In this document: piece by piece, positions 1 through 64,000 of the stretch
How the letters are laid out: the number at the start of each line of letters is the position of its first letter
How positions within the stretch are numbered: position 1 is the first letter of the stretch
Assembly: GCA_021821045.1 (NCBI GenBank)
Contig: JAKACW010000007.1
Span: 25,983 to 89,982, forward strand
DNA length: 64,000 nucleotides
Origin: Pseudomonadota bacterium
GTDB lineage: Bacteria > Pseudomonadota > Gammaproteobacteria > JAADHS01
Direction of reading: 5' to 3'
The notes under the pieces: generated by a model
The model's input: the letters and a program-made list of their open reading frames with translations, nothing else
The model's database searches: none
What the model was told of the DNA's origin: nothing
Position numbers and translations under genes: made by a program

Positions 1-1133
1 GAACAGCGCCCGATTAGGCAAGCCTGTCAGCGAATCGTGCAAAGCTTCATGTTCCAGTCGTTTTGCCAACATATTGCGCTGCTCAATCTCGACTGCGAGT
101 TGGTCATTCGTCGCGCCGAGGCGTCGGTTCAATCGAACGGCATGGACCCCATACGCGAGCAACAGAGTGAGAAGAACACCGCTAAAAATCACCTCGTTTC
201 GATAGCGGTCGAAAAGCGCCATAAGATTGAACCGGGATACGCCGGCGTATGGCCCCACGCGAAGACGCATCATCAAATCATGCACCGGCTTGTAGTCCAG
301 AGGTATGGTCCAGCCCGCAATCTCGGCGGCCGCCGCCGCGGGATCTTCCGGCGTCATCCGCCACAACGCCGACGCAACGGACTGGGTCAGCGACTTCGGA
401 GTGTGCGATAGCGTGGCGAAGGGCCACTCTGGGTAAAGGGGCGTACTGTGCACGAATGGCAGCAACCCATCCTCTTGTTGGTTAAGAACACGGAAATCCT
501 CCGCGCGGACAATGCCCTGCTCGACCATATGTTCGAGTACGTTGCTGCGGATGGTGCCCGCATCAACGAGCCCGTCGCGCACTGCAAGAATCACATCGTC
601 TTGAGGAAAACCGGAAAAGCGCACTTGTGCGAGGTCCCGGTTTGGATCCATTCCCGCCTGACGCAACACATCCTCGACCATCCACCAGCCGCCGAAAGCG
701 TCGGGATGCACGGCCATGAAAGTCTTCCCCTTCAGATCGGACAGCTCGCGAATATCGCGGCGATCCGCGCGCGCGAGAATGACGGCGCCGAAAACCGGAT
801 ACACGCCAAAAGGCCCGGCCTTTTCCAGCGTGGCGATGCGCGCGACGCCATGGGTCACCTCCAGCGAGGCAAACGAAGCCGGATTGGTGAGCACAAATTC
901 GATTTGCCGCTGTGCTACCGCGCGGTCGATGTCATCCAGTGTGATAGGAACAATTTCGAAGCGATGGCCGGGAAGACTTTCGGATAAATAGTCTGCGGTC
1001 GGCTTCCACGTGCGGATCGCGACCTCCGCGCCGCGAAACGCCAAGACCCCGATGCGAACCGGCGAAGTCCCCGCGTAATCCGCGGTGGGCGTAAGAGCAA
1101 GAAAGCCCAATACAAGCACCAGCGCTCGCCGCA
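1..1133 (-). CDS. Sensor protein, N-terminal part (3' end runs off window start). Has a signal peptide, a PhnD/SsuA-like periplasmic binding domain, a TM segment and the beginning of a GGDEF domain.
   Basis: Own translation of the minus strand from ATG at 1133: MRRALVLVLGFLALTPTADYAGTSPVRIGVLAFRGAEV... through a hydrophobic segment to ...LEHEALHDSLTGLPNRAL at the window edge. DSLTGLPNR is the typical start of a GGDEF domain. Absent from the ORF track because there is no in-window stop. Confidence 0.6.
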
Positions 1134-1489
1134 TAACCCTCCCCCGTGGTAACTCTGTGGCGAATACAATCTTCCTGTCGCCGGCGAATCGAGGGCTGGG
1201 ACTCTTGCCACAATGATTGCCGCGGGGGCTCGGCGGCAACTCTGACGATGGCTTCCACGATCCGGCGTCGCCCAAAACGAATATCTCTGCACTACCCGCT
1301 AATCGTCAACGGTTCTGCGCCCGCCGAATGTTTCACGACGACGCTTACCGAGCGATCATTTCTGTTCTGTAAATTTATTATAGCCAGCGCAGGTCGATTG
1401 CCAAGGCACTCGCGGAGAGCGATAGGAAAGGTCCGGGCAACTACGTACCCACTTTAGGACGATTCAGGCATCGGTTGGTAACTACGATT

Positions 1490-1945
1490 TCAACGCCGCG
1501 CCTGAAAAAACGCCTTGAGCAATTCGCCGCAGGCCTCGGCCGACACGCCGCCCACCAGTGTTACGCGATGATTGAAACCCGGCGCCTGGTCGAGCTTGAC
1601 CACGCTGGCGGCGCCGGACTTTGGGTCCGCCGCGCCAAACACGACTCTCGCGACGCGAGCGTGGACGAGGGCGCCGTAGCACATGGCGCAGGGTTCGAGC
1701 GTGACGTAAAGCGTGGTATCTGGAATGCGGTAGTTGGAGAGTGATTTCCCGGCGGCGCGCAGCGCAACAATTTCGGCGTGTGCGCTCGGGTCGTTATCGC
1801 GGATGCAGCGGTTCATGCCTTGGCCGATAACGCGATCGTCTTGCACAATGACCGCGCCGACCGGCACTTCGCCGGCCTGCGCCGCTTCCCGCGCCAGTGA
1901 CAACGCGGCTTGCATCCATTGTTCGTCGGAGGTGGTCACTCCCAC
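1490..1945 (-). CDS. tadA: tRNA-specific adenosine deaminase
   Basis: 151 aa with HAE...PCAMC zinc-binding deaminase motifs ([21 protein letters not shown]). Overlaps guaA stop as usual. Confidence 0.85.
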
Positions 1946-3510
1946 TCGATCGTCGCCGGCGGCTTGCCGGAGATGTCGTAGACCACGCGGCTGATGCCGG
2001 CGATTTCATTGATGATGCGGTTGGACACCTTGCCGAGAAATTCGTAGGGCAAGTGGGCCCAGTGGGCGGTCATGAAGTCCACTGTTTCCACGGCGCGCAG
2101 CGACACGACGTAATCGTATTGTCGCGCGTCGCCCATGACACCGACCGAACGCACGGGCAGGAACACCACGAAGGCTTGGCTGACTTTGTCGTAAAGTCCA
2201 TCGCGGCGCAGCTCTTCGATGAAGATGGCGTCGGCGCGACGCAGCATATCAGCGTATTCTTTTTTCACTTCGCCCAGAATGCGCACGCCCAAGCCGGGAC
2301 CGGGGAAGGGATGGCGGTAAACCATATCAAACGGCAATCCCAGCTCGGTGCCGACTTTGCGCACTTCGTCCTTGAACAACTCGCGCAACGGTTCGAGCAG
2401 CTTGAGTTTCATTCGCTCGGGCAAGCCGCCGACGTTGTGATGGGATTTGATGACGTGGGCTTTACCGGTGGTCGCCGCCGCGGACTCGATCACATCGGGA
2501 TAAATTGTCCCTTGGGCCAGCCACTGCACGTCGTGAATTTTGGCTGCTTCTTCCTCGAATACTTCGATGAACACTCGGCCGATGATTTTGCGTTTCTGCT
2601 CCGGATCGTCGGCGCCCTTGAGTGCATCGAGGAAGCGCTGCTCTGCGTCGACGCGAATCACCCGAATGCCCATATTCTGAGTGAAGATCGCCATGACTTG
2701 ATCCGCTTCGTTGAGCCGCAGCAAACCGTTATCGACGAACACGCAAGTGAGTTGATCGCCGATGGCGCGATGCAACAGCGCGGCGACGACCGACGAATCC
2801 ACGCCGCCGGAAAGGCCGAGCAACACATGGCTGCCGCCCACTTTGTCGCGAACCTTGATGACACTCTCTTCGATGATGGCGCTGGGCGTCCAGGTACGCT
2901 CGCAGCCGCAAATGCCGTGGACGAAGCGGTCGATAATGCGCGCGCCTTGGCGGGTGTGAGTCACTTCGGGATGGAACTGCAAGGCGTAAAAATCGCGACT
3001 CTCGTCGGCCATCCCGCACATCGGCGCATTGTCACTGGAGGCAATCATCTTGAAGCCCGGCGGCATTTTGTTGACCCGATCGCCGTGGCTCATCCACACG
3101 TCCAACAGGCCGTAGCCCTCTTGCGTGACGTGATCTTCGATATCGCGCAGAAGTTTCGAATGGCCGCGAGCCCGCACCTGAGCAAAGCCAAACTCGCGAT
3201 GACTGGCCGACTCCACTTCGCCGTCCAACTGCGCCGCCATGGTCTGCATGCCGTAGCAAATACCCAGCACCGGAACACCGAGAGTAAACACCAACTCAGG
3301 CGCCCGCGGCGTGCCGACCAGTCGCACCGATTCCGGCCCGCCGGACAAGATGATCCCCGCCGGATTGAAATGGCGGATAAAGGCGTCGTTGGTATCCCAC
3401 GGATGGATCTCGCAATAGACGCCGGCTTCGCGCACGCGTCGGGCAATAAGCTGGGTGTACTGGGATCCGAAATCGAGAATCAGAATGGGTTTAGCGTGAA
3501 TGGATGTCAT
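1936..3510 (-). CDS. guaA: GMP synthase (glutamine-hydrolysing)
   Basis: 524 aa with an N-terminal class I glutamine amidotransferase domain ([27 protein letters not shown]), an ATP-PPase SGGVDSS motif and the conserved C-terminus ...KPPATIEWE. Confidence 0.95.
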
Positions 3511-3515
3511 CGTGT

Positions 3516-5006
<1,491 letters not shown>

Positions 5007-5170
5007 TTATAGGTTTTTCATCGGTCCGCGTAAATGTTTAAGTTGAACCAAAATGCCCTGTGTGTGATGTTACGATAACGCACGGTGCAACGCCCACGCA
5101 GGCCTGCGGTCGAATTGTTGGCGTTTTCATCTGCAATTCCACGATGGCAAGAGGGTAAGAAGGGAATTTA

Positions 5171-6568
5171 ATGCCACCAGTCTCCGCCCATACCGCCTCC
5201 GGCAGCCCGCTGCCCTCCGAAGTCGACATCCTCAGCGTTTCGCGCCTCAATGCCACGGTACGCCTAATTCTCGAAGACGGCTTCCCCGAACCGGTGTGGG
5301 TCGAGGGTGAAATATCCAACTTTTCCCGGCCGAGTTCCGGTCATTGGTATTTCTCGCTCAAGGATGCCACGGCCCAGGTTCGCTGCGCGATGTTTCGCCA
5401 GGCCAACGCCAAGTTGCGGCTTACCCCGGAGCACTGCGCGCGGGTCATCGTGCGCGCCCGCGTGAGCGTGTACGAAGCACGGGGCGACTACCAACTGATC
5501 GCCGATTATATGGAGCCGGCCGGGAGCGGCGAGTTGCAGCGCGCCTTCGAAGCGCTCAAGCAAAAACTCTTTGCCGAGGGCTTGTTCGACGAAGCGCGCA
5601 AGAAGCCGCTGCCCGAGTTCGCTCAGTGTATCGGAGTCATCACCTCCCCCACCGGCGCGGCGATACGCGACATCTTGAGCGTGGTGAGGCGGCGCTTCCC
5701 CGCCATGCCCGTCATTGTTTACCCGGTGGCCGTTCAGGGCGACAACGCCGCGCCGCAAATCGAACGTGCATTGCAAACGGCCGCGCGACGGGACGAGTGC
5801 GACGTGCTCATCCTGGCCCGCGGCGGCGGATCGCTGGAAGACTTGTGGGCGTTCAACCAGGAGCGCGTGGCGAGGGCCATCGCCGCTTGTCCAATTCCCA
5901 TCGTCAGCGGCGTGGGCCACGAGATCGATTTCACCATCGCGGATTTTGTCGCCGACCATCGCGCGCCCACCCCTACCGCGGCGGCGGAGCTATTGACGCC
6001 CGATCAGAAGCAATGGATCGATTCCATCACTGCGGCCCGATCACGACTGGCCAATTTGATGCGCAAAGCGCTCATAAGCCGCCGGCAAAATCTGGGGTGG
6101 CTGGAGAAACGCCTCGATCAGCAGCACCCGGCCCAACGCCTCAATCAGCGCCGCCAACGCCTGGATGAATTGGAGCTGCGTCTGGCGCGGGCGCAACGCA
6201 CGCTTTTGCGCCATTGGCGGGCGCGCAGTGAGAATCTGCTGGTCCAACTCTATCGGCACTCGCCGTGGCAAACGGTGCAGCGCTACGGCGACCGGCAGCA
6301 TCAATTGACCCAGCGCCTGCGCCTTGCCATGCAAAACAACATCGCGCGGGCGCGTCAGCGCTTGGCGGTGACGTCACGCGCCCTCGATGCGGTCAGTCCG
6401 TTGGCGACGTTATCCCGCGGATACGCCATCGTGTCCCGCGCCGACGACGGTCGCATCCTGAAAAACGCAGCCGATGCCCGACCGGGCGAAGGCGTCGTCG
6501 CGCGGCTGTGCGAGGGAAGTCTGCTGTGTAGTGTCGACTCCGTTAAAACAACGACTGATGAGAAGTAA
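5171..6568 (+). CDS. xseA: Exodeoxyribonuclease VII large subunit
   Basis: 465 aa with an OB-fold N-terminus (VWVEGEISNFSRPSSGHWYFSLKD) and a coiled-coil C-terminal half rich in Arg/Gln repeats. Confidence 0.9.
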   Translation: MPPVSAHTASGSPLPSEVDILSVSRLNATVRLILEDGFPEPVWVEGEISNFSRPSSGHWYFSLKDATAQVRCAMFRQANAKLRLTPEHCARVIVRARVSVYEARGDYQLIADYMEPAGSGELQRAFEALKQKLFAEGLFDEARKKPLPEFAQCIGVITSPTGAAIRDILSVVRRRFPAMPVIVYPVAVQGDNAAPQIERALQTAARRDECDVLILARGGGSLEDLWAFNQERVARAIAACPIPIVSGVGHEIDFTIADFVADHRAPTPTAAAELLTPDQKQWIDSITAARSRLANLMRKALISRRQNLGWLEKRLDQQHPAQRLNQRRQRLDELELRLARAQRTLLRHWRARSENLLVQLYRHSPWQTVQRYGDRQHQLTQRLRLAMQNNIARARQRLAVTSRALDAVSPLATLSRGYAIVSRADDGRILKNAADARPGEGVVARLCEGSLLCSVDSVKTTTDEK

Positions 6569-6610
6569 GCTATGGCTCCCCTGAATAGCTGTCTGGAAGT
6601 ATCCCCATTG

Positions 6611-6670
6611 TTGGAGCGGATCATTCCGCGATTGACTCGTCGAAGAATCGCGGAATGATCCGCTCCCACA
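6611..6670. repeat. REP-like inverted-repeat element (family GTGGGAGCGGATCATTCCGCGATT / AATCGCGGAATGATCCGCTCCCACA)
   Basis: ttggagcggatcattccgcgatt ... aatcgcggaatgatccgctcccaca seen directly. Same family as at 7583, 9633, 34878, 37745, 42778, 45229 and 47238. Confidence 0.8.
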
Positions 6671-6694
6671 CAATAGCGATATCAGCGAGTTGAA

Positions 6695-7537
6695 TTGAAT
6701 CAGATGATCAAAGCGCTTTTCTTCCTCATCACCGCCACCCTCCTATTGGTCAAAGTGGCCATCGCGCAAACATTGCCCACCGAAGCCATGGTTCCCGGCG
6801 GCGTCGCCATCATCCCGGTGGCGAGCGGCGAACGACCCCGTGTGGAATACAACGGGCAGCGCGTGTTGACCATCAAGAAGGACGACAAGTGGCACGCCGT
6901 CGTCGGGATTCCGTTGGACGCTCAACTCGGCCAGCACAAATTGACGGTTAAGGCCGTCGGCGAGGAAGCCAAGGTGCAACCGCTACAAATCGCCTTCGCG
7001 GTGAGTGACAAAGCCTACGCCACCCAGCGCTTGACCATCACCGACAAACGCAAAGTCGAACCGCTGGCCGAGGACATGACGCGCATTCAAGCGGAAACGG
7101 CAAAGATCGTCGCCGCGTTTCGTCAATGGACGGACATGCTGCCGTCGGATTTGGTCTTTGCCTCACCGACCGAAGGTGTACGCAGCAGCTCTTTCGGTTT
7201 ACGCCGTTACTTCAACGATCTCGCCCGCAAACCCCATAGCGGCATGGATATCGCCGCGCCAACGGGCACACCAGTCACCGTTCCGCTCGAAGGGCGCGTG
7301 ATTCTAATCGGCGATTTCTTTTTCAACGGTCAGTCCGTATTCATCGATCACGGCCAGGGCCTAATCAGCATGTACTGCCATCTGAGCCGCATCGACGTCA
7401 AGGAAGGCCAGGAGGTGAAACGCGGCGATCCACTCGGCGCCGTCGGCGCCACCGGCCGCGTTACCGGTCCGCACTTGCATTGGACTATCAGCCTCAATGA
7501 CGCCAGGGTCGATCCGGCGCTGTTTTTGAGAGACTAA
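6695..7537 (+). CDS. M23 family peptidoglycan metalloendopeptidase (periplasmic, signal peptide)
   Basis: 280 aa with an N-terminal signal peptide and a C-terminal LytM/M23 domain (HSGMDIAAPTGTPV, GATGRVTGPHLHW). Confidence 0.8.
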   Translation: MNQMIKALFFLITATLLLVKVAIAQTLPTEAMVPGGVAIIPVASGERPRVEYNGQRVLTIKKDDKWHAVVGIPLDAQLGQHKLTVKAVGEEAKVQPLQIAFAVSDKAYATQRLTITDKRKVEPLAEDMTRIQAETAKIVAAFRQWTDMLPSDLVFASPTEGVRSSSFGLRRYFNDLARKPHSGMDIAAPTGTPVTVPLEGRVILIGDFFFNGQSVFIDHGQGLISMYCHLSRIDVKEGQEVKRGDPLGAVGATGRVTGPHLHWTISLNDARVDPALFLRD

Positions 7538-7582
7538 TGTAGGAACGGATTTATCGAAGATTCCTGCGACCAAGCTGTTCTC

Positions 7583-7649
7583 ATCGCGGAATGATCCGCT
7601 CCCACAACAATACTGCTATCCCAATGTGGGAGCGGATTATTCCGCGATT
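7583..7649. repeat. REP-like inverted-repeat element
   Basis: atcgcggaatgatccgctcccaca ... tgtgggagcggattattccgcgatt. Confidence 0.8.
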
Positions 7650-7661
7650 CTTCAGGCAATC

Positions 7662-9503
7662 CTACGCATCACTATCGCGCCCAATATCGCACCAGGCGCA
7701 CTGCTCCACCTCCGGCGCGGTGAGCACTTCCTCCGTGACCGGATTCGGCCGAAACACCGTCACACCTTTCAAGCCCAGATCGTATGCCCGCATGAACACA
7801 TCCTTGAACTTATCGAAAGGATAGTTCTTCGGAATGTTGATCGTCTTCGATATGGCGCTGTCGACATAAGGCTGCAGAGTCGCTTGCATGGCAAGGTGGT
7901 CATCGGGCGCGATGTTGTGAGCGTCAACGAAATTAACCGGCAACCCTCCCTCATGCCCTTCCCGCCACCACGCGACCGCGTAATCTTGCACGTCATAGCG
8001 ACCAAAACCGCCGTTCTCGCCGACGATGCGACGCGAATATTCGGCGGAAAATATCGGCTCCAATCCGCTGGACACGTTATTGGCCAGCAGGCTAATGGTG
8101 CCGGTCGGCGCGATGGCTAGCAAATGACTGTTGCGAATACCGTGGACCCGTATCTTGTCCCGCAGCGCAGGCGGCAACTGCCGAATAAAAGGTCGTTCGC
8201 CATACAGCCGCGGCTCATAGAACGGAAACGGCCCGCGCTCGACCGCCAATTCGACTGACGCTTCATACGCGCTGTGGCTAATCAACTTCATAATGTCGCG
8301 CGCCCGCGCCAAACTCGGCTCGCCGCCATAGCGCAGCCCAAGCATCACCAGCGCATCGGCGAGACCGGTGATGCCCAGTCCGATGCGCCGGCTGCCGCGG
8401 GCTTGTTCCGCTTGCTGCGCCAATGGAAACGGCGAGGCGTCGATCACGTTGTCCAAAAATCGCACGGCTGTGGCGACTGCATCGCGAATGCCCTCGTCGT
8501 CCATGGCGGCGGCCGGCGTAAACGGCTGACGAACGAATTGCACGAGATTGAGCGAGCCCAGATTGCACGCACCGTAGGACGGCAGCGGCAACTCGCCGCA
8601 CGGGTTGGTGGCGCTGATTCGTTCGCGATAGCCGAGATTGTTTTGATTGTTGATGCGGTCGATGAACAGCACGCCGGGTTCGGCGCTGGTGTACGCCGCT
8701 TTCATGAGCGTATCCCACAGGGCACGGGCGGACACCACCTTGTGAATGCGGCACGTCACCGGCTTTGCCGCGTGGCTCCATGCGCGCTGCAGGGTCTCGC
8801 CCTCGGCCGTTTCGCCCTCCGCCAGTGGAAAAACCAGCGGCCATGGCCGATCCTGTCGCACTGCTTCGACGAAATCATCGCTAACCAAGACGGAAACATT
8901 GAAGTGGCGCAACACGCCATGGGTTTGCTTGGCGGCAATGAACGTCTCGATATCCGGATGATCGCAGCGCAGCGTGGCCATCATCGCACCGCGGCGCGCG
9001 CCGGTGGAGAGAATCGTCGCGCACATGGCATCCCAAATTTGCATGAACGACACCGGTCCGGACGCAATGGCACCGCTCCCCCGCGCGCGTGTTCCCGCCG
9101 GTCGCAGCGTGGAAAAATCATAACCAACGCCGCCGCCCTGCTGCATGGTGATCGCTCCTTCCTTAAGCGCATCGAAAATGCCCGTCATGGAGTCGACGAC
9201 TTCACCCATGACAAAGCAATTGAACAAGGTGACGCGTTTAGGCGTGCCGGCGCCGGCCAGAATGCGGCCGCCGGGCAAGAAGCGGAAATTCTCCAGCAGG
9301 CGATAAAACGCCGTTTCGTGCTGGTGGGTGTGTTTAGGTTCAACGTGCGCGACGAACTTGGCCACGCGGCGCCATGTTTCTTCGATCGTGGATTCGCACA
9401 CGCCCGCGGCATCGCAGTAGCGGTACTTCGTCTGCCACACATGCTCCGCCAGTCCCTGGCGAAACCAGGGAGCACGGGGTGTTTTCGACTGGGAACTCGA
9501 CAT
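7662..9503 (-). CDS. nrdJ: Adenosylcobalamin-dependent (class II) ribonucleoside-triphosphate/diphosphate reductase
   Basis: 613 aa with no NrdB-like partner. Class II RNR-like motifs (NPCGELPL, GLGITGLADAL, ATAPTGTISLL). Assignment is from recollection of the family. Confidence 0.8.
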   Translation of the reverse strand: MSSSQSKTPRAPWFRQGLAEHVWQTKYRYCDAAGVCESTIEETWRRVAKFVAHVEPKHTHQHETAFYRLLENFRFLPGGRILAGAGTPKRVTLFNCFVMGEVVDSMTGIFDALKEGAITMQQGGGVGYDFSTLRPAGTRARGSGAIASGPVSFMQIWDAMCATILSTGARRGAMMATLRCDHPDIETFIAAKQTHGVLRHFNVSVLVSDDFVEAVRQDRPWPLVFPLAEGETAEGETLQRAWSHAAKPVTCRIHKVVSARALWDTLMKAAYTSAEPGVLFIDRINNQNNLGYRERISATNPCGELPLPSYGACNLGSLNLVQFVRQPFTPAAAMDDEGIRDAVATAVRFLDNVIDASPFPLAQQAEQARGSRRIGLGITGLADALVMLGLRYGGEPSLARARDIMKLISHSAYEASVELAVERGPFPFYEPRLYGERPFIRQLPPALRDKIRVHGIRNSHLLAIAPTGTISLLANNVSSGLEPIFSAEYSRRIVGENGGFGRYDVQDYAVAWWREGHEGGLPVNFVDAHNIAPDDHLAMQATLQPYVDSAISKTINIPKNYPFDKFKDVFMRAYDLGLKGVTVFRPNPVTEEVLTAPEVEQCAWCDIGRDSDA

Positions 9504-9632
9504 ACCGGCGCACCGTTTTTGTTAACGGTGGCAACAGGCTAACACCTCGGCACGGGCAGGTAAAGCGCGGCCGGATTCGCCGCGTGATCTCCTTCCGATA
9601 ATCAGCGATATTGTCGTGGGACCGACATCGTC

Positions 9633-9795
9633 GTGGGAGCGGATCATTCCGCGATTGAATCGGCAGTAGCGCCAAGTCAGGAAAGAATCGCGGTAGGAAA
9701 CCGCTCCCACAACCAACTGGGCTCCCCCCGTGGGAGCGGATCATTCCGCGATTCTTGGCCGGATCGATTGCGGATAAATCCGCTCCTACGAAGAA
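9633..9795. repeat. Composite REP-like element (hairpin unit plus extra arm); the same ~95-bp unit is tandemly duplicated at 34878-35110
   Basis: gtgggagcggatcattccgcgattgaatcggcagtagcgccaagtcaggaaagaatcgcggtaggaaaccgctcccacaaccaactgggctccccccgtgggagcggatcattccgcgatt... Confidence 0.8.
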
Positions 9796-9838
9796 CTTCC
9801 GCCTACGGAGCGCAGATCAAGCTTCGCCGAGAGGCGGA

Positions 9839-10204
9839 TCATGCAGCCAGTTCGAGCTCGACGATTTCGTCCAAGATTTCGGCAATCGAAACGCCACCAT
9901 AGTTGGCAAGGTTCGCCATGCACTCGTCCCCGCTGAGGCTCGCTGCGTAGTAAACGGCCGTCATTCCATCCTCGATATCGGAGTCGCAGAAAGCATGACG
10001 GGGAAACAGGTCCTGCAATGCGTAGTCGTCGCGAATTGACTCTAAGATACTGATCCAGCTCTCGCGCGACCGTTTTTGATGGGGATCCCAGCCCTGCCGA
10101 ACGAGCACGTCGGCCCAGAGGAACCTGTAATGCGCCTTCAGGGCAACCTTCTCGGCCAACCACTTTGATTCATCCATCGTATTCGCGCCATTGATGATTT
10201 CCAT
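9839..10204 (-). CDS. Hypothetical protein (121 aa)
   Basis: Clean ORF in the intergenic gap between nrdJ and the cytochrome gene. No family recognised. Confidence 0.3.
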   Translation of the reverse strand: MEIINGANTMDESKWLAEKVALKAHYRFLWADVLVRQGWDPHQKRSRESWISILESIRDDYALQDLFPRHAFCDSDIEDGMTAVYYAASLSGDECMANLANYGGVSIAEILDEIVELELAA

Positions 10205-10363
10205 GCTGGCTATCTTACCGGCACCACGAGCTTCGGGCGGCGCGGCAAGCTTGCCAAGTGCGCCCGAACCGCCATGCGAACATTCACAAGCTTACCAACG
10301 CGCAAACCACCAAACGTGCCAACTAAAATTCCGCTCCGTAAGGCTCCAACACGGAAAGGACCT

Positions 10364-11806
10364 ATGAGCGAACAACCACGATTTACCCGTTTTCGGCCGA
10401 CGCGCGCCGGTATCGCCGGCATAATATTGATCGCGGTCAGTGCCCTATGGGTCCTGGCCCGCCCGTTTGACTACGATCCGGCCCGATTGCCGCAGAGCGC
10501 ATCGTGCATGGAGGACCTCAAGGACACCCTCGACCGCGCGGGTCACCTTGAAGACATGGCATGGCGCGGTTGCCTCGTGGTAACGGACACCGCTCGCCAC
10601 TTTGCGCGCTATGCCACCTCCCAATCTAATCCATCCACAGCGGTACGCTCATGCATCGAGTGCCATGACGGTGCGACAGCACCCACCTTTGCCTCAATGT
10701 GGACTTACTTTCCGCGCTACAACGTCGCCAAACAGCGCGTGGAAGATTTCGCCCAAGCTATCCAGGATGAAATCGTGACTCGCTACAACGGCACCATTCC
10801 CGTGCGCAGCGACGTCGCAGTATCTACTCTCTATGTATATGCGTTTTTCAAGGCCAGCCAGGCGGGACTGACGTTTGCGCAAGATACAGTGGATCAAACA
10901 CCGATCAGCGAACTTCAGCTCCAGACCCTACGAACGACCGATTCCTGCCGCCGTGTTTTTGCACATAAAGGGTTTCCGCGGGGGCCCAATTCACCGTATA
11001 TCGTAGAAGGTTGCAACCTCGTCACGGACACGCATAACCACGTCTACACTGCCGCCAACCTCTGGCGCACAGATATGATTTGCGAGAACTGCCATCTCGA
11101 CGCCGGCACCCGCCCCTTTGCCGGACCGCTTGCCATGGGCGCGGTAATGTTGCCCATCCACATGACGCCGCTCAACAAGCCGATTCGATTCGATCGCCGG
11201 ATACTGATGTGCTTCGCCCGCTCGCTCAACTGGTTCGACATGGGGCGCGATGCGCCATTTCTGACCTACGTTCGCATGTACGCCAATTGGCTTGCTCAGC
11301 ATGACGGTTTGCAGATCGGGCGAATATACGAAGGCCGTGGCATACCCATGCTCTATGACACCGATGGCGCTGGCAGCAGCATTCTTGCCGGAGAAAAGGC
11401 TTACCAAAAGCACTGCATCCGATGCCACGGGAAAAACGCCTGGGGCGGGATGGGCCCCGTGTACAACGGGAAGGAACCGCCGCCGATCGCCGGACCCAAT
11501 AGCTTTACAGCGTTGGCCACCACCGCCTCGCGCAACCGCTTGGCAGGCTTCATTCTAAACAACATGCCCCCAGGGGCGAGTCACGACTCGCCGATCCTAT
11601 CCGAGCAGCAAGCCTTGGACGTGGCCATATATATAGAATCGCTGGGCCGACCGGCGGACTTCGTCAAGACCAACCGCTTGAGCCAGTTTGGTAACTATTT
11701 GTGGCTAAACGCTATTTACCACGGGGCCAGGTTGTTGCGCGATCCGATCACCTCCGCCTCCCCAATCGTCAAAGCGACGGACACCACCCATGCTTACATC
11801 GAGTAG
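10364..11806 (+). CDS. Membrane-anchored c-type cytochrome with three CxxCH haem-binding motifs
   Basis: CIECH, CENCH and CIRCH motifs. N-terminal TM anchor (AGIAGIILIAVSALWVL) after the likely start MSEQPRF. The track ORF starts earlier at 10274. Confidence 0.7.
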   Translation: MSEQPRFTRFRPTRAGIAGIILIAVSALWVLARPFDYDPARLPQSASCMEDLKDTLDRAGHLEDMAWRGCLVVTDTARHFARYATSQSNPSTAVRSCIECHDGATAPTFASMWTYFPRYNVAKQRVEDFAQAIQDEIVTRYNGTIPVRSDVAVSTLYVYAFFKASQAGLTFAQDTVDQTPISELQLQTLRTTDSCRRVFAHKGFPRGPNSPYIVEGCNLVTDTHNHVYTAANLWRTDMICENCHLDAGTRPFAGPLAMGAVMLPIHMTPLNKPIRFDRRILMCFARSLNWFDMGRDAPFLTYVRMYANWLAQHDGLQIGRIYEGRGIPMLYDTDGAGSSILAGEKAYQKHCIRCHGKNAWGGMGPVYNGKEPPPIAGPNSFTALATTASRNRLAGFILNNMPPGASHDSPILSEQQALDVAIYIESLGRPADFVKTNRLSQFGNYLWLNAIYHGARLLRDPITSASPIVKATDTTHAYIE

Positions 11807-13328
11807 CCTGGCCGTTGCGCGCGACCGCCTGTTGCCGTTCGTCCGCTCGGTGCTCATTCCCGGTGTGACCACGGCCATTGTTGCGTTTCCGCTCTCTATC
11901 GGCTTGGCGATCACCGCTGGCGTGCCTCCTGAAAACATGGTGCTGGCCAGTATCTATGCCGCATTCTTCAACGCACTTTTTGCCGCGTCGCGCTACGGCG
12001 TGCCTGGCCCCAACACAGCGGTCGCGCTCATTACCGGCGCCGCCGTGGCACCCTACGCTCCCCCAGAAAGCGGAATCTATCTTGGCTACGTTTTTGCGCT
12101 GTGCGTGATGGTTGGCGTGCTCCAGCTACTCATCGCTGTGCTGCTGCGCTACAGCGATATCATGGACTACATCTCGAAGACCGTGATCGACGGCCTCACA
12201 ATGGGCATTGGCGCAATCTTCATCCTGTCATCCCTCAACCTCGCTCTCGGGTTGGCGCCGGACTTCGGGAACCAGTGGATCGTATTCAACGCTTTTGTTT
12301 CCATCGTCGCCGCATTCGAAGGGGTCGCCAATCCCTTCGCCATGGCGACCGCCGCAATCACCTTGCTCGTAGGATTGTTCTGCAACGGACGCCCGCGACT
12401 GCGCTCCTATGCCATTGTCTTCGCCGTTCTGGCGGGCACCGTCGTCGGCAATGCGTTTGATTCCCTCACCCACACTCGCCTCGAACATGTCGGCCACATT
12501 GCATTGCCTCTCTTCAGCACATCACTGCCCGACTTCCGGCAAGTGAGCTGGTCAACGCTGTTTCATTTTGCCGGTCCCGCCCTGGCTATCGCCGTCATGG
12601 GCGCGCTCCAAAGCTTGAGCATCGCGAAGGGTTTGCGTGACTCCGGCGACCGCTATGCACCCGTGCCGGAAGCGTTAAGCCAAGGGCTGCAACACATATT
12701 CCTAGGTTTTTTTCATGGAGGGCCCGTAAGCAACAGCTTTAACAAGTCCGTTTTACTCAAACAACTCGGCGGCAACAAGTCCGCGCCGATCGTCGGCGCC
12801 CTGTTCACCGCCGCGCTGGTAGGCTGGGGCGCCTCTTTCGTGGCCATGATCCCGATGCCGGCGTTGAGCGCATCGTTGATACTGGTTGGCTTGACCATGA
12901 TCGACCCGCGTAAACACAAGGAACACTTTCGCGCCGGGGGCCTGCGCGCGCGGCTACTTGTCGTAACCGCGGGCGCGACGATTGTTCTGTCCATTGAGAA
13001 TGCCTTGGCACTCGGTGTCATGATCAGCATCGCGACCCACTTCATCCAGTTTTCCAAGACTCGATTCACGCTACATGAGTCCAGCCAGCAACTAACGGTG
13101 AAACTCCATGGTCCCTGGTTCTATGTTCCAGCAGCCAAGATGAGCCGCGATATCAATCGCGCTCTGGCTAAACGCGCTGCTTCCGACTACGATTGTGTGA
13201 CCATCGATCTGACCGAGGCCAGCATTTTTGCCCATGACGTGATCGATACAGAGTGGATGCATTCGCTGGCCGCGCGATCGAAACACCTGGTGGTGGTACC
13301 TAACCCGAAGGCGCTGGAAGATCCATAA
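11790..13328 (+). CDS. SulP family anion transporter with C-terminal STAS domain
   Basis: 512 aa with many TM helices and Gly/Ala-rich SulP-like segments. C-terminal STAS-like region (ASDYDCVTIDLTEASIF). 17-nt overlap with the upstream cytochrome gene. Confidence 0.8.
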   Translation: MLTSSSLAVARDRLLPFVRSVLIPGVTTAIVAFPLSIGLAITAGVPPENMVLASIYAAFFNALFAASRYGVPGPNTAVALITGAAVAPYAPPESGIYLGYVFALCVMVGVLQLLIAVLLRYSDIMDYISKTVIDGLTMGIGAIFILSSLNLALGLAPDFGNQWIVFNAFVSIVAAFEGVANPFAMATAAITLLVGLFCNGRPRLRSYAIVFAVLAGTVVGNAFDSLTHTRLEHVGHIALPLFSTSLPDFRQVSWSTLFHFAGPALAIAVMGALQSLSIAKGLRDSGDRYAPVPEALSQGLQHIFLGFFHGGPVSNSFNKSVLLKQLGGNKSAPIVGALFTAALVGWGASFVAMIPMPALSASLILVGLTMIDPRKHKEHFRAGGLRARLLVVTAGATIVLSIENALALGVMISIATHFIQFSKTRFTLHESSQQLTVKLHGPWFYVPAAKMSRDINRALAKRAASDYDCVTIDLTEASIFAHDVIDTEWMHSLAARSKHLVVVPNPKALEDP

Positions 13329-13492
13329 ATGGTATCGCTGAACGACGGTCGTCAACTTCAATACCTCAACCGGAATTACGAAGCAACGACATACAATCTG
13401 AATTGTCCGACCGATTGACCAGCCCTCATCCGTTCGCTAAGCTGTGGCCAACAATTGGCCACCGGTTGGCCGGGTTTCCTGTGGAGGGCCGT

Positions 13493-13717
13493 ATGAGTTA
13501 TCACGACATCATCACGATCGAGCCTGGAAAGCGTGGTGGCAAACCATGTATTCGCGGAATGCGAATTACTGTTTACGATGTGCTTGATTACCTTGCTTCG
13601 GGAATGACTCCGGAGGAAATCGTTGCCGATTTTGACTATCTCACATTGGATGACATTCGTGCGTGCTTGGAGTATGCCGCTGATCGCGAACGGCACCAGT
13701 TGATTGTCACCGCATGA
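13493..13717 (+). CDS. DUF433 family protein (antitoxin-like)
   Basis: Region ITIEPGKRGGKPCIRGMRITVYDVLDYLASGMTPEEIVADFDYLTLDDIRACLEYAA is typical of DUF433. 4-nt overlap with the downstream partner. Confidence 0.6.
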   Translation: MSYHDIITIEPGKRGGKPCIRGMRITVYDVLDYLASGMTPEEIVADFDYLTLDDIRACLEYAADRERHQLIVTA

Positions 13718-14046
13718 AGTTGCTTTTCGACGAGAACCTGTCCCCGAGGCTCGTCAGTCTGTTGGCCGATATATTCCCGGATTCTCAGCACGTCGATCGC
13801 GTGGGGCTTGGCGCCGCGCCGGACAGTTCAGTCTGGGAGTATGCGCGGCAGCATCGCTTTACAATCATTAGCAAAGATTCGGATTTCCATGAGACAAGCC
13901 TTTTGCGGGGCAGCCCGCCAAAGGTGATATGGATCAAACGCGGCAACTGCAGCACCCGCGATATTGAAGCGATGTTGCGCGACAGAGTGGACCGGATACG
14001 TGTTCTGTTGGATGATCCCGAAGCCACCTACCTCATCCTGCTCTAA
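13714..14046 (+). CDS. DUF5615 / Mut7-C PIN-like domain protein (toxin-like partner of DUF433)
   Basis: MKLLFDENLSPRLVSLLADIFPDSQHV... is the N-terminal signature of DUF5615 PIN-like proteins. Genetically coupled to DUF433. Confidence 0.6.
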   Translation: MKLLFDENLSPRLVSLLADIFPDSQHVDRVGLGAAPDSSVWEYARQHRFTIISKDSDFHETSLLRGSPPKVIWIKRGNCSTRDIEAMLRDRVDRIRVLLDDPEATYLILL

Positions 14047-14063
14047 TAGTACGAACGCCAACT

Positions 14064-15299
14064 TTACTTCAGTTCAATCTGCTTTGGACTAATCGCAAGT
14101 CCATATGCGCCTTTCTTTCCGGCCGTTTCCAGCATCTTCTCAGAAATCTCGTAACGAATACCGTTCTCATCAAACACTTGCCGAGGCTCGAGCCAGCGCC
14201 GCAAGTTTTTCGGCAGATGCTCGTGAAGAATGTCATTGATACGAATGCAGCGGGAATCAAACCACGTAGTCCTCATACCGCTTTCGAGGGCTCTGATTGT
14301 TCGATCCTGGACGGGAAACCGGCGCTCGTCCAAATTCGACAGCATGTCAATCGCGTCGGTGTTGGCGAGTGTGTCATATTCGCCGACGTCGAAGCCCTCC
14401 AGGCGTAGCAATTCGTCCACGAACAGTCGTGACAAATCACTATCGTGCTCTTCTCCGGGCCGCCGCACTGTCGCCTCCCCGTCACGGGTGACCCGCGCCA
14501 GCATTCGGAAAAAGGCGTATTCGAGGGGCCCTATCTTAAGCGTCTCTTTGTGACCGTTCGCGCGATCCACGATCTGCACTTCGGCCCGGTCCGCCGGCAA
14601 ACACAGATGGATGTCATGGGGTCGATTGCCGAGGTCAAAAAGCGCCATGAGGTTCCGAAAACTCAACTGAGTCCCCAAACGCGACAACTCCTTCTCCGGC
14701 AGCTCCTCTCGCATTCGGATGAAAGGGATATCCGCCAAAACGACTTCTGCATCCTTGGGGTGAACGGTTCTTTTAAGACGGCTATTTTCAAGTACTGTGT
14801 CGTCTCGCGTCGGAAAAAAGAACCCGGGTACGCCTTCGAACTCCTCCGACACCAAAACATGGCTCAGGCAGTCCTGATGCCGCCCGAACAGGCTCATGGC
14901 ATACCCAAGATAAAAGGTCATCGTTTTCCTGCCGCCCGCGATCGATGCGTGAATGTTCACGTTGGCGTCTGTGGCAATATCCCGCACCTCCTGGGTGATG
15001 AAGTCCGCTAATGCCTCATGATCCGCGAGCGACCGGGCATCCTCGACCGGATTTCCGTTAGCGCCCGGGACGACGCGAATGTGATCGTCGCTGAACGAGG
15101 GCTGCGGCTGCTCGCACTGCGCGCAAAGGGCCGCGATTTGCCCGGCAAGCCCGCTGCTTATCGCAATGTCTTTTCCCCGCTGCGTCGTAATGATCCGGAT
15201 CGAATCCGGCCAGGCCAGCTTCTGTTTATTTATGGCGTAAAGCGTCTCCGTTACAACCGCCGGTGACAGGCCCGTCACGGCCAATAACATCGTTCTCAT
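14064..15299 (-). CDS. CRISPR-associated CARF-domain protein, Cas_NE0113 family-like
   Basis: N-terminus MRTMLLAVTGLSPAVVTETLYAI matches the signature start of the NE0113 CRISPR-associated family, which has a CARF Rossmann fold. 411 aa. Adjacent to csx1. Confidence 0.6.
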   Translation of the reverse strand: MRTMLLAVTGLSPAVVTETLYAINKQKLAWPDSIRIITTQRGKDIAISSGLAGQIAALCAQCEQPQPSFSDDHIRVVPGANGNPVEDARSLADHEALADFITQEVRDIATDANVNIHASIAGGRKTMTFYLGYAMSLFGRHQDCLSHVLVSEEFEGVPGFFFPTRDDTVLENSRLKRTVHPKDAEVVLADIPFIRMREELPEKELSRLGTQLSFRNLMALFDLGNRPHDIHLCLPADRAEVQIVDRANGHKETLKIGPLEYAFFRMLARVTRDGEATVRRPGEEHDSDLSRLFVDELLRLEGFDVGEYDTLANTDAIDMLSNLDERRFPVQDRTIRALESGMRTTWFDSRCIRINDILHEHLPKNLRRWLEPRQVFDENGIRYEISEKMLETAGKKGAYGLAISPKQIELK

Positions 15300-15366
15300 T
15301 CATCGTACTCCATATTCTGCGGTCGATCGAAGCACCAGCCTACACAACTCTGCCTCGGATCGGCCG

Positions 15367-15384
15367 CCTCACAAGCTTGCGAGG
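15367..15384. promoter_or_regulatory. Palindromic CAAGCTTG-core motif (CCTCACAAGCTTGCGAGG) upstream of the NE0113-family gene; candidate operator
   Basis: 16/18 inverted repeat seen directly, ~70 bp upstream of the start at 15299. Motif family recurs around the island. Confidence 0.3.
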
Positions 15385-15450
15385 CTTATCTTGGCTCCAT
15401 CGTTATACAACCTTGGGGCAGTAGGGGGACAGCCACTGGGCCCGCGCGAA

Positions 15451-16656
15451 TCACCGCAATAGAACATCCAAAAGACTGCGCAATTCTTCGGCGACCTTCT
15501 CTTCATCCTTGGTGATCGTCGCATCACTTGCCATAGACGGTCGGTTTCCGTGGGCGAAGGCATTCCGAAATTTCGTCAAACGACCATACGCAGCACGCAG
15601 TGACTTTTCGCCCCGCTTGCCGTCATGGAATTCCGTTATTGCCTTGTCCCTGGTGGCATATTCGAACGCGCGTTCGTCGGCCCTTAACAGCGAGGTAATA
15701 AAAGCCTCCTGTGCAAATATGCACGCTCGCGGGTAGTCGCGCTGTTCAAGGAACAACCATGCCAACGATTTTTGATGAGCAACCAAATGGTTCGATTTTA
15801 CCCATGACATCCGCTCTTTTAATGCTGGCGCAAATAGCGCAGCCGTCGGTCCTAGATCACCGTCCAATACTGGCAAGAAGGTACCTAGACTCTGGCGCGC
15901 TTGGCTCACGTTGAAGGTACGTTCGTAGTATGCAGCTCTCTTGAGTGCCGCGAGTTTGTCGTCACCAATACCATCCTTCGCCAACAGCGGGACAAACACG
16001 CCGTAATCCGCGCTTTGATCGTACCGTGCAACGGCCTGCGCCCAATCCGCGAGATGCAGCAGACCACTCAGCTCATAAACCTGCGCCATGCCGGTGTCCG
16101 GATCGAAAAGACCGTAGTAAATGCCTTTAATCTGCGACTTGACGGCATCGCGCAGATAAAGGGCACTGATCAGGCCGAGCATGGGCAAGTGGCGAAAACC
16201 GTGGGTTACGTCCAATACAACCTCGTCATGTCGCGCCACGTGCGCAGCCAGCGCTCGAAGGATCTCGATCTGCTCGGCTTCGTCTTGACCGTATGGGATG
16301 AGATTGAGATGGATGGGTATGCCAACGCATTCTGACAGCAGCGGTTCCGCCCGCGCCAACAGGTCTGCAGACACCGCCTTGGCCTCCGTGGCCGCGATCA
16401 ATTCCAGCCGAAGGTCTTCGTCGCCGGTGTTTGCGGCCACAGTTTCCACGAGATGATCCCACATGCTGCCACTGGTACCGAGTATCACCAGTCTCTCGGG
16501 CTGGATCCGATTGCGCAGCGCCCAGCCAAAGAACGCTGTGGGTTCCGCCTCGACGCTGTCGGCGAAGCAGTAGCGTGTCTTGCGGTAACCATCGACACCT
16601 TTAGGAGAACGACCAAGAAAGCTGATCTGTACGCGTGCCAATGCTACTCCCTCCAA
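15451..16656 (-). CDS. csx1: Csx1 family CARF-HEPN ribonuclease (Cas_DxTHG)
   Basis: DVTHGFRH (DxTHG motif). C-terminal HEPN R-x4-H motif in KFRNAFAHG. 401 aa. Confidence 0.8.
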   Translation of the reverse strand: MEGVALARVQISFLGRSPKGVDGYRKTRYCFADSVEAEPTAFFGWALRNRIQPERLVILGTSGSMWDHLVETVAANTGDEDLRLELIAATEAKAVSADLLARAEPLLSECVGIPIHLNLIPYGQDEAEQIEILRALAAHVARHDEVVLDVTHGFRHLPMLGLISALYLRDAVKSQIKGIYYGLFDPDTGMAQVYELSGLLHLADWAQAVARYDQSADYGVFVPLLAKDGIGDDKLAALKRAAYYERTFNVSQARQSLGTFLPVLDGDLGPTAALFAPALKERMSWVKSNHLVAHQKSLAWLFLEQRDYPRACIFAQEAFITSLLRADERAFEYATRDKAITEFHDGKRGEKSLRAAYGRLTKFRNAFAHGNRPSMASDATITKDEEKVAEELRSLLDVLLR

Positions 16657-16665
16657 AGTGCTGTT

Positions 16666-17673
16666 TTAGTCCGCCGCGAGCTGAAAGTGACCCAACCCCA
16701 TGGTCGTTCCCTTGCCCGCATGGACCCACTGCCCAAGCCAGAGGTACGGCCAGAATGGCGCCAGATCGTCACCCTGGATAGTGAACGAGCCGACGATGCC
16801 GTCCATAGCGATCCTCTTGTTCTGTCGCGACGAGTAGCGGTTCCACCGGTGCCAATGAAGATCGCGATTGATGATCTCCACTTTGCGCGATGCCGCAACC
16901 AGGCCCGCAAAATCGGTGTCTAGTGGAGTGCCTGTGTGGAAGTATTGCAGCATGGAAATACGGCGAAGGAGATTGGTGAAGAGGTCGGAAAAGGTCAATT
17001 CTTCGGATCTAACGATCTTGTTGTGCCGGGCTAGACGCAACGGCTGTTCAATTATCACCGTCACATTTTCGCGTAGCGCTACCAGCGCCGGCCTAGTTGG
17101 TCGAAGCGGGCGCAACTGCCCATCGTCAAGAATCTCATGCCATGCGGGCGGCACGCCAGGATCAGCCTGGCATACGCTCGAAAGTATCAGCCTGCCGTCG
17201 CCTCGGCCGACGCCGCGTTGGGTCGCTAACGCAAGTGCCTGTACAAACAGGCCTAGGAAGCGATTGCCATGCCCGACGAGGATCAACTCGACCTCCACCT
17301 GCTCTCCGGCGCGCACGAGCGAACCACTTTTCCCGCTCGGCCTCAGCAGATACGGATGAGGCGCGTTGGTGTACAACCGCATTCTTTCCGTGTTCGGCGG
17401 CGGTGGACTCAGAAACAAATAGCCGTAGGCGCACGCCAGTTGCTGCGGGCAGCCCTCGCACTGGGAAAAGCCCGTGATGCAGCTCAGTTCCCGCAACGCG
17501 TGCCCCAGCACACCGCGCCAGGTCGAGCCGCTAAACTCGGGCAATCGCACGCTTTCGATCGCGGTAAACGTCAGCAAATATTGGCCCAGCGGCAACATCG
17601 GCTGCGTCATAGCCGCGGCCGCTCGTGCAGCATCGCTCCTGACAGTCTCGGATTCAGCGGAAGCTAGCATCAC
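16666..17673 (-). CDS. cas6: Cas6-like crRNA endoribonuclease (putative)
   Basis: Extreme C-terminal glycine-rich loop HAGKGTTMGLGHFQL. N-terminal ferredoxin-like segment (YLLTFTAIESVRLPEFSGSTWRGVLGHAL). Cys cluster CITGFSQCEGCPQQLAC. ATGA overlap with the upstream gene. Confidence 0.55.
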   Translation of the reverse strand: MMLASAESETVRSDAARAAAAMTQPMLPLGQYLLTFTAIESVRLPEFSGSTWRGVLGHALRELSCITGFSQCEGCPQQLACAYGYLFLSPPPPNTERMRLYTNAPHPYLLRPSGKSGSLVRAGEQVEVELILVGHGNRFLGLFVQALALATQRGVGRGDGRLILSSVCQADPGVPPAWHEILDDGQLRPLRPTRPALVALRENVTVIIEQPLRLARHNKIVRSEELTFSDLFTNLLRRISMLQYFHTGTPLDTDFAGLVAASRKVEIINRDLHWHRWNRYSSRQNKRIAMDGIVGSFTIQGDDLAPFWPYLWLGQWVHAGKGTTMGLGHFQLAAD

Positions 17674-20201
17674 CGACGCCCCCGCTGCATCCTGTTTGAA
17701 CCACGCCCCCGATCACCGTACCGTTCGTTTTGTGACTGTTCTTTCGTATCGTCAGTCGGCAGGTAGCCTAGTCCCCGATTGGCGCTATTCAGTTCCGGCA
17801 GCGACTGGAAGCGCTTGCTGCTCATCGGGTCATTGTTCTTTAATTTCTCGTTGTTTACGAACCACTCATAGATGGCTGTCGCATCCGTGCGTTGCGCATC
17901 AGGCCGGGGATAATGCACCGGCAAGCCTCCGCCCGGAGCCGCGTTGATCAAGGCCTTCACGAACGGCACACCATCGAATGAACGGCTGCCGTAAGCTCGA
18001 CACACCGCCTCCTTGAAGGCGCTCTCCAACCTCGCGATGGCGGCATCGTCGCACTGCGTGATCGCGCTGTCAGCCCCGCCGCTCAGATCACGGTAACGCT
18101 GCGCCAGCTGCTGCCCACTGCGCAACGCCACCCCCTGAAGCTCCAGCCTGACGGAGCCGAAACCCAGGGGCTTGCCTCCCCCGAGGCGATGACAATGATC
18201 CGCCGGCCAGCGCAGCAGCCACAGCAAGGCGCCGAGTTCCACCTCACTCAAGTTGGTCACGTCGATATCGAAAATGAACTCCGCGCCGGGCTTGATCCAG
18301 GATTTGGTGGAGCGGTTCTGATTGCTGCGGGGCTTGTCGCCGGCATAACGGTACTCCCGGTACAACGTCTGACCATCGTTCGCTCGGACGGCTTCCGTGC
18401 CCGAGCCGCGGGCGGACCAGTACCCCGGCGCGCCGACAGTCAAGGCGTGATGGGGATAGACCTTGCGACCGCGCAGGGTCTGCCCCTCTTCCTTGACATA
18501 AAATGCCTCGACCTTGGAAGTTCCGGCTCCCGCAGAGAGCTTTTGCACATTGCCGTTCTTCTCGCTGCCGATATAGAACCGCGCCTGCGCCGGCTTGGGT
18601 TGTCCGAGAATCGCCAACGCGAGGCCATTGTCGTCCTCGATGGGCTCGATCGCCGCCGGCCCCGTCGTACACACAACGGGGCCAACACTCAGTTGGCCGC
18701 GCCAGGCTTCCTTGCCATTGTGGTAGTTGCTGACCCAGCCGAACACCCGCTCCGCCGGCGACAGTTGCGATCGATCCTTCGCCGGCATCAGACTGGAATC
18801 GATCAGAACGTTAGGCGCATCGCGATAAAGACCACGAGAAATCGTCACTGGATACAGATCGACGACGCGCCAGCCCACGTCCTTTTCTTTTTCCACCTTC
18901 GCATAGCACAAGGTGCCGGGTTCCAGCTTCTTCTCGGACTCTGCGAACTGCCTGGGATTGACGTGCCGAGACCATTCACAAGAAGGGTTATTTAACGCAG
19001 ATGGACGGGTAATTCCCGCGGCAATTTCTTCCTTGTGGATCTCTTGGTAATTGCTTATCAGTGCCGTCCAGCGCTGTTTCACTTCAACTGGGATCTGCAC
19101 CGTCTCCGCCGCGCCATCCACGAAGAACAAGCGTTCATCATGCTTGTTATTCATGTTGCGATTTGAAACAAATACCCAGCCCTCCACCCACTGGCGCGGC
19201 GTCCCCGCGTCAGGCATTGACCCGCTTTTGACTTGAGTTGCGGACACCAAATCCGTGGGACGCGGCGCACTGTCGTACGGCCTCATTCGAACGACGCGCC
19301 AGAATTTGAAACGATTCGAGCGATGATTCCACAACTCGATCTCGGCCCAAACCCGTTGACCATGCCGCAACAACTCTCGACCGGAACGAAGAAAGTGTTG
19401 ATCACGGTAGGCAGGAATCCACGCCGCATAAAGCGGCCCTGCCGGAGCACCGCCCCCACCAATTCTGCTCGTCCCCGTGAGCAACTGGGCCGTCTTGCCA
19501 TCCTCACCAATCCGAACCGGCACCACGGCTCCTCCGTCATTCGACGGCAGCCGCAGCCCCAAGGGATTTTCGTGCTTATCCAACGCGCCAAAGCGGCTGT
19601 TGGTCGCCGCCTCGAACACCGAGCGCAGCATTCCCTTAACCGTCGTGGTGGGAATGAGCGGGGCGCCATGGGCGTCGCAGCGGGTTTCGAAAATCTTGTG
19701 GCCCTGCTGTGTCGTCGGGGCGCGCGAGGCATCGGGAATGAGCAGAGGGGTTGCCACCGTAATCTTGACGCTCAGCCGACCGCTCCAACGGTCCGCCAAG
19801 TAAGCGTGATGCCCGCAAGGCGCACTGTCGCCGAGATCGGCGTCATTGGTGTTGCGCCTGGGCGCCGGGATGAAGTTGTACGGATTTTCGAACTTTTCGG
19901 TGCCCGCACGCGCCGCTCCGGCCGGACCGGCTTGTTGTGCTTGTGACGATTGAGGGTGCGGCTCTCCGACTCTCCAAATCAGAGAAACCTGGCCTTTGGA
20001 ATTTTTTACGTACTGGACCTCGATACCAACGAGATCATCCATCTTGCCGGTCCAAATGCGCTTCAACTCAGGACTGAGCATTGTTTCGTTTATCACACAG
20101 AGCTGCTCGCCATTGTTTGTCTTCTGCATGATGAAGAACTGTTTCTTTCTTCCTTTATCAACAGTCCGCAGCTGTATCGTCGACCTCAACTCCTCGCTCA
20201 T
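17670..20201 (-). CDS. Large Cas7-family RAMP protein with ~500-aa insertion (all1473-like). Start taken at MSEELRS.
   Basis: ENPYNFIPAP, then TTVKGMLRSVFEAATNSRFG (Cas7 GSSxKG-like loop), then a distant C-terminal G-rich loop LGGGKPLGFGSVRLEL. ATGA overlap with the upstream gene stop at 20198-20201. Confidence 0.6.
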   Translation of the reverse strand: MSEELRSTIQLRTVDKGRKKQFFIMQKTNNGEQLCVINETMLSPELKRIWTGKMDDLVGIEVQYVKNSKGQVSLIWRVGEPHPQSSQAQQAGPAGAARAGTEKFENPYNFIPAPRRNTNDADLGDSAPCGHHAYLADRWSGRLSVKITVATPLLIPDASRAPTTQQGHKIFETRCDAHGAPLIPTTTVKGMLRSVFEAATNSRFGALDKHENPLGLRLPSNDGGAVVPVRIGEDGKTAQLLTGTSRIGGGGAPAGPLYAAWIPAYRDQHFLRSGRELLRHGQRVWAEIELWNHRSNRFKFWRVVRMRPYDSAPRPTDLVSATQVKSGSMPDAGTPRQWVEGWVFVSNRNMNNKHDERLFFVDGAAETVQIPVEVKQRWTALISNYQEIHKEEIAAGITRPSALNNPSCEWSRHVNPRQFAESEKKLEPGTLCYAKVEKEKDVGWRVVDLYPVTISRGLYRDAPNVLIDSSLMPAKDRSQLSPAERVFGWVSNYHNGKEAWRGQLSVGPVVCTTGPAAIEPIEDDNGLALAILGQPKPAQARFYIGSEKNGNVQKLSAGAGTSKVEAFYVKEEGQTLRGRKVYPHHALTVGAPGYWSARGSGTEAVRANDGQTLYREYRYAGDKPRSNQNRSTKSWIKPGAEFIFDIDVTNLSEVELGALLWLLRWPADHCHRLGGGKPLGFGSVRLELQGVALRSGQQLAQRYRDLSGGADSAITQCDDAAIARLESAFKEAVCRAYGSRSFDGVPFVKALINAAPGGGLPVHYPRPDAQRTDATAIYEWFVNNEKLKNNDPMSSKRFQSLPELNSANRGLGYLPTDDTKEQSQNERYGDRGRGSNRMQRGRR

Positions 20202-20791
20202 TGCCCCTCCCCCACCATTGCCAGCCCCGTCAAGCGCTCCGCCAGCACGGCGCAATTGCCATCTTTCCCAGCCTCGCCCGTTGCGCGGCCGAAATATTCG
20301 CGATAATGCAGCGCCGCCCGGCGCCCACCCGCGCGCTCGGTCAGCGGCACGATCAGTTCACCGATGGCGGCCGTCGACAACCGTGTCCAGGCGCCATCGA
20401 GATCGTCGGCCTCTGCCGTCTGGCCCCACAGGATGTATTGGCCATCCTTCATCCCCTTCAGCTTCCCGACTTCCTTGCGATCCCAACCCGGTATATCGCC
20501 ATCGCTCTCGGTCAGATAGCCGGCGCGGCCGCTCTGGTCGCGCTGCGGGATTCGCAACCAGCGCAGCTCCCCCTGCGCATCGAAGAAGCGCGCCTCATAA
20601 ACGGTGTCAAGATCGAGCACGCCGCTCGCGCTGCATACCGCCCCCGCCTCATAGCGGACGAAGCCGGTCGCATGCGCGGCATAGTAAAACCCCACCAGAG
20701 CGCGCTCGCCCGCGACCACGCGCACCGCGTCCTGCAACCCAACTTCATTGTTAGTGAAACATAACAATCGAATGGTATCGGCCTCGCTCAT
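20198..20791 (-). CDS. Hypothetical protein within the type III effector operon (about 198 aa from MSEADTIR)
   Basis: Positioned between two RAMP genes with tight spacing. No family recognised; Csx19 is possible but unverified. Confidence 0.4.
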   Translation of the reverse strand: MSEADTIRLLCFTNNEVGLQDAVRVVAGERALVGFYYAAHATGFVRYEAGAVCSASGVLDLDTVYEARFFDAQGELRWLRIPQRDQSGRAGYLTESDGDIPGWDRKEVGKLKGMKDGQYILWGQTAEADDLDGAWTRLSTAAIGELIVPLTERAGGRRAALHYREYFGRATGEAGKDGNCAVLAERLTGLAMVGEGQ

Positions 20792-20792
20792 C

Positions 20793-22376
20793 TCATGCCC
20801 CGCTTGTCTGCTGATCCATCCACTGCGACCATGCCCGCTTCCACGTCTCGAGACGATCGCCGATCTCGCCAAAGTCGAATCGATCGTCCGCCGATTGCTT
20901 GCTTTGCACTACCCGCGTCTGACCTGACTCGTCCTGCCACTGCCACTCGATCATCGACACCTCGACGGTGCCGTAACCCCGGTTGGCACCAAAGCCGAAC
21001 TTGAGCCATCCTTCGCACCAATCGCGCATGACCGCGAACAACAGCGTGGCCGCCACTTCATCGGTCACCCCATCACTGCCCTCGCGCCCCAGACGCAAGC
21101 GCAATTCGATCGGCTCCCACTCGACACCATAGGGTTCAATCGCGGAGTACAGGGCACCGTCCACGGGCGCGGCGGTCCAGCGATCGACGGCAACATGAAA
21201 AGCCTGTTCGAACCCGGGGATGCGCTGGCCGAGCCGCTGGCCGAACGTTCCATGAATGTCAGCGGACTCCCCGCCCTTGGCAGAGGCCAGCCAATCCCAA
21301 TCGTTCCGGTCGATAGCCACATTCGACGAATAACAGCTGCCTATTCCCAACCAGCCGCGCGCGCCGCTGTCGAGGCTGACCGCTGACTCACCTCCCTTTT
21401 TGATCTTCTTGCCGCGCGCATGACCGAACAAGTCCGTGACGATGGGCGCATCGAGCTGCGCCAAATGACGCTCACCCACCCGCACGCTTTCCCAGCCTTC
21501 AGCACCGAGTCCCAATACGGTGCGCACGATTCTCTCGGCCTGGGCGCGCAACACGCCCTTGATCGAACTACCGGGCAGCACCAGTCGCAGCTTGGCGCCA
21601 TCCGCGGACATCAAGGGAAGCATGTCCACGGCCAGGCCGTCCTGGCCCGCCATGACCATCAAAGGGCCTTTCGGCTGCCAATGCACGCGCACCGTCAACG
21701 TGCGGGAATTCACCGGCCGGACAGCCGCAGCCTGACTCCACAATTCCTTATCCGCGCCATCACTCTCCCGGCGCAACACGGCCAGCACGCCCGTACGACT
21801 GGTCCAATCCTGCTCGCGACATTGCGCCTCCAGCAGTTCAACGCGCGCCAGACCGCGCGTCGAGCCGGCACCGATGCCGATCTCCCGCCGCTCCAACGCC
21901 GTCTTCAAATGCCACAACAGTGCGCGCCCCTCGTCCGCCATTGCATCATTTGACGCATCCAGACGCACGCAGAAACTGAACTGTGTCCCCCGCGGCAACA
22001 CCATGCGCTCATACTTGACCCTCGTCGCCGCCACGCCGTACTGGCGGTCGATGCCGTTGCCGTGCCAAACCTCCGGCACCGGGTCCCCCCTGGCCACGGC
22101 ATCATCGACGATGATGCGGCTGGCCGAACCTACATCGCTGCCCCATTGGATGCCACCCCACAGGGATGTCGGCCCGTCCTCATCGCCAACATGACCGCGC
22201 GCCCACTCGCGCAACGCCCCGGTCAACGATGTCCCTGGAATGTAATAGCGCCCTTGGCCGTTCATGCTCAGCGGCATGTCGACCTCCAGCCCGTCATCGG
22301 CCGAGCCCACATGCAGTGGATCGATGGCACGGAGCGTGCCCGTCAGAATGAGACGTCTCGCTAACGATCTCGCCAT
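20793..22376 (-). CDS. Double Cas7 (RAMP) fusion protein
   Basis: Two RAMP modules: LTGTLRAIDPLHVGS...RYYIPGTSLTGALRE and LRLVLPGSSIKGVLRAQ. C-terminal G-rich loop GFGANRGYGTVEV. Confidence 0.7.
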   Translation of the reverse strand: MARSLARRLILTGTLRAIDPLHVGSADDGLEVDMPLSMNGQGRYYIPGTSLTGALREWARGHVGDEDGPTSLWGGIQWGSDVGSASRIIVDDAVARGDPVPEVWHGNGIDRQYGVAATRVKYERMVLPRGTQFSFCVRLDASNDAMADEGRALLWHLKTALERREIGIGAGSTRGLARVELLEAQCREQDWTSRTGVLAVLRRESDGADKELWSQAAAVRPVNSRTLTVRVHWQPKGPLMVMAGQDGLAVDMLPLMSADGAKLRLVLPGSSIKGVLRAQAERIVRTVLGLGAEGWESVRVGERHLAQLDAPIVTDLFGHARGKKIKKGGESAVSLDSGARGWLGIGSCYSSNVAIDRNDWDWLASAKGGESADIHGTFGQRLGQRIPGFEQAFHVAVDRWTAAPVDGALYSAIEPYGVEWEPIELRLRLGREGSDGVTDEVAATLLFAVMRDWCEGWLKFGFGANRGYGTVEVSMIEWQWQDESGQTRVVQSKQSADDRFDFGEIGDRLETWKRAWSQWMDQQTSGA

Positions 22377-22396
22377 GACTAGTAGCCCCCTCCCAA

Positions 22397-24676
22397 TTAT
22401 TGGCGCTCGCGCGCGCGCAGCTCGCTGCGAATCGCAGCAATCCACAATGCGCGGAGCGCATCCCAGCGCAGCTCCGGGAAATCCTCCAGATCAGCCCCGC
22501 CCAGCAAGGCCCCGCCCGCCTTGTCGTTGATGAGCTTGAATGCCCTTGTTGGATCCTTTTCCAAGCAATCCCTTAACTCATCGCGCGTTCGATCGTTCCA
22601 GTTGTCGACACGGTTCTTCACTGCGCCCAGGTGCTGCAACCACTCGCGCGCGCGTTGGCGCGCGGCGTCGTCTTTTACCGCCACGACCACACTGCGCAAG
22701 GCACCGAGCTGACTGTTGGTCGGTTTGCCCGGCGCCAATCCAAGCGTGTCTTTTCTGAAAGAAGCGCTCCCGGCCAGCTCGACGGCATAACGCTCGATGT
22801 CGCGCCGGGAGGCTCTGAGCCGCAACCGTCGAATGAATGCCTGATCCTCCTTGCTAAGAGAATGCGCCGATCCTTCCTCGTCCCTGCGATCGAGCGACGC
22901 CCTCTTGCTTTTGAGTGTGTCCTCTTCCAGCACCGGCGCATTGAAACGCACCTCACCGTAGCCCTCGGCCACGCGCTCACCCAGACCGCGCATTTCCAGC
23001 GCCAGCGACTTCTGGCCATCGACATTCCCGTCCGCTTGAAAACGCACGACGGTCCCCGCTGCCAGGCCGACATACGAGGGCCGCGGCAAATTCCACGCAT
23101 GGCGCCACCCTTCACTGCGTCGCATTCGCGCAAATGAGTTTTCACTGGCTCGAAGGCCCACGCCCAACTCCTTTTCCAACTCGACGCGCAAGACCTCGGT
23201 GTCAGCGCAGGGCGCCAGCGTTGCATCACGCAGCAGCAGGTCCGAACACAGCCAGACGTCGAGATAGGCGCAGGGCGGCCGCGGCATCGGGTCGTCCTCA
23301 GCCTTGAAAGCAATGCGAACGCGACCGAAGTCATCCTTCTTCGCCTTACCCAAGCGATACTCACCAGCACCGTCGGCCAGCAACGCCCCTTCAAGCTTGT
23401 CTGCAACGGCCGCCGTCATCACGATTTCCGAGACATAACGCAATCCGGCTGGCAGCGCCTCGAAGGTATAGACTCCCCCCACTTCCGACGTCGGCCTCTG
23501 GGTCTCGTCCTCGATCGTGCCGTGAGTAAACGCTTCGACGGACGGCTTGAGGTGATAGAGCAGCTTCGCCTGATGATCGTAGGCCAGATAGCCCTCGCGC
23601 ATGGGTTTGCGCTGAATGCTATCCCCAGGCTCGCCCTCGAGAAAATTGCTGACATCCGCCCCGTTGCTTTTCTCCTTCGGCGTGTGGAAAGACAAGGGAA
23701 TCGGCAGCCCGCGTTGGTTATGGGTCAGAGGATAGGCATTCAGCACCCGCAGTTCACCGCGCGCCACGCAGCCGAAGTACGCTGACCCGACCGCTCGCGC
23801 CATGCGCTCATTCAATGCCGACAGCAGGAAGGTTCCCGGGATGTAATCCTGACTGGTGACCACGTTACCCATTACCGCCTGCGCAATCACCACCGGCGAC
23901 AGCAGATCGATCTCCACGCGCAGACGCTTCCACCCGCCATCTTCGGCGTGGCTCCCTCGCGGCGTGAAGCGCTTGGGCTCCGTCACTCTCTCAGTGACGA
24001 TTGCCGGGGGATCGCCAGCGAGAACCTTCAGCGCGTCCTCGGCCGCGATCAGGTCGCCCACACCAAAGTGGCAGCGCCCCAACCCACGGCGACGATTGGC
24101 CCCGAGGCGCTCGACGACTCGAGCCCCCGCCCACAACAACGCCAGCATGGCTTGCGTCTGTGCTTGGTCCTCGGGCAGGCTCACGACACAATCGGCCGAC
24201 AGGACACAACCCCCGATCGCCACCTCCTCCAGCCGCAGACAGTCCTCCTCCGCAACGCCGCGCGCATCCAGCTTCACGCCGGGCTTGATGAACGTCAGTC
24301 CTTGCCGCAGACCGCTCTCTTGCTCCAGCTCGGCCCGCACGGACTCCGACAAGCGCGCTTCGCGCACCGATAAGTGCGCGGCCAGCGGCGCACGTCGCCG
24401 CCGACTACCCTTGCCCGACTCATCGATCGCGCCAAATATCGCTCGCACGACATCGGCCCACGTGGCAGCCGCGCCACTCTCGCTATCCAGCCCCGCCGCA
24501 ATCTGCTCGCAGGCGTCACGCCAGATTCCGGTCAGCGTCTTGGCCGGAACATAAGGCAGATCATCCTGCGGATGACGGCGGATCAGACTATCGATGAAGC
24601 CGGGCGCGCCCGCGCCTTGGCTGACCTGCCAATCGCTATCGAAACGGACCTTGAGTGTGAATGCTTTGTTGATCAT
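22397..24676 (-). CDS. Multi-domain RAMP protein: Cas7-like plus a second RAMP (Cas5-like?) plus a C-terminal alpha-helical (Cas11-like?) domain
   Basis: Start FTLKVRFDSDWQVSQGAG...LPYVPAKTLTGIWRDA (Cas7-like). G-rich loops GANRRRGLGRCHFGV and RLGKAKKDDFGRVRI. Second RAMP core DYIPGTFLLSALNE. Helical Arg/Glu-rich tail. 759 aa. Confidence 0.6.
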   Translation of the reverse strand: MINKAFTLKVRFDSDWQVSQGAGAPGFIDSLIRRHPQDDLPYVPAKTLTGIWRDACEQIAAGLDSESGAAATWADVVRAIFGAIDESGKGSRRRRAPLAAHLSVREARLSESVRAELEQESGLRQGLTFIKPGVKLDARGVAEEDCLRLEEVAIGGCVLSADCVVSLPEDQAQTQAMLALLWAGARVVERLGANRRRGLGRCHFGVGDLIAAEDALKVLAGDPPAIVTERVTEPKRFTPRGSHAEDGGWKRLRVEIDLLSPVVIAQAVMGNVVTSQDYIPGTFLLSALNERMARAVGSAYFGCVARGELRVLNAYPLTHNQRGLPIPLSFHTPKEKSNGADVSNFLEGEPGDSIQRKPMREGYLAYDHQAKLLYHLKPSVEAFTHGTIEDETQRPTSEVGGVYTFEALPAGLRYVSEIVMTAAVADKLEGALLADGAGEYRLGKAKKDDFGRVRIAFKAEDDPMPRPPCAYLDVWLCSDLLLRDATLAPCADTEVLRVELEKELGVGLRASENSFARMRRSEGWRHAWNLPRPSYVGLAAGTVVRFQADGNVDGQKSLALEMRGLGERVAEGYGEVRFNAPVLEEDTLKSKRASLDRRDEEGSAHSLSKEDQAFIRRLRLRASRRDIERYAVELAGSASFRKDTLGLAPGKPTNSQLGALRSVVVAVKDDAARQRAREWLQHLGAVKNRVDNWNDRTRDELRDCLEKDPTRAFKLINDKAGGALLGGADLEDFPELRWDALRALWIAAIRSELRARERQ

Positions 24677-25044
24677 GCTGATTTCCCTTCTGCACGCTCA
24701 ACCGTGTTTTCAGGCACGAAGAACGGAATCGAGACCAACGCATCAAGGAACCGTGTCACTCTGGTCGGCGGCTCGCCCTGCGCCGGCCCATCATCGAAGA
24801 ACAGCCCGCCCTTGCCAAACACTGCGTCAAGCTCCTTATAACGATGCCGAAGCAAGTCGAGCCTCGCCTCAGCGGTCGCGCCGCTGCGCATCAACTCAAA
24901 GCGCAACCCGTGGAGCTGACTTGCTGGAACATTGCTGCGACCGCTGTCCCTATCACGAGCCAGCATGGCCGCAGCCATGCGGCGCAGATCGCCCAGACGG
25001 TGCTGGGCTACCCATCGCGCCGAGTCCTCGCGCATGCCCGCCAA
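24673..25044 (-). CDS. Small alpha-helical protein; candidate Cas11 (small subunit)
   Basis: 123 aa between the Cas10-like gene and the RAMP genes. ATGA overlap with the downstream gene. Call is by position and size only. Confidence 0.3.
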   Translation of the reverse strand: MAGMREDSARWVAQHRLGDLRRMAAAMLARDRDSGRSNVPASQLHGLRFELMRSGATAEARLDLLRHRYKELDAVFGKGGLFFDDGPAQGEPPTRVTRFLDALVSIPFFVPENTVERAEGKSA

Positions 25045-25086
25045 TCTTTCGGCCGGCGTTACGACATAAGGTCCTGCAAAAAGTCT

Positions 25087-26409
25087 CTACGTGATCGCCT
25101 GACCACCGGCATCGCACTGCTGTTCAAGCTGCGAGCGCAGGTCATCGAGCCCAGTGAATGAAGCGTCGAATAACACATGGAAGTCCAGTGACGAACATGG
25201 ATATGGTCTGTCGTCTCCGTCTGCGGTTCGGACCCGCTGCTTAACCGGATCCTTGGCCTGCTTGATCAATTCGGAAGCCAATTCATAAGCGCTGAAGAAC
25301 GGAAACTGCGGCTTGACGATCGCCACGCCGGCGCCCGCGCCGAGATAAGACACGCCGAATGCCCGCTTGGCGATCTCGGAACTGGTCGGTCCCTGTGCGA
25401 TAGCATCTTCGAAAGCGGCCAGATACGTTTCGGTGAACTCCAGCGCGTAAACGCCGTCGATCAGCACCGTGAGATCATCACCGCCCACCACCAGGGGAAC
25501 GACCGGCAAAATGCTCTTGGACTTTCGCCGCCGACGTGGATGGGGCCGCTTCGCCAGAAGCTTACAGGCCTCCGTGAAAGCCTGCTCAGCGGCCGCATCG
25601 ATGTCCAGCGAAAATTCGCGGAAGGTTTGAAGGTAGGCGGATTTGTCATCGCCGCAATACTTCTCGAAGTTCAAGATGATCTGTCCGAACCCGCTCCCGT
25701 CGGCATGCACCACGGCCAGCCAGTCAGCACCCAAATCATCGATCTGATCGGCCAGCTCCAATTCTCTGCTGGATTCGTCGACCGACCGGATCATCCTGAG
25801 GGCGCGATCACGCCACTTCTTTCGAACTTCCTGATCCGACTTCGACACACACATCTGCGAAGTCGTCTCGCCACCGTCAGGACGATTCGCCGCGCCACCG
25901 GAGTGGGCGCAGGGCGCAACGAAAGGCAAACGGGCGAAGCGTGCCAGCGGCTGCGGCCGCGTCGAGCGAATCTGGTTGAACCGCTGATGAAGCTGCACCA
26001 TCACCTGCGGCAGCTTAAGCGGGTCATCGAATTCTTGAATCGCACCGCACACATCCAGGCCCGGCGCCTCTTGCAACGCCCGCAACGTCACGGCCTCGAT
26101 GACGTTCTCTGCCTTATCCTTTGCATCAGTCACAAACAAGGCCTTGCCGGATACCGCGGTGACGACTTCAAAGCCACCCTGGGCACCCGGCTGGCGCAGC
26201 GGCGTGCGCTGCTGACGCAATTTCTCTCGCATCCGTTGGGGGTCGTCGCTCCAGAAACTGGCCCCCCCATTCTCCGCGATGGCTTCCAGCACCCATTGCG
26301 TTCCGGCTCGGTAGATCAGCTCCGAGGCACCCACGTTTTCCCGCAGTTTGTTGGTCGCGAAAACGTAGCTTTGATTACCCGAAGTTTCGATCAGAACAAG
26401 AAACGGCAT
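25087..26409 (-). CDS. cas10: Compact Cas10-like Palm/cyclase protein lacking an HD domain (GGDD motif)
   Basis: Palm strand LAVVHADGSGFGQI and catalytic VVGGDDLTVLIDG. Possible degenerate N-terminal palm FLVLIETSGNQSYVF. No HD motif. Only 440 aa. Confidence 0.6.
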   Translation of the reverse strand: MPFLVLIETSGNQSYVFATNKLRENVGASELIYRAGTQWVLEAIAENGGASFWSDDPQRMREKLRQQRTPLRQPGAQGGFEVVTAVSGKALFVTDAKDKAENVIEAVTLRALQEAPGLDVCGAIQEFDDPLKLPQVMVQLHQRFNQIRSTRPQPLARFARLPFVAPCAHSGGAANRPDGGETTSQMCVSKSDQEVRKKWRDRALRMIRSVDESSRELELADQIDDLGADWLAVVHADGSGFGQIILNFEKYCGDDKSAYLQTFREFSLDIDAAAEQAFTEACKLLAKRPHPRRRRKSKSILPVVPLVVGGDDLTVLIDGVYALEFTETYLAAFEDAIAQGPTSSEIAKRAFGVSYLGAGAGVAIVKPQFPFFSAYELASELIKQAKDPVKQRVRTADGDDRPYPCSSLDFHVLFDASFTGLDDLRSQLEQQCDAGGQAIT

Positions 26410-26557
26410 ACCCCTCCTTTCATCCCAACAACGAACTCGTCGTCATCACTTTGTTAGCACCGCACAGCGGACTGCTCGACTTGGGGACCGTGCTGGCTTT
26501 TCGTTTTGGGCATGACCTTACCAAAACCACGATTGATTACCAATCCCCTGAGCTAAA

Positions 26558-27409
26558 CTAATCCCGCTGGGGGCTTCCCTTTCCGCGACATACCGTTTCC
26601 CCCAAGAACACCACGCCCTCGTAGACTTCGCATACTCGCGTTTTGCGCGCATTCAATTGCAGCCCGAGCCGCCGCAACGCCTTCTCCGCCAACGCGTGGG
26701 CCGTTCGGGAAGAGTCCACGTCTGGCGTCATCAACAAAAAATCATCCGCATAGCGCACAAACGTAATGTTCGCTCGCGCCATTGCGCGATCAAATGCATG
26801 TAAGTAAAGGTTGCACAGAAACGGCGAAATCACGGCCCCTTGCAGCAAACCGCGCCTACCCTGAAGCAGGCCCGAGGTATGAGGCCCTACGTCCAACCAG
26901 GCCTTTACCAAGTTTAAGAGCCAACGATCGCCGAAAGTTCGCTTTACCATGCGCAAGAGAGGGCCATGCGGCACCCGATCGAAGAACTTTTCGATATCGG
27001 CGTCCACCACCCAACGCAACCCCGTATGCACCCGTTCCCGGACTTTCCGCAACGCATGAGGCACACCCCGACCGGGCCGATAGCCGAAGCTGTCGTGATG
27101 GAAGAACGCTTCCGCTCGCGGCTCCAGCACTTGCAGAATCAATCGCTGGGCAAATTTGTCGCGCCGATATTGGGCCGACAGCACGCGCCGTCCCCCATCG
27201 CCCTTTTTCACGGCCCATTGGCGGATCGGCAGCGGCCGATACCGGCCCTCGCGCAACTCTTCGACAATCGTCAACAGATGAAACGGCGAATTCTTCTGCA
27301 AATCTTGCTCCTCGGTACCGGGTGCCCAAGGCGCCGCATCATTGCGCAGCACGCGCCACGCTTGCTTCACATTCGCCGCACAAAGCGCCGTGGTCATGAT
27401 ATCGCCCAT
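26558..27409 (-). CDS. Reverse transcriptase (group II intron-like RT domain, no maturase or endonuclease)
   Basis: RT motifs FGYRPGRGVPHA, WVVDADIEKFFDRV, AVISPFLCNLYLH, YADDFLL, LQLNARKTRV. Second Met at 27397 forms an ATGA overlap with the cas1 stop. Confidence 0.85.
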   Translation of the reverse strand: MGDIMTTALCAANVKQAWRVLRNDAAPWAPGTEEQDLQKNSPFHLLTIVEELREGRYRPLPIRQWAVKKGDGGRRVLSAQYRRDKFAQRLILQVLEPRAEAFFHHDSFGYRPGRGVPHALRKVRERVHTGLRWVVDADIEKFFDRVPHGPLLRMVKRTFGDRWLLNLVKAWLDVGPHTSGLLQGRRGLLQGAVISPFLCNLYLHAFDRAMARANITFVRYADDFLLMTPDVDSSRTAHALAEKALRRLGLQLNARKTRVCEVYEGVVFLGETVCRGKGSPQRD

Positions 27410-28413
27410 GGGTTTTCTTCCTCGCTTCGGCCGAGGACTTTCTGAAAATCGTTGACCACGCCCCTCGCTGCCGTGTCGATGGATTGCTCCTCGGCAACCT
27501 GATCGTCTGCGGTCTCGCCCGGCTGCTCAGCTTGGCGCGCACGCGCCGGCCACTGATCGCACCACAGTCGCCACGCACCATAAAAGCGTGAGCGTGCTTC
27601 CTTCGATAAACGGCAGCCTTCGTGGTCGCTCAGTGTGAAATCCGCCGGTGTTACTTGGCCATCTAACAACCGCAGCACGAAAAGATCCACGCCTGGACGC
27701 AACGCCTCCATCAAGTCGAGCGACAATCCCGGCCGTGCCGGCGCCACTTCATGCAAAAACCCGAGATAGGGATCAAACCCCGCGGCGCACGCTTGGCGAT
27801 GCACCACTCCCAGAGCAAGCGTATAGCCCAACGACAGCATCGCATTCACCGGATCGCGCGGGGGTCGCCGATTGCGCGATTCGAACATCCAATGGGGCGC
27901 CATTTGCGATCGCAGCCAGGCATACCACGCTTTCGCGGCCCGCCCTTCGACGCCCATCAACGCCGCATTGTCCCGAGCCAAAGCCGTATCTTGTTGGCAT
28001 TGGGTCAGAATCGCGCTGCACTCCTGGCCGATTCCCAATCGCTGCAATAGATCACAACCGGCCGCCAACTTCTCCCGCACCATCCAACGTGCCAGAACAA
28101 GACGCCGCCCAAGTTCCTGATATGCGCGGTACTGCCGGGCCCGCCAGTGCACGAAAGAACTCAGGCCACTTCCCAGCCAACACACCTCCCCCTTGCCCCG
28201 CGCCGGCATCAGCGCCACGGGTACGGCACTGTCCGCCAACGCGCGCCATACATCGCAGCGAACCGACGGACTACCGTACACCACCACCGATCCGAGCACC
28301 GCAAGTGGCACCCGTTTAAACGCACCATCGGCGTAATCGATGCGCAAAGCCTTGTTCTCGACGCTGACACTCAGATCGCGCCTGTCGAGTATCAGCGTCA
28401 ACCCGCCGCTCAT
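27394..28413 (-). CDS. cas1: CRISPR-associated endonuclease Cas1
   Basis: Start MSGGLTLILDRRDLSVSVENKALRI. Conserved RRPPRDPVNAMLSLGYTLAL Cas1 motif. The track ORF extends further upstream to 28530. Confidence 0.85.
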   Translation of the reverse strand: MSGGLTLILDRRDLSVSVENKALRIDYADGAFKRVPLAVLGSVVVYGSPSVRCDVWRALADSAVPVALMPARGKGEVCWLGSGLSSFVHWRARQYRAYQELGRRLVLARWMVREKLAAGCDLLQRLGIGQECSAILTQCQQDTALARDNAALMGVEGRAAKAWYAWLRSQMAPHWMFESRNRRPPRDPVNAMLSLGYTLALGVVHRQACAAGFDPYLGFLHEVAPARPGLSLDLMEALRPGVDLFVLRLLDGQVTPADFTLSDHEGCRLSKEARSRFYGAWRLWCDQWPARARQAEQPGETADDQVAEEQSIDTAARGVVNDFQKVLGRSEEENPWAIS

Positions 28414-28760
28414 GCCGCCCTCCCGAAACCGGCCAGCAACCGGGCCAGTAACGACGCCCTTTCGGGTTCCGCGGTCGCCGCCACTTCCGCCACAGGCTGC
28501 CCGGGGCTTGCCATGGCATCGTTCAGCCACAAGCCCGCCGGATGCGGAACGGGATACGCACGCAAGTCGTCTTCAGCAAGATCCATCAGCCCGCTGACTT
28601 CATCGAGAACCTGGGTCAGCCCGTTGCGGTTCGCGCACACCAGGAACACCGATTCCTGTAAAGCCATGCCACGGCGCGAAATGCAGCGATGCACCCGTTG
28701 CAACCGACGCGAGTCGCAAATGTCATAGGACACCAAATGCCAGCGCTTCGAAAAGTCCAT
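28410..28760 (-). CDS. cas2: CRISPR-associated endoribonuclease Cas2 (paralogue a)
   Basis: WHLVSYDICDSRRLQRVHRCISRRGMALQESVFLVC...EDDLRAYPV fits the Cas2 fold signature. Stop overlaps the cas1 start. Confidence 0.7.
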   Translation of the reverse strand: MDFSKRWHLVSYDICDSRRLQRVHRCISRRGMALQESVFLVCANRNGLTQVLDEVSGLMDLAEDDLRAYPVPHPAGLWLNDAMASPGQPVAEVAATAEPERASLLARLLAGFGRAA

Positions 28761-28777
28761 GTTTGATCTCCTTTTCT

Positions 28778-29062
28778 TTAAGCCACGTGCAGCCAGCGGC
28801 GGAACAGACTGTCCTGGTCACCCACGCCCCGTCCGTTGACTTCCGCATTGGGCGACAACCAAGCCAGCATCAACTTGTCCCCTTGCGGATCGATCAGCTC
28901 CAGGAGCTGTACGTACAACTCCTCGGCCTCCTTGTGGTTGAGTAAGCACTCGTGCACGGACTTCTGCCCGTCGATGCGCCACTGCTGAAGGCGTTTATGA
29001 ACACGCCGACGGCGAACGGGGTTGCCGATGTCGTACGCGATGATGGCGGGTTTGCGTTTCAT
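28778..29062 (-). CDS. cas2: CRISPR-associated endoribonuclease Cas2 (paralogue b)
   Basis: MKRKPAIIAYDIGNPVRRRRVHKRLQQWRIDGQKSVHECLL...GDKLMLAWL (Cas2-like). Start chosen at MKRKP. Confidence 0.65.
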   Translation of the reverse strand: MKRKPAIIAYDIGNPVRRRRVHKRLQQWRIDGQKSVHECLLNHKEAEELYVQLLELIDPQGDKLMLAWLSPNAEVNGRGVGDQDSLFRRWLHVA

Positions 29063-29133
29063 ATGTTTTCCTCCGGTGGTTGTGATCTTGTGAATGACGC
29101 ACATCGTATGCGCCACAGCTCGGTTCAGGGCGT

Positions 29134-29149
29134 TTCGCAAGCTTGCGAA
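29134..29149. promoter_or_regulatory. Perfect 16-bp palindrome TTCGCAAGCTTGCGAA between cas2b and the CRISPR leader; candidate operator
   Basis: Seen directly. A near-identical copy TCGCAAGCTTGCGA lies at 31524-31537 on the other flank of the array. Confidence 0.35.
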
Positions 29150-29296
29150 GTTTCGCCGCGCCGATGGCGTGGAATTCCGCGGGTTGCCGGCGAGCCGTCC
29201 GCGCTTGACTGGCGAGGCGACGATTGAGGTAGAATTCCGCGCATCGACCTTTGTTCTTTTACAATTTGAAACTGAACGCGCTGCGCGAGCACATCA

Positions 29297-29330
29297 CCGG
29301 CCGCGAAAAAGCTAACTTTTTCGCGGCCGG
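29297..29330 (+). terminator. Perfect 15-bp-stem hairpin followed by TTGACT and a T-rich tract; intrinsic-terminator-like element at the leader boundary
   Basis: ccggccgcgaaaaag-ctaa-ctttttcgcggccgg then ttgactcaaaattttttggtt, seen directly. Confidence 0.4.
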
Positions 29331-29393
29331 TTGACTCAAAATTTTTTGGTTACTAAGCTATTGATTGAGCCGCGGTTTGGAAATGTGACAAGG

Positions 29394-31506
29394 GTTCAAA
29401 CGTGTCCCTGACGAAGAAGGGATTGAGACTTTTTTGCTTGAGCAACGCCTTGCGGGTCGGCGTTCAAACGTGTCCCTGACGAAGAAGGGATTGAGACCTC
29501 ACGGTTTTCGAGTTCATACCGGGAGACGAAGTTCAAACGTGTCCCTGACGAAGAAGGGATTGAGACCTCTGAGCGCGTCCTGTTGGCAAGGTTGCTGGCG
29601 TTCAAACGTGTCCCTGACGAAGAAGGGATTGAGACAGGACGTGGTCGTCTGCGCGGCAAGCGCGCAGGGTTCAAACGTGTCCCTGACGAAGAAGGGATTG
29701 AGACCAAAACGCCTCGTCCCCAAGCAACACAAAGTGGTTCAAACGTGTCCCTGACGAAGAAGGGATTGAGACCCCGGCATTTGCTACCTTGCGGCAGCGC
29801 CTGTTGTTCAAACGTGTCCCTGACGAAGAAGGGATTGAGACCCAGCGCGGCTTGCGCGATGGAAATCTCGCTTGGTTCAAACGTGTCCCTGACGAAGAAG
29901 GGATTGAGACAGGCAGTTGTTGTCACATCAGCCACCCGACAAAGGTTCAAACGTGTCCCTGACGAAGAAGGGATTGAGACGAAAAACGCAGCCCCAACCA
30001 GTCTCCGGCATTTGTTCAAACGTGTCCCTGACGAAGAAGGGATTGAGACGCCCGCGTCGGCCCTCACTCCGGTTAACGGCCGGTTCAAACGTGTCCCTGA
30101 CGAAGAAGGGATTGAGACCAGGGCGGCCTCACGCCCTCTTGTGTCTTCGAGGTTCAAACGTGTCCCTGACGAAGAAGGGATTGAGACGCGTAGCGTCGAG
30201 AGGTCGCGCTTGATCTGTCGGTTCAAACGTGTCCCTGACGAAGAAGGGATTGAGACTATTTTCGCTTGCGCGAGAGCGTTGCCGCTCTGTGTTCAAACGT
30301 GTCCCTGACGAAGAAGGGATTGAGACTAGGGTGTTCGGCGTCGCAAATGTGGACTGGGTGTTCAAACGTGTCCCTGACGAAGAAGGGATTGAGACCGCGA
30401 ATGCAGCGCGAGGGTCAATGTAAGTTGGTTCAAACGTGTCCCTGACGAAGAAGGGATTGAGACTTGATCTCAGAACATGAGGTCGCTGCGGCGTTAGGTT
30501 CAAACGTGTCCCTGACGAAGAAGGGATTGAGACCAGGGCCAATTCACCATCAAAGATGGCTTGAGCGTTCAAACGTGTCCCTGACGAAGAAGGGATTGAG
30601 ACGGAGGGTTCATGCATCGGTGGATCTCCTTTGAAGTTCAAACGTGTCCCTGACGAAGAAGGGATTGAGACGAAGAGGACGAGGCCGGGGGCATCGCAGG
30701 CATTCGTTCAAACGTGTCCCTGACGAAGAAGGGATTGAGACAGCTTCCATCGTTTTATGGAAGCGGCGGATCTAGGTTCAAACGTGTCCCTGACGAAGAA
30801 GGGATTGAGACTTCGAGTACAAAACGGTATGTGGTGTTTTCCAGGTTCAAACGTGTCCCTGACGAAGAAGGGATTGAGACTCGAAGATCCACTCTTTATT
30901 CCTCTTGATAGAGTTCAAACGTGTCCCTGACGAAGAAGGGATTGAGACCCTTCCCCGCCGCCCTGTCCTTCGCCCGACTCTGTTCAAACGTGTCCCTGAC
31001 GAAGAAGGGATTGAGACGTTCACTGGGGGCTAGCCCAGTGAGCCAGTGCGGTTCAAACGTGTCCCTGACGAAGAAGGGATTGAGACATACGAAACGGAGA
31101 CGCCATCGCTGGCTCGAGGGGTTCAAACGTGTCCCTGACGAAGAAGGGATTGAGACGCCAACATACCGCACCGCATCCAGGAACCCTAGAGTTCAAACGT
31201 GTCCCTGACGAAGAAGGGATTGAGACTTGTCCTTCTCGAGCTGCAGCAGGACGCAGTTGGGTTCAAACGTGTCCCTGACGAAGAAGGGATTGAGACACTT
31301 CGGCTTCGGCCTCGAAGGGTGTCTCCGAGGGTTCAAACGTGTCCCTGACGAAGAAGGGATTGAGACTCACAAACAAGGTCGTAGAACGCAGTTTTGCGGG
31401 TTCAAACGTGTCCCTGACGAAGAAGGGATTGAGACTGGTCCGTCGGGACTCCGCAACGATCTCAAAGATGTTCAAACGTGTCCCTGAAAAAAAGGCGACA
31501 AACATT
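29394..31506 (+). CRISPR. CRISPR array: 31 direct repeats (30 intact of 36 bp plus 1 degenerate terminal) and 30 spacers of 32-35 bp
   Basis: Repeat GTTCAAACGTGTCCCTGACGAAGAAGGGATTGAGAC at 29394, 29462, 29531, 29600 ... 31400. Terminal degenerate copy at 31471 (GTTCAAACGTGTCCCTGAaaaaaaggcgacaaacat). AT-rich leader 29331-29393 on the cas2 side. Repeat 3' end ATTGAGAC resembles the type III 8-nt crRNA tag. Confidence 0.97.
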
Positions 31507-31523
31507 CGCGTCCCGCTCCCATC

Positions 31524-31537
31524 TCGCAAGCTTGCGA
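31524..31537. promoter_or_regulatory. Palindrome TCGCAAGCTTGCGA immediately after the degenerate terminal repeat; candidate operator
   Basis: Seen directly; mirrors the site at 29134-29149. Confidence 0.3.
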
Positions 31538-31639
31538 ATGCTCGCGCATGAACCGCTTGTTTTATGCTTGGAGCAGAGCGAGCCGTGGCGGCCGCTTCGA
31601 GCCGGGTACGCACCGCGGCCGGTTAAGGGAAAAGAAACT

Positions 31640-31897
31640 ATGCTTCGTTGCGGCAACTCAATCCGTCTCACCGGCCCCGAATTGGCGGGCCTGGCCAAAA
31701 TCGCCGGCGTTTACCCGGAGAAGATCAACTCGCTCAATGATCTCAGGCGGTTTATTAACCGTCGGCTGCGCGTCTACTGCGGGCCTTCGCCGGAAGAGCG
31801 ATTGTTGCGTGCGCTGCTCATCGAGGAACTGAATCGGTATCGGGATCCGGGCGGCAGGGTGCCGGCCCCACAGTGCGTGGAAAAGGACCACTCATGA
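31640..31897 (+). CDS. Hypothetical small protein (about 85 aa, from MLRCGNSIRLTG)
   Basis: ORF downstream of the array. No family recognised. Confidence 0.2.
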   Translation: MLRCGNSIRLTGPELAGLAKIAGVYPEKINSLNDLRRFINRRLRVYCGPSPEERLLRALLIEELNRYRDPGGRVPAPQCVEKDHS

Positions 31898-32178
31898 ACG
31901 GCTATGACATCATCGGCGACATACACGGCCACGGCGCCGAGGACCAGCGCGGGGTGCTTGCCATCGTGCGGCCTGTGGTGAATTGTGGAAGCGCGCTTGC
32001 GGTGATGGGAAATCACGAATTCAATGCCGTGTGTTTTCACACTCGCCATCCCGAATCCGGCCGCCCTCTGCGCGACCATACGCCAAAGAACCTGACGCAG
32101 CATCAAAGCTTCTTACAACAGTTTCCTCATCCCGCTCGGGATTTATACCCAGAACTTTTCGGACATCCGCCAGGGTGA
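31894..32178 (+). pseudogene. Truncated calcineurin-like metallophosphoesterase (ApaH/PrpE-like) N-terminal fragment
   Basis: MNGYDIIGDIHGHG...VMGNHEFN has GDxHG and GNHE motifs. It lacks the GDxxDRG motif and stops after ~95 aa, where full-length enzymes are about 220-250 aa. Confidence 0.45.
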
Positions 32179-33703
32179 CGCGCCCCGCGCCGACATTGCC
32201 TTCGCCATCCCTTGCTTGCCGCAACATGACTGCCCGCGCGAGGGCTTCACTCAGTTTGCGCATGTCGCGCGCGTTTCCCGACCTTGGGTCGCGCCTGTTG
32301 TAAAGGCTCTGAATATGTCGTTCGAGCGGTGCCCGCCCGCTCTTCTGCAGCGCAATCCCCTCCGCGTCAAGGTCCGCCTCGAGAATAGCCATTAACTGCG
32401 CCGGTGCGTAATCGGAAAACGCCTCGTGTTCAGTGAATCGCGATCTCAGGCCGGGATTGGCTTCGACGAACTTCGCCATGTTCTCCGTGTAACCCGCGGC
32501 CACCACCACGAACTGGCCGCGGCAGTCCTCCATTTTTTTGAGCAGCGTCTCAATTGCCTCGGGCCCAAAGTCCCATGGGGCATCCTTCACCAAGGCGTAG
32601 GCTTCGTCGATAAATAGCACTCCGCCCATGGCGCGCTCGATGGCATCGGCGGTATTCAATGCCGTTTGCCCCACGAAGCCTGCAACAAGCTTGCTGCGAT
32701 CGACTTCGTGAAGATGACCGCGCTCGAGCAGACCGAGCGCGCCGTAGATATTCGCCAGAATCCGCGCGACCGTGGTCTTGCCCGTACCGGGATTCCCGGA
32801 GAAAACCCAATGGTGAACCAGCCTTTTCAAGTAATCCGGATTGTGGCGACGCGCATAACGAACCAGTTCGATGGTCTCATGGATCTTCTGCTTGAACGAA
32901 TCCAGGCCCACCATTGCATTCAATTCGTCCATAGCCTCTTTTAGTCGGGGCTCGTCGATGGGCGCCTGCCAGTATTTGGGCTCGTGCTCGTCACGGACAG
33001 CGATGATGTCCTGCGCTACGATTTGGGATAGTTGCGTGACGCGCTCTCGTTCGGGCAAGTCCATGCATCGAGTGCTGTGCATTATGATCGCCCTTTCGAT
33101 CAACAGCCGGGCATAACGACCGTTAGCGTGGAGGCGGTCTCGCGCGCGATACGCGTCGTTGAAGTTCTGCTCGAGCTCGGAAACGGCGCCATCGCTCAAT
33201 ACAAAATCCTGTTGGGCAGCAATCGCTCGCGCGATCTTCACCATATCCTCGGGCGTGTAATCGTCGAACGTCATGTCAAACCCAAAACGCCCCTTCAAGC
33301 CCGGATTCGATTCCAGGAACGCATTCATTTCGGCAGTGTAGCCCGCGCAAATCACTACCAATCGATCACGGCGGTTTTCCATTTCCTGAACCAGTACGTC
33401 AACCACCTGCTTGCCGTAGTCGACGCCGTTGTTGGAGTTCAGCGCATAGGCTTCGTCAATAAATAGCACGCCGTCCATTGCCTGCTCGATAGCGGACTTG
33501 ATCTTTTCCTCTGTGCCGCCGACGTTCACGCTCACCAGTTCGGCGCGGCCGACTTCCACGACATGACCCCGCTTGAGCAGGCCCAGATCACGCAAAATGG
33601 GACCGACCAGCCGAGCGACCGTGGTCTTTCCCGTACCGGGGTTGCCTTTGAACACGCAGTGTAGATTGAGCGAGGTCTCCCTCAGGTTGCGCCGCTTGCG
33701 CAT
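32021..33703 (-). CDS. Tandem AAA+ ATPase (two CbbX/SpoVK-family modules). As sequenced it is separated by a frameshift from its N-terminal membrane domain.
   Basis: Two copies of GNPGTGKTTVAR (Walker A), GVLFIDEAYAL (Walker B), CAGY/AAGYT and NPGLKGRF/NPGLRSRF modules. 560 aa. Confidence 0.8.
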   Translation of the reverse strand: MRKRRNLRETSLNLHCVFKGNPGTGKTTVARLVGPILRDLGLLKRGHVVEVGRAELVSVNVGGTEEKIKSAIEQAMDGVLFIDEAYALNSNNGVDYGKQVVDVLVQEMENRRDRLVVICAGYTAEMNAFLESNPGLKGRFGFDMTFDDYTPEDMVKIARAIAAQQDFVLSDGAVSELEQNFNDAYRARDRLHANGRYARLLIERAIIMHSTRCMDLPERERVTQLSQIVAQDIIAVRDEHEPKYWQAPIDEPRLKEAMDELNAMVGLDSFKQKIHETIELVRYARRHNPDYLKRLVHHWVFSGNPGTGKTTVARILANIYGALGLLERGHLHEVDRSKLVAGFVGQTALNTADAIERAMGGVLFIDEAYALVKDAPWDFGPEAIETLLKKMEDCRGQFVVVAAGYTENMAKFVEANPGLRSRFTEHEAFSDYAPAQLMAILEADLDAEGIALQKSGRAPLERHIQSLYNRRDPRSGNARDMRKLSEALARAVMLRQARDGEGNVGAGRVTLADVRKVLGINPERDEETVVRSFDAASGSLAYGRAEGGRIRDGECENTRH

Positions 33704-34366
33704 GTCGGCAACACGAGCACGATTGTATAGGTTGTTTTGACGGACTCTATTCCGATGAGCGCCTCCAGCCGCGCCATTGCTTCCTTGCCGTCCATGGTCG
33801 GCGTGTTTGGCACGGGTTCGGCTTTGGCGGCAGAGGCCGGCTGTTCGACCGGCATTGGCTGCGAACGCATCTCAGCCTGCGGCAAATAGGTGCGACGGGC
33901 GGCTTGAAAGGCCATCCGCTCGCGCTCATTCTTGATGTGCCTCCACGAGATCCACCCGATAATGAGCGCAATAAGAACGGTCTCCGTGTTGGCGAAGAAC
34001 ATCACGATAGAGAAGACCAGAGCCGCCCAAGCAACCCAATAGCTCAAGCCGGGCGAGAAGGCCGGATCGCTCCGGCGAAGCAAACGCACCATCCCCGCGA
34101 GTTTCTCAAGCATCAGCAGAACCAGCCAACCCACGGCCCACACCAAGCCGACGCGCAAACCCAGCAAGTAACTCACCGTTAACTCCATACCCGCCGCGGC
34201 CCGTACACGCTCTTGTAGAACAGCCGGATCGGGAACAAGGTAAAGCAAGGCGAACGTTCCCAGCACGAAGGCTGCAAGATTCCTCCCGACGAAGTCGAGA
34301 ACGGCTTTTACGCGAGGCGTTGACACGTAAGGATTCTCCTTTGCTGGGTGACCGAGTGAAGGGCGC
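33682..34366 (-). CDS. N-terminal membrane segment (about 4 TM helices) of the same AAA+ protein, out of frame with it
   Basis: Translation MRPSLGHPAKENPYVSTPRVKAVLDFVGRNLAAFVLGTFALLYLV... ends ...EAMARLEALIGIESVK. This aligns with EAMDELNAMVGLDSFKQK preceding the second AAA module. Frame restores with +1 A in the A4 run of gtcAAAAcaacc (by codon walk, about 33700-33715). Confidence 0.5.
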
Positions 34367-34396
34367 ATTACATCACGGCCGGGGCGACTCGCTGCG

Positions 34397-34412
34397 ATTC
34401 GAAAGCTTGTGA
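34397..34412. promoter_or_regulatory. TTCGAAAGCTTGTGAA palindrome-like motif. With CAAGCTTG copies at 34476-34483 and 34519-34526 it lies in the divergent promoter region between the membrane-AAA+ gene and csx16.
   Basis: Seen directly. Confidence 0.3.
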
Positions 34413-34590
34413 ACCGCGATCCCGTGAAGCCTTCACGACTATTAAAGCCGACACAACCGCCACCGCGGGGATTAACAAGCTTGCATGACGCCCGCCAGGA
34501 ATCGCTCGGGGCGATCGGCAAGCTTGTGGAGGGTCAATGATTCTCCAGAAAATCCCATAATGGTTTCTCAACACGTGCCAGGGAGGAACC

Positions 34591-34965
34591 ATGACTGTAT
34601 TTTTCGTATCCAGACATAAGGGTGCCGTGGGGTGGTCGGCGCAACACGGGCTACGCGTCGACACGCTAGTGGACCATTTGGATCCGCAGGAAGTCCATGA
34701 GGGCGATACGGTGATCGGTTCGTTGCCATTGCATCTGATCGCGAAGGTCTGCGAGCGCGGCGCCCGCTTCCTTCATTTGGCCATCGACATTCCCGCTCAG
34801 TGGCGCGGGCAAGAACTCACGGCGGAGCAGCTTAGTCAGGCGGACGCGCGGCTGGAGGAATATGTGGTACGCAGAATCGGAAAGAATCGCGGTAGGAAAC
34901 CGCTCCCACAACGAACTGAGCTTCCCTTGTGGGAGCGGATCATTCCGCGATTGAATCGGCAGTAG
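34591..34965 (+). CDS. csx16: Csx16-like (Cas_VVA1548 family-like) small CRISPR-associated protein; candidate ring nuclease
   Basis: N-terminus MTVFFVSRHKGAVGWSAQHGLRVDTLVDHLD resembles the FxSRHxGAxxW start I recall for Csx16. The last ~28 codons are supplied by REP repeat sequence starting at 34878. Confidence 0.45.
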   Translation: MTVFFVSRHKGAVGWSAQHGLRVDTLVDHLDPQEVHEGDTVIGSLPLHLIAKVCERGARFLHLAIDIPAQWRGQELTAEQLSQADARLEEYVVRRIGKNRGRKPLPQRTELPLWERIIPRLNRQ

Positions 34966-35110
34966 CGCCAAGTCAGGAGAGAATCGCGGTAGGAAACCGC
35001 TCCCACAACCAACTGGGCTCCCCCCGTGGGAGCGGATCATTCCGCGATTGAATCGGCAGTAGCGCCAAGTCAGGAGAGAATCGCGGTAGGAAACCGCTCC
35101 CACGACATTG
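34878..35110. repeat. Cluster of REP-like elements including a tandem duplication of a ~95-bp composite unit
   Basis: gaatcgcggtaggaaaccgctcccacaa...gtgggagcggatcattccgcgattgaatcggcagtagcgccaagtcaggagagaatcgcggtaggaaaccgctcccacaaccaactgggctccccccgtgggagcgg... repeated twice. Confidence 0.85.
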
Positions 35111-35132
35111 CGCCGTCCACAGAGACACCGCT

Positions 35133-36527
35133 CTACTTGCGGGCGACGAATTTTTTCAGGCGCTTGCGCTTTTGGATTTGGCGCTTGGTGAGGACGTTCT
35201 TGCGACCCTTGTACGGATTCTCGCTGGTGCGAAACTCCACACGCACCGGCGTGCCGTAGAGCTTGAATGCTTCGCGAAAGACATTGCCGAGGTAGCGGGC
35301 GTACGGCGCCGGCACCAGCGCGGTTTGGTTGCCGTGGATCACGATCAACGGCGGCATGCTGCCGCCTTGGTGAGCGTAGCGCAATTTGATGCGCCGTCCG
35401 CGCACTAATGGCGGCTGGTGCTGCACCATGGCGGCTTCCAGAACCCGATTCAACTCCGGCGTCGTGAACTTGCGCGTCGCCGCCGCGTAGGCGGAATCGA
35501 TCGACGAGTACAACTCACCGACGCCCGTGCCGTGCAAGGCCGAAATGTAATGCACCTTGGCGAAATCCAAGAAATCCAGCTTGCGATCCACGTCGTTGCG
35601 CGCGTGCTGGCGCTGGTCGGGCGTGAGGCCGTCCCATTTGTTGAGCGCGATTACCACGGCGCGACCGCTGTCGAGCACCATGCCCGCCAAGTTCAAATCC
35701 TGATCGGTAACGCCTTCCCGCGCGTCGAGCACGAGCACGACGACATGGGCGGCTTCGATGGCTTGAATGGTTTTCGCGACGCTGAACTTCTCCACCACGT
35801 CATCGATCTTGCCGCGACGGCGCACGCCGGCGGTGTCAATGATTACGTAGGGCCGTTCATCGCGAGTGAAGTTGATGGCGATACTGTCGCGGGTGGTTCC
35901 CGGCTTGTCGAACACCAACACCCGCTCTTCGCCGAGAATCCGATTCACCAGTGTCGACTTGCCGACATTGGGTCGGCCGACCACCGCGAAACGCAGCGCG
36001 TCCGGTTGGGCATCGGCGACAATGTCTTCACCCGGCGGCGGCAGCGAACGCGCCACCGCCTCGGACAACTGATCGACACCCTTACCCGCAGTGGCGGCGA
36101 TAGCGATCACATCGCTGAAACCCAGGGTGAGGAAATCGCTGATGGCTTCGACGTTGTTCAGATGCTCCGTTTTGTTCACCGCCAGAAAACACGGTTTGCC
36201 CGAACGACGGATCATCTGAGCAATCGTCTCGTCCGCGGCAGTCATCCCGGCTTGACCGTCGACGAGAAATACAATGGCACTTGCCTCGGCCATGGCGCGT
36301 TGCGCCTGCGCGGTCATGAGATCCTGGAAATCATCCTCGGCGTCCGCCAACCCGCCCGTATCCACCACGATGCAGGGTCGCCCGCCAAGTTGCGCGCGGC
36401 CGTAAATTCGATCGCGGGTCAGGCCGGGGCGATCGTACACCAACGCATCGCGAGAGCCCGTCAGGCGGTTGAACAGCGTGGATTTGCCGACATTAGGACG
36501 GCCGATGAGCGCGACAACAGGGAGCAT
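35133..36527 (-). CDS. der: Ribosome-associated GTPase Der (EngA)
   Basis: Two GTPase domains (GRPNVGKSTL twice) and a KH-like C-terminus. 464 aa. Confidence 0.95.
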   Translation of the reverse strand: MLPVVALIGRPNVGKSTLFNRLTGSRDALVYDRPGLTRDRIYGRAQLGGRPCIVVDTGGLADAEDDFQDLMTAQAQRAMAEASAIVFLVDGQAGMTAADETIAQMIRRSGKPCFLAVNKTEHLNNVEAISDFLTLGFSDVIAIAATAGKGVDQLSEAVARSLPPPGEDIVADAQPDALRFAVVGRPNVGKSTLVNRILGEERVLVFDKPGTTRDSIAINFTRDERPYVIIDTAGVRRRGKIDDVVEKFSVAKTIQAIEAAHVVVLVLDAREGVTDQDLNLAGMVLDSGRAVVIALNKWDGLTPDQRQHARNDVDRKLDFLDFAKVHYISALHGTGVGELYSSIDSAYAAATRKFTTPELNRVLEAAMVQHQPPLVRGRRIKLRYAHQGGSMPPLIVIHGNQTALVPAPYARYLGNVFREAFKLYGTPVRVEFRTSENPYKGRKNVLTKRQIQKRKRLKKFVARK

Positions 36528-37685
36528 CTAAATGTCATCCAGAGTTAGCGCATCGACCACGCCGGCGCCGCTGACCAACAGCACTTTGCCGGCCGCCACC
36601 TGCGGTTGATACACCACGGGTGCCTGGTCGATGCGCAGGCGATGCAGCACATGGCCGTCGACGGCGTCGATCCAATGAACGAAACCGGCGCCGTCGCCGA
36701 CCACCACATAGTCGCCGCTTATTGCGGGCGCGGTGACTTCGCGACCGGTTAGCGCGACCTGGCGCCAAATCACTTGCCCGTTGGACCGGTTGAGCGCCCA
36801 CAACGCGCCGTCGTCCGCGGTGACATACAGCGTGCCATCGCGAACCGCCAAACCTCGTGTGGACGCGATATCCCGGCTCCAGAGTGTACGGCCCGTTTGC
36901 AGGCTGACCGCCAGCACCCGGCCCTGAAACGCCGCTGCGTAAACCACGTCATCGACAACCAGCGGTGTGGCGTCGACGTCCACCATGCGATCCAATTCGG
37001 AACGGCCCTTGGGCACCGCGACTTCGACCCGCCAGCGCTCTTTGCCGTCGAATAAGTTCAAGCCGACCAATTTGCCATTGGCCAACCCCAGCACAACTTT
37101 GTCCTCGGCGATGCGCGGCGCCGCGGAACCGCGCAACGTCAGCAGCGGCACGCTGCTGTCATAACGCCACAATTCGCGCCCGCTCGCCGCGTCGAAGCCA
37201 AATACTTTTCCGTCGTTGGATTGCACGACCACGACGTCCTGCGACGCCTGCGGCGGCGCCAACACTTCGCTGCTCACCTTGGCTTGCCATACTGTGGCCC
37301 CGGTCACCCGATCCAATGCTAGGACATCGCCCTTGAATGTGCCGATGAACAATCGCTCCGCGTCGACGCCGACGCCCGCGCTGATGGGCATACCGGTGTC
37401 GATGCGCCAAAGGATTTTCCCGTTGTCAACGTCATAACAAACAATCACGCCGAAGCTGTCTGTCCAGATGACTTGCTTGTCCGCGACATGCAATGGCAGC
37501 GCGCCACGACGGTCGTCGAAATGATTGGGGTGAAGCCGCAACCAAGCTCGCGACACGGGCAAATCGGTTTCCAGCGGCGGCAATGGTGGGAACGGCTCGC
37601 TGGGCAGGGTGGAACAGCCCGCGACAACGACGACCGCGCCAACAAACGCGCCGACGATTAACTTGTTAAGGCCTATTGCCTGCAT
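36528..37685 (-). CDS. bamB: Outer membrane protein assembly factor BamB
   Basis: Lipoprotein signal (VVVVAGCS). Repeated PQQ-like beta-propeller motifs (ALDRVTGATVWQ, FDAASGRELWRY, ALNRSNGQVIWRQ). Start taken at MQAIG. Confidence 0.85.
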   Translation of the reverse strand: MQAIGLNKLIVGAFVGAVVVVAGCSTLPSEPFPPLPPLETDLPVSRAWLRLHPNHFDDRRGALPLHVADKQVIWTDSFGVIVCYDVDNGKILWRIDTGMPISAGVGVDAERLFIGTFKGDVLALDRVTGATVWQAKVSSEVLAPPQASQDVVVVQSNDGKVFGFDAASGRELWRYDSSVPLLTLRGSAAPRIAEDKVVLGLANGKLVGLNLFDGKERWRVEVAVPKGRSELDRMVDVDATPLVVDDVVYAAAFQGRVLAVSLQTGRTLWSRDIASTRGLAVRDGTLYVTADDGALWALNRSNGQVIWRQVALTGREVTAPAISGDYVVVGDGAGFVHWIDAVDGHVLHRLRIDQAPVVYQPQVAAGKVLLVSGAGVVDALTLDDI

Positions 37686-37744
37686 AACGATTTCCAGAAA
37701 CGCACCATCGCGAAACGACGCTGTGGCATTCTCGTTGTGGGAGC

Positions 37745-37826
37745 GGTTTCCTACCGCGATTCTTCGTCCGATTCGTTTACAAAGCCAAGTCGATCGCGGA
37801 ATCATCCGCTCCCACATTGGTTGGCG
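37745..37826. repeat. REP-like inverted-repeat element
   Basis: tgtgggagcggtttcctaccgcgatt ... atcgcggaatcatccgctcccaca. Confidence 0.8.
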
Positions 37827-37832
37827 ATTACC

Positions 37833-38465
37833 CTACTTCGCCCCGCCCAAGTCATCGAGCTTCATTTGCAGCGTAGCGCGATCGCCGGCGTATTCCTGCG
37901 AGTTCAAGGCGAGGTTGTAGGCCTGACGGGCCTGCTCCGTCTGACCCTTGGCCGCGTAAATATCGCCGCGCAGTTCTTCGATCATGGGCGAGAAACTACC
38001 CGACGCACCGGTCGCGATCAACGCCAGGGCTTCGTCGTGCTTGTCCTGCGACCACAACAACCGGCCAAGACGCAGCCGCGCTACTTCTTTGATGGCTTCG
38101 TCCTTGCCGTTATCAAGCACCCACTGCAGGTAGGTTTGCGCCGATGACACGTCGCCTTGATCGTGCTTGACCTTGGCCATGGCCATCGCCACCAGGTCGC
38201 CGTAGGGCGTGTTTCGATATTGGCTCAGCAAGATGCCGCCCTTGTCCATGACGGCGGCATAATCCTCGGCTTCCAGCGCGGCCATCACGCTTTCGTACAA
38301 CAGCGATGCCTCTTCGGACTTCTTGAGTTGCGTATTCTGCCAATAGCGGGCGCCGCCGAACGCCAGCAGCCCGACAATGACCAGCGTCGTCACCTTTTTG
38401 CCGTTCTTGTCCCACCACTCGCGCACCTCGCGTAGTTGTTCGTCTTCGGTTTGCAGCTCTGCCAT
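37833..38465 (-). CDS. yfgM: YfgM-like TPR membrane protein (ancillary SecYEG translocon subunit family)
   Basis: Start MAELQTEDEQLREVREWWDKNGK, one TM helix, TPR-like C-terminal region. Conserved position between hisS and bamB. Confidence 0.7.
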   Translation of the reverse strand: MAELQTEDEQLREVREWWDKNGKKVTTLVIVGLLAFGGARYWQNTQLKKSEEASLLYESVMAALEAEDYAAVMDKGGILLSQYRNTPYGDLVAMAMAKVKHDQGDVSSAQTYLQWVLDNGKDEAIKEVARLRLGRLLWSQDKHDEALALIATGASGSFSPMIEELRGDIYAAKGQTEQARQAYNLALNSQEYAGDRATLQMKLDDLGGAK

Positions 38466-38491
38466 ATCTTTCCTTTCTTGTCGTTTGGCGC

Positions 38492-39805
38492 TCAGCCGCG
38501 CTGAACAAGCCAACCCGCTAACCATTGGGCGATGTCCGCCCGGGCCACCGCGATCTGCGGCCGCTCTTCGCGCAAAAACTTCACGCCCACTTCACCGCGC
38601 TCCACTTCCGACTCGCCCATGACCAGGGCCAGCGGTGCGCCGCTCTTGTCCGCGCGTTTGACTTGACTCTTGAATGAGCCCCCGCCGCAGTGCAATGTCA
38701 CGCGCAAACCCGGAACGGCAGCGCGCAACTGTTCGGTCAGGGTCATCGCCTGCGCCGCCGGCTCCTCGCCGACCGCAACGCAATAGGCGTGGGGCACCGG
38801 ATCCGCCGGCATGCTCTGCTCTTCTTTAACCAACTCGACCAAACGTTCCACGCCCATGGCAAAGCCGATGGCGGGCGTCTCCGGCCCACCCAACTGCGCC
38901 ACCAGCCCGTCATAGCGACCGCCGGCGCACACCGTTCCCTGGGCGCCCAAACGCGTCGTCACCCATTCGAACACCGTCCCGGTGTAATAATCCAACCCGC
39001 GCACCAGGCGAGGATTGATTTCATACACGATGTCCGCCAGGTCCAACAACTTTTGCAGTCCGTCGAAATGGGTCTTGGACTGGGCATCGAGAAATTCCAG
39101 CAAGGTCGGCCCGCCCCCGACGACCGCCTGCACTTGCGGATTCTTGCTATCGAGAATGCGCAGCGGGTTGGTGTTCAACCGTCGGCGACTGTCCTCATCC
39201 AACTGGGGCTCATGGGCCCGCAGGTACTCGGTCAAAGCTTCACGAAAACGCGCCCGCGCATCGGCCGAACCCAGATTGTTGATTTGCAGGGCAACGTGAC
39301 GCAGACCCAATGCCTTCCACAACCGCGCCGTGAGCAAAATGACCTCGGCGTCGATGTCTGGTCCCGGCATGCCGAACGCTTCCACGCCGATCTGGGTGAA
39401 CTGGCGATAGCGCCCGCGCTGCGGCCGTTCGTGGCGAAACATCGGACCGGCATACCACCAGCGGTGAGACGATTGACGCAATGCGCTGTGCTCGATCGCC
39501 GCGCGCACGACGCCCGCCGTGCCTTCGGGCCGCAATGTCAGACTGTCGCCATTGCGATCGGCGAAAGTGTACATTTCCTTCTCGACGATATCCGTCACCT
39601 CGCCGATGCTGCGCTTGAACAGCGCGGTGTCCTCGACGATCGGGATGCGGATTTCCTGGTAACCGTAGGACTCCAGCCAGCGCCGCACGGTGTCCTCGAC
39701 GAACTGAAAATGGGTCGAGCGAAAGCCTTTGCCGTCGTCGGCTGACGGCGGCAAAATGTCATGCATGCCGCGCACGGCTTGAATCGGACTGGACATGGCT
39801 GTCAA
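38492..39805 (-). CDS. hisS: Histidine--tRNA ligase
   Basis: Start [19 protein letters not shown], class II aaRS motifs ([14 protein letters not shown]), anticodon-binding C-terminus. 437 aa. Confidence 0.9.
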
Positions 39806-39831
39806 CTAAGGGATCGCGGCCGTGGCCGCTC

Positions 39832-40737
39832 CTACTCACCTAATTTGAATTTGGCGACCTGGCCGCGTCGCGGCTGTCTGAATTCCACGGGTTCGCCATT
39901 GTACTCGACGGTCACGACCGGCGCATTACCTAAAACCACGCTAATGGGCGGGATACCCGATACCGACAAGGTCTGCCCCGCCTTTCCCACCCGCGACATC
40001 AGCCTGGTGTTGACGGCATCGGTGAGTTCGACCCAGGAATCATCACCGAAATGGAGCGTGACCGTCGCTTCGGGCCGCAGCGGCGGCGCAGACTCCGCCG
40101 GTGGCTCAACGGCCAGCTCCGGCGCCGTCGTTTCGATGTCCGACTCGGGAGTAACCGGACCGGACTCCTCCGGCGGCAAAGTGAGGCCACCGCCGTTTTC
40201 GGCCGACGGCGTGCCGGGGATGTCCAACGTCAACGGCAGACCGGGCGAGTTATCGCCCGGTTGCGGTAGCGTTACCGATTGCTCATGGGACGCCGACTTG
40301 AATAGGCCGTACACGGATTTGCCGATCCACGCGACACCCAACACGGCAACCAATACTCCACCCAGGGTCAGCACCTTTTCCCACGGAAACTCGCCCAGAA
40401 TCCTAGGGCCGGGACGCACGGACGTCAGCGGCGACAACGGCGGCGGCTGGCGATCGACCTGCGATGCGTCGAAGGCGGCAACCAGCGGATCCGGATCCAG
40501 CTCCAGCAAGCGCGCATAGTTGCGCAGGTAGCCTTTGGTAAACACGGGACTTGGCAGGCCCGCCACGTCATCGCTTTCGAGCGCCCTGAGATGGCGGATA
40601 TCGACCCGCAATTGCTTCGCCGCGTCCTCGAGGCTGAGCCCCATGCCTTCGCGCTTGCGGCGCAGCTTCTCGCCGATCTCCAACGGCGCGGCCTGGCGCG
40701 TCACCTCAACGTTTTCCGGCTCGTGCGGCGGTGTCAC
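39832..40737 (-). CDS. rodZ: Cytoskeleton protein RodZ
   Basis: N-terminal XRE HTH (IGEKLRRKREGMGLSLEDAAKQLRV), TM segment, Pro-rich linker, C-terminal DUF4115-like domain. Confidence 0.8.
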   Translation of the reverse strand: MTPPHEPENVEVTRQAAPLEIGEKLRRKREGMGLSLEDAAKQLRVDIRHLRALESDDVAGLPSPVFTKGYLRNYARLLELDPDPLVAAFDASQVDRQPPPLSPLTSVRPGPRILGEFPWEKVLTLGGVLVAVLGVAWIGKSVYGLFKSASHEQSVTLPQPGDNSPGLPLTLDIPGTPSAENGGGLTLPPEESGPVTPESDIETTAPELAVEPPAESAPPLRPEATVTLHFGDDSWVELTDAVNTRLMSRVGKAGQTLSVSGIPPISVVLGNAPVVTVEYNGEPVEFRQPRRGQVAKFKLGE

Positions 40738-41666
40738 GGCACGACCTCGGGGGATGGCGTTGCGGCATCACTGTCGACGGGAAACGTCGTATTGAACTCA
40801 TCTTCGAGCGGAGCCGTGGGTTCAACCGGTGTGGGTTGAACAGGAGGCGCCGCGACTTCCTCCGACACAATGACTTCCAGCGGTTTGCCTTTCTGCGCTT
40901 TGCGCTTCTCCGCGTCCTCGGCTTCCAACTCCGCCAAACGGCCCACTTCGGCCGATTCCGGATAGTCAGTGCGCAGCATCTGCGAATACTTCTCGACCAA
41001 GTCGGGACTCTCCAACTCCCGCTCGATCTGCACGCCGAGCAACAATACCGCCGCCGTCGGACGGCCAACGCTGAGGTAACGCTCCAAATAGGCCCGTGCG
41101 CGCCAGAAATCGCGCTTGTCGAAATGCAGGCGCGCCATTTGGTAAAGCGACTTTGGCAAATCAGGTTTGAGCTTCAAGGCCGAACGAAAATACTTCTCTG
41201 CTTTTGCCGCGTCGGGCTTGCGCAGGGCGCATTGACCAAGATTCTCGTAGACGGCTTCCGGCTTGCCGTAGCCCGGCACCTTCAGCACCTTGAGAAACAT
41301 GGTTTCCGCTTCCTCCAGCCGCTTCTGGCCACACAGGAACGCGCCGAAATTGTTCAACAAGAACGGATCGTCGGGAGCGATGGCAAGCGCTTCGCGAAAA
41401 TGATGCTCGGCCGTTTTCTCGTCTTCGAGACGGTTGTAGAACTCGGCCGCGTAGTGGTGGGCTCGCGCCGAATGTGGATCGAGCTCCAGGGCCTTCATCA
41501 AAGGATCTCTGGCGCGCGGAAGATCACCGCGCTGCAAGTAAGCCAGGCCGAGATCGGTGTAGACATCGACCTTGTCTTGTTCTTTCTTAGTCAGTTCCTT
41601 GTTTGAAGAGCAGGCTGTAAACGTCAGAGCCAATATTATCGCTATCCCTAGCTTGAATCCCTTCAT
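40734..41666 (-). CDS. pilW: Type IV pilus biogenesis/stability lipoprotein PilW (PilF) with TPR repeats
   Basis: Lipobox [11 protein letters not shown] repeats. Conserved position between rlmN and rodZ. Start taken at MKGFKL. Confidence 0.7.
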
Positions 41667-42754
41667 GCGTTCGCGGCCTCCTGCTGCGCCCGTAGTCGAC
41701 GCTTGGTTCGATCCATGACGCGGCCGGCCAATTGTCCGCATGCCGCGTCGATATCCTCGCCACGGGTACGCCGAATCGTCGTGGTGTAGCCCGCCTCCAT
41801 GAGTATAGTCTGGAAGCGGTAAATGGCTTCATCCGGTGAGCGCTGGTACTTGGTGCCGGGAAACGGGTTGAAGGGAATGAGGTTGATCTTCGAGGGAATG
41901 CCGCGCAATAGCTTAGCCAGTTGGCGCGCGTGTTCGGGCAAATCATTCACGCCGTCGAGCATGACGTATTCCCAGGTGATCGAGCGGTGCGTATGACCTT
42001 CCATGTATTCGCGACACGCCGCCACCAGTTCCTCGATAGGGTACTTCTTGTTGAGCGGAACGATCTGATCGCGCAGTTCATTGTTCGGCGCATGAATCGA
42101 CACGGCCAAGCTCAAATCGCAGACTTGTTTCAGACGGCGCAGCGCGGGCACCACTCCGGCCGTGCTCAGGGTCACGCGACGCTTGGACAAGCCGTAGGCC
42201 AGGTCGTCCATCATCAGGTTGGCGGCCTTCACCACGTTGTCGAAATTCAGCAGCGGCTCGCCCATGCCCATCATGACGACGTTGGTGATGACCCGTTCGC
42301 GCGGCTCGTCGCGCAACGCATCGCGCGCAATCATCACTTGGCTGATGATCTCAGCGGTAGTGAGGTTGCGATTGAAACCTTGTTGCGCCGTGGCGCAAAA
42401 CTGACAATCCAATGCGCAACCGACTTGGGATGAGACGCAAAGCGTGCCGCGATTGGTCTCGGGAATGTAGACCGTCTCGATGCAATTGCCGCTGTCCAGA
42501 CGCAGCAGCCATTTGCGCGTGCCATCCGCCGCCGCCTGCTCCCACACGATCTCGGGCAGACGAATTTCAGCCGTCTCCTTCAAACGCTGGCGCAGCGCCT
42601 TGGAAAGATTGCTCATGGCGTCGAAATCCATCAACCCCTGCTGATGGATCCACTGCACCACCTGATCGGCGCGAAACGCCTTCTCACCCAGTTCAACGAA
42701 AAACTGGCCAAGGGCGGCGCGATCGTAGTCCAGCAGATTTACAAGCGAATTCAT
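41663..42754 (-). CDS. rlmN: 23S rRNA/tRNA (adenine-C2)-methyltransferase RlmN (radical SAM)
   Basis: [10 protein letters not shown] radical-SAM cluster motif. 363 aa. Typical RlmN ends. Confidence 0.9.
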
Positions 42755-42777
42755 CGAATACCTTCAGTCGGCGCTGT

Positions 42778-42842
42778 TGTGGGAGCGGTTTCCTACCGCG
42801 ATTCGCACCGGAGTCAATCGCGGAATGATCCGCTCCCACAAA
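42778..42842. repeat. REP-like inverted-repeat element
   Basis: tgtgggagcggtttcctaccgcgatt ... aatcgcggaatgatccgctcccaca. Confidence 0.8.
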
Positions 42843-42864
42843 CTTTCACATCTAATTGGTCCGT

Positions 42865-43299
<435 letters not shown>

Positions 43300-43475
43300 A
43301 AAACTGCTCCCAAATTTGACTGACGTAGAGAAACTAGGTTTCAGAAGCGCCGATAAAAACGCCTCCGCAAAAATACAAAACCCGCGCTAAAACACGGGCT
43401 TACGAAGTGAGGGGTATTTTACAGGAGCGGCCGGGGGGCCGCAATGGAATACCGAGGACAATCGGCCGCTCGTTG

Positions 43476-44006
43476 CTAGAGGCCGGATTCCTCGGCCAGC
43501 TCTTCCAAGGCATAGAGCGTTTTCTGCGGAACACGCTCAAGGGGATAGTAGCGAGCAATCACGTCAAGTGCTTGCTCGTAGGTGGATAAGCCCAGAAAGC
43601 GCAACAGGTACCGCACGTCGTCAAGGTCATGAAACTCTTCTCCGATGCGCATCGCCATGCACTTCATCGCGAACAGGTATTCCGGCTGGGCGTTGAATAC
43701 CTTGAGATGGCTAAGTTCCATGTAGCGGTCAAAGCGACCCTTTTCGCTCAAGAAACCTTTTACCGCGTCATTCAACCAGTGCTTGGGGATACCCTCCTCA
43801 CGGGCTATTTCCAATGCGGCGGCGCGAATATGCGAGGCGGGCTCGAAAAACGCATCGATGTCTTTGGTTGAGGCGCGGGCGCTGAACACCAGACACATCA
43901 CGGCGCCGCCGACTAGAAAAATCTCGCCACGCACATTGTCGCGCTGCAGTTTTTCGTTCAAACGCGCCAACAACGCGTCGATTCCCGCCTTTTCCAGCCC
44001 GCTCAC
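43476..44006 (-). CDS. Nucleotidyltransferase-fold protein (toxin-like component of a two-gene module)
   Basis: GEIFLVGGAVMCL...STKDIDAFF resembles a minimal nucleotidyltransferase GG...DxD core. Inserted between ndk and the isc operon. Family not verified. Confidence 0.45.
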   Translation of the reverse strand: MSGLEKAGIDALLARLNEKLQRDNVRGEIFLVGGAVMCLVFSARASTKDIDAFFEPASHIRAAALEIAREEGIPKHWLNDAVKGFLSEKGRFDRYMELSHLKVFNAQPEYLFAMKCMAMRIGEEFHDLDDVRYLLRFLGLSTYEQALDVIARYYPLERVPQKTLYALEELAEESGL

Positions 44007-44008
44007 GT

Positions 44009-44509
44009 CTAGACCCGCTCGCCGACCGAAGCGTCAATGAAAATATTGCGTCGGCGGAATGGCGGCGGCGAGTTAGCAAGCAAATACAACCGCAGCGATT
44101 TCAGCGATGCGCCGAAGTAAGGCTCCGCTAACGGGGAAATCGATCGAGTCCAAGGCGGCGGGTCTTGTGACTTTTGATGCGCGGCCACCTCGACCATTGC
44201 GGCAACGTAGTTGGCCAGAAATGGGGAAAGCGCCAAGCTCGGGGGCGACGCAACGCATGTTTGGAACGCACTTGGTTCAAGCGCCGCCAAAAAGTCGCTG
44301 AGCTCAGCCAATACGATCTTGTGGTTTTCTCCTCGGGCAAGACGGGCCAAATAATCCTGAAATTGCTCCTCGCCCGGTGCGAACAGGGCCGAGAGCACCC
44401 ATTCGGATACCGACAAATCTGCCGCCGTCGCAGCCGCCTTGAGGCGTGCTTTTTGCTCCGGCGTAATGCGGATTTGGAGCTGTTCGGACTTTTGATTTGC
44501 AACAGTCAT
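44009..44509 (-). CDS. RHH (CopG/DUF1778-like) domain protein, antitoxin-like partner
   Basis: N-terminal LQIRITPEQKARLKAAATAADLSVSEWV ribbon-helix-helix signature. 3-nt spacing to the downstream nucleotidyltransferase gene. Confidence 0.45.
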   Translation of the reverse strand: MTVANQKSEQLQIRITPEQKARLKAAATAADLSVSEWVLSALFAPGEEQFQDYLARLARGENHKIVLAELSDFLAALEPSAFQTCVASPPSLALSPFLANYVAAMVEVAAHQKSQDPPPWTRSISPLAEPYFGASLKSLRLYLLANSPPPFRRRNIFIDASVGERV

Positions 44510-44623
44510 GTCGTGACACTAGGTCAGTCGAGGGCACTTGTCAATACACGCGTATTTACAAGCGCTGCGCATGACAGATAAAGACTACATTTTGTGCGCC
44601 TTCAACCCGGTTCGCTACGACGC

Positions 44624-44824
44624 CTACGCCCGCTCGTCAATCCACGCCATCTGGATAGCTTCGAGGATTTTCTCTCCCGATTGGTCCGGCGCGTCGTCGA
44701 AATCCTCCAACTCGCAGACCCAACGGTGCAGGTCGGTGAAGCGGACATACTGCGGATCGATGTCCGGATGCTTTTCGTCCAGGGAGATGGCGATTTCGAG
44801 GCTGTCGGTCCATTTGAGTCCCAT
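44624..44824 (-). CDS. iscX: Fe-S cluster assembly protein IscX
   Basis: 66 aa acidic protein [24 protein letters not shown]... at the end of the isc operon. Confidence 0.8.
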
Positions 44825-44833
44825 GGTGTTCTC

Positions 44834-45172
44834 CTATTTGCGCTCGGCCACCATGTTGATGGTGTATTTGGGAATTTCAATAACCAAATCCTGGTTCTGC
44901 ACCACGGCCTGACAGCTTAAGCGCGATTCAGGTTCAAGGCCCCAGGCTTTGTCCAGCAGGTCTTCCTCGTTTTCACTGGCTTCGGGCAAGGAATCGAAGC
45001 CTTCGCGCACGATGACATGACAAGTTGTGCAGGCGCACGACTTCTCGCAGGCGTGCTCGATGGGAATATCGTTCTTCAACGCAGCATCGCAAATGGTGAT
45101 ACCGGACTCGACGTTGATCACAGCCCCTTCCGGGCAGATTTCTTCATGGGGCAAGAAAATGATTTGTGGCAT
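44834..45172 (-). CDS. fdx: ISC-type [2Fe-2S] ferredoxin
   Basis: MPQIIFLPHEEICPEG..., Cys ligands CEKSCACTTCH...C. 112 aa. Confidence 0.9.
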   Translation of the reverse strand: MPQIIFLPHEEICPEGAVINVESGITICDAALKNDIPIEHACEKSCACTTCHVIVREGFDSLPEASENEEDLLDKAWGLEPESRLSCQAVVQNQDLVIEIPKYTINMVAERK

Positions 45173-45228
45173 TGTTCAGAAACACCCTAATCTAGCTGCA
45201 ATCTCTTAATGTAATCGCGGTGCATGCT

Positions 45229-45313
45229 TCGCTGTGGGAACGGTTTCCTACCGCGTTTCATCGATCGAAACATCTCTAGTGCCGAGTCGATCGCGGAATG
45301 ATCCGCTCCCACA
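45229..45313. repeat. REP-like inverted-repeat element
   Basis: tgtgggaacggtttcctaccgcgttt ... atcgcggaatgatccgctcccaca. Confidence 0.8.
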
Positions 45314-45327
45314 TTGGAAATCCGCGC

Positions 45328-47214
45328 CTACAGTTTATTCAATTCATCCACGCGCTTGCCGGCCAACGCTCGCTTTATGCCGTCATCCATCCGACGCGCG
45401 GCGAACTCCTGGCTCACCTTGTCCAGCGTATCGATCGCGCCCTTAATTGCGCGATGATCATGGCCTTCGCGTACGCGGGCCAGTTCGTCCGCCGCGGTCT
45501 CGATGGCCTGTCGTTCCGCTTCGCTCAACAGCCGCTCGCCATCGACACTCAATGCCGACCGAATTGCCTCGAGCAAGCGATCGGCTTCGACTTGCTGCTC
45601 CCGCAGCACTCGCGCCTGGACATCCTCTTTGGCGTGGGCCATGGAGTCGAGCAATAGCCGTTCGATGTCCCCCTCCGCCAAGCCATAAGACGGTTTGACT
45701 TCGACGCGGCTTTCGACGCCCTGGGTCATCTCCTTGGCGCTCACGTTGAGAAGGCCGTCGGCGTCCACTTGAAACGTCACTTGAATGCGTGCCGCACCCG
45801 CCGCCATGGGCGGAAAACCGCGCAGTTCGAAGCGGGCCAAGGAGCGGCAATCGCTGACCAGTTCGCGCTCGCCCTGTACAACGTGAATGGACATGGCGGT
45901 CTGGCCGTCTTTGTAGGTGGTGAATGTTTGTGCCCGCGCCACGGGAATGGGCGTGTTGCGCGGGATGACTTTCTCCACCAGCCCGCCCATGATTTCCAAG
46001 CCCAAGGACAAGGGCAACACATCGAGCAACAACATTTCGTCGCCGGGTTTGTTGCCGGCCAAGATGTCGGCCTGGATCGCCGCGCCGATGGCAACGACTT
46101 TGTCGGGATCGATGTCGACCCGCGGCGCGCGACCGAAGAACTCGCCGACTCGACGACGCACTAAAGGCACACGGGTCGCACCGCCCACCATGATCACTTC
46201 GGCGATGTCGTCCGGCGTGATTCCGGCATCGGCCAGAGCACGACGGCAAGGCAGCAAGGTTTTCTTCACTAGAGGTTCGATCAGCGTTTCGAAGGTCGTG
46301 CGATCCAAGGTGCCGTGCCACGGATCGTTGCCATTGGGGCGGGGCACGATCACTTCGACCTTCTCAGCATGGGTCAGCGCTTCCTTTGCCGCGCAAGCGA
46401 TGTTCAGGAGCTGGCGCCATTGCGCGGGCGAGAATTTGGTCATCCCCAGACCCGCGTGATCCTTCAACCACTGGGCCACGACGCGGTCCATATCATCACC
46501 GCCCAACGCCGTATCGCCGGCGGTGGCCAGGACTTCGAACACGCCGCGGTTGAAACGCAAAATGGAAAGATCGAAAGTGCCGCCGCCCAGATCATAAATG
46601 GCGTGAACACCCTCCGCGGCGTGATCGAGACCGTAGGCCACCGCCGCCGCCGTGGGTTCGTTGAGCAAACGCAGAACGTTCAAACCCGCCAGCTTGCCGG
46701 CATCGCGGGTGGCTTGCCGTTGCGCGTCGTCGAAATAGGCCGGCACAGTGATCACCACACCGGTCAGTTCGCCGCCCAACGTTTGCTCGGCGCGGTAACG
46801 CAGTGCTTTGAGTATCTCCGCCGATACCTCGACCGGCGAAAACGCGCCGACATCCGTCTGCAACCGCACCATCCCCTGCTCGTCTTCGACGAAGCGATAA
46901 TGGTCGGCGGCGCCGGCTTTCTTTGCGTCGGCAAGACCGCGGCCCATGAAGCGCTTGCCCGATACAATGGTGTTGTGGGGATCCGTAGCGGATTTGGCTT
47001 TCGCCGCCGCGCCCACCTCAGGAGGCGCGCCCTCGCGGTAGCGAACCACGGATGGCAACAACGACTGTCCCTGCTCGTCCGGCAAAACGTCGGCCACGCC
47101 GCTGCGCACCGACGCCACCAGGGAATGGGTGGTGCCCAAATCGATACCGGCGGCGAGGCGGTGCTCGTGAGGCGCCTGTGATTGACCCGGTTCGCTGATC
47201 TGAAGTACTGCCAT
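45328..47214 (-). CDS. hscA: Fe-S protein assembly chaperone HscA (Hsp70)
   Basis: Start [12 protein letters not shown], Hsp70 ATPase motifs ([20 protein letters not shown]). 628 aa. Confidence 0.95.
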
Positions 47215-47237
47215 GTCGATAAATCGTAACCAATGTT

Positions 47238-47310
47238 TGTGGGCGCGGTTTCCTACCGCGATCGATCACCCGAGTCACGACCGCAGTCATTTTTATCGCG
47301 GAATAATCCG
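47238..47310. repeat. REP-like inverted-repeat element (degenerate)
   Basis: tgtgggcgcggtttcctaccgcgat ... atcgcggaataatccgctcc. Confidence 0.7.
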
Positions 47311-47314
47311 CTCC

Positions 47315-47860
47315 TTATTCCGCGCGAAATAACGAAATCTCGTCCAGCTCGCTTTGTAGCTTGGTGAAAAACTGCGCTTTCGCGATGAGTCCCTGCGCGT
47401 GTGTCATCTTTTCTTGTTTGCTGTCATCGCCGAGCGCCCGGGCCAGTTCATCTTGCAGGGCCGCGAGCTGATGTTTGATCTCCGCCGCCAACGCGCGCGC
47501 ATCCTGTTCGGAAAACGTTTGTTTAAGCTCGCCCAACCGTTCCCGCAAATCCATTTGGGCCATTAAAAACGCCCCGTCGCGCACAGTCTGGGCCTCATCG
47601 TTCAGCGCCACGCCGTGCAATTCGAGCCAGTAGCGCGCCCGGAGCAATGGATCTTTAAGCACCCGGTACGCTTCGTTCACCCGCGCCGCCAATTGCACCG
47701 CCAAGCGTTTGGCCTGATCCGATCCGCCGGCGTGACTGTCGGGATGGGTGGCCCGCTGCAGCGCCCGGTAACGCTCGTGCAACAGACTGCCATCCAACGC
47801 GTAACGGCGCGGCAGATCGAATAGAGCAAAATAGTCTTGATTGAACGACGTCGTGCCCAT
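47315..47860 (-). CDS. hscB: Co-chaperone HscB (J-domain)
   Basis: J-domain with HPD (HPDSHAG). 181 aa. Positioned between iscA and hscA. Confidence 0.85.
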   Translation of the reverse strand: MGTTSFNQDYFALFDLPRRYALDGSLLHERYRALQRATHPDSHAGGSDQAKRLAVQLAARVNEAYRVLKDPLLRARYWLELHGVALNDEAQTVRDGAFLMAQMDLRERLGELKQTFSEQDARALAAEIKHQLAALQDELARALGDDSKQEKMTHAQGLIAKAQFFTKLQSELDEISLFRAE

Positions 47861-47877
47861 AACCGCGGATGGGCGCG

Positions 47878-48201
47878 CTAAACGCTAAAGCTTTCGCCGC
47901 AGCCGCAGGTGTCTTTGACGTTGGGGTTATTGAACTTGAACCCTTCGTTCAGCCCTTCTTTGGCAAAATCCAGCTCGGTGCCGTCGAGAAACACCAGGCT
48001 CTTCGGATCGACCAGCACCTTCACGCCGCGATCCTCGAAAACCGTATCCGACGCCGCGACTTCATCGGCGAACTCCAGAACATAGGCGAATCCGGAACAG
48101 CCGGTGGTGCGCACGCCCAAGCGCAAGCCCACGCCTTTGCCGCGCCCCTCGAGGAAGCGCTTGACGCGATCGGCTGCTCTGTCCGTTAAAGTGATGGCCA
48201 T
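47878..48201 (-). CDS. iscA: Iron-sulfur cluster insertion protein IscA
   Basis: 107 aa, C-terminal CGCGESF motif. Confidence 0.9.
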
Positions 48202-48207
48202 GGCGTA

Positions 48208-48609
48208 TTACCCTGCTTGCGCTTTGGCGCCGCTCTGTTTTTGCCGGTAATCCTTCACTGCCGCCTTGATGGCGTCTTCGGCCAATACGGAACAATGGAT
48301 TTTCACCGGCGGCAACGCCAGCTCGGTCGCGATGTCGCTGTTACGGATTTGCGCCGCCTGCTCCAGGGTCTTGCCCTTGAGCCATTCGGTCACCAATGAG
48401 CTTGACGCAATGGCCGATCCGCAACCGTAGGTTTTAAAGCGCGCGTCCTCGATGACGCCCTGCTCGTTGACTTGGATCTGCAGCTTCATCACATCGCCGC
48501 AGGCGGGCGCGCCCACCATGCCGGTGCCAACTTTGGGATCCTTAACGTCCAGCGAACCGACGTTGCGCGGATTTTCGTAATGATCGATGACCTTATCACT
48601 GTATGCCAT
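48208..48609 (-). CDS. iscU: Fe-S cluster scaffold IscU
   Basis: MAYSDKVIDHYENPRNVG..., GAPACGD, LPPVKIHCS motifs. The track ORF starts earlier, at 48690. Confidence 0.95.
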   Translation of the reverse strand: MAYSDKVIDHYENPRNVGSLDVKDPKVGTGMVGAPACGDVMKLQIQVNEQGVIEDARFKTYGCGSAIASSSLVTEWLKGKTLEQAAQIRNSDIATELALPPVKIHCSVLAEDAIKAAVKDYRQKQSGAKAQAG

Positions 48610-48632
48610 ATAAAGAACCTGCAACTTCCTTC

Positions 48633-49853
48633 TTAATGCGCCGCCCATTGCACTTTGGAAAGGTCGACGCCTTCCTGGTGCATTTCCCACAATGGCGACA
48701 AGTCGCGTAGCTTGGCGACTTTTTGTCGAACCAAATTCACCGCGTAGTCGATGTCTTCTTCCGTCGTGAAGCGACCGATGCTGAAGCGAATGGAGCTGTG
48801 CGCCAGTTCATCGCTGCGCCCGATGGCCCGCAGAACGTATGAGGGCTCGAGGCTGGCGGAAGTGCACGCCGAACCGGAGGACACGGCGATGTCCTTCAGC
48901 GCCATGATCAACGATTCACCTTCGACGAAATTGAAGCTGACGTTCAGGTTGCCCGGCACGCGATGCTCCAGGTCGCCGTTGACGTAAACTTCATCCATAT
49001 CCTTCAAACCGTTCCACAAGCGGTCGCGCAACGCTTTGATGCGCGCCGATTCCGCGGCCATTTCTTCCTTGGCGATGCGAAAGGCTTCGCCCATACCGAC
49101 CAACTGATGAGTGGCCAAGGTGCCCGACCGCATGCCGCGCTCGTGACCTCCGCCGTGCATCTGCGCGTCCAAGCGAACCCGCGGCTTGCGGCGCACATAC
49201 AACGCGCCGACGCCCTTCGGTCCGTATATCTTGTGGGCGGAGAACGACATCAAATCCACTTTCGTCGTATCGAGATCGATGGGTACCTTGCCCGCACTTT
49301 GCGCAGCATCCACGTGGAATAGAATGCCCCGCTCGCGCGTCAACTCCCCAATTGCAGCGATATCCTGAATCACTCCAATCTCGTTGTTCACATGCATGAT
49401 GGACACTAACACCGTGTCATCGCGCAGCGCGCCAACCAGCTTGTTCAAATCCAATAGACCATTCGGTTCGGGATCCAGGTACGTCACTTCGAATCCTTCG
49501 CGCTCCAGAGCCCGGCAGGTATCCAGCACGGCCTTGTGCTCGGTCTTGCAGGTCACGATGTGGCGGCCTTTTTTCTGATAGAAATGGGCCGCCCCTTTAA
49601 TGGCCAGATTGTTCGATTCCGTTGCGCCGGAGGTCCATACAATTTCTTTTGGATCGGCGTTGACCAGCGCGGCCACGTGCGCCCGCGCCTCTTCAATCGC
49701 TGCTTCCGCGTTCCATCCGAAACTGTGGGAACGGGATGCCGGATTGCCAAAATTACCTTCCAGGGTCAGACATGCCATCATCTTCTGCGCGACACGCGGA
49801 TCGACCGGCGTCGTGGCGGCATAGTCCAAATAGATCGGCAATTTCACGGTCAC
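48633..49853 (-). CDS. iscS: Cysteine desulfurase IscS
   Basis: [15 protein letters not shown]-binding [10 protein letters not shown], active-site SSGSACTS. 406 aa. Confidence 0.95.
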
Positions 49854-49885
49854 ACCCTACCTCCTTGATATATAGCCAGCAGTTT

Positions 49886-50380
49886 TTAACTGCGTATCAT
49901 CACTGGTTCTTCGACCAGATTAATCACTTTCCCGCCATGGCGTTGCGCGAGGTCTTGGCGCGCGGCAATGGCTTGCACCGCTCTGTTCTGAACGAGCTTG
50001 CCCAGCGAGATGTTGCTCAAGAAATCGTGAATCTGATCGCTCAGATCGCACCACAGTTCATGGGTCAAACACGGTTGACCGTCTTGGCAGTCGCCCTTGC
50101 CGCCGCAACGGGTGACGTTTACCTTTTCATCGATGGCCGTGATCACGTCTGCAACAGCGATCTCATCGGCCGGCCGGCTCAACCGATAGCCGCCGCCTGG
50201 ACCGCGAGCGCTGTCGACCAGACCCTGTTTGCGCAAACGCGCGAAGAGTTGTTCCAAATAAGAAAGAGAAATACCCTGACGTTGTGAGATGTCCGCCAGC
50301 GGCACTGGATTTTCGGTGGCGTGCAACGCCAAATCCAACATCGCAGTGACCGCGTACCGACCCTTTGTAGTTAAACGCAT
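49886..50380 (-). CDS. iscR: Fe-S cluster assembly transcriptional regulator IscR (Rrf2 family)
   Basis: [20 protein letters not shown] Rrf2 HTH. Cys ligands in the C-terminal half. 164 aa. Confidence 0.9.
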
Positions 50381-50493
50381 AAATCTACCCTTCTATTGTC
50401 TCAAGGAATGTATGGACATCACGATTGTACAAACTTGAGGCACATAGTCAACAAGCTTTTATAAACCGCGCAACGACGTTGTCGTCTCCCGAG

Positions 50494-51294
50494 CTATTGT
50501 CCAGCCCGCTCGCCTTCAGGGCGATCGAGCGGCCGGTCATCCGGCAGTGCCTCCTTAATTTCATCGGCATCCAGGGCGGGAATAGGAATGTCCTGAATTT
50601 CCCCACCTAACTCCTTGATCGCTCCGCATATTTTATCCATCTTCGCGTCCATGCCATGGACGTGGTCCAAAATGCAGTTGATCGCATGGGCCACGGGATC
50701 CGGCGTGTCCTTCGTCAGACCGTAGGCGTCGAAACCCAGTTTTTCCGCCATTGCGACATGCTGGGGCGACAGTTCTACCGTCGACTTTTTCACCACCCGC
50801 CCCGGAATGCCGACGACGGTGGTGCCCTCGGGCACGTCCTTAACCACCACGGCGTTGGAGCCAACGCGGGCATCGTTGCCGATGTATAAGGGGCCCAGCA
50901 CCTTCGCTCCCGCCCCGACGATGACATTGTCGCCCAATGTCGGATGACGCTTGCCTCTCTCCCAGCTGGTTCCACCCAGAGTCACACCGTGGTACAGGGT
51001 GCAATCATCGCCAATTTCCGCTGTCTCGCCGATCACCACGCCCATACCATGATCGATAAAAAACCGCCTGCCGATGCGCGCCCCGGGATGAATCTCCACG
51101 CCGGTCAACCAGCGAGCGAGCGTGGAATTCACACGAGCCAACCACTTCGCCCCATGCCGCCACAACCAGTGACTCAGCCGATGCGCGATGACCGCGTGAA
51201 CGCCGGGATACGTGGTTAAGACTTCAAACGCATTACGCGCGGCGGGATCCCGGTCAAATACGCACAGGACATCTTCTTTTATATGGCGCCACAT
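50494..51294 (-). CDS. cysE: Serine O-acetyltransferase
   Basis: SATase N-terminal domain plus left-handed beta-helix hexapeptide repeats ([26 protein letters not shown]). An extra C-terminal extension is present. Confidence 0.8.
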
Positions 51295-51416
51295 CGCATT
51301 GTTCCGAGGTGCAAATTACAAAACTTGACTGTTTTAGTCAAGATTAACTTTCCGTTAAACCCGAATTCTAGTCTAACAACCCGGGACGCTGGCAACTTTG
51401 ACCGTTGATTGCCCCG

Positions 51417-52148
51417 TTAGCGTCGCCCATCTGCGGCCTTGGCCTGCACCGCCTTGAAAAACCCGCGCAGAATGTTGACCTCATTTTCATCGAGACGGGT
51501 GCGCCCAAATAGTCGTCGCAGACGCCGCATCACCACTTGCGGATTGCCGACATCGAAAAAGCCCACCTCCCGCAACGCCTGCTCCATGTGCTCGTAGAAG
51601 CGCTCCATCGCCCGCGCATCCACATATTGCAGACTGTCGGTCTGCGCCATCTGGTCCGAGTTGGCCAGACTCGCCAGACGCATCTCATACGCGATGATCT
51701 GAACGGCAGCGGCAATATTTAGCGAGGCATACTCCGCATTAGCGGGAATCTCGACAACAGCATGACACAGCGCCAACTCGTCGTTGGTCAACCCGGTACG
51801 TTCACAGCCGAATACCACAGCCACTTCGCCGCTCGCGCACTCAGCGACTGCCGCCTCCGCCACGGCGCGCGGCGTGTAACGGGGCAAGTCCAAGCGACGC
51901 GCGCGGGACGTCGTGCCCAAAACCCAAGTCGCTCCAGTCAGGGCCTCGTTAAAATGCTCCACGACCTGCGCCCCTTCGAGCACGTCCTCCGCCCCCGAAG
52001 CACGGGCGCGCGCCTCATCGCTCAGATGGTTTCGCGGCGCCACGAGAACAAGGCGCCGTAAGCCCATGTTTTTAATCGCTCGGGCGACGGCCCCGACGTT
52101 GCCGCCATGGGAAGGATTAACCAAAACGAACCTGATCTTTGATAACAT
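51417..52148 (-). CDS. trmJ: tRNA (cytidine/uridine-2'-O)-methyltransferase TrmJ (SpoU family)
   Basis: MLSKIRFVLVNPSHGGNVGAVARAIKNMGL SPOUT N-terminus. 243 aa. Confidence 0.8.
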   Translation of the reverse strand: MLSKIRFVLVNPSHGGNVGAVARAIKNMGLRRLVLVAPRNHLSDEARARASGAEDVLEGAQVVEHFNEALTGATWVLGTTSRARRLDLPRYTPRAVAEAAVAECASGEVAVVFGCERTGLTNDELALCHAVVEIPANAEYASLNIAAAVQIIAYEMRLASLANSDQMAQTDSLQYVDARAMERFYEHMEQALREVGFFDVGNPQVVMRRLRRLFGRTRLDENEVNILRGFFKAVQAKAADGRR

Positions 52149-52354
52149 ACCGCCCTACCGAGGAACTTCCGATTAATTCGCCGCAACCGCGCACGCTGCG
52201 GGAACGAGCATGCTCGCGAACGAGTCGCGGCCATGACCGCACCCACCGTTGGCCCCACCTTGCGTCTGGCGATCGGCGCCTTGATCGAATTAGTCGGAAC
52301 GGCCGAGAACACACCAATTCAACCACATACGAACCGAACCTAGGGCTCCCTGTA

Positions 52355-53137
52355 ATGCACCCAATGCTCAATATCGCTGTGCGCGCCGCGCGCAAAGCCG
52401 GCACCATCATCACCCGCTCTATGGAGCGAGTGGACACTTTAAGTGTCACCACCAAGACCCGCAACGATTTCGTCACCGAGGTGGATCAGCGCGCCGAGCA
52501 GGAGATCATCGCCGTCATCAAGAAGGCTCACCCCGACCATGGCTTCCTGGCCGAGGAAAGCGGCGCCCAAGGCAGCGGCGATTACCTTTGGGTGATCGAT
52601 CCGCTGGACGGTACCACCAATTTTCTCCATGGCTTTCCCCAATTCGCGGTCTCCATCGCCTGCCAGCACAAAGGCCGGCTCGAACATGCGGTGGTGTACG
52701 ACCCCGTTCGCGAAGAACTTTTTACCGCCAGCCGCGGCGCCGGAGCCCAATTGAACGGCCGCCGCATGCGTGTCAGCAAAGCGCAACAACTCGAGGGCAG
52801 CCTGATCGGCACGGGTTTTCCGTTTCGTGAAATCACCCACATGGACGCCTACATGAGGATGTTTCGCAGCCTGATGCCGGAAACGGCGGGAATTCGTCGG
52901 GCGGGCGCAGCCACGCTGGATTTGGCCTACGTCGCCGCCGGGCGCTTGGATGGCTTTTGGGAATTCGGACTGAAGCCTTGGGACATGGCCGCGGGCGTGT
53001 TGCTCATTCAGGAAGCGGGCGGCTTTGTCTCGGATTTTACGGGTAGCGAAGACTATGTTAACTCGGGCAATATCGTAGCCGGCAACGCGAAGATACTGAC
53101 GCAACTGATACAAAAAATTAAAGAATTCGCGGTATAG
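52355..53137 (+). CDS. suhB: Inositol-1-monophosphatase SuhB
   Basis: Start MHPMLNIAVRAARKAG, IMPase motifs (WVIDPLDGT, WDMAAG). The track ORF starts earlier, at 52139. Confidence 0.85.
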   Translation: MHPMLNIAVRAARKAGTIITRSMERVDTLSVTTKTRNDFVTEVDQRAEQEIIAVIKKAHPDHGFLAEESGAQGSGDYLWVIDPLDGTTNFLHGFPQFAVSIACQHKGRLEHAVVYDPVREELFTASRGAGAQLNGRRMRVSKAQQLEGSLIGTGFPFREITHMDAYMRMFRSLMPETAGIRRAGAATLDLAYVAAGRLDGFWEFGLKPWDMAAGVLLIQEAGGFVSDFTGSEDYVNSGNIVAGNAKILTQLIQKIKEFAV

Positions 53138-53536
53138 GGGCGCTCAAAGGTTGAATTGTGATGGCCGATACTCTCAAGCAGTAGGGTCGGACAATAAATA
53201 TAACTTCGAAAGAGACATCACATTTATGAAACAAGTTATTGATAACCTAAACGACTTCGTCACATACATGGCTGTAAACTACACCACCATGCCCTTCGAC
53301 GAGATCGTCATTGGCGAACCCGACCAAACCGATAGCAGCGACCTTCGCCATCGCGGCGCAAAGGCGGACGTGATTCCGCTGCACTGCTCCATCGCAAACC
53401 GCTGAGCGGCAGATCTCTATCAGTTAACCTCTAAACTACGCGTCGACTGCGCACTCAGCGCGCGTTTGTGCGGCACATGCCGTTGCCGCCACCGGGTATA
53501 CTGTTGCGCGAGCTTCGCATCGCAACGGAACCGATC

Positions 53537-54355
53537 ATGCCCGCACAACGCTACGCCCTGCTTTCGGCCCAAGACATCAAGTCGCTGCTTGAGCAAACCC
53601 CCGCTCCCCATGTTATCAATCTGTGCACGGACGCCGGTCGCCGCTGCAATCTCCCGGGCGCCGTTTATCTGGACTACAAGCAACTGGTGCGGCCCGCGCC
53701 GCCGGTGCTGGGGCTCCTGCCGGACAGCGCGACGCTGAGTCGCGTGCTGTCGGCCATCGGCTTGACCCCCGATGCCGACGTCATCGCCTACGACGACGAA
53801 GGGGGCGCCCGCGCCTGCCGCTTGTTGTGGACTTTGGATACCTGCGGCCACCGCGGCCGCCTCATGCTGCTGGACGGCGGCACGCAGGCGTGGCAGCAGG
53901 CGGGGTTTGGCTATGAACCGACGGCGGCGACGCCGGTTCCGACCGTGTACCCGATCGAAACCACCGCGACCGCCCACGCGGACAAAGCCTATATCCTCGC
54001 CCACCTGTCCGACGGCACGACTCAAGTGCTCGATACTCGCTCCCAGAACGAATACGACGGCAGCCTGCCCCGCGCCAACCGCAACGGACACATCCCGGGA
54101 GCGATCAACGTGGAGTGGACCAAAGCCATGCAGAGCGCGCCGGGAAAGCCGCTCAAACCGCTGGCCGACATCGCGAAGCTGTACGCCGATGCGGGCCTCG
54201 ATCGAAACAAGGAAGTCATCGTCCATTGCCACTCCCACCACCGTTCCGCCCATTCCTACTTCGTACTGAAGTTATTGGGCTATCCCAAGGTGCGGGCATA
54301 CAGCGGTTCATGGTCGGAATGGGGCAACGCACCCGACACCCCCGTCGAGAAATAA
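53537..54355 (+). CDS. Two-domain rhodanese (thiosulfate/3-mercaptopyruvate sulfurtransferase-like)
   Basis: Two rhodanese modules. Active-site loop CHSHHRS in the C-terminal domain. Start taken at MPAQRYALLSAQD. Confidence 0.8.
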   Translation: MPAQRYALLSAQDIKSLLEQTPAPHVINLCTDAGRRCNLPGAVYLDYKQLVRPAPPVLGLLPDSATLSRVLSAIGLTPDADVIAYDDEGGARACRLLWTLDTCGHRGRLMLLDGGTQAWQQAGFGYEPTAATPVPTVYPIETTATAHADKAYILAHLSDGTTQVLDTRSQNEYDGSLPRANRNGHIPGAINVEWTKAMQSAPGKPLKPLADIAKLYADAGLDRNKEVIVHCHSHHRSAHSYFVLKLLGYPKVRAYSGSWSEWGNAPDTPVEK

Positions 54356-54917
54356 TCCAACACACGCCAACCGAACAACAAGTGGACACCTATCGCACGT
54401 GACAACTATCGAACACACCCCGCTGATGCACAGGTGTCATAGCATTGTTTAATAAGGATATATACAAGAAAATGATCTACAAGTTACACTATGGGTTACA
54501 GTTTTTCGAAGGTTACCTGCTTCGCAATTATTTGTTATAAATTACTGTTTTATATAGTTTAAATATGAGTACCTGTTGCCCATTATCCCTTGTCATATCT
54601 GTACTTGACTTATATTGCCGATACCCCTTAATTTACCCAGGGTAACGCAGTTCATTGTCAAGCGAGTCGCTATCTCGATAAAGATTTTTGACCTCCCTGT
54701 CAAAAATCGACTCGCCAACGCGACGATTAATTCTTTTTGCCCCGACCGGCCTGCGTCCGCCACGACTACGTATGACATTGCTCATAAATTCGCTCGTCAC
54801 ACTCCGTCATGGCTACACCACAATGCCTCTACGGCAACTACAGCCGCTGCTGCATCTTCTCCGTAACTCGCTCTCGCTCATAACTGCGAATATGCAGACG
54901 GCGTTGCCTATTGGGGA

Positions 54918-55121
54918 CTAATCGCCCTCGCTTCCGCTCTCCATGGCGATCAGCGGGAGCTGCTGCGCGGCGGCAGCTGTGTTTTCCTGTACGGCCTTGA
55001 GACCGTGATCCGCCGCCAGAGCGGCCTTCCAGGCGTGCTGCAGGGTTTCCGCGAAAGCATTCGTCATCGGCGCAAACAGGAAACATGCCAACAAATAACA
55101 GTAACCGCTATTCTTCATCAC
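54918..55121 (-). pseudogene. Truncated outer-membrane factor (TolC/OprM family) gene; only the first ~65 codons remain
   Basis: Signal peptide plus LQHAWKAALAADHGLKAVQENTAAAAQQ typical of an OMF N-terminus, then a stop. An AT-rich non-coding tract follows at 54360-54917. It sits where an RND operon's third gene is expected. Confidence 0.45.
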
Positions 55122-55130
55122 CCTGTTACT

Positions 55131-58100
55131 CTACTCAGAAGGTGTCGCTGAAACAGCCCGTCGGTGCAACCAGCCATGCAGGTGTTTTAAACCATTCTCA
55201 ACCAGCGAATAGACAGCGGGCACTACGACCAAAGTCAACAGCGTGGAACTGACCATGCCGCCGATCACCGCCACTGCCAATGGACCATTGGTGTCGGCGC
55301 CGGCCCCGAAACCCAGTGCTGCCGGTAGCATAACGATGATAACCGTCAGCGAGGTCATGAGGACCGGGCGAAGACGTAGCGGACACGCCGTCAGTAGCGC
55401 CTCCCTGATTTCTTTGCCCTCTGCACGCAGCTGGTTGGTCAGGTCGATCAACAGGATGGAATTTTTTGCGACCAGCCCCATCAGCAACACCAGCCCCATC
55501 ATCGAGAATATATTGAGACTCATGTCCGCCAGCCACAGCCCGGCTACACCACCGACGATGGCCAGCGGCTGGGCCACCATAATGACGATGGGCTGGATGA
55601 ATGAGTCGAACTGGCTGGCCAACACCATATAGACCAGTACGATGGCGGAGACGAAGGCAAACAGCATGTACTTGGCGGTCTTCTCGAATTCCTCCGCGCG
55701 GCCGATCATCTTGATCTCGTATCCGGATGGCAGCAGCTCCATAGCAACCTGTTTGACCAGTTCGGCTGCTTCGCCCTCGGAGATGGTGGGCGTGGCAAAG
55801 AAATTGCCCGAATACCTCAGGTCGAAGCGGGTCACCACGGCCGGGCCGATGTCCTCCTTGAGACTTGCCACCGTGTCCAGACGTACTAACTTGCCGTCGC
55901 GCCCGCGCAGGTAGATGCGATGCAGCTCATCCGGTGTCTTGAAGCTGCCCTCGATGGCTTTCAGACGCACGTCGTAACGTTCGCCATCGCCGGGCAAATC
56001 GTTGTACTTGGCCACATCCAGACCACCAGCCAACACGTTCACCGCCAGCGCGATTTCCTGCGCGGACAAACCGATGTCCTGGGCGCGGGTGCGATCAATC
56101 TGCAGGGTCAGTTGCGGCAGTTCCAGTTGCAGATCGAGATCCACGCTCCCCAATTCCGGCATGCTGTTGAGCCGTTGCTGCAGCTTGTGGCTCCATCCAG
56201 CGACGCTGGCGACATCGGGTCCCAGCAGTACGAACTGCAGGGGTTCGCCACGCTGCCCGCCCAAAGGTGGAATCGGGGAAGGAAAGGCCTTGATGCCGGG
56301 AATTTCCGCCAATTCATCGCGCAACTGGTCGATAATCCGGTACATGTGCAGATTGCGTTGTTCGCGCGGTTGCAGACGGATGAAGATCTCACCGCGGCTG
56401 GATTGTCCGGTTTCACCGGTGCCGATGGTCGAGAACCAGCTGGCAATCCCCTCATGCTGGCGCAGTCGTTTTTCAACTTCAGCCAGACGGCCGTCGGTAT
56501 ACGCCAACGTGGAACCCAGGGGTGTCTTGAAGCTGATCAGAAAACGTCCTTCGTCTTCCTCCGGCAGAAAACCCTTGCCGAGTTCGCCCATAAAAAAACC
56601 GCTGGGATAGACTGCCACGATGGTTAACAGCACCACCAGCCAGCGAAAACGCAAGGCGCCGTGCAGCATCCGGCGGTAGGCCCGTTCCAGGGCACGAAAA
56701 CCTTCTTCGAGGAATCGATAGAGCTGGCCATGCTTCTGCGCTACGTTGAGGTATCGGGAACAGAGCATCGGCGTCAGCGTAACTGAAACAAACAGGGAGA
56801 CCAGCACTCCGAACGTTACCACCACCGCGAAGGAACGGAAGAAACTGCCGATGACGCCCTGCATGAAAATAACCGGCGCGAAGATGGATACCAGGGTCAA
56901 GCTGGCCGCTATGACCGCAAAAACCACCTGATTGGTGCCGTGCAGGGCGGCGGTTTTTGCATCGAGGCCACCTTCTTCGCGATGCCGGTAGATGTTCTCC
57001 AACACCACGATGGCATCGTCCACCACGATACCAATCAGCAGCAGCAAACCCAGCAGCGTCATGGTATCGAAGGTGTAACCAAAGAAGTACATCACCGCCA
57101 CCGCGCCCAGCAATGACACCGGAATGGCCAGGGCGATGATGGCGGTGGCGCGCAAACTCTTGAGGAACAGCCAGACGACCAGGGCAGTCAGCAATGTGCC
57201 CAGTACCAGGTGCTCCTCCAATGCAAAAACCAGTTCATTGATCAGATCGGCATCGTTGGAGGCAATAGCGATTTTCATACCTGGCGGCAACTGCGGAATG
57301 ATCTCTTCATTCAGGCGCTGCTCTACCGCCTCGATAATAGCTACCGCGTTGGCGCCGGTCACCTTGACAATACCCAGACCCACGGCGGTCTCGTCATTGA
57401 AACGGGCCAGCCGCCGGTTGTCCTCCAGACCGTCTACCACCTGCGCAATATCGCTGATGCGAATCGGCGCACCCTCACGATAGGCGACGATCAAGTGTTC
57501 CAGATCCGCAGGCTGATGGAACTCCAGGTCGAGCTTGATCAGGTATTCACTGGTATCACCCACCAGGAATCCACCCGGCATCTGGAAGTGCTCGCCCTGG
57601 AAGGCACGAATCAGATCCTGGGTAGTGACGCCATAGGCGTTCATCCGATCCACATCGAGATTGACACGAATGGTGCGCTCGCGCTTGCCACCGAGACGTA
57701 CCTCGCCTACACCGTCGATATTCTCCAGCCGTTTCTTGATCACCGTACGCGTGTATTGATTGAGCTGCTGAAGCGTGCGGTCGCCCTGCAGCGTGATCCA
57801 CATGATAGGAATGGCGCCGAATTCGACCTTGGCTACCACTGGCGGATCGGCATCGTCGGGCAGATCCCGCAACGCCTGGTTGACCTTGGCCTGCACCTCG
57901 TTGAAAGCCACGTCGACGTCCTTGGTCAGATTAAAGGTAATACGCACTACCGAGGCGCCAGGCGATGAGTCGGACTGCACGTGTTCGATCCCCGGAACAC
58001 TGTTGACCGCTGTCTCGATCAGGTTGGTGATACTGGCATCGATGATCTCAGGATTGGCACCGGGCAAGGTCGTGGTCACCGAGATCATCGGGAAATCGAT

Positions 58101-58217
58101 ATAGGGGTAACGGTCAACGCCGATACGATCGAAGCTGACCAGTCCGAACAGAACCAGCACGGCACTGAGCATCCACGCCAGCACATGTCGGTTGATGGAA
58201 ATCTCTGGCAGTGTCAT
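55131..58217 (-). CDS. RND efflux permease (AcrB/HAE1-like)
   Basis: 1028 aa, 12 TM helices and large periplasmic loops. Start MTLPEISINRHVLAWMLSAVLVLFG. Confidence 0.9.
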   Translation of the reverse strand: MTLPEISINRHVLAWMLSAVLVLFGLVSFDRIGVDRYPYIDFPMISVTTTLPGANPEIIDASITNLIETAVNSVPGIEHVQSDSSPGASVVRITFNLTKDVDVAFNEVQAKVNQALRDLPDDADPPVVAKVEFGAIPIMWITLQGDRTLQQLNQYTRTVIKKRLENIDGVGEVRLGGKRERTIRVNLDVDRMNAYGVTTQDLIRAFQGEHFQMPGGFLVGDTSEYLIKLDLEFHQPADLEHLIVAYREGAPIRISDIAQVVDGLEDNRRLARFNDETAVGLGIVKVTGANAVAIIEAVEQRLNEEIIPQLPPGMKIAIASNDADLINELVFALEEHLVLGTLLTALVVWLFLKSLRATAIIALAIPVSLLGAVAVMYFFGYTFDTMTLLGLLLLIGIVVDDAIVVLENIYRHREEGGLDAKTAALHGTNQVVFAVIAASLTLVSIFAPVIFMQGVIGSFFRSFAVVVTFGVLVSLFVSVTLTPMLCSRYLNVAQKHGQLYRFLEEGFRALERAYRRMLHGALRFRWLVVLLTIVAVYPSGFFMGELGKGFLPEEDEGRFLISFKTPLGSTLAYTDGRLAEVEKRLRQHEGIASWFSTIGTGETGQSSRGEIFIRLQPREQRNLHMYRIIDQLRDELAEIPGIKAFPSPIPPLGGQRGEPLQFVLLGPDVASVAGWSHKLQQRLNSMPELGSVDLDLQLELPQLTLQIDRTRAQDIGLSAQEIALAVNVLAGGLDVAKYNDLPGDGERYDVRLKAIEGSFKTPDELHRIYLRGRDGKLVRLDTVASLKEDIGPAVVTRFDLRYSGNFFATPTISEGEAAELVKQVAMELLPSGYEIKMIGRAEEFEKTAKYMLFAFVSAIVLVYMVLASQFDSFIQPIVIMVAQPLAIVGGVAGLWLADMSLNIFSMMGLVLLMGLVAKNSILLIDLTNQLRAEGKEIREALLTACPLRLRPVLMTSLTVIIVMLPAALGFGAGADTNGPLAVAVIGGMVSSTLLTLVVVPAVYSLVENGLKHLHGWLHRRAVSATPSE

Positions 58218-59296
58218 TCGTCTTTGACCTCAATCAGCGCGCCATCGGTCAGAAAACCCGCACCATCCGCGACGACTCGCTCACCAGCGGCAAGACCCTC
58301 AAGAATCTCAACCTGCCCGGCCTGCCGCAAGCCGGTGCTCACTACCCGCTGCACCGCCCTGCCGTCCTTGATAACGTAAATCACGGTGCTTGCGGGCCGA
58401 CGCACGACGCTGACCTCGGATACCATGACCGCGTTCTCGTGCCGGGCTACCCTCACCGCACCAGTCACACTCGCACCCGGTTCCCAGGGCCCCGGATTCT
58501 CGACATTCACAATAATCTGGACCGAACGGCTGCCAACGGTGATAGAGGGGCGTACCTCACTGATTGTGGTTTCGACGCTGACATCCGGGGCCGATGGACT
58601 GCTCAACCTGACTGGCAAGCCGGTGTGTAATTGTGACAACAGGGTTTCGGGATAGGGTAAGCGCGCCTTGAGCCAGTCAAGGTTGCCGATACGCATCAAC
58701 GGCGAAGCAACTTTTACATAGTCTCCTACAGAAACCTGAGTATCATCGACACGCCCTTTAATCGGACTCAGGACCCTGGTTTTCCTGATGTCGCGCTCAG
58801 CCTGTTGCAGACGCACCCTGGCTCCGGTAAGTTCGGCCTGCAAGGCACCGAACTGTGCTTCCACATCATCCAGCGCGGACTGATTTGCCGACTTTTTCTG
58901 AACCAGTGCACGATAGCGCTGCACACCCAGACGTTGTGCACGGATCAGGGCCTGCAGACGCTCGATGTCAGCCTCGGCCATGTCCTTCGCGAGTTGAAAA
59001 GCTTCCGGGTCGATCTCGGCCAGCACCTGCCCTTGCTCAATCCGATCTCCCACATCGACATTGACCGCCGTCAGTCGACCGGCCACCTCAGCGGCAATGA
59101 GTGGCGCAACCTTGGCTTCCAACTGGCCGACGGAGGGTTCCCATACCTCAACATCGCGAGACTCGGCTACCGTCACAGTGACCGGCACCATGCGGACAAT
59201 CGGTTCCTGTTTGTCCGCTGGCTGTTCCGTTTTTCCTGACGTTGAAGTCATCAACAGGGTGCAGAGTAACAGTCCGGTGAGTGTTGCTTTATTCAT
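58214..59296 (-). CDS. RND efflux periplasmic adaptor (membrane fusion protein)
   Basis: Lipoprotein/TM start, coiled-coil hairpin, beta-barrel domains. 4-nt overlap with the permease gene. Confidence 0.85.
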   Translation of the reverse strand: MNKATLTGLLLCTLLMTSTSGKTEQPADKQEPIVRMVPVTVTVAESRDVEVWEPSVGQLEAKVAPLIAAEVAGRLTAVNVDVGDRIEQGQVLAEIDPEAFQLAKDMAEADIERLQALIRAQRLGVQRYRALVQKKSANQSALDDVEAQFGALQAELTGARVRLQQAERDIRKTRVLSPIKGRVDDTQVSVGDYVKVASPLMRIGNLDWLKARLPYPETLLSQLHTGLPVRLSSPSAPDVSVETTISEVRPSITVGSRSVQIIVNVENPGPWEPGASVTGAVRVARHENAVMVSEVSVVRRPASTVIYVIKDGRAVQRVVSTGLRQAGQVEILEGLAAGERVVADGAGFLTDGALIEVKDE

Positions 59297-59322
59297 TGCG
59301 AATCCTCGGCGGTTCAATCTCA

Positions 59323-59982
59323 TTATTGGTTTTTCCGTCCCTTCACATCGGATAACGCACCCCGCAACAGAAGGTCAAACACATCGCTGCTGTAACGGGC
59401 CGGCGTTCTGGCAAAGCCACCCTCGGCCAGGTGTGCTGTTACTGATCGGTTTTCAAAGAAAAACACGTTCGCGCCCAACATTAAAAACGCCAGCAATGCC
59501 GGATCGAATTCCGCGCGCAAGAGTCCCTGTGCCTGCCCGTCACTCACCATGCTCACTAGGCGGGTGAAGTAATCGGCGAATACCTGACTTGCCAGCGCCT
59601 GTTCCCGGCTTTCCTCACTTTCCGCTATTTCGCGCAGAATGAGCCGCACAGAATCCGGGCTCTTCAACATTGCCGCCAGATGTGAAGCAAAAAAATTCCA
59701 GAGATTATCGACCGCAGCGGATGGATCGCCGGCCTGTGTATCGGCCAGACTGCCAACCGTCTCTTCGCAAGCTGCTTTCAACACCGCAAGGTAAAGCGCT
59801 TCCTTGGATCCGAAGTGATGAAACACATTGGCCTTGCTCACCCGCGCCTGGCGGGCGATTTCATTCATGGAAACCGCATCAAACCCCTTATCCGCAAACA
59901 GCTGTTTGGCCACACCAAGAATGGCGAGTGCGCCCTCACTCAGGGTGTGAACAGGCGTCGATTTCTGACTGGCTTGTGCCAT
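59323..59982 (-). CDS. TetR family transcriptional regulator (likely efflux repressor)
   Basis: TetR HTH GFDAVSMNEIARQARVSKANVFHHFGSKEAL. First gene of the efflux operon. Confidence 0.85.
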   Translation of the reverse strand: MAQASQKSTPVHTLSEGALAILGVAKQLFADKGFDAVSMNEIARQARVSKANVFHHFGSKEALYLAVLKAACEETVGSLADTQAGDPSAAVDNLWNFFASHLAAMLKSPDSVRLILREIAESEESREQALASQVFADYFTRLVSMVSDGQAQGLLRAEFDPALLAFLMLGANVFFFENRSVTAHLAEGGFARTPARYSSDVFDLLLRGALSDVKGRKNQ

Positions 59983-60068
59983 TCGTTTTTCTCCTGCCCG
60001 CGCGATTTATAGGCTAATCAGACTGACCGACCGGTCAGTGAATTGATGCTAGCAACCGCTTCAACGAC

Positions 60069-60257
60069 ATGCAAGGTCAAAATCAACACTGGGATATGCT
60101 CGAAGAAACGGCTGCGGAATACCCCTCCGAGGGAAAACCAGCCCCCATGGAGTATGAAGTCGGTCGGAATGGGTTGGCGCTAAAAAGTGCTGCACTCGCA
60201 GCCCCAGCCATTATCTCCAGCAGCGCGGTTGGTGGCGAACCCCTGCCGCATGGCTAA
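60069..60257 (+). CDS. Doubtful small ORF (62 aa, Ala-rich) ending ...SSAVGGEPLPHG; overlaps the start region of the E2-E1-JAB gene
   Basis: ORF track only. Internal GG near the C-terminus is noted but there is no beta-grasp-like pattern. Confidence 0.15.
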   Translation: MQGQNQHWDMLEETAAEYPSEGKPAPMEYEVGRNGLALKSAALAAPAIISSSAVGGEPLPHG

Positions 60258-62556
60258 TCCGGGTAATTCTGGAAATACGCCTCCCTGGGCAATCCAACAT
60301 GCGCTGAACCAGATTGGCAAACACCCGCATGTAGATGCCATCGGGCCTGTCAAAATTAGCCCCGATGGCATCTGCTTGGCTTCTGCATCTATCAGGACGA
60401 ACCTGCCCACCGTATGGCGAGCTGCCGGCAAGAGCCCGACCGGGGTCCGGCTTGTTGAGCCTGTCTTCTTCCAGTTCCCGGCAGACTATCCGGCCAACCC
60501 GCCACGGATATATCTCCGTACCGATTTCAACCGCTCCCTCCCCCATATCCAGCCGGGCAACCCAGAGGACCCAGTTGAACCATGTTACTTTGAAGGTGAC
60601 CCGCGTGAGTTGCTTCACAGACAGGATATTGGCGCCATCGTCAATCAACTGGTCTACTGGCTGGAACGAGCGGCAAAAGACGAACTGATCGATCAGGAGC
60701 AGGGCTGGGAACCTGTCCGCCGTGACAGCATTGATGACTATGCTGTTGTGGAACACAGCTCATTGCGACAACTTGTTGGGAAACGCCCCGCGTTCAGATT
60801 CCTCCCTGTCGATTACGTCAAGTACATTCCGACTGTTGGGTCACAAAGGTCCGAGAAAGGGTATTCCTTCTATGGTTCAGTGCAATCAGATCCTGTGCCG
60901 GTTAACTGGGATTACCTGGGAGCATTACGTGTTCCATCAACGTCCTCGAAGGTCTTCCAATACGGGGATTCCATCGCCATATTTGCAACGCCAGGCAGAT
61001 TGCCGTCAGGCACGCCGTTTATATACGACCATTATGTGCCAGAAACGGTTACCAACGTATCAACACTGATACAACAGGCCTATGAATATGGATGCGGGAA
61101 AGAACTTGAAGATACCCTCTCCCACTTGCATCAGATAACTGAAAACGTTCAGGGTGTTACTCAACGCATTCCCATTCTTATCATCCTCTGCGCGAGACGG
61201 CCGACACATTTAATCGGTTCCAGCAGCGATCTGGAACTCATCCCCTACCTGCTCGAGACGCTGGCGCCGATGTTTACTGACGACTATGCTACTTTTCCTG
61301 TTCATCCTGTTGCATTGCGACATGCAATCTCGCCACAGCTCCTGCGGGATGTGTCGGGCATTAACATACCTGATGACCGTATGCTCGTGCACCTTGGTTG
61401 CGGCAGCCTGGGGTTGAAGATAGCCCTTCATATGGCTCGCGCCGGCCTGGCCCCCTCGATAGTTGCAGATAACCGAACCTTGTCGCCGCATAATACCGCC
61501 CGTCATGCACTTATACCCGTCAAAGAACGTTTCGATATCTCGTGGATGAACCGGAAAGCTGGTGCATTATCTGGCGCTATCAGTGGTCTGGGACAATCCG
61601 CCGATGCCGTAAATATCGATGCAGTTTCACTCGGTGCTGACAAGAAGCGGTTGTGGAAAGTCATACCCAAAAAGACGTGGGCCGCGGTTAATTCCACCGC
61701 ATCTCTCGCGGTGCGTGACACACTGGCCGTACTCCCCACGGAAACCATGCCCGCACGCGTACTCGAAACGTCATTATTCGCCGAGGGCTCAGTGAGCCTG
61801 ATGACGATCGAAGGGCCTGACAGGAATCCGAACACGTCGGATCTAATCCTTGAGGCCTACGAGATAATTCGGTCAGATGAAACACTCCGCGAACGTTTTT
61901 TCGGTAACAATGGGGATCTGGAGCGCCAGGAAATTGGGCAGGGTTGTTCATCCACAACAATGATAATGCCCGATGCCGATATTTCTCTGTTCTCCGCATC
62001 CATGGCTCGCAAGCTATTGGAAATGCGGAAGCGGCAATTACCCGAATCCGGCCAAGTGCTTATCGGCAAGCTGGATGATGATGGGCTCGGGATGACCTGG
62101 ACAACCGATGATATAGCCCCGTATCACAGCGTACAGGCGGAAAACGATTCGACCGGGCAGATCCGGATTTCACCACGCGCTCACCAGCTGATTATTGAGG
62201 AATGCGGGCGATATCAGGCAGTTGAAACGGGTGGCATCATAATGGGATCTGCCTCAGAAATCAGAAAGACGATAGTCATCACCAATGTCCTGCCCGCTCC
62301 TGCTGATTCACAACGCTCTGCAGCAACGTTCGTACTCGGTACGCAGGGTGTTAAGCAGATGGTGGAAGATTACGCCAAACCGACCGGCTACGTCTTACAC
62401 TGTGTTGGGACATGGCACATCCACCTTCAGGACACAGGAGGATCACCCCGCGATTATCAGACGGCTGAGATGATTGCTGCGAAGATTGCGATACCGTCAG
62501 TTCTGCTGATAAAGACACCTTCTGGTTATCGAGCAATCCTTGCGAGAGGTGATTGA
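60187..62556 (+). CDS. E2-like + E1-like (ThiF/MoeB fold) + JAB/JAMM peptidase triple-fusion protein (ubiquitin-like conjugation machinery)
   Basis: UBC-like FFQFPADYPANPPRIYL...PEDPVEPCYFEG. E1 Rossmann LVHLGCGSLGLKIALHMARAG plus ADNRTLSPHNTARH. JAMM motif E...HIHLQDTGGSPRD. Visibly lower GC than the flanks. True start may be MANPGNS at 60253. Confidence 0.65.
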   Translation: MLHSQPQPLSPAARLVANPCRMANPGNSGNTPPWAIQHALNQIGKHPHVDAIGPVKISPDGICLASASIRTNLPTVWRAAGKSPTGVRLVEPVFFQFPADYPANPPRIYLRTDFNRSLPHIQPGNPEDPVEPCYFEGDPRELLHRQDIGAIVNQLVYWLERAAKDELIDQEQGWEPVRRDSIDDYAVVEHSSLRQLVGKRPAFRFLPVDYVKYIPTVGSQRSEKGYSFYGSVQSDPVPVNWDYLGALRVPSTSSKVFQYGDSIAIFATPGRLPSGTPFIYDHYVPETVTNVSTLIQQAYEYGCGKELEDTLSHLHQITENVQGVTQRIPILIILCARRPTHLIGSSSDLELIPYLLETLAPMFTDDYATFPVHPVALRHAISPQLLRDVSGINIPDDRMLVHLGCGSLGLKIALHMARAGLAPSIVADNRTLSPHNTARHALIPVKERFDISWMNRKAGALSGAISGLGQSADAVNIDAVSLGADKKRLWKVIPKKTWAAVNSTASLAVRDTLAVLPTETMPARVLETSLFAEGSVSLMTIEGPDRNPNTSDLILEAYEIIRSDETLRERFFGNNGDLERQEIGQGCSSTTMIMPDADISLFSASMARKLLEMRKRQLPESGQVLIGKLDDDGLGMTWTTDDIAPYHSVQAENDSTGQIRISPRAHQLIIEECGRYQAVETGGIIMGSASEIRKTIVITNVLPAPADSQRSAATFVLGTQGVKQMVEDYAKPTGYVLHCVGTWHIHLQDTGGSPRDYQTAEMIAAKIAIPSVLLIKTPSGYRAILARGD

Positions 62557-62602
62557 CGCAAATTGGTTTCCATAATATGACCCTGCTCCAGGCCGTATCC
62601 AA

Positions 62603-62848
62603 TCAGTAGTACTGTCGGATGTACCCAAATGCCTTGTCGAACAAGTCCTGATCCATGATCTTGTACTTTACATAAATCGCCTTGCGCAGTGCTTTCTGGA
62701 CTTCGCGCTCGCCGGCCTTGGTGTCCTTATATCCCGTAAAGCGAATTACTATGGCGCCGCGCTGCTGCGATAAAAGCCGGTGATCACTTGTTTGACAAAG
62801 AGTCAGATTGCTTTTCACGCATTGTCTAGAATCACCGGCTCGATACAT
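62603..62848 (-). CDS. Hypothetical small protein (81 aa); possible degraded RelE/ParE-like toxin remnant
   Basis: DHRLLSQQRGAIVIRFTGYKD faintly resembles the RelE/ParE C-terminal pattern. Very uncertain. Confidence 0.2.
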   Translation of the reverse strand: MYRAGDSRQCVKSNLTLCQTSDHRLLSQQRGAIVIRFTGYKDTKAGEREVQKALRKAIYVKYKIMDQDLFDKAFGYIRQYY

Positions 62849-63492
62849 TTGGATTCATCGTCTTTCGGGCTGTTCACCCGCTTACTGACTGGGTACAAGG
62901 TCATCTGCTTGGCCGGATAGGGACGCAGCAAACTGAGCAGATGTTCAGTGTCCGCGGTCTCGTGACCCAACCAGGCGTCATAATTGTCTGGATCCAGAAT
63001 CACCGGCATCCGGTCATGGATGGGCCGCAGCAGTTCGTTGGCGTCGGTTACGACGATGGTACAGGATTCGATGGTCTTGCCCTGCTCGCCTTCCCAGTAC
63101 TCCCACAGGCCGGCAAAGGCGAAGAGATCCGTATCCTTCAACCGCACCGCATAGGGCTGGCGACCGCGGGCTGTCCGTTCCCACTCGAAAAAGCCGCTGG
63201 CAGGCACCAGGCACCGCCGCTGGCGGAAGGCCGTGCGGTAGGCCGGCTTGGTGGCCACGGTTTCAGCGCGTGCATTGATCATACTGAACTTGGTCTTCTC
63301 TTCCTTGGCCCAGTGCGGGATCAGGCCCCAGTGCAACATGACCAGTTCCCTCCCCGCCTCACCCTCCCGTATTGCGGCGATATCCTGCGAGGGCGCGATG
63401 TTGAAACGCGCGGTCAGGAGTGGCATCTGCTTCAGGGCGAACTGCTCCAGCAGACGCTTGCGGGGTGTATCAAGGTAGAAGCGGCCGCACAT
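62815..63492 (-). CDS. yedK: SOS response-associated peptidase (SRAP/YedK, abasic-site processing protein)
   Basis: Starts MCGRF with catalytic Cys2. ...HWGLIPHWAKEE..., FFEWE motifs. 225 aa. Confidence 0.85.
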   Translation of the reverse strand: MCGRFYLDTPRKRLLEQFALKQMPLLTARFNIAPSQDIAAIREGEAGRELVMLHWGLIPHWAKEEKTKFSMINARAETVATKPAYRTAFRQRRCLVPASGFFEWERTARGRQPYAVRLKDTDLFAFAGLWEYWEGEQGKTIESCTIVVTDANELLRPIHDRMPVILDPDNYDAWLGHETADTEHLLSLLRPYPAKQMTLYPVSKRVNSPKDDESKCIEPVILDNA

Positions 63493-63765
63493 AACTCAGA
63501 CGCTAGCCTAGCCGATCTAGGGACGCCAGCAACAACAGACCGAGCTTGAAAAGCGGCTTACTTGTGGCATGTAAGTCATTGTTTTGTCGTTTTTCTCCGC
63601 GCCACCGATTCAGCACGGTGCCTGTCAATTCCGTCTAGGTCCTATCACAATCCGCCAGCCAATAAAGCCTCGAAAGCAGCCATCGCGCCGCCACCTTTCC
63701 TTCTTTTTGTTCAGCAACAGCATCTTAACATAGCGCCACGAATCAGCACTTGGGAGCACTGGCGA

Positions 63766-64000
63766 TGACCGAACCCCTCTCAGCGACACATCAATACCTA
63801 CTCGCGCACTACGGGCCATTGTTGACATTCAATCACTTAGCAGAGGTATTGCACCTCAGCCCGAACGGAGTCCGTATGGCCATCGCGCGTAAGCGCCAAC
63901 CGCTGGCGGTGGCGCTGGGCCAGGCGCGACGGCAGCTGGGCCGGCGGGTCTATTTCGAGGCGCGTGTAGTGGCCGAGGCCATCAACCGCTGCAGGACGAT
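63766..64000 (+). CDS. PrtN/AlpA-like DNA-binding protein, N-terminal part (runs off window end)
   Basis: MTEPLSATHQYLLAHYGPLLTFNHLAEVLHLSPNGVRMAIARKRQPLAV resembles the pyocin-activator PrtN family start. Assignment is from memory. Confidence 0.3.

Follow-up and report, generated by a model that had tools for sequence, protein, structure and literature searches.

A palindromic box linked to NE0113-family CARF genes lies at a fixed distance from -10 boxes in and around a CRISPR-Cas island

Palindromic boxes in the island

The window (the whole 64 kb stretch of DNA analysed here) has a GC content of about 0.59, not the roughly 62% of the initial annotation. It contains a type III CRISPR-Cas island with a gene for an NE0113-family CARF protein, a CRISPR array and a minus-strand run of genes, cas2-cas2-cas1-RT-cas10-...-csx1. 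The run is headed by the cas2 gene that follows Box C (ATG at 29062, with a GGAGG ribosome-binding site). The window also contains cytochrome c and SulP genes, a membrane-protein/AAA+ pair, ORF121, ORF85 (31640-31897) and csx16, from a family (Cas_VVA1548) with reported ring nuclease activity (bioRxiv 10.1101/2024.09.24.614671).

We found that a palindromic 8-mer, CAAGCTTG, recurs in the island. There are eight exact copies in the window (10246, 15372, 23392, 29138, 31527, 32686, 34476 and 34519), compared with 1.13 +/- 1.07 expected from dinucleotide shuffles; eight or more copies were reached in none of 100 shuffles. Among the 256 palindromic 8-mers, CAAGCTTG was the most over-represented in the window. 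The initial annotation had described a recurring palindrome around the island, with six exact copies. All of the copies that it listed are present, the start of TTCGAAAGCTTGTGAA is 34398 rather than 34397, a copy inside the AAA+ gene (32686) had been missed, and the enrichment is stronger than it had claimed.

The exact copies are all confined to 24 kb (10.2-34.5 kb), and none lies in the other 40 kb, outside the island. Approximately 88-90% of the window is coding and island intergenic DNA amounts to only 1,780 nt, yet six exact copies and two with one mismatch (CAAGCTTA at 10287, in a 16-mer starting at 10283, and AAAGCTTG at 34402) lie there, in five intergenic regions. These copies share the consensus TTCRCAAGCTTGYGAA, in which the flanks of the core are also informative (TTCR...YGAA). 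The two coding copies (23392 and 32686) have flanks that depart from the consensus and are probably incidental. In 9.5 kb of host DNA past the right end of the window there were two more copies of CAAGCTTG, both coding and without the promoter geometry described below, so the background of the 8-mer is low, not zero. These two copies sit in a neighbouring lower-GC defence region.

The intergenic boxes have -10 or -10-like hexamers 33 or 34 nt from the palindrome centre (Table 1). The corresponding predicted promoters are those of ORF121, the cytochrome c/SulP genes, NE0113, the cas2-to-csx1 operon, ORF85, the membrane/AAA+ pair and csx16. From the sequence, the palindrome appears to precede each of the island's candidate transcription units. 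We have no explanation for the presence of the cytochrome c/SulP operon in the predicted regulon. The ORF121 start codon approximately coincides with the transcription start predicted from Box A, and predicted 5' UTRs in the window and in other loci are mostly 0-60 nt.

The CRISPR array is bracketed by Boxes C and D. Copies at 29134 and 31524 had been placed between cas2 and the leader and just after the array, respectively. Neither box has a -10 box directed into the array, and Box C has none toward the CRISPR leader; the -10 box of Box C faces the cas2 operon and that of Box D faces ORF85.

Table 1. Boxes, associated -10 hexamers and other features of the island
Feature	Coordinates	Strand	Description	-10 hexamer (offset from palindrome centre; strand; coordinates)	Gene faced or promoter
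Box A	10242..10257		GCGGCAAGCTTGCCAA; 12-bp perfect palindrome within larger hairpin-capable inverted repeat	TAAGAT, -10-like (+33; minus; 10212-10217)	ORF121 (ATG 10204)
Box A2	10283..10298		TTCACAAGCTTACCAA; core with one mismatch	TAAAAT (+34; plus; 10324-10329)	cytochrome c / SulP genes
NE0113-family CARF protein, candidate regulator	14064..15299	-	411 aa; Pfam Cas_NE0113, E = 4.6e-39		
Box B	15368..15383		CTCACAAGCTTGCGAG; 76 nt upstream of NE0113 start codon	TAGGCT, weak (+34; minus; 15337-15342)	NE0113; predicted 5' UTR about 31 nt
Coding copy	23392..23399		within 759-aa RAMP gene; weight-matrix score 7.7	no qualifying -10 box	
Box C	29134..29149		TTCGCAAGCTTGCGAA; perfect 16-bp palindrome, closest to consensus	TACGAT (+34; minus; 29103-29108)	cas2
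CRISPR array	29394..31505	+	about 31 repeats of GTTCAAACGTGTCCCTGACGAAGAAGGGATTGAGAC, then degenerate last repeat		
Box D	31523..31538		CTCGCAAGCTTGCGAA; 18 nt past degenerate last repeat	TATGCT (+33; plus; 31563-31568)	ORF85
Coding copy	32686..32693		within AAA+ gene; weight-matrix score 8.8	no -10 box at fixed offset	
Box F	34398..34413		TTCGAAAGCTTGTGAA; core with one mismatch	TGTAAT (+34; minus; 34367-34372)	membrane-protein / AAA+ pair
Box G	34472..34487		TTAACAAGCTTGCATG; core alone, flanks poor	TTTAAT (+34; minus; 34441-34446)	may be second promoter or auxiliary site for membrane/AAA+ genes
Box H	34515..34530		TCGGCAAGCTTGTGGA	CATAAT (+34; plus; 34556-34561)	csx16; predicted 5' UTR 23 nt
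csx16 (Cas_VVA1548)	34591..34965	+	Pfam E = 3.1e-35; cA4 ring nuclease family; ATG 34591		predicted promoter: Box H

Linkage to NE0113 genes and spacing to -10 boxes

We compared 79 metagenomic loci (808 kb) anchored on NE0113-family CARF genes. The NE0113 homologues are 33-60% identical and locus GC ranges from 0.32 to 0.68. In these loci, CAAGCTTG was the most enriched palindromic 8-mer (106 copies versus 22.8 expected, p~1e-36), with at least one copy in 57 of the 79. In 94% of half-sites the base before the core is a purine. The 250 nt upstream of NE0113 contained a copy in 26/70 loci (1.38 per kb), matching the position of Box B. There was a second positional peak just past the NE0113 stop codon, and only one copy was found inside the gene. 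In addition to NE0113, the gene families behind the box in other loci include cas2, csx16 (in loci L086 and L106), cas6, cas10, RAMP genes and AAA+.

We saw the association with NE0113 again in 80 loci chosen independently, by a Cas10 anchor. All three that have an NE0113 homologue carry CAAGCTTG (0.125 per kb), whereas in the 77 without one it was no more frequent than by chance (0.026 per kb). The roughly 5-fold higher rate in NE0113-positive than in NE0113-negative loci is to be read with the size of this independent set, three positive loci, because linkage is partly built into the 79 loci by their NE0113 anchor. From these sequences, the palindrome appears to travel with the NE0113-family CARF gene across dozens of unrelated, very diverse bacteria. 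Its density is not even regardless of neighbourhood in the window, the adjoining 9.5 kb or the comparison loci, as that of a genome-wide iterated palindrome would be.

We found that the palindrome is set at a fixed distance from -10 boxes. At +34 from the palindrome centre, 39 of 224 site-directions have the start of a -10 hexamer, compared with a background of ~2 per offset, and 52 of 112 distinct sites have a -10 box (consensus tAnAAT) at the fixed offset. The rate of -10 boxes was 47% in loci with NE0113, compared with 18.5% in loci that lack it and 7.6% at random positions. About half of the palindrome copies, no more, have the -10 box, and in the window the -10 box of the NE0113 promoter is weak (TAGGCT). 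We also scanned, without preselecting a sequence, for all 8-bp palindromes that have this geometry upstream of NE0113: CAAGCTTG was recovered 13 times and no other palindrome more than once. Such fixed spacing marks the CAAGCTTG palindrome as a conserved cis-element associated with promoters.

Between the box and the -10 hexamer the consensus of the distinct sites across loci is blank, with a non-conserved spacer and no -35 hexamer. Because the -10 box begins 34 nt from the centre, the palindrome would be centred near -45.5 from the predicted start, with the box spanning -53 to -38 and abutting the usual -35 region. A fixed -10 distance without a -35 consensus is the arrangement of class II-type sigma-70 promoters, and the geometry is that expected of an activator-dependent promoter. 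The +34 spacing and the linkage to NE0113 support the core of the earlier proposal that the palindrome is a shared operator co-regulating the island units.

The NE0113 protein and a proposed mechanism

The NE0113 protein of the island matches Pfam PF09623 over residues 12-211 (134.8 bits, curated cut-off 23), placing it in the Cas_NE0113/TIGR02584 family, and all 25 aligned homologues match PF09623. Its AF2 model has a pLDDT of 92. In Foldseek searches the N-terminal domain matched Cad1-CARF, the Sso2081 ring nuclease, Csm6, Can2 and Cam1 (E = 1e-5 to 1e-3), and the model confidently predicts a CARF (Rossmann-like) fold for it. The C-terminal half gave a best Foldseek E of 0.57, with no known fold and no HEPN or Csm6 match, and Pfam found nothing besides the CARF family. 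An OmpR/PhoB-like identity was tried and failed in hhalign. NCBI labels relatives 'ring nuclease Csm6'. We rejected identity with Csm6 (a CARF-6H-HEPN RNase), in that the R-x4-6-H motif is not conserved: the window protein contains RINDILH, and across 25 homologues only R350 of these residues is invariant, and the histidine varies. A 2014 prediction had the NE0113 family as a regulator of transcription (PMC4012209).

We propose that the CAAGCTTG box is the operator of dimeric NE0113 acting as an activator under the control of cyclic oligoadenylate (cOA), and we give this reading as a whole a probability of about 0.6. A protein with two-fold symmetry would recognise the palindrome RCAAGCTTGY (TTCRCAAGCTTGYGAA in the island), whose centre lies about 45.5 bp upstream of the predicted start in promoters of the sigma-70 type with a -10 box and no -35 box. 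Such promoters normally need an activator next to RNA polymerase, and the likeliest binder is the island's NE0113 protein, as a dimer. The CARF domain of NE0113 would detect the cOA that the type III effector makes upon infection. NE0113 would then activate its own gene and the adaptation-plus-effector operon from cas2, as well as the membrane/AAA+ pair, csx16 and neighbouring cargo genes, and the csx16 ring nuclease would reset the signal. We infer its direct binding to the box, since no known DNA-binding fold came to light in NE0113, and we infer activation and cOA control as well. The dimeric HTH regulator of the initial annotation stands in part: the palindrome is linked to a CARF gene, and no HTH was detected in any island protein.

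The same box and the same protein might instead mediate repression, or dual regulation. Resting NE0113 would block RNA polymerase at the -35 region, which the box abuts, and cOA would release or remodel it. The closest characterised analogue, Csa3b, is a repressor at some promoters and an activator at others (PMC8844856), and positive autoregulation combined with toxic effectors would put the cell at risk. It is promoter geometry by itself that suggests activation rather than repression: repressors do not usually require spacing to the -10 that is exact to a single base pair, and promoters without a -35 consensus should be weak unaided. We consider a repressor or dual regulator unlikely.

Less likely still, the box is real and NE0113 is a mere neighbour of the true binder, either island-borne or a conserved host protein. 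NE0113 lacks a detectable DNA-binding domain, and the linkage test that is independent of the anchor comprises three loci. Against this, hosts of very different lineages and GC content have the motif only where NE0113 occurs. NE0113 is the sole family common to the loci (74/80; Cas6 is next, with 32); no other family was found in more than 40% of the NE0113 loci and none was regulator-like. ORF85 and ORF121 had no homologues in the other loci.

Two further readings leave aside a regulator, and we regard both as very improbable. The palindromes could be RNA or single-stranded DNA hairpins that act as terminators, processing sites or stabilisers at gene boundaries. Several copies are perfect palindromes of 14-16 bp, Box A lies within a -22 kcal/mol hairpin, some imperfect window copies would form G-U pairs on the transcribed strand, and copies are found between co-directional genes. 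However, 40 of 104 copies are palindromic across the 8-bp core only; what is invariant is the sequence itself, beyond pairing. Flank complementarity within a site was about the same as that between sites of a locus, so there is no site-specific covariation, and G-U pairs were not biased to the sense strand (37 vs 57). There were no T-runs after the copies, a terminator scan found none at the boxes and Rfam gave no match. A box upstream of its -10 is, moreover, outside the transcript under its control. These results largely refute an intrinsic terminator or structured RNA hairpin. Alternatively, the box could be a recombination site at the borders of exchangeable gene cassettes. In the window, copies lie at the junctions of cargo genes, NE0113, adaptation module and array, array and ORF85, and membrane-AAA+ and csx16; in other loci they lie between successive genes, and the genes downstream are very diverse. 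Against this, no recombinase is associated with the loci, no longer conserved arms surround the core and the fixed -10 spacing would have no role.

We give almost no credence to a functionless palindrome, arising by chance, foreign base composition or restriction-modification selection on the HindIII site: AAGCTT is ~3x denser inside the island than outside, the adjoining lower-GC region has its two coding copies and genome-wide iterated palindromes do exist (e.g., GCGATCGC in cyanobacterial loci), but CAAGCTTG is enriched specifically in NE0113 loci, across a wide GC range, with conserved flanking C/G and R/Y positions, strictly intergenic placement and exact -10 spacing, and these cross-locus statistics refute such a reading.

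If NE0113 is indeed a cOA-controlled activator, one nearly invariant box (RCAAGCTTGY, about -45.5) would drive a self-contained, horizontally portable regulon of type III adaptation, crRNA processing, effector complex, ancillary effectors, ring nuclease and non-CRISPR cargo. In this way, the sensing of infection would act back on how the entire defence island is expressed. Tentatively, and with less confidence than in the operator itself, we suggest that NE0113 proteins are widespread, uncharacterised cOA-sensing bacterial activators that have a DNA-binding domain of a new type and a portable island-wide regulon. The data point to an undescribed signal-responsive switch that would set the whole island on or off together.

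Comparison with known systems

Like HIP1 (GCGATCGC) of cyanobacteria, which we saw in cyanobacterial comparison loci, CAAGCTTG is an over-represented 8-bp palindrome. HIP1 is genome-wide and mostly coding, whereas CAAGCTTG is confined to NE0113 neighbourhoods, intergenic and locked to promoters.

Class II-type activators, ligand-sensing dimers with palindromic sites, bind close to the -35 region, CRP/FNR at -41.5 and LuxR/TraR-type proteins at boxes near -42 to -45. As in their promoters, the palindrome abuts or replaces the -35, with strict -10 spacing and no -35 consensus. It differs in its centre at about -45.5, in a core that is unusually short and invariant and in a proposed activator without a recognisable HTH.

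Aca and other small HTH/RHH regulators use inverted-repeat operators in defence and counter-defence operons (bioRxiv 10.64898/2026.07.27.740549). The island resembles these systems in having inverted repeats at the promoters of several neighbouring defence operons and a putative small portable regulon. In contrast, Aca proteins are small dedicated repressors with family-specific, AT-rich repeats; the island has no such small regulator, and the geometry of the CAAGCTTG box points to activation.

The closest parallel is with Csa3a and Csa3b, CARF-wHTH transcription factors of type I-A loci in Sulfolobales. The Csa3 dimer binds palindromes in cas operon promoters and links the type III cA4 signal to adaptation and interference genes (PMC8844856, PMC9704534). 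NE0113 is likewise a CRISPR-linked CARF protein, and palindromes that it would bind by analogy lie in the promoters of cas operons and of its own gene, in the window and across loci. Unlike Csa3, NE0113 belongs to another CARF family (PF09623), is bacterial and occurs within type III loci. Where Csa3 has a short wHTH, NE0113 has a C-terminal half of about 200 residues in which the searches recognised no fold, and the putative site, at a fixed place in a bacterial sigma-70 promoter, has an invariant core of 8-10 bp.

Copies of the palindrome in the CRISPR-Cas island

We found that the palindromic core CAAGCTTG of the box (TTCGCAAGCTTGCGAA) was over-represented in the window. There were eight exact copies (10246, 15372, 23392, 29138, 31527, 32686, 34476 and 34519), rather than the six counted in the initial annotation. 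The expected number was 1.13 ± 1.07 per window, and eight was reached in 0 of 100 dinucleotide-preserving shuffles. Among the 256 palindromic 8-mers, CAAGCTTG was the most over-represented. All copies were between 10.2 and 34.5 kb, with none in the other 40 kb. The window is approximately 88-90% coding; even so, six exact and two one-mismatch copies were within five intergenic regions that sum to 1,780 nt. The coordinates of the initial annotation were correct, except that one was off by one (34398, not 34397) and that the coding copy at 32686 had been missed.

The eight intergenic copies had a common 16-bp consensus, TTCRCAAGCTTGYGAA. The flanks of the two coding copies were unrelated to it, and a scan for the consensus found no further site in the window scoring above the shuffled range. 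Two more coding copies of CAAGCTTG, without the promoter spacing described below, were in the 9.5 kb past the right end of the window (BREX/TIR region), indicating that the background is low but not zero. This stretch of host DNA (L165:1-9492, past 64000) is a second defense region, encoding PglZ, BrxL and a TIR-domain protein, followed by flhDC, with a GC content of 0.526. Box A is within a longer inverted repeat (10226-10265, TTCGGGCG...CGCCCGAA) that folds at approximately -22 kcal/mol on either strand; the other boxes do not.

Genes were mapped from Pfam annotation (Table). The Cas10 gene encodes only 440 aa, with a separate ORF of 123 aa after it (24673-26409, minus). Homologues are approximately 550-600 aa and align over the extra part, so it appears that the Cas10/small-subunit fusion typical of the subtype is split here, or that the gene is frameshifted. 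Two different cas2 genes in tandem (28410-29062, minus) adjoin cas1 and a separate reverse transcriptase gene. The convergent AAA+ gene runs with its 3' end into the truncated metallophosphatase ORF (~95 aa, DIHGH...GNHE). Together with ORF85, this ORF looks like what is left of an older operon that was interrupted when the AAA+/membrane/csx16 module inserted. In the CRISPR leader (29170-29241, 29298-29329), GAATTCCGCG is duplicated at 29172 and 29232 and there is a strong hairpin, CGGCCGCGAAAAAGCTAACTTTTTCGCGGCCG. After the hairpin, immediately ahead of the first repeat, is TTGACT-N17-TAAGCT, a possible promoter of the array itself. Intergenic regions also contain a REP-like repeat family (core GTGGGAGCGGATCATTCCGCGAT), often in inverted pairs. 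Its 121-nt copies at 9633-9753 and 34929-35049 share 99% identity; this pair brackets the whole CRISPR island and may be a trace of its insertion or possible excision.

Table. Predicted promoters, genes and repeats in the window, and small proteins encoded behind the box elsewhere
Feature	Position	Strand	Remark
Box A (10242-10257) promoter	TAAGAT 10212-10217	minus	towards ORF121
Box A2 (10283-10298) promoter	TAAAAT 10324-10329	plus	+34; towards cytochrome c/SulP genes
Box B (15368-15383) promoter	TAGGCT 15337-15342	minus	weak; towards NE0113
Box C (29134-29149) promoter	TACGAT 29103-29108	minus	towards cas2 and 13.6-kb run to csx1
Box D (31523-31538) promoter	TATGCT 31563-31568	plus	towards ORF85
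Box F (34398-34413) promoter	TGTAAT 34367-34372	minus	towards membrane/AAA+ pair
Box G (34472-34487) promoter	TTTAAT 34441-34446	minus	towards membrane/AAA+ pair
Box H (34515-34530) promoter	CATAAT 34556-34561	plus	towards csx16
One-mismatch core of Box A2	10287		CAAGCTTA; intergenic
One-mismatch core of Box F	34402		AAAGCTTG; intergenic
Ribonucleotide reductase	7662-9503	minus	
ORF121	9839-10204	minus	121 aa; function unassigned by Pfam
SoxA/TsdA-like cytochrome c, SulP-type transporter	10274-13328	plus	
DUF433/PIN-like pair			between SulP gene and NE0113 in map order
NE0113-family CARF protein	14064-15299	minus	
csx1-like, cas6, three large RAMP genes, 224-aa ORF, small subunit, short cas10, reverse transcriptase, cas1, two cas2	15451-29062	minus	
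CRISPR array	29394-31505	plus	31 repeats; transcription strand judged from ATTGAGAC 3' handle
ORF85, truncated metallophosphatase ORF	31640-32178 (both)	plus	ORF85 85 aa; ATGA overlap
Double-AAA+ ATPase, membrane protein	32021-34326	minus	
csx16	34591-34965	plus	
der	35133-36527	minus	
REP-like repeats	6596-7652, 9619-9790, 34915-35146, 37732-37820, 42791-42841, 45229-45319, 47234-47322		
Small Gly/Ala-rich membrane-like proteins	L088:8264-8524, L118:8216-8476, L118:12203-12436, L129:8191-8451		78-87 aa; behind box in three other NE0113 loci

The box in loci encoding NE0113

The box was associated with NE0113 and not with the type III effector module. Two other assemblies of the same species were 99.7-100% identical to the window and were rejected for footprinting because such identity carries no information. 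The nearest Cas10 homologues were at most 49% identical, and Cas10 as a single-protein anchor in a genome contig search returned no locus. In 80 Cas10-anchored genome loci (≤45% identity) there was no overall enrichment of CAAGCTTG (35 observed, 25.6 expected), indicating that the box is not part of the effector module. Only 3 of these 80 loci, the only positive loci in this anchor-independent set, had an NE0113 homologue; all three had the box (0.125 per kb), and the other 77 had it at the chance rate (0.026 per kb). In the cyanobacterial loci L003-L082, GCGATCGC was massively over-represented, reaching 38 copies per 20 kb. We take this to be the HIP1 palindrome, which is iterated genome-wide, in contrast to the box.

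In the loci with the closest NE0113 homologue (L083-L085; 52% identity), a perfect TCGACAAGCTTGTCGA follows the stop codon, and the next gene starts 77 nt downstream of this palindrome. With an NE0113 alignment as anchor, a metagenome scan gave 79 loci (808 kb; GC 0.32-0.68; NE0113 identity 33-60%). In this main set, which was anchored on NE0113 itself, CAAGCTTG ranked first in enrichment among the palindromic 8-mers (106 observed, 22.8 expected, p~1e-36), and the box was present in 57 of the 79 loci. The base before the core was a purine in 94% of half-sites, so that the consensus reads YSRCAAGCTTGYSR. The runner-up palindrome, TGAATTCA, was rejected as a second motif; it is the CRISPR repeat of two loci. 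In 26 of 70 loci a box lay in the 250 nt ahead of the NE0113 start (1.38 per kb). There was a second peak directly after the NE0113 stop codon and a third ahead of the upstream cas6, and only one copy was within the NE0113 gene.

Position of the box in predicted promoters

We found that the box has a preferred distance from a predicted -10 element. Downstream of every copy, in both directions, we scanned for a -10-like hexamer (tAnAAT). It started exactly +34 from the palindrome center in 39 of 224 site-directions, at +33 in 11 and at +32 in 7, compared to approximately 2 per offset elsewhere. This geometry was found at 52 of 112 distinct copies. As controls, 47% of copies had it where NE0113 was present and 18.5% where NE0113 was absent, against 7.6% of random positions. 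In an unbiased search for any 8-bp palindrome with the geometry ≤260 nt upstream of NE0113, CAAGCTTG was found 13 times and no other palindrome more than once. Of the symmetric variant cores looked for (AAAGCTTT, CAAATTTG), none recurred at the identical geometry.

The 23 nt between box and hexamer were not conserved in sequence and contained no -35 consensus. Simple sigma-70 and terminator consensus scans were uninformative. The palindrome half TTGYSR was rejected as a -35 box, as the spacer would be 26 nt. The +34 spacing puts the palindrome center near -45.5 and the 16-bp box at approximately -53 to -38 relative to the predicted start. A box at such a position is the layout of class II-type promoters, whose activity depends on an activator next to RNA polymerase.

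The first long ORF was mostly 0-60 nt after the predicted start. ORFs behind the box included NE0113 (12), cas2 (4), csx16 (3), cas6 (3), small Gly/Ala-rich membrane-like proteins (4), and cas10, RAMP proteins, double-AAA+ ATPase, GTPase, type I methylase and others. The Gly/Ala-rich protein of L088, one of these NE0113 loci, had no Pfam match, and the group could be an unrecognized ancillary effector family.

In the window, going by the predicted promoters, the island has only two candidate transcription units without a box ahead of them: the toxin-antitoxin pair and the CRISPR array. The array is flanked by Boxes C and D, both directed away from it. The cytochrome c/SulP genes (10283-13328), of sulfur-metabolism type, are within the defense island, and the box ahead of them has a good -10 hexamer. 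A near-copy at 50430/50452 was rejected as a box; it is incidental, as part of the ordinary promoter (TTGACT-N17-TACAAT) that precedes an Rrf2 (iscR-like) gene. The near-copies there (50430-50459) contain AAGCTT, and the Rrf2-family gene is upstream of a class-V aminotransferase gene.

NE0113 as the candidate regulator

The core is conserved as sequence and not as pairing alone, which argues for a two-fold symmetric protein on double-stranded DNA. Reading the box as an RNA hairpin was rejected by covariation and G-U tests and on other counts: 40 of 104 copies were palindromic over 8 bp only, G-U pairs had no bias to the sense strand, no T-runs followed the copies, and the box is upstream of the transcript under its predicted control. 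Flank complementarity was about as high across the sites of one locus (0.56/0.46/0.47/0.29) as within a single site (0.57/0.54/0.55/0.34); the symmetry thus comes from a lineage-specific half-site preference.

Given the great diversity of the hosts and the missing box in NE0113-negative relatives, whatever binds the box must be carried along with the locus. Among the 80 loci compared for shared families, NE0113 was the sole common one (74/80; Cas6 was next, 32/80), and no regulator-like family recurred. ORF85 and ORF121 were rejected as alternative regulators, with no homologue in any other locus. The initial annotation had proposed a dimeric HTH regulator. No HTH was found in the five other island proteins searched (ORF85, ORF121, the 224-aa protein, the Csx1-like protein and the membrane protein).

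The NE0113 structural model was confident (pLDDT 92). The N-terminal half is a CARF domain; Foldseek matched it to Cad1-CARF, the ring nuclease Sso2081 and Csm6. The R-x5-H in the C-terminal half is not conserved, and the NCBI label 'Csm6' is therefore unsupported. An OmpR/PhoB-like C-terminus was rejected at an hhalign probability of 0.1%, with a thin comparison profile (two seeds and one match). The NE0113 family, like Csa3, was predicted to lack an effector domain and to regulate transcription (Makarova et al. 2014, PMC4012209). A full-text literature search found no description of the box motif and no characterization of NE0113 proteins as DNA-binding regulators.

Based on the strict spacing and the lack of a -35 element, we favor the notion that NE0113 would act as an activator at the box. 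Upon infection, the type III complex would make cyclic oligoadenylate (cOA), and a NE0113 dimer would sense it through the CARF domain. At a box near -45.5, the dimer would change transcription of its own gene, the adaptation-plus-effector operon, the ancillary membrane/AAA+ genes, and the ring nuclease Csx16, which would reset the signal. The Csx16 family degrades cA4 (bioRxiv 10.1101/2024.09.24.614671). It is also possible that NE0113 represses, or has a dual role as seen in Csa3b (PMC8844856); the spacing and the missing -35 element are why activation is favored.

The box is sharply defined, with base-pair-exact promoter geometry, and is linked to an abundant CARF family with thousands of metagenome members. 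Box and NE0113 are a candidate operator-regulator pair with a predicted regulon of adaptation, effector, ring nuclease and cargo genes, and the box is a simple sequence signature for finding promoters in such islands. If NE0113 binds the box, the DNA-binding module would be the C-terminal half, one without recognizable relatives.

To our knowledge, little is known of transcription-level regulation of bacterial type III CRISPR loci, and archaeal Csa3 is the only characterized cOA-linked transcription factor. The concept is already known from Csa3, a CARF transcription factor whose palindromic operators are in cas promoters. Unlike Csa3, NE0113 would represent a separate, bacterial family in which the C-terminal module differs, and the box of its loci combines a core that hardly varies with a fixed promoter architecture.

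Follow-up and report, generated by a model that had tools for sequence, protein, structure and literature searches.

The analysed DNA (the window) is a stretch of 64,000 nucleotides that carries, between positions 16666 and 26409 on the minus strand, a closely packed operon of fused RAMP protein genes, as seen in the list of open reading frames (ORFs). A sequence-only reading of this region had described it as a type III effector operon of fused multi-domain RAMP proteins; the minus-strand ORFs concerned do exist, and all eight of the sequence motifs quoted in that reading are present. The assignments of the RAMP, Cas10, Cas6 and reverse transcriptase (RT) proteins are backed by Pfam, NCBIfam and PADLOC. 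The genes follow one another in the order cas10, cas7-cas5-cas11, cas7-2x, csx19, cas7-insertion and cas6, which is that of the published Synechocystis operon. ATGA start/stop overlaps had been listed at five junctions; they were found between a 123-aa ORF (ORF B) and cas7-cas5-cas11 (24673–24676), between csx19 and cas7-insertion (20198–20201) and, if RT starts at its second methionine, between cas1 and RT, whereas the supposed overlap upstream from ORF B is an in-frame TAG and the cas7-insertion/cas6 junction is a TGATG overlap. The cas2 and cas1 genes also share an ATGA overlap, and cas7-2x and csx19 are separated by 1 nt. A scan of the window at Rfam gathering thresholds returned no RNA families and ARAGORN returned no tRNAs, so the window contains no suppressor tRNA; a scan of the 24.5–31.7 kb region for promoters and terminators found nothing above shuffled expectation. 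Genes of the der/bamB type adjoin the locus, which appears to be chromosomal.

The 759-aa cas7-cas5(csx10)-cas11 fusion (22397–24676, minus strand), the size of which had been correctly reported, matches chain A ('Cas7-Cas5-Cas11') of PDB entry 8S9T with an E-value of 4.1e-99, residues 8–698 of the protein aligning with residues 6–715 of the chain. Its approximate domains, on the same strand, are Cas7 (24032–24676), Cas5 (22922–23929) and Cas11 (22400–22879); it contains a RAMP domain, partially matches the Csx10 model TIGR02674 and is recognized by PADLOC fused Cas5_IIId models, and PYVPAKTLTGIWRD, GLGRCHFG and DDFGRVRI are located in this protein. The neighbouring cas7-2x gene (20793–22376, minus strand) encodes two fused Cas7 domains and matches 8s9t_D ('Cas7-2x', 1.6e-82) in an alignment that starts at residue 1 of the chain; this ORF had been taken to be 550 aa long, but its true start is Met24 (22376), giving 527 aa. 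It matches the PADLOC model Cas7_IIId PDLC02115 over its full length (5e-104), has two RAMP stretches according to Pfam, and contains YYIPGTSLTGALRE, VLPGSSIKGVLRA and GFGANRGYG. The residues mutated experimentally in Synechocystis (D26, D33 and D246) are aspartates here too: D29 of Cas7-Cas5-Cas11 aligns with D26, and D33 and D251 of Cas7-2x align with D33 and D246, respectively.

Between cas7-2x and cas7-insertion lies a gene that had been left unnamed and is csx19 (197 aa; 20198–20791, minus strand), with a TIGR03984 score of 97.3 bits (cut-off 35) and a match to 8s9t_B (3.6e-15); PF27799 was assigned to it in the gene calls of L001, another assembly containing the same locus. The cas7-insertion gene (17670–20201, minus strand) belongs to the TIGR03986/all1473 family (2.7e-91 and 307.7 bits; cut-off 161) and matches 8s9t_E (5e-156). 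Its length had been given as 861 aa, but translation starts at Met19 (20201) and the product is 843 aa. The TTVKGMLRSV and GGGKPLGFGS motifs of this protein are about 480 residues apart, the Cas7 fold carrying an insertion of this size. At its N terminus are about 100 further residues, which are uncharacterised: AlphaFold2 run on the single sequence of the N-terminal 105 residues gave a mean pLDDT of 53 and a pTM of 0.37, too poor for fold comparison, and a tblastn search of 80 related loci with this domain yielded one weak match (E 0.03). The last gene of the operon is a separate cas6 (334 aa; 16666–17670, minus strand), as previously noted, with matches to PF10040 (1.4e-16) and, over its full length, to PADLOC Cas6 (8e-94).

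The cas10 gene (24673–26409, minus strand) is a single frame of 578 codons with an amber codon at position 441 (TAG, 25087–25089, minus strand). It had been said to encode a Cas10 without an HD domain, and alignment with 8s9t_C bears this out, the palm domain coming first in the protein; GGDD occupies residues 309–312 and is invariant across the aligned family. The read-through translation covers residues 19–570 of the 575 in 8s9t_C (1.8e-94), the score rising from 277 bits for the 440-aa part alone to 320 bits for the whole frame, and the PADLOC Cas10 match is 2.5e-106. Relatives of this Cas10 are found in the genomes of 508 species, and 767 proteins match it at E<=1e-10, those listed being nearly all 550–620 aa long; the nearest are about 43–45% identical. 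The 123-aa ORF B (24673–25044, minus strand) is in the same frame, has no family match of its own in Pfam, NCBIfam or PADLOC, and aligns with residues ~455–570 of 8s9t_C, that is, with the C-terminal alpha-helical small-subunit-like domain of Cas10. Three independent Logan metagenome assemblies (L003, L004 and L005) have TAC (Tyr441) at the corresponding position and are otherwise identical over 7–13 kb, the TAG thus being a single-base difference at window position 25087; the intact 578-aa protein from these sister contigs (P0121) falls in the same 90% cluster. The ORFs of 440 and 123 aa are one gene, because they share a frame, which the TAG interrupts, and the sister contigs have TAC. At the level of sequence, ORF B is therefore part of Cas10 rather than a separate gene, and the 'tiny Cas10', which had been presented as an architectural feature, is a nonsense allele of a 578-aa gene shortened by one recent stop-codon mutation.

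Adaptation genes are found upstream from cas10. The CRISPR-associated RT (283 aa; 26558–27409, minus strand; PF00078 6.8e-34, PADLOC RT 9e-88) overlaps the end of cas1, beside which it had been placed, and also matches the RT portion of a PADLOC RT-Cas1 fusion model. Further upstream on the same strand are cas1 (339 aa; 27394–28413; PF01867 6.6e-61, TIGR00287 8e-49) and two tandem cas2 genes (28410–29062) recognized by TIGR01573, one at 28410–28760 (116 aa; PF09827 6.5e-13) and the other at 28778–29062 (94 aa; PF09827 8.5e-11). The CRISPR array (29394–31505, plus strand) comprises 30 identical 36-nt repeats (GTTCAAACGTGTCCCTGACGAAGAAGGGATTGAGAC) and 30 spacers of 32–34 nt, with a degenerate terminal repeat at 31470–31505. 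It is read on the plus strand, divergently from cas2, and the predicted leader (29063–29393) is placed beside cas2 because the degenerate repeat is at the far end of the array. The 3' end of the repeat, ATTGAGAC, is a typical 8-nt type III 5' handle. When the whole array was compared by megablast with 50,697 phage records, no match was obtained, and no protospacers were found elsewhere in the window at up to five mismatches.

Several ancillary genes flank this module. A csx1 gene (15451–16641, minus strand; TIGR02221 8e-50, PADLOC CARF_HEPN 1.2e-129) encodes a CARF-HEPN protein predicted to be an RNase activated by cyclic oligoadenylate (cOA), with a DxTHG motif and an R-x4-H motif (RNAFAH) from residue 364; its best match in a PDB sequence search was only 0.077, and in 10 of the 47 related loci a Csx1 homologue comes after cas7-insertion. 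It is accompanied by a 411-aa CARF protein of the NE0113 family (14064–15299, minus strand; TIGR02584 1.1e-62, PF09623 4.6e-39, PADLOC CARF5 2e-94), a predicted cOA sensor or ring nuclease for which the PDB sequence search found no solved relative. Beyond the array is csx16 (VVA1548 family, 124 aa; 34591–34965, plus strand; PF09652 3.1e-35, TIGR02620 114 bits, cut-off 46), a homologue of which is found directly after cas7-insertion in one related locus (L076). The ORFs scanned at 13.4–35 kb included no member of the CorA family. Between the array and csx16 lies a gene for a membrane-anchored double-AAA+ protein, which has a 10-bp frameshifting deletion (near window position 33729) in the window lineage; this gene was considered as a recurrent III-Dv neighbour and rejected, there being no tblastn match to it in 80 related loci.

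The architecture of type III-Dv has been published for the CRISPR2 system of Synechocystis sp. PCC 6803 (bioRxiv 10.1101/2022.06.13.496011; Schwartz et al., Nat Commun 2024, PMC11026444), and structures of the complex are available (PDB 8S9T/8S9U/8S9V/8S9X). All five effector proteins of the window match chains A–E of 8S9T end to end, with E-values of 4e-99 (Cas7-Cas5-Cas11), 2e-82 (Cas7-2x), 4e-15 (Csx19), 5e-156 (Cas7-insertion) and 2e-94 (Cas10, read through the TAG), and full-length PADLOC III-D models, including those for fused Cas7-Cas5 and double Cas7, also match. In both systems, the five effector genes occur in the same order and are followed by cas6, the three catalytic aspartates and the GGDD motif are retained, Cas10 lacks an HD domain, Csx1 serves as the ancillary effector, and the N-terminal ~100–110 residues of Cas7-insertion lie outside the Cas7 fold. 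Among related loci, which come from several phyla, 47 have 8.5 kb or more of downstream flank, and 44 of these show the same effector gene order. The two systems differ in that identities are only roughly 35–45% (HMMER, BLAST), the host here is not a cyanobacterium, the locus is apparently chromosomal, the adaptation module contains RT and two cas2 genes, and the NE0113-family CARF protein and Csx16 are present; the 'HDD' triplet of Synechocystis Cas10 (H354 D355 D356) is not conserved, being replaced by G340 P341 T342, and this lineage has the amber codon at position 441 of cas10. Taken as a whole, the 16666–26409 region is very probably a complete type III-Dv CRISPR-Cas locus, a fused-subunit variant of subtype III-D. 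It is an ordinary member of a family already described and structurally solved and, judging from sequence identity, a divergent new one, with nearest relatives that are about 43% identical.

The subtype had been correctly recognized as III-D, as the searches with family models, in which the proteins fall in Cas families, show for Csx19 (TIGR03984, 97.3 vs 35 bits) and TIGR03986 (307.7 vs 161), with a partial Csx10/TIGR02674 match. The sequence-only reading went on to suggest a possibly undescribed variant, considered here as a new III-D variant or subtype with RAMP domains partitioned 2+3+1, a tiny Cas10 and a small subunit encoded by a gene of its own. An ORF list that gives a 440-aa Cas10 followed by a 123-aa ORF without family match, and nearest relatives that are only ~43% identical, would be consistent with such a proposal, but it seems highly improbable given that this partition, with five full-length homologues, is exactly the published III-Dv architecture, solved in the same gene order and kept in 44/47 related loci; the two ORFs belong to a single frame, interrupted by a TAG where the sister contigs have TAC, and the end-to-end alignments to 8S9T chains A–E, together with the intact 578-aa P0121 of those contigs, already refute the proposal. 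The standard III-A/III-B gene set, with Csm2–5 or Cmr1,3–6 as separate subunits and an HD-bearing Cas10, was not found either: the subunits are fused, Cas10 is HD-less, and only sub-threshold partial matches to Csm3, Csm5, Cmr4, Cmr6 and Cmr2 were obtained. Canonical III-D (III-D1), which has separate Cas7 genes, Csx10, Cas11, Csx19 and Cas10, shares with the locus a Csx10-type Cas5, Csx19, a TIGR03986-related Cas7, an HD-less Cas10 and an identical domain order along the operon; here, however, Cas7, Cas5 and Cas11 form one polypeptide, a second protein joins two more Cas7 domains, and a large insertion interrupts the last one.

III-D2-like fusions had also been mentioned; the locus itself is not of this kind. 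III-D2 consists of Cas7x3, Cas7-5 and Cas10 with CorA and without csx19 or cas11, cleaves RNA at a single site and supplies CorA with SAM-AMP and SAM-AMP2 (PMC13294483; Mitsuda et al., Nat Commun 2026). Fused RAMP subunits, a terminal Cas7 domain bearing an insertion and a compact Cas10 are common to both, but the locus has csx19, a Cas11 domain, a fusion of two rather than three Cas7 domains and CARF effectors, and CorA was not found. Related Cas7 and insertion domains link it to the Cas7-11e (gRAMP) of III-E and the Cas7-11i of III-I, which are RNA-guided RNases with fused Cas7 domains, as this complex is predicted to be; weak partial matches to Cas7-11 structures were obtained. The scores for the NCBIfam models (NF041225, 25–105 bits against a cut-off of 700; NF049957, 25–37 bits against 800) are, however, far below the curated cut-offs, and the III-E and III-I effectors are single proteins with neither Cas5 nor a cyclase-type Cas10, whereas this locus has both, together with Csx19 and a Cas11 domain, and lacks CorA, Csx29 and Cas7x3. 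Cas7-insertion also matches 9wxh_D, a 1235-aa chain of the TIGR03986 family (1.5e-20). The III-Dv chains match 60–135 orders of magnitude better, and a III-D2, III-E or III-I effector of the Cas7x3 or Cas7-11 kind, signalling through SAM-AMP/CorA or a protease, is the least probable reading of all.

The effect of the amber codon requires separate consideration. The TAG lies two codons ahead of the near-invariant L443 and six ahead of the invariant P447, which belongs to a conserved PYVVT motif located after the stop but ahead of the first codon at which translation could resume. Since it removes this motif and the C-terminal small-subunit-like domain, the cOA signalling arm of this lineage is probably crippled, although RNA cutting by the Cas7 backbone may persist. 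What the Cas10 C-terminus does in III-Dv has been described (PMC11026444); its behaviour in the solved complex is small-subunit-like. It is conceivable, but unlikely, that function is not lost, either because the genome truly has TAC and the TAG arose in consensus calling or assembly, or because a 440-aa cyclase and a Cas11-like piece of ~120 aa work together in the complex as a split Cas10. The TAG is near the boundary between Palm2 and the helical domain, and gene callers annotate a 120-aa ORF from Met459. Against a split protein, P447 and the near-invariant L443, Y448, V, V and T would be missing from both pieces, and none of the 31 aligned relatives, all 551–618 aa long, is split; a conserved internal start for the C-terminal domain was rejected as a candidate, Met459 being unique to this sequence among these relatives. 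An error is argued against by the presence of the TAG in the window and in two other assemblies (L001 and L002), but these may be non-independent and share an assembly or read error; the three may come from one read set. The 10-bp frameshifting deletion in the neighbouring AAA+ gene of the same lineage fits decay.

We infer the activities of the III-Dv complex from homology, gene order and the conservation of catalytic residues. Judging from the homologous Synechocystis complex, one copy each of Cas7-Cas5-Cas11, Cas7-2x, Csx19, Cas7-insertion and Cas10 would assemble on a crRNA processed by Cas6 and carrying an 8-nt 5' handle, and the insertion domain would expose the crRNA 3' end as a seed. 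Complementary RNA would be bound and cut at three predicted sites with a spacing of 6 nt, the catalytic residues being D29 of Cas7-Cas5-Cas11 together with D33 and D251 of Cas7-2x; three-site cleavage is known for the Synechocystis complex. Activation of the Cas10 palm (GGDD) by a non-self 3' anti-tag would lead to the putative synthesis of cOA, which may switch on the neighbouring CARF-HEPN RNase Csx1; in vitro, the Synechocystis complex produces cOA and thereby turns on Csx1, which palm mutations prevent (PMC11026444). The NE0113-family CARF protein and Csx16 are candidates for a ring-nuclease or regulatory role, and RT, Cas1 and Cas2 would add spacers, possibly derived from RNA. The production of SAM-AMP rather than cOA by the III-D2 Cas10 (PMC13294483) counts against cOA, although this locus encodes CARF effectors rather than CorA. 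Details may depart from Synechocystis, for instance in the cOA species and in how many sites are active, because the nearest Cas10 relatives are only about 43–45% identical.

The lineage of the window is almost identical to a co-occurring lineage, except for two disruptive mutations in the CRISPR neighbourhood (Tyr441 to amber in cas10 and the 10-bp deletion in the AAA+ gene). Loss of Cas10 is thought to have been the route to III-E. It is tempting, but decidedly speculative, to see in this lineage a natural snapshot of selection against the cOA arm of III-Dv with the Cas7 RNase backbone kept, as a first step on that route. Also speculative are a Cas10 whose two pieces still function as split large and small subunits, and, separately, a role for the AAA+ gene as an unrecognised ancillary component. 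For CRISPR classification, little is changed: a family with a structure determined by cryo-EM, and known from hundreds of species, gains a divergent and probably proteobacterial member that is associated with RT. A 'miniature Cas10 plus orphan small ORF' warrants a check for an in-frame stop before a new architecture is claimed, and the TAC and TAG alleles, in otherwise identical contigs, constitute a natural pair for the role of the Cas10 C-terminus in III-Dv assembly and signalling.

A compact cas locus runs along the minus strand from 14 kb to 29 kb of the window. In transcription order, it begins with cas2 (28778–29062), followed by a second cas2 (28410–28760), cas1 (27394–28413), a reverse transcriptase gene (26558–27409), the Cas10 reading frame (24673–26409), a 759-aa RAMP fusion (Cas7-Cas5-Cas11, 22397–24676), a double-Cas7 gene (Cas7-2x, 20793–22376), csx19 (20198–20791), a Cas7 gene bearing a large insertion (Cas7-insertion, 17670–20201), cas6 (16666–17670), the CARF-HEPN gene csx1 (15451–16641) and, lastly, an NE0113-family CARF gene (14064–15299). 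The RAMP motifs listed by the sequence-only reading are present in these proteins, as are most, but not all, of the start/stop overlaps it described. The cas2 genes, encoding 94 aa and 116 aa, form a tandem pair upstream of cas1 (28410–29062, minus strand), and the reverse transcriptase (283 aa) has its own gene downstream of cas1 instead of being fused to Cas1. A DUF433/DUF5615 (PIN-like) gene pair (13403–14046, plus strand), a probable toxin-antitoxin module, directly adjoins the NE0113-family gene where the locus ends.

Pfam scans detected RAMP domains, Cas10 palm2, Cas6 and RVT_1. NCBIfam assigned the 861-aa ORF to TIGR03986 (308 bits; cut-off 161) and an ORF that had been left unnamed to Csx19 (TIGR03984, 97 bits; cut-off 35), with partial Csm3 and Csx10 matches for the 759-aa protein. 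Each protein also has a full-length III-D model in PADLOC, among them a fused Cas7-Cas5, a double Cas7 and a Cas10 of about 400 residues. [quoted passage not shown] PCC 6803 (PMC11026444): Cas7-Cas5-Cas11 with 8s9t_A (E = 4.1e-99), Csx19 with 8s9t_B (3.6e-15), Cas10 with 8s9t_C (1.8e-94), Cas7-2x with 8s9t_D (1.6e-82) and Cas7-insertion with 8s9t_E (5e-156). These sequence matches are decisive for family assignment. The N-terminal 100 or so residues of Cas7-insertion (19887–20201, minus strand) lie outside the TIGR03986 model, match no Pfam family and are barely conserved across related loci; AlphaFold2 produced no usable model of them from the single sequence (pLDDT 53), and the equivalent 112 residues were not resolved in the Synechocystis cryo-EM study, which termed them 'uncharacterized'.

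The gene arrangement is also that of the published Synechocystis operon, in which cas10, cas7-cas5-cas11, cas7-2x, csx19 and cas7-insertion follow one another, with cas6 adjacent (bioRxiv 10.1101/2022.06.13.496011). The "2+3+1" partition of RAMP domains, which had been thought possibly undescribed, is that of III-Dv. Every testable feature of III-Dv membership was found, save that cas10 is interrupted in the window lineage, and the defining features of III-D2, III-E, III-I and III-A/B are absent. The evidence gives no support to the idea that this is an undescribed variant. The arrangement is widespread. Of 8000 candidates scored in a search with the read-through Cas10, 767 proteins matched at E ≤ 1e-10; nearly all of the matches listed are 550–620 aa long, with 97–99% of the query covered. 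Scanning one genome per species turned up relatives in 508 genomes, from hosts including cyanobacteria, Acidobacteriota, Planctomycetota, Parabeggiatoa, Accumulibacter and Thiobacillaceae. Window proteins were compared by tblastn with 80 retained loci, and gene order was scored in the 47 whose sequence extends 8.5 kb or more downstream of cas10: 45 have every one of the four other effector genes, and 44 have them in the same order. Subsets of related loci also have Csx1, NE0113-family CARF genes, a reverse transcriptase or cas1 nearby. The locus is a fairly divergent member of this already known family, with about 43–45% Cas10 identity to its nearest relatives among the matches listed; it is RT-associated and has a chromosomal, non-cyanobacterial setting adjoining der/bamB-type genes.

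In Synechocystis, each subunit is present as a single copy on a 37-nt crRNA (bioRxiv 10.1101/2022.06.13.496011), and target RNA is cut at three sites, by D26 of Cas7-Cas5-Cas11 and by D33 and D246 of Cas7-2x; D29, D33 and D251 of the window proteins align with these residues. The Cas10 GGDD motif (residues 309–312) is invariant across the family. The Synechocystis complex synthesises cOA and switches on Csx1 in vitro, and palm mutations abolish both activities (PMC11026444); the window Csx1 carries both a CARF motif (DxTHG) and a HEPN motif (R-x4-H). DNA cleavage by Cas10 would not be expected, because the "HDD" triplet of the Synechocystis protein is replaced by G-P-T and the N-terminus begins directly with the palm domain. 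SAM-AMP signalling of the kind used by III-D2 (PMC13294483) is unlikely: CARF proteins are encoded in the locus, and NCBIfam/Pfam scans of its ORFs (13.4–35 kb) found no CorA.

The CRISPR array (29394–31505) consists of 30 spacers (32–34 nt) between 36-nt repeats, of which 30 are identical and the terminal one is degenerate. The ATTGAGAC ending of the repeat, and the position of its degenerate copy at the far end, make transcription on the plus strand from a leader adjoining cas2 most likely. In the two assemblies of this lineage from ENA and NCBI (L001, L002), the array is collapsed to two repeats, and the spacer beside the leader-proximal repeat differs from that at 29430–29461; either spacer turnover or mis-assembly of short reads through the array could explain this. 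About 3 kb past the array, and divergent from an AAA+ gene, lies csx16 (VVA1548 family; 34591–34965, plus strand; TIGR02620, 114 bits, cut-off 46), probably part of the same locus; a homologue directly follows cas7-insertion in a related III-Dv locus. Dispersed palindromic repeats with core GTGGGAGCGGATCATTCCGCGATT and its reverse complement (6596–6669, 7525–7652, 9619–9789, 34832–35146, 37732–37820, 42791–42841, 45229–45319 and 47234–47322), some in short tandem runs with 97-nt spacing, resemble intergenic elements of the REP/BIME type, not another CRISPR array.

The "tiny Cas10" of the sequence-only reading was no architectural feature. The 440-aa ORF stops at a TAG (25087–25089), beyond which the frame stays open for 137 codons as far as 24673, taking in the "123-aa ORF B". 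Read through, Cas10 aligns with residues 19–570 of the 575-aa Synechocystis protein, uninterrupted across the stop and including the PYVVT motif, scoring 320 bits where the 440-aa ORF alone scores 277. Clustered with the 440-aa protein at 90% is an intact 578-aa form (P0121), whose sole difference is Tyr at position 441. Its three source contigs (SRR33230277, SRR33230236, SRR33230247) differ from the window over 7.1–13.1 kb by TAC instead of TAG at 25087 and, in one contig (L003), by a synonymous TTA/CTA change at 15287 (codon 5 of the NE0113-family gene), its only other difference over 13 kb. TAG is shared by two further contigs, one from ENA and one from an NCBI MAG, which match the window exactly except in the array. 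P447 is invariant in 31 aligned relatives, and L443, Y448, V449, V450 and T451 are nearly so; all six lie after the stop but before Met459, the earliest codon at which translation could restart, and Met459 is absent from all 31. Given the open frame, the TAC sister contigs and this conserved stretch, the stop is best read as a nonsense mutation that arose recently in an ordinary III-Dv cas10, rather than as part of the system's design. The Cas10 C-terminus of the solved complex is a helical, small-subunit-like element along the Cas7 filament (PMC11026444); losing it would be expected to compromise assembly or activation.

A second disruptive mutation is specific to the cas10-amber lineage. The AAA+ gene (32021–34326, minus strand), between the array trailer and csx16, encodes transmembrane segments at the N-terminus and a pair of AAA+ domains resembling those of SpoVK, CbbX and EccA; no homologue was found by tblastn in the 80 related III-Dv loci. 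It is intact in a Logan contig with TAC (L004, 232–2547), encoding a membrane-anchored, double-AAA+ protein of 771 aa, and is split into 214-aa and 560-aa ORFs by a 10-bp deletion at about 33729 in the window and L001. Since two of only three or four differences between the lineages are disruptive, these changes are suggestive, albeit unproven, signs of decay or counter-selection.

Follow-up and report, generated by a model that had tools for sequence, protein, structure and literature searches.

The window, by which we mean the whole 64,000-nucleotide stretch of DNA that was analysed, contains a complete type III-Dv CRISPR-Cas locus. Its genes and features, with the profile matches and the matches to chains of PDB entry 8S9T on which they were assigned, are:

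14064–15299, minus strand: second CARF protein, NE0113/CARF5 family (TIGR02584 1.1e-62; PADLOC CARF5 2e-94)
15451–16656, minus strand: csx1, CARF-HEPN effector RNase of the TM1812 family with a DxTHG motif (TIGR02221 8e-50; PADLOC CARF2 CARF_HEPN 1.2e-129)
16666–17673, minus strand: cas6 (PF10040 1.4e-16)
17670–20201, minus strand: cas7-insertion, TIGR03986 RAMP, 843 aa (8s9t_E E=5e-156; TIGR03986 2.7e-91)
20198–20791, minus strand: csx19, 197 aa (8s9t_B E=3.6e-15; PF27799 on the identical gene of contig L004)
20793–22376, minus strand: cas7-2x, double Cas7 fusion, 527 aa as in related contigs (8s9t_D E=1.6e-82)
22397–24676, minus strand: cas7-cas5-cas11 fusion, 759 aa (8s9t_A E=4e-99; RAMP and Csx10 profile matches)
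24673–25086, minus strand: remainder of cas10, codons 442–578 in the same frame, with GPYVV and the helical D4 (Cas11-like) domain
25087–25089, minus strand: premature amber codon TAG in place of Tyr441 (TAC elsewhere); the variable base is 25087
25090–26409, minus strand: cas10 (type III-Dv), codons 1–440 (PF22335 7.5e-7; 8s9t_C 19–444 E=2e-81; PADLOC Cas10 5e-107), consisting of Palm1 (~1–150, SGK hairpin, non-catalytic), a loop (159–187), a helical linker and Palm2 (~231–412)
25474–25485, minus strand: GGDD of Palm2, within cas10
25690–25707, minus strand: HADGSG of Palm2, within cas10
26558–27409, minus strand: stand-alone group-II-intron-like reverse transcriptase (RT) (RVT_1 6.8e-34; CRISPR-associated RT model 9e-88)
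27394–28413, minus strand: cas1, 339 aa as in related contigs (PF01867 6.6e-61)
28410–29062, minus strand: two cas2 genes, 28410–28760 and 28778–29062 (PF09827)
29394–31435, plus strand: CRISPR array of 30 identical 36-nt repeats (GTTCAAACGTGTCCCTGACGAAGAAGGGATTGAGAC) with spacers of 32–34 nt

All five chains of 8S9T have an orthologue in the window and the gene order is conserved. The fused Cas7-Cas5-Cas11, Cas7-2x and Cas7-insertion proteins are encoded together with Csx19 in one operon, the arrangement by which type III-Dv is recognised. Relatives are widespread, at 302 loci of species-representative genomes with best identities of 36–44%; the hosts include cyanobacteria, Proteobacteria (Beggiatoa-like ones and others), Acidobacteriota, Planctomycetota and further groups. 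The sequence search of solved structures gave no matches for Csx1 and the CARF5 protein, whose identities were taken from NCBIfam and PADLOC profiles; the NCBIfam label of the second CARF protein is Csm6-type ring nuclease.

Several observations were made on the surrounding genes. The ORF of Cas7-insertion extends from 17670 to 20255 and encodes 861 aa from a TTG start, compared to 843 aa in related contigs. Its first ~115 residues lie outside the match to 8s9t_E (query 118–819) and the match to TIGR03986 (125–770); the N-terminal 112 residues of the Synechocystis protein form an uncharacterised domain which is invisible in the map (PMC11026444). The adaptation module has the order cas2-cas2-cas1-RT, the two cas2 products differ in size (94 and 116 aa), and the RT (283 aa) has an ORF of its own, which lies downstream of cas1 and shares 16 nt with it, the usual arrangement being an N-terminal RT-Cas1 fusion. 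The strand of the array was set solely by its likeness to the Synechocystis III-Dv repeat printed in PMC11026444. When the spacers, trimmed by 5 nt, were searched against the 64-kb window for self-targets that could account for an inactivation, none was found at ≤5 mismatches. In the Logan contig L003 the array (2900–3020) is collapsed: what is left of it is one spacer (ATCTTTGAGATCGTTGCGGAGTCCCGACGGACCA), one perfect repeat and a degenerate terminal one. Beyond the array, the intergenic region between an AAA ATPase region and der/engA has a tandem repeat at 34879–35103 (2.3 copies of a 97-nt unit, 95% identity); its unit holds an inverted-repeat-like segment, GGAAACCGCTCCCAC ... GTGGGAGCGG.

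The cas10 gene appears in the open reading frame list of the window as a minus-strand ORF running from 26409 to 25087 (ATG to TAG, 440 codons). A preliminary description of this DNA, made from the letters and the ORFs, had taken it for a complete miniature Cas10 of 440 aa with a GGDD cyclase palm and without an HD domain, one of the smallest orthologues. The motifs on which that description was based are indeed present: VVHADGSGFG occupies residues 233–242 and VVGGDDLTVLIDG residues 307–319, and the second palm of Cas10/Cmr2 (PF22335) was found at residues 231–389 with a score above the gathering score. The catalytic residues of the palm are kept on alignment, with the GGDD at 309–312 being invariant among 24 Cas10 homologues. 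The suspected degenerate N-terminal palm was also confirmed; it carries SGK at the hairpin where GGDD would sit and stands beside the one catalytic palm.

The N-terminus of the protein is complete, since an AGGAGG ribosome-binding site is located just 5' of the ATG at 26409, in-frame stops follow further upstream and the start position is common to 23 of the 23 aligned homologues within a few residues. Only 148 bp separate cas10 from the upstream RT gene (26558–27409), and the earlier statement that there is no room for a missing N-terminus held. Like the homologues in the alignment, the protein opens straight at Palm1 (MPFLVLIETSGNQ). The dipeptide HD is absent not just from the 440-aa part but from the whole 578-aa read-through described below, in agreement with the HD-less nature proposed before. 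An HD domain or other N-terminal part encoded upstream was therefore excluded by the ribosome-binding site, the in-frame stops and the shared start.

The C-terminus gave a different picture. The TAG at 25089–25087 is the sole stop between the 440-codon ORF and a 123-codon ORF (24673–25044); a frameshift between the two was considered and rejected, as they share one frame and are separated by a single TAG. Reading through the TAG adds 137 further codons, to 24673, and gives a product of 578 aa. The downstream ORF matches residues 470–570 of 8s9t_C, the C-terminal domain, with E=4e-5, and the 440-aa part matches residues 19–444 of the same chain, which the depositors named Cas10 (575 residues). 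A further Cas10 portion encoded nearby, which the preliminary description had named as a finding that would refute it, was thus found: residues 442–578, in the same frame after the TAG.

A search of a large protein collection with the 578-aa read-through returned 767 relatives. Among the ~120 best of these, the window's own allele excluded, lengths range from 457 to 668 aa and nearly all cover 89–100% of the query; the exceptions with low coverage are one partial record of 457 aa and one protein of 659 aa. The only complete 440-aa entry among the best 120 is the window's own allele. In the 24-member alignment, invariant columns continue after the stop (P447, Y448, W466, H500, R503, F537, T552, L555, D556 and A557). 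The claim that 440 aa is the natural length, and with it the claim of an exceptionally small orthologue, therefore has to be given up: the stop is a single TAG, its same-frame continuation encodes the D4 domain, an intact 578-aa allele exists elsewhere, and 578 aa is typical of the family. We are highly confident that the gene is that of an ordinary HD-less type III-Dv Cas10 with 578 residues, and that the "440-residue mini-Cas10" amounts to its first three quarters. The gene calls of 440 and 120 aa in public records should be taken as one interrupted cas10. It is true that the annotated ORF of 440 aa holds both palm domains and that some PADLOC Cas10 profiles span just the palm part, as would be expected of a naturally miniature, palm-only Cas10; but with the rest of the protein in frame after the TAG, an intact allele elsewhere and a family that mostly measures ~530–670 aa with a conserved C-terminal domain, such an enzyme is very improbable.

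Even less credible is read-through or recoding of the TAG, by a suppressor tRNA or as pyrrolysine, to give the full-length protein. A single in-frame TAG followed by an intact coding sequence is what recoding would look like, but of 38 other long ORFs inspected 10 likewise end in TAG, such as those for Der/EngA, BamB and ribonucleotide reductase, and the other alleles simply carry Tyr. No pyrrolysine machinery came to notice in the window. Since TAG is thus an ordinary terminator in the ORFs of the window, recoding is not a sensible explanation.

The full-length 578-aa allele was modelled with AlphaFold2 from a 24-sequence alignment (mean pLDDT 82.7, pTM 0.87). The model has beta-alpha-beta-beta-alpha-beta units at 3–126 and 231–365. 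The first is the ferredoxin-like first palm with strands at 3–9, 80–86, 89–94 and 120–126 and the invariant SGK at the hairpin; it is followed by a low-confidence loop (159–187) and a helical linker. The second palm, comprising 231–365 and following residues, carries HADGSG and GGDD, and after it come a beta-hairpin (429–442) and a helical C-terminal domain (453–563). The top Foldseek matches were 8s9t_C, 8s9x_C, 8s9v_C and 8s9u_C, all over the full length (E down to 1.5e-40, TM 0.75–0.85), with 8s9t_C as the best (TM 0.79–0.85), whereas Csm1 and Cmr2 structures gave TM values of 0.35–0.48 and E values from 1e-10 (best, 8bmw_K) to ~1e-6. D311 and D312 of the GGDD align with D308 and D309 of Synechocystis Cas10, and H500 and R503 with H487 and R490, which belong to cleavage site 3; the numbering of the PDB chain is offset by 17 residues, presumably because of an N-terminal tag. 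The intact 578-aa protein is orthologous to the type III-Dv Cas10 from Synechocystis.

Of the features that characterise the Cas10 superfamily, the two palms with GGDD in the second one were found, and so was the C-terminal helical D4, although the TAG separates it from the rest. The N-terminal HD nuclease, which many but not all members have, was not found. Its absence is a known property of III-D Cas10 proteins (PMC11026444) and, therefore, membership still stands. A stand-alone single-palm mCpol was rejected on domain content and context: the protein has two palms and a D4 and is encoded by the first gene of a type III effector operon.

According to the model, codon 441 falls within the predicted beta-hairpin between Palm2 and D4. 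This bears on the idea that Cas10 works here in two pieces, a 440-aa palm core and a re-initiated D4/Cas11-like piece of ~120 aa that acts in trans. The C-terminal ORF is intact, in frame and begins 51 nt past the stop, and D4 is small-subunit-like in the 8S9T structure; if true, the arrangement would be a natural snapshot of a Cas11-like small subunit budding from the Cas10 C-terminus. However, neither of the possible restart codons (ATG 25035, TTG 25044) is preceded by a Shine-Dalgarno sequence close enough to be used, residues 441–459 with the invariant P447 and Y448 would be lost, the break lies inside the hairpin, and among the 120 best of the 767 relatives no complete protein is of similar length, a partial record of 457 aa being the one further short sequence. 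Moreover, the split is due to one SNV, the background being otherwise identical, and nothing therefore indicates its upkeep by selection. We regard a two-piece Cas10 as improbable, and this small probability also covers a more modest version, in which the TAG and a 10-bp frameshift in a neighbouring ATPase gene (see below) would record that a wild population was selected to silence a toxic signalling system. An interrupted gene for an ordinary 578-residue Cas10 explains the locus far better.

The next question was whether the interruption is real. A cluster mate of the 440-aa protein (P0121, 90%-identity cluster) has 578 aa and equals the read-through with Tyr441. Two Logan contigs, L004 with 9094 nt and L005 with 7097 nt, differ from the window in a single base, window position 25087, which changes codon 441 from TAC in L004 and L005 to TAG in the window, a C to G exchange on the coding strand. 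The cas10 frame is uninterrupted in L003, L004, L005 and L092. In an allele survey made via the neighbouring Cas7-Cas5-Cas11 gene, TAC was found in four Logan runs (SRR33230236, SRR33230247, SRR33230277 and SRR33230278) and TAG in ENA ERZ27237524 (122-kb contig) and NCBI GCA_027343985.1 (8.3-kb contig). The four TAC-bearing metagenome assemblies are from the same strain as the window. Residue 441 is a variable column of the family alignment and, therefore, conservation is silent on which base is ancestral; the ancestral base was judged from the intact downstream domain and the other alleles.

That only one base separates the window from four assemblies with TAC, and that the domain downstream is perfectly intact, could mean that the TAG is an error of assembly or sequencing, possibly in the consensus, and that the sampled organism has an intact 578-aa Cas10. 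Substitution errors are rare in short-read consensus sequences, and the TAG is present in two differently assembled records, the 8.3-kb NCBI and the 122-kb ENA contig, although both might come from the same reads. A further contig, Logan SRR13304626 contig 35965, begins 2 nt past the variable base. A break at this site is expected where an assembly graph branches at a true polymorphism, and suggests that both alleles co-occur in SRR13304626.

A second disruptive difference was found on the contig of the window. Compared to the otherwise identical Logan contig L003, 10 bp (ATTCGCCAGC) are missing from the window at 33729/33730, 8.6 kb from the TAG. The deletion frameshifts a 771-aa double-AAA+ ATPase gene just beyond the CRISPR array, which is encoded at 80–2395 in L003 and split into the minus-strand ORFs 32021–33703 and 33682–34521 in the window; the protein has AAA and AAA_lid_6 domains and weak IetA/TRIP13-like PADLOC matches. 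Over ~11.7 kb, the TAG and this deletion are the sole differences from L003, and both break a gene. Because of the two differently assembled records, the contig break and this second disruptive difference, a real variant is favoured: we consider it likely, though well short of certain, that the TAG is a real nonsense allele, and leave a minor but real chance to an error. Thus, the truncated cas10 allele is probably a real loss-of-function polymorphism. Two gene-breaking differences suggest that inactivation was selected for, though a pair of events is not enough for proof. Together, the nonsense codon in cas10 and the frameshift in the ATPase gene are a small natural example of how a type III signalling locus may have been inactivated.

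What the intact and the truncated protein may do can be judged from the Synechocystis III-Dv complex. Its Cas10 has a large N-terminal truncation, and most III-D Cas10s are without an HD domain (Schwartz et al. 2024, PMC11026444). The complex keeps the GGDD; cognate but not non-cognate target RNA leads to synthesis of cyclic oligoadenylate (cOA) by Cas10 and thereby to an active Csx1 RNase, and mutation of catalytic palm residues abolishes the cOA-dependent activation of Csx1 (PMC11026444). A D308A/D309A mutant of Cas10 appears in the plasmid methods of that study. The C-terminus of the Synechocystis protein is helical and follows the Cas7 filament in the manner of a small subunit, with H487 and R490 contributing to target-RNA cleavage site 3 (PMC11026444).

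By homology, the 578-aa Cas10 and Csx19 would both sit at the base of a filament of Cas7-Cas5-Cas11, Cas7-2x and Cas7-insertion to which the crRNA is bound. Upon binding of a non-self target RNA, the palm pair would make cyclic oligoadenylate from ATP, and this messenger would activate Csx1, the CARF-HEPN RNase whose gene lies in cis. The C-terminal domain would lie along the Cas7 backbone and give its His/Arg pair to one of three target-RNA cleavage sites. The intact protein should therefore be a target-RNA-gated cOA synthase that feeds Csx1, without a DNase arm. A signalling-centred immunity had been put forward before, and it agrees with the locus, whose accessory genes encode CARF proteins in cis, the CARF-HEPN protein Csx1 and the CARF5 protein. 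As the identity to the Synechocystis protein is only ~35–43%, the ring size of the messenger, and whether it is cOA or another nucleotide conjugate, can only be predicted. cOA is likelier than SAM-AMP because the accessory genes encode CARF proteins, the palm has GGDD and there was no CorA among the ORFs scanned; on the same grounds, SAM-AMP signalling as in III-D2 was considered less likely. In the window allele, the single C to G exchange that turns the TAC of Tyr441 into TAG would lead to a truncation product of 440 aa. This product would most likely be null or severely impaired, since the GPYVV motif, the His/Arg pair and D4 are lost.

Compared to canonical Cas10 (Csm1 of III-A, Cmr2 of III-B), the protein likewise has two palms, GGDD in the second one and a C-terminal helical D4, but it has no N-terminal HD nuclease and is ~200–400 residues shorter. 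The type III-D2 Cas10, a SAM-AMP/SAM-AMP2 synthase (Mitsuda et al. 2026, PMC13294483), is compact as well; its system is derived from III-D, has fused Cas7 subunits and centres its immunity on signalling. III-D2 systems make SAM-AMP and use CorA effectors (PMC13294483), whereas the window has Cas7-2x, Cas7-5-11, Csx19 and Cas7-insertion together with CARF effectors and a GGDD motif, and its ORFs that were scanned included no CorA.

The closest known system is that of Synechocystis sp. PCC 6803 (8S9T, 8S9U, 8S9V and 8S9X, chain C). Both Cas10 proteins are HD-less with the same domain order and share ETSGNQ, HADGxG, GGDD and the C-terminal His/Arg pair, and both loci have the operon order cas10, cas7-5-11, cas7-2x, csx19, cas7-insertion, with Csx1 and a Csm6-like CARF protein as accessory genes. 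Unlike in Synechocystis, the host is represented by a proteobacterial, Chromatiales-like MAG and not a cyanobacterium, the adaptation module has a stand-alone RT and two cas2 genes, and cas10 has a premature stop at codon 441; the identity of the Cas10 proteins is just ~35–43%. A hint at the taxonomy came from an RND permease, which has a cluster mate (≥90%) under the name Chromatiales bacterium. A compact, HD-less, GGDD-active Cas10 with signalling-only immunity is already known for type III-Dv (PMC11026444), where it has been described structurally and biochemically, so that the gene adds little as a discovery: rather than a new miniature enzyme, it encodes a member of a family that has been characterised before. 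As a whole, the proteobacterial III-Dv locus is well preserved; its adaptation module contains an RT, and every subunit of the solved complex has an orthologue in it.

Follow-up and report, generated by a model that had tools for sequence, protein, structure and literature searches.

A clade-13 type reverse transcriptase, unfused and without a thumb, in a four-gene CRISPR adaptation module beside type III-D effector genes

Reverse transcriptases (RTs) linked to CRISPR systems are mostly parts of larger polypeptides, as a sequence-only reading of the DNA studied here had stated and as Table 1 of Toro 2017 bears out, with 96 of 110 CRISPR-linked RTs belonging to RT-Cas1 or Cas6-RT-Cas1 proteins and 14 being unfused. 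All mechanistic knowledge of spacer capture from RNA comes from such fused RT-Cas1 or Cas6-RT-Cas1 proteins. In Vibrio vulnificus, acquisition from RNA was found to be RT-dependent and to require both Cas2 proteins (Gonzalez-Delgado 2019, NAR 47:10202), and in the solved Cas6-RT-Cas1 complex the RT domain is thumbless (Wang 2021). Unfused RTs adjacent to cas1 constitute clades 9 and 13 (Toro 2018, Front Microbiol 9:1317). Clade 13, which corresponds to branch 7 of Silas 2017 (mBio 8:e00897-17), is defined by the absence of a fusion between RT and Cas1; its listed taxa are Gamma- and Deltaproteobacteria, with Thioalkalivibrio sp. ALgr3/ALE14, Thiohalocapsa, Thioflavicoccus mobilis and Thiothrix lacustris among the members (Toro 2018, Front Microbiol 9:1317). 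[quoted passage not shown]

A 64-kb stretch of DNA, analysed as a whole and called the window in the following, carries an unfused RT gene directly after cas1. The sequence-only reading had regarded this architecture as atypical, a view which finds no support in the light of the two published clades of unfused RTs and the frequent dual Cas2 of clade 13. The module is a further example of a group that was already catalogued in 2017-2018, and hence its architecture is not new.

Layout of the adaptation module, the array and the effector genes

The minus-strand gene order cas2b, cas2a, cas1 and RT, as first read from the letters, was confirmed by open reading frames (ORFs) and domain matches, and constitutes a four-gene spacer-acquisition module flanked by a 30-spacer array and, at its opposite side, by type III-D effector genes. 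The cas2b gene (28778..29062) encodes 94 aa starting with MKRKPAIIAYDI (Pfam CRISPR_Cas2, E=8.5e-11) and the cas2a gene (28410..28760) 116 aa ending in a variable tail (Pfam CRISPR_Cas2, E=6.5e-13). An identity of 26% over 58 aa between the two products agrees with their earlier description as clearly different proteins. Orthologous Cas2a/Cas2b pairs are present at all family loci carrying cas genes; Cas2b orthologues, 33-69% identical among themselves, measure 94 aa at nearly all family loci and conserve the beta1 Asp (AYDI), and YD[IV] is conserved among Cas2a orthologues. The cas1 gene (27394..28413) encodes 339 aa from the ATG at 28413, beginning with MSGGLTLILDRRD (Cas_Cas1, E=6.6e-61; TIGR00287, 166 bits). 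The best 120 Cas1 relatives in the database are all 274-384 aa long with the Cas1 domain alone, and Cas1 is, judged by its sequence, a stand-alone integrase. The stand-alone RT (26558..27409) is 283 aa long and carries motifs RT0-7 and YADD (RVT_1, E=6.8e-34).

At the cas2a/cas1 junction, the TGA of cas2a and the ATG of cas1 overlap in an ATGA tetranucleotide at 28413-28410. Another ATGA at 27397-27394, in the region of the cas1 stop, had been taken as the site of the RT start. While this tetranucleotide is indeed present, the RT most likely starts at the ATG at 27409, giving a 16-nt overlap with cas1, because the resulting N-terminus MGDIM aligns with the homologue N-termini MGD-LL and MGE-LL and because a Shine-Dalgarno sequence, GAGGA, lies 9 nt upstream of this ATG. 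The length of 283 aa corresponds to this upstream start. The RT was verified as a separate ORF in a different frame 3' of cas1, rather than the N-terminal part of a single polypeptide ending in Cas1, and no fused ORF was found at the junction. Gene order, junction and 100% identical proteins recur in four independent assemblies (L001-L004), whose agreement shows that the split of the cas1 and RT ORFs is not due to an assembly frameshift.

The effector genes and the module are on one strand, with a gap of 148 nt between RT and cas10. Scanning of positions 26300-29500 revealed no terminator-like site in this gap, two weak terminator-like matches located within the RT and cas1 coding sequences, and no match to the sigma-70 promoter consensus; co-transcription of the adaptation genes with the effector genes is plausible. 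The short cas10 (24673..26409, minus strand; Cas10-Cmr2_palm2, E=7.5e-07) carries a GGDD motif and is broken by an in-frame TAG at 25087-25089 into two ORFs, one of 440 aa and the other of 123 aa, while in the assemblies L002 and L004 the same codon reads TAC (Tyr) within a single 578-aa ORF. Due to this premature TAG, interference may be impaired in the haplotype carrying it. A neighbouring ATPase gene is frameshifted, with a 10-nt deletion at about 33729. Together with the nonsense codon in cas10, this suggests that the present copy of the system may be in decay.

Further effector and processing genes of type III-D-like character occupy 16666..24676 of the minus strand (NCBIfam, Pfam RAMPs). 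These are a Csx10-like RAMP fusion (22397-24676; NCBIfam Csx10), a double Cas7 (20793-22376; NCBIfam Csx7 among the effector-gene matches), csx19 (about 20198-20791; Csx19 Pfam match on the identical gene in L001), a TIGR03986 RAMP (17670-20255; NCBIfam, 307 bits) and cas6 (16666-17673; Pfam CRISPR_Cas6), so that the type III-D-like set of Cas10 palm/GGDD, Csx10, Csx19, multiple Cas7-type RAMPs, Cas6 and array is present, albeit with an interrupted cas10. An accessory gene of the Cas_NE0113 family (14064..15299, minus strand; PF09623, E=4.6e-39) belongs to a family which we take to carry a CARF-type sensor domain and which also accompanies the RT module at loci of Thioalkalivibrio and Competibacter. 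On the plus strand, beyond the array, lies an ORF for csx16 of the Cas_VVA1548 family (34591..34965; PF09652 match on its L001 counterpart), a family also present near the module at two other loci (L088 and L092).

The CRISPR array (29394..31505, plus strand), delimited by exact-match count, spacer list and TRF, contains 30 perfect 36-nt repeats (GTTCAAACGTGTCCCTGACGAAGAAGGGATTGAGAC; 30 exact matches versus 0 expected), a degenerate terminal repeat (about 31470-31505) and 30 spacers, each 32-34 nt long. Transcription of the array is probably on the plus strand, since the repeat ends in ATTGAGAC. Inspection of the intergenic sequence separating cas2b from the array (29063..29393, plus strand) suggests a putative leader and divergent promoter region, the leader being assigned to the cas2b side because the array has its degenerate terminal repeat at its far end. 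Within the putative leader, at about 29298-29331, a palindrome with a perfect 15-bp stem (CCGGCCGCGAAAAAG-n4-CTTTTTCGCGGCCGG) could be observed. As to the origin of the spacers, the whole array had no protospacer match among 50,697 phage records (blastn, E<=1), three spacer cores had no exact match in IMG/VR, and within the remainder of the window nothing beyond chance matches of 11-16 nt appeared.

The reverse transcriptase and its family

The RT consists of fingers and palm only, without a D or En domain, and ends 13 aa past the FLG of motif 7 with no maturase (X/thumb) domain following RT7. Its best NCBIfam match is TIGR04416 (group II RT/maturase), with 238 bits below the cut-off of 300 and spanning only profile positions 3-269 of 353. 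Its AF2 model (pLDDT 91.8) likewise has group II intron RTs as best structural matches in Foldseek, with TMq 0.83 / TMt 0.57 and 57% coverage of GsI-IIC RT, and with about 0.78/0.78 against constructs reduced to fingers and palm. A single scan showed that relatives with a fusion (34-38% identity) continue for 370-580 aa after the RT region and group-II-like RTs for 100-216 aa, as compared to none for the window RT. An alignment of 25 homologues, 45-68% identical to the window RT, contains 40 invariant columns that include the catalytic residues D138 and Y220-A-D-D223. Rfam searches of the whole 64 kb at the gathering threshold and of the region 24500-31800 at E<=1 detected no intron RNA family, their yield being weak CRISPR-repeat matches and two chance matches; ribozyme domains I-VI flanking the RT ORF, as expected for a mobile group II intron, were not detected by Rfam. 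Thus, neither an intron RNA nor a maturase domain accompanies the RT, and a group II intron around the RT was rejected on the Rfam result in the window and in 24500-31800.

The window RT belongs to a large family of unfused, thumbless RTs of about 280 aa. The best 120 RT matches are all 270-376 aa long with RVT_1 as the sole domain, at most family loci the RT ORF ends 0-16 aa past motif 7, and the relatives come from Chromatiales-like Gammaproteobacteria, Desulfobacterota, one Acanthopleuribacteraceae MAG and one Phycisphaerales MAG. One relative (P0011), 54% identical to the window RT with 313 bits, falls into one 90%-identity cluster together with the Thioalkalivibrio sp. ALgr3 protein WP_018870803.1 (P0121 in the tree), which is entered under clade 13, 'RT' and III-D in Table S1 of Toro 2018 (Front Microbiol 9:1317). 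In a distance-based neighbour-joining (NJ) tree (numpy implementation, 200 bootstraps), in which this protein is the only sequence named in the literature under a published clade, clades such as 9 and 4/6 having no named representative, 200/200 bootstraps separate a group of 27 unfused RTs, with the window RT and WP_018870803.1 among them, from the 11 RT-Cas1 fusions and the 47 group-II-like RTs. The phylogeny called for by the sequence-only reading accordingly places the window RT with unfused CRISPR RTs and apart from group-II-like RTs. The family of unfused RTs is well supported, membership of clade 13 is likely by NJ grouping with one named member, and the locus combines a group-II-like RT lacking intron RNA, its unfused position beside cas1, this grouping and two cas2 genes.

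The order cas2b-cas2a-cas1-RT was found in 15 of 19 distinct family loci, and 12 of these 15 have a cas1/RT overlap of 4-26 nt. The overlap lengths across family loci are 4, 8, 14, 16, 20 and 26 nt, and small gaps occur as well. The RT lies 3' of cas1 in 15/19 loci and was never found immediately upstream of it. Distance matrices of RT, Cas1, Cas2a and Cas2b correlate (r=0.60-0.76, p=2e-4, Mantel): the four module proteins co-evolve. CRISPR arrays are constantly associated with the family RTs, with related repeats beside them in other genomes. Two family RTs (at L013 and L020) are without adjoining cas1 or cas2, but arrays of related repeats flank both of them, for which reason they give no support to a CRISPR-independent role and were rejected as CRISPR-independent copies.

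Proposed function and alternative readings

Taken as a whole, we consider it likely that the locus is a four-gene module in which an unfused clade-13 RT associates in trans with the integrase and takes part in the capture of spacers from both RNA and DNA. The association and the RNA capture are deduced by analogy with the RT-Cas1 fusions studied experimentally in Marinomonas, Fusicatenibacter and Vibrio vulnificus. As a search of the literature turned up no experiments on the unfused RTs of clade 13, both acquisition from RNA and a physical contact of RT and Cas1 are extrapolated. On this analogy, the RT would associate non-covalently with the Cas1-Cas2 integrase, whose Cas2 bridge would probably be a Cas2a/Cas2b heterodimer, and the complex would capture spacers from RNA as well as from DNA. 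New spacers would be inserted at the cas2b-proximal leader end of the adjoining array, and with the resulting crRNAs, Cas6 and the III-D effector would act against transcripts.

An unlikely alternative is that the RT serves the module without copying RNA protospacers, for instance in gap filling or repeat duplication after integration, in extension or tailing of DNA prespacers or in other synthesis, with all spacers derived from DNA. Such a role would fit the spacer searches, which gave no RNA origin in phage records, IMG/VR or the rest of the window, and the missing thumb, the part that holds the template-primer in other RTs. It would also fit the finding that an active-site mutant of the V. 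vulnificus RT lost about 90% of acquisition and not all of it (Gonzalez-Delgado 2019). However, the thumbless state is common to fusion RTs too (Wang 2021), all three studied RT-Cas1 systems take spacers from RNA in an RT-dependent manner, and the module adjoins an RNA-targeting type III effector. That the RT might instead be what is left of a decaying group II intron inserted beside cas1 with no part in adaptation, is suggested by its intron-type NCBIfam and structural matches. This reading is largely refuted and we hold it highly improbable, given the lack of intron RNA even at E<=1 and of X/maturase, D and En domains, the invariant columns retaining the catalytic residues across 25 homologues, and the position overlapping cas1, which is kept in 15/19 loci from distant taxa with an RT that co-evolves with Cas1 and Cas2.

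Almost no credence is given to a true Cas1-RT fusion product hidden by a sequencing frameshift or made by programmed frameshifting, even if the ORFs overlap by 16 nt and a -1 shift from the cas1 frame reaches the RT frame. A frameshift or mis-assembly was rejected, since four independent assemblies agree on the junction and the split ORFs are conserved in the family. Programmed frameshifting is very unlikely, as no canonical X_XXY_YYZ slippery heptamer precedes the cas1 stop, overlap lengths vary among family loci down to small gaps, and no fusion in either order occurs among the best 120 Cas1 and best 120 RT relatives; in addition, a Shine-Dalgarno sequence and an ATG are available for independent initiation of the RT.

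The reading of an unfused RT acting in trans on the integrase can be carried further, to a mechanistically distinct holoenzyme, as opposed to a mere split form of RT-Cas1, in which a free thumbless RT would dock on an intrinsically asymmetric Cas1(4)-Cas2a/Cas2b complex. The heterodimer would supply the asymmetry by which one RT is positioned and spacer orientation is fixed, giving crRNAs complementary to transcripts. With the RT downstream of cas1 in 15/19 loci and never immediately upstream, clade 13 would represent a separate evolutionary solution instead of the 'adjacent genes' stage that, in the single-origin model, preceded the RT-Cas1 fusions. This proposal is a speculative one, which we judge to be more probably wrong than right.

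The unfused clade appears to be large, with at least 120 database clusters at 90% identity that come from many sulfur-oxidising and sulfate-reducing bacteria. A compact conserved operon with separable RT, Cas1 and two Cas2 proteins is convenient for studying RT-integrase communication without a covalent linker as well as for asking what a heterodimeric Cas2 does, and separable parts could be of use in RNA-recording tools.

Comparison with described systems

The closest non-CRISPR relatives in fold and sequence are the RTs of mobile group II introns (for example GsI-IIC RT, PDB 6AR1), which share 34% identity, motifs RT0-7 and YADD with the window RT. However, the latter is without thumb/X, DNA-binding and endonuclease domains and without intron RNA, and is not a mobile element. 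Among CRISPR systems, the RTs of the Thiomicrospira Cas6-RT-Cas1-Cas2 complex (PDB 7KFT/7KFU) and of Marinomonas mediterranea Cas6-RT-Cas1 (clade 8) lack a thumb/X domain like the window RT, whose residues 45-271 match residues 363-592 of 7kft in a sequence search (E=9.8e-29). These systems employ a single triple-domain polypeptide and one Cas2, in contrast to the separate RT and two Cas2 proteins of the window, and the covalent RT-helix joining their RT and Cas1 active sites is impossible in an unfused system.

Vibrio vulnificus YJ016 (clade 6) shares with the window a III-D context, two Cas2 proteins, a nearby csx16 (VVA1548) and a YADD RT, and its operon is the best experimental model for the probable role of the module, RT-dependent acquisition from RNA with a need for both Cas2 proteins. 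There, the RT is N-terminal to Cas1 in a protein of 690 aa and the gene order is RT-Cas1, cas2A, cas2B, whereas in the window the cas2 genes come first and a separate RT follows cas1. The described members of clade 13, like the window, have a group-II-intron-like RT unfused beside cas1, in a III-D or III-B context and frequently with dual cas2. In the Thioalkalivibrio locus, the order is likewise cas2 (94 aa)-cas2 (115 aa)-cas1-RT with overlapping genes; its effector operon is divergent, whereas the window module is on the same strand as, and directly upstream of, its effector genes. No qualitative difference separates the window from clade 13, and thus its module reveals no new kind of system and adds one example to a catalogued class.

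Gene content and surroundings of the adaptation module

The minus strand at 26558-29062 carries four tightly packed ORFs, each with a clear domain match, namely cas2b (28778-29062, 94 aa from the ATG at 29062; CRISPR_Cas2, E=8.5e-11), cas2a (28410-28760, 116 aa; CRISPR_Cas2, E=6.5e-13), cas1 (27394-28413, 339 aa from the ATG at 28413; Cas_Cas1, E=6.6e-61) and a gene for a reverse transcriptase (RT) with the FVRYADDF motif (26558-27409, 283 aa; RVT_1, E=6.8e-34). The gene order with a separate RT ORF 3' of cas1, noted in the sequence-only reading, is hence real, given these matches and its recurrence in four assemblies, and the description of the two Cas2 proteins as clearly different holds, with only 26% identity over 58 residues. 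The same reading had placed the RT start at ATG 27397 in an ATGA overlap with the cas1 stop; its length of 283 aa was right, but corresponds to ATG 27409. The cas1/RT overlap is most likely 16 nt, since the N-terminus MGDIM aligns with the starts of 24 homologues (MGD-LL, MGE-LL, MGK-LL) and GAGGA lies 9 nt upstream of ATG 27409. A true ATGA start/stop overlap is found one junction upstream, between cas2a and cas1 (28413-28410). The module retains an intact gene set of integrase, two Cas2 proteins and polymerase motifs.

To the right of cas2b, 331 nt of intergenic DNA lead up to a CRISPR array in which a 36-nt repeat (GTTCAAACGTGTCCCTGACGAAGAAGGGATTGAGAC) occurs 30 times without mismatch, where chance predicts 0 copies; the 30 spacers are 32-34 nt each, and a further, degenerate repeat closes the array at about 31470. 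The + strand repeat ends in ATTGAGAC and the degenerate copy is the one most distant from cas2b, so the array probably reads along the + strand, opposite in direction to the cas genes, and its leader would adjoin cas2b. The intergenic DNA also contains a perfect palindrome (15-bp stem; CCGGCCGCGAAAAAG-CTAA-CTTTTTCGCGGCCGG, about 29298-29331), which lies some 60 nt before the first repeat and, on the + strand, precedes TTGACT-17 nt-TAAGCT; this palindrome may be an operator, a terminator working in both directions or a motif of the leader. Searches of phage genomes, of IMG/VR (with three of the spacers) and of the window revealed no protospacer. Left of the RT, a 148-nt gap without a terminator-like site precedes genes for a short GGDD Cas10, a Csx10-like RAMP fusion, a double Cas7, Csx19, a TIGR03986 RAMP (307 bits), Cas6 and a Cas_NE0113 protein (14064-15299, minus), which together constitute a type III-D-like effector set. 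On the far side of the array is csx16 (Cas_VVA1548; 34591-34965, plus).

The cas10 gene (24673-26409, minus) contains an in-frame amber codon TAG at 25087-25089 (codon 441). At this codon L002 and L004, two of the four assemblies with this locus, read TAC (Tyr), and their cas10 is one ORF of 578 aa; over 7.2-8.7 kb of alignment they differ from the window by this SNP alone. TAG is also present in L001 and L003, which have other differences from the window, so it appears to be polymorphic in the population, truncating Cas10 after 440 aa, and not an assembly error. A second disrupting difference in the haplotype carrying this stop concerns a tandem-AAA ATPase gene beyond the array, which is one 771-aa ORF in L002 and split in the window and L001; relative to L002, a 10-nt deletion (ATTCGCCAGC) at about 33729 leaves minus-strand genes at 33682-34521 and 32021-33703 (ORFs of 279 aa and 560 aa).

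The family of unfused reverse transcriptases

Among 5.8 billion proteins searched, more than 6,000 matched the RT, and the top 120 (277-642 bits) are all 270-376 aa long with the RVT_1 domain only; the best 120 Cas1 relatives are likewise all unfused. Scanning of 185,579 reference genomes yielded three separable RT classes: close relatives with 45-52% identity (one 39%), whose ORFs mostly stop within 16 aa after motif 7; RT-Cas1 fusions with 34-38% identity and 370-580 further residues; and group-II-like RT/maturases with 33-40% identity and 100-216 further residues. In a distance-based neighbour-joining tree of 91 RT domains with one literature-anchored member, the window RT groups with the unfused RTs, 27 including itself, and not with group-II-like RTs, this split recurring in 200/200 bootstraps.

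Gene orders, obtained by mapping Cas1, Cas2a and Cas2b onto the loci and by four further look-ups, covered 19 distinct family loci. The order cas2b-cas2a-cas1-RT is found in 15 of them, including Thioalkalivibrio, Lamprocystis, Thiohalocapsa, Ca. Electrothrix, Desulfosarcina ovata, Ca. Competibacter and an Acanthopleuribacteraceae MAG, and in 12 of these 15 cas1 and RT overlap by 4-26 nt; three loci have RT-cas2b-cas2a-cas1 and one a divergent arrangement. Cas2b is 94 aa long in nearly every locus, the beta1 Asp is kept in both Cas2 paralogues, the catalytic residues of the RT occupy invariant columns across the family, and the distance matrices of RT, Cas1, Cas2a and Cas2b correlate with one another (Mantel r=0.60-0.76, p=2e-4). 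The four genes are translationally linked and co-inherited. The module is also consistently CRISPR-associated: arrays lie within the fetched flanks in most family loci, and even the two family RTs without adjacent cas1/cas2 (L013, L020) are array-flanked, with repeats like those of the window (...CCTGATGAAGAAGGxATTxAGAC).

Individual loci show further variation. In L013 two arrays enclose a solitary RT, and the 8 kb upstream of it contain neither cas1 nor cas2. The nearest relative (RT 71% identical) has a third Cas2-domain ORF of 83 aa upstream of the operon (L088 1027-1278, L089 4021-4272). Two of the 11 fused loci recovered (L034, L036; 36-37% RT identity) carry two cas2 genes, best matching Cas2a and Cas2b respectively in differing orders, suggesting that Cas2 duplication is common to some fused clades too. 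Members of the Cas_NE0113 and Csx16 families also accompany the RT module of distant relatives (L005, L088, L092, L093), with a SAVED-domain gene also in L088, which hints that a conserved signalling-effector set travels with the four-gene module.

Proposed function and published relatives

The identification of the module and its general role in CRISPR adaptation are likely. By analogy with studied RT-Cas1 fusions, the RT would bind the Cas1-Cas2 integrase non-covalently, with a Cas2a/Cas2b heterodimer as the Cas2 bridge, and the complex would acquire spacers from RNA and DNA and integrate them at the leader-proximal repeat adjoining cas2b. Within this reading, the acquisition of RNA-derived spacers specifically is perhaps rather more probable than otherwise. 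The RT may instead assist integration without copying RNA protospacers, which we regard as unlikely.

That the RT is an intron remnant is very improbable. Its best curated match is indeed the group II intron RT/maturase TIGR04416 (238 bits, cut-off 300 bits); of the 353 profile positions this match spans just 3-269, which leaves out the maturase part, and the protein ends 13 residues past the FLG of motif 7. Rfam detected no group II intron RNA family, either across the full window at gathering scores or in 24500-31800 at E<=1, hence the intron-encoded RT with a nearby intron RNA, which the sequence-only reading had held out as a contrary outcome, did not materialize, and the module is not a mobile intron. 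A hidden fusion, or ORFs joined by programmed frameshift, is scarcely credible: four independent assemblies (L001-L004; one ENA, two Logan, one NCBI MAG) share this gene order and junction, with 100% identical proteins, and therefore the split is not a sequencing frameshift, which disposes of the suspected fused-ORF artefact.

The module has published counterparts. Unfused RTs made up 14 of 110 CRISPR-linked RTs in Toro et al. 2017, and clades 9 and 13 are the 'RTs not fused to Cas1' of Toro et al. 2018, who added clade 13 (branch 7 in Silas et al. 2017). The Thioalkalivibrio sp. ALgr3 protein WP_018870803.1, entered in Table S1 of Toro et al. 2018 as clade 13, III-D and 'RT', is P0121 in our tree, which falls inside the 27-RT group (200/200 bootstraps) and in the 90%-identity cluster of P0011, an RT 54% identical to that of the window from a locus with identical four-gene order. 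The module is a further member of RT-CRISPR clade 13, a published class, and its architecture is not new; the free-standing RT and the duplicated, diverged cas2, initially taken as atypical, are both already described for exactly this clade (Toro 2018; Gonzalez-Delgado, with two different Cas2 proteins given as frequent in clade 13). A full-text literature search on clade 13 turned up just these two papers and no experiments on unfused members, and as far as it showed the clade is experimentally unexplored.

Among studied systems, the V. vulnificus RT-Cas1 module no longer acquires spacers once Cas2A or Cas2B is deleted (Gonzalez-Delgado et al.), and the published V. vulnificus locus has arrays on both sides, as observed around the RT or adaptation module in several relatives (L009, L011, L013, L016, L090). 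A confident AlphaFold model of the window RT (25 homologues; pLDDT 91.8) is thumbless, because superposition gives TMq 0.83 and TMt of only 0.57 for GsI-IIC RT, where fingers and palm are matched, and TM of about 0.78 in both directions for crystallised fingers-palm-only group II maturase fragments. In this predicted feature it resembles the RT domain of the solved Cas6-RT-Cas1 complex, likewise reported without a thumb (Wang 2021).
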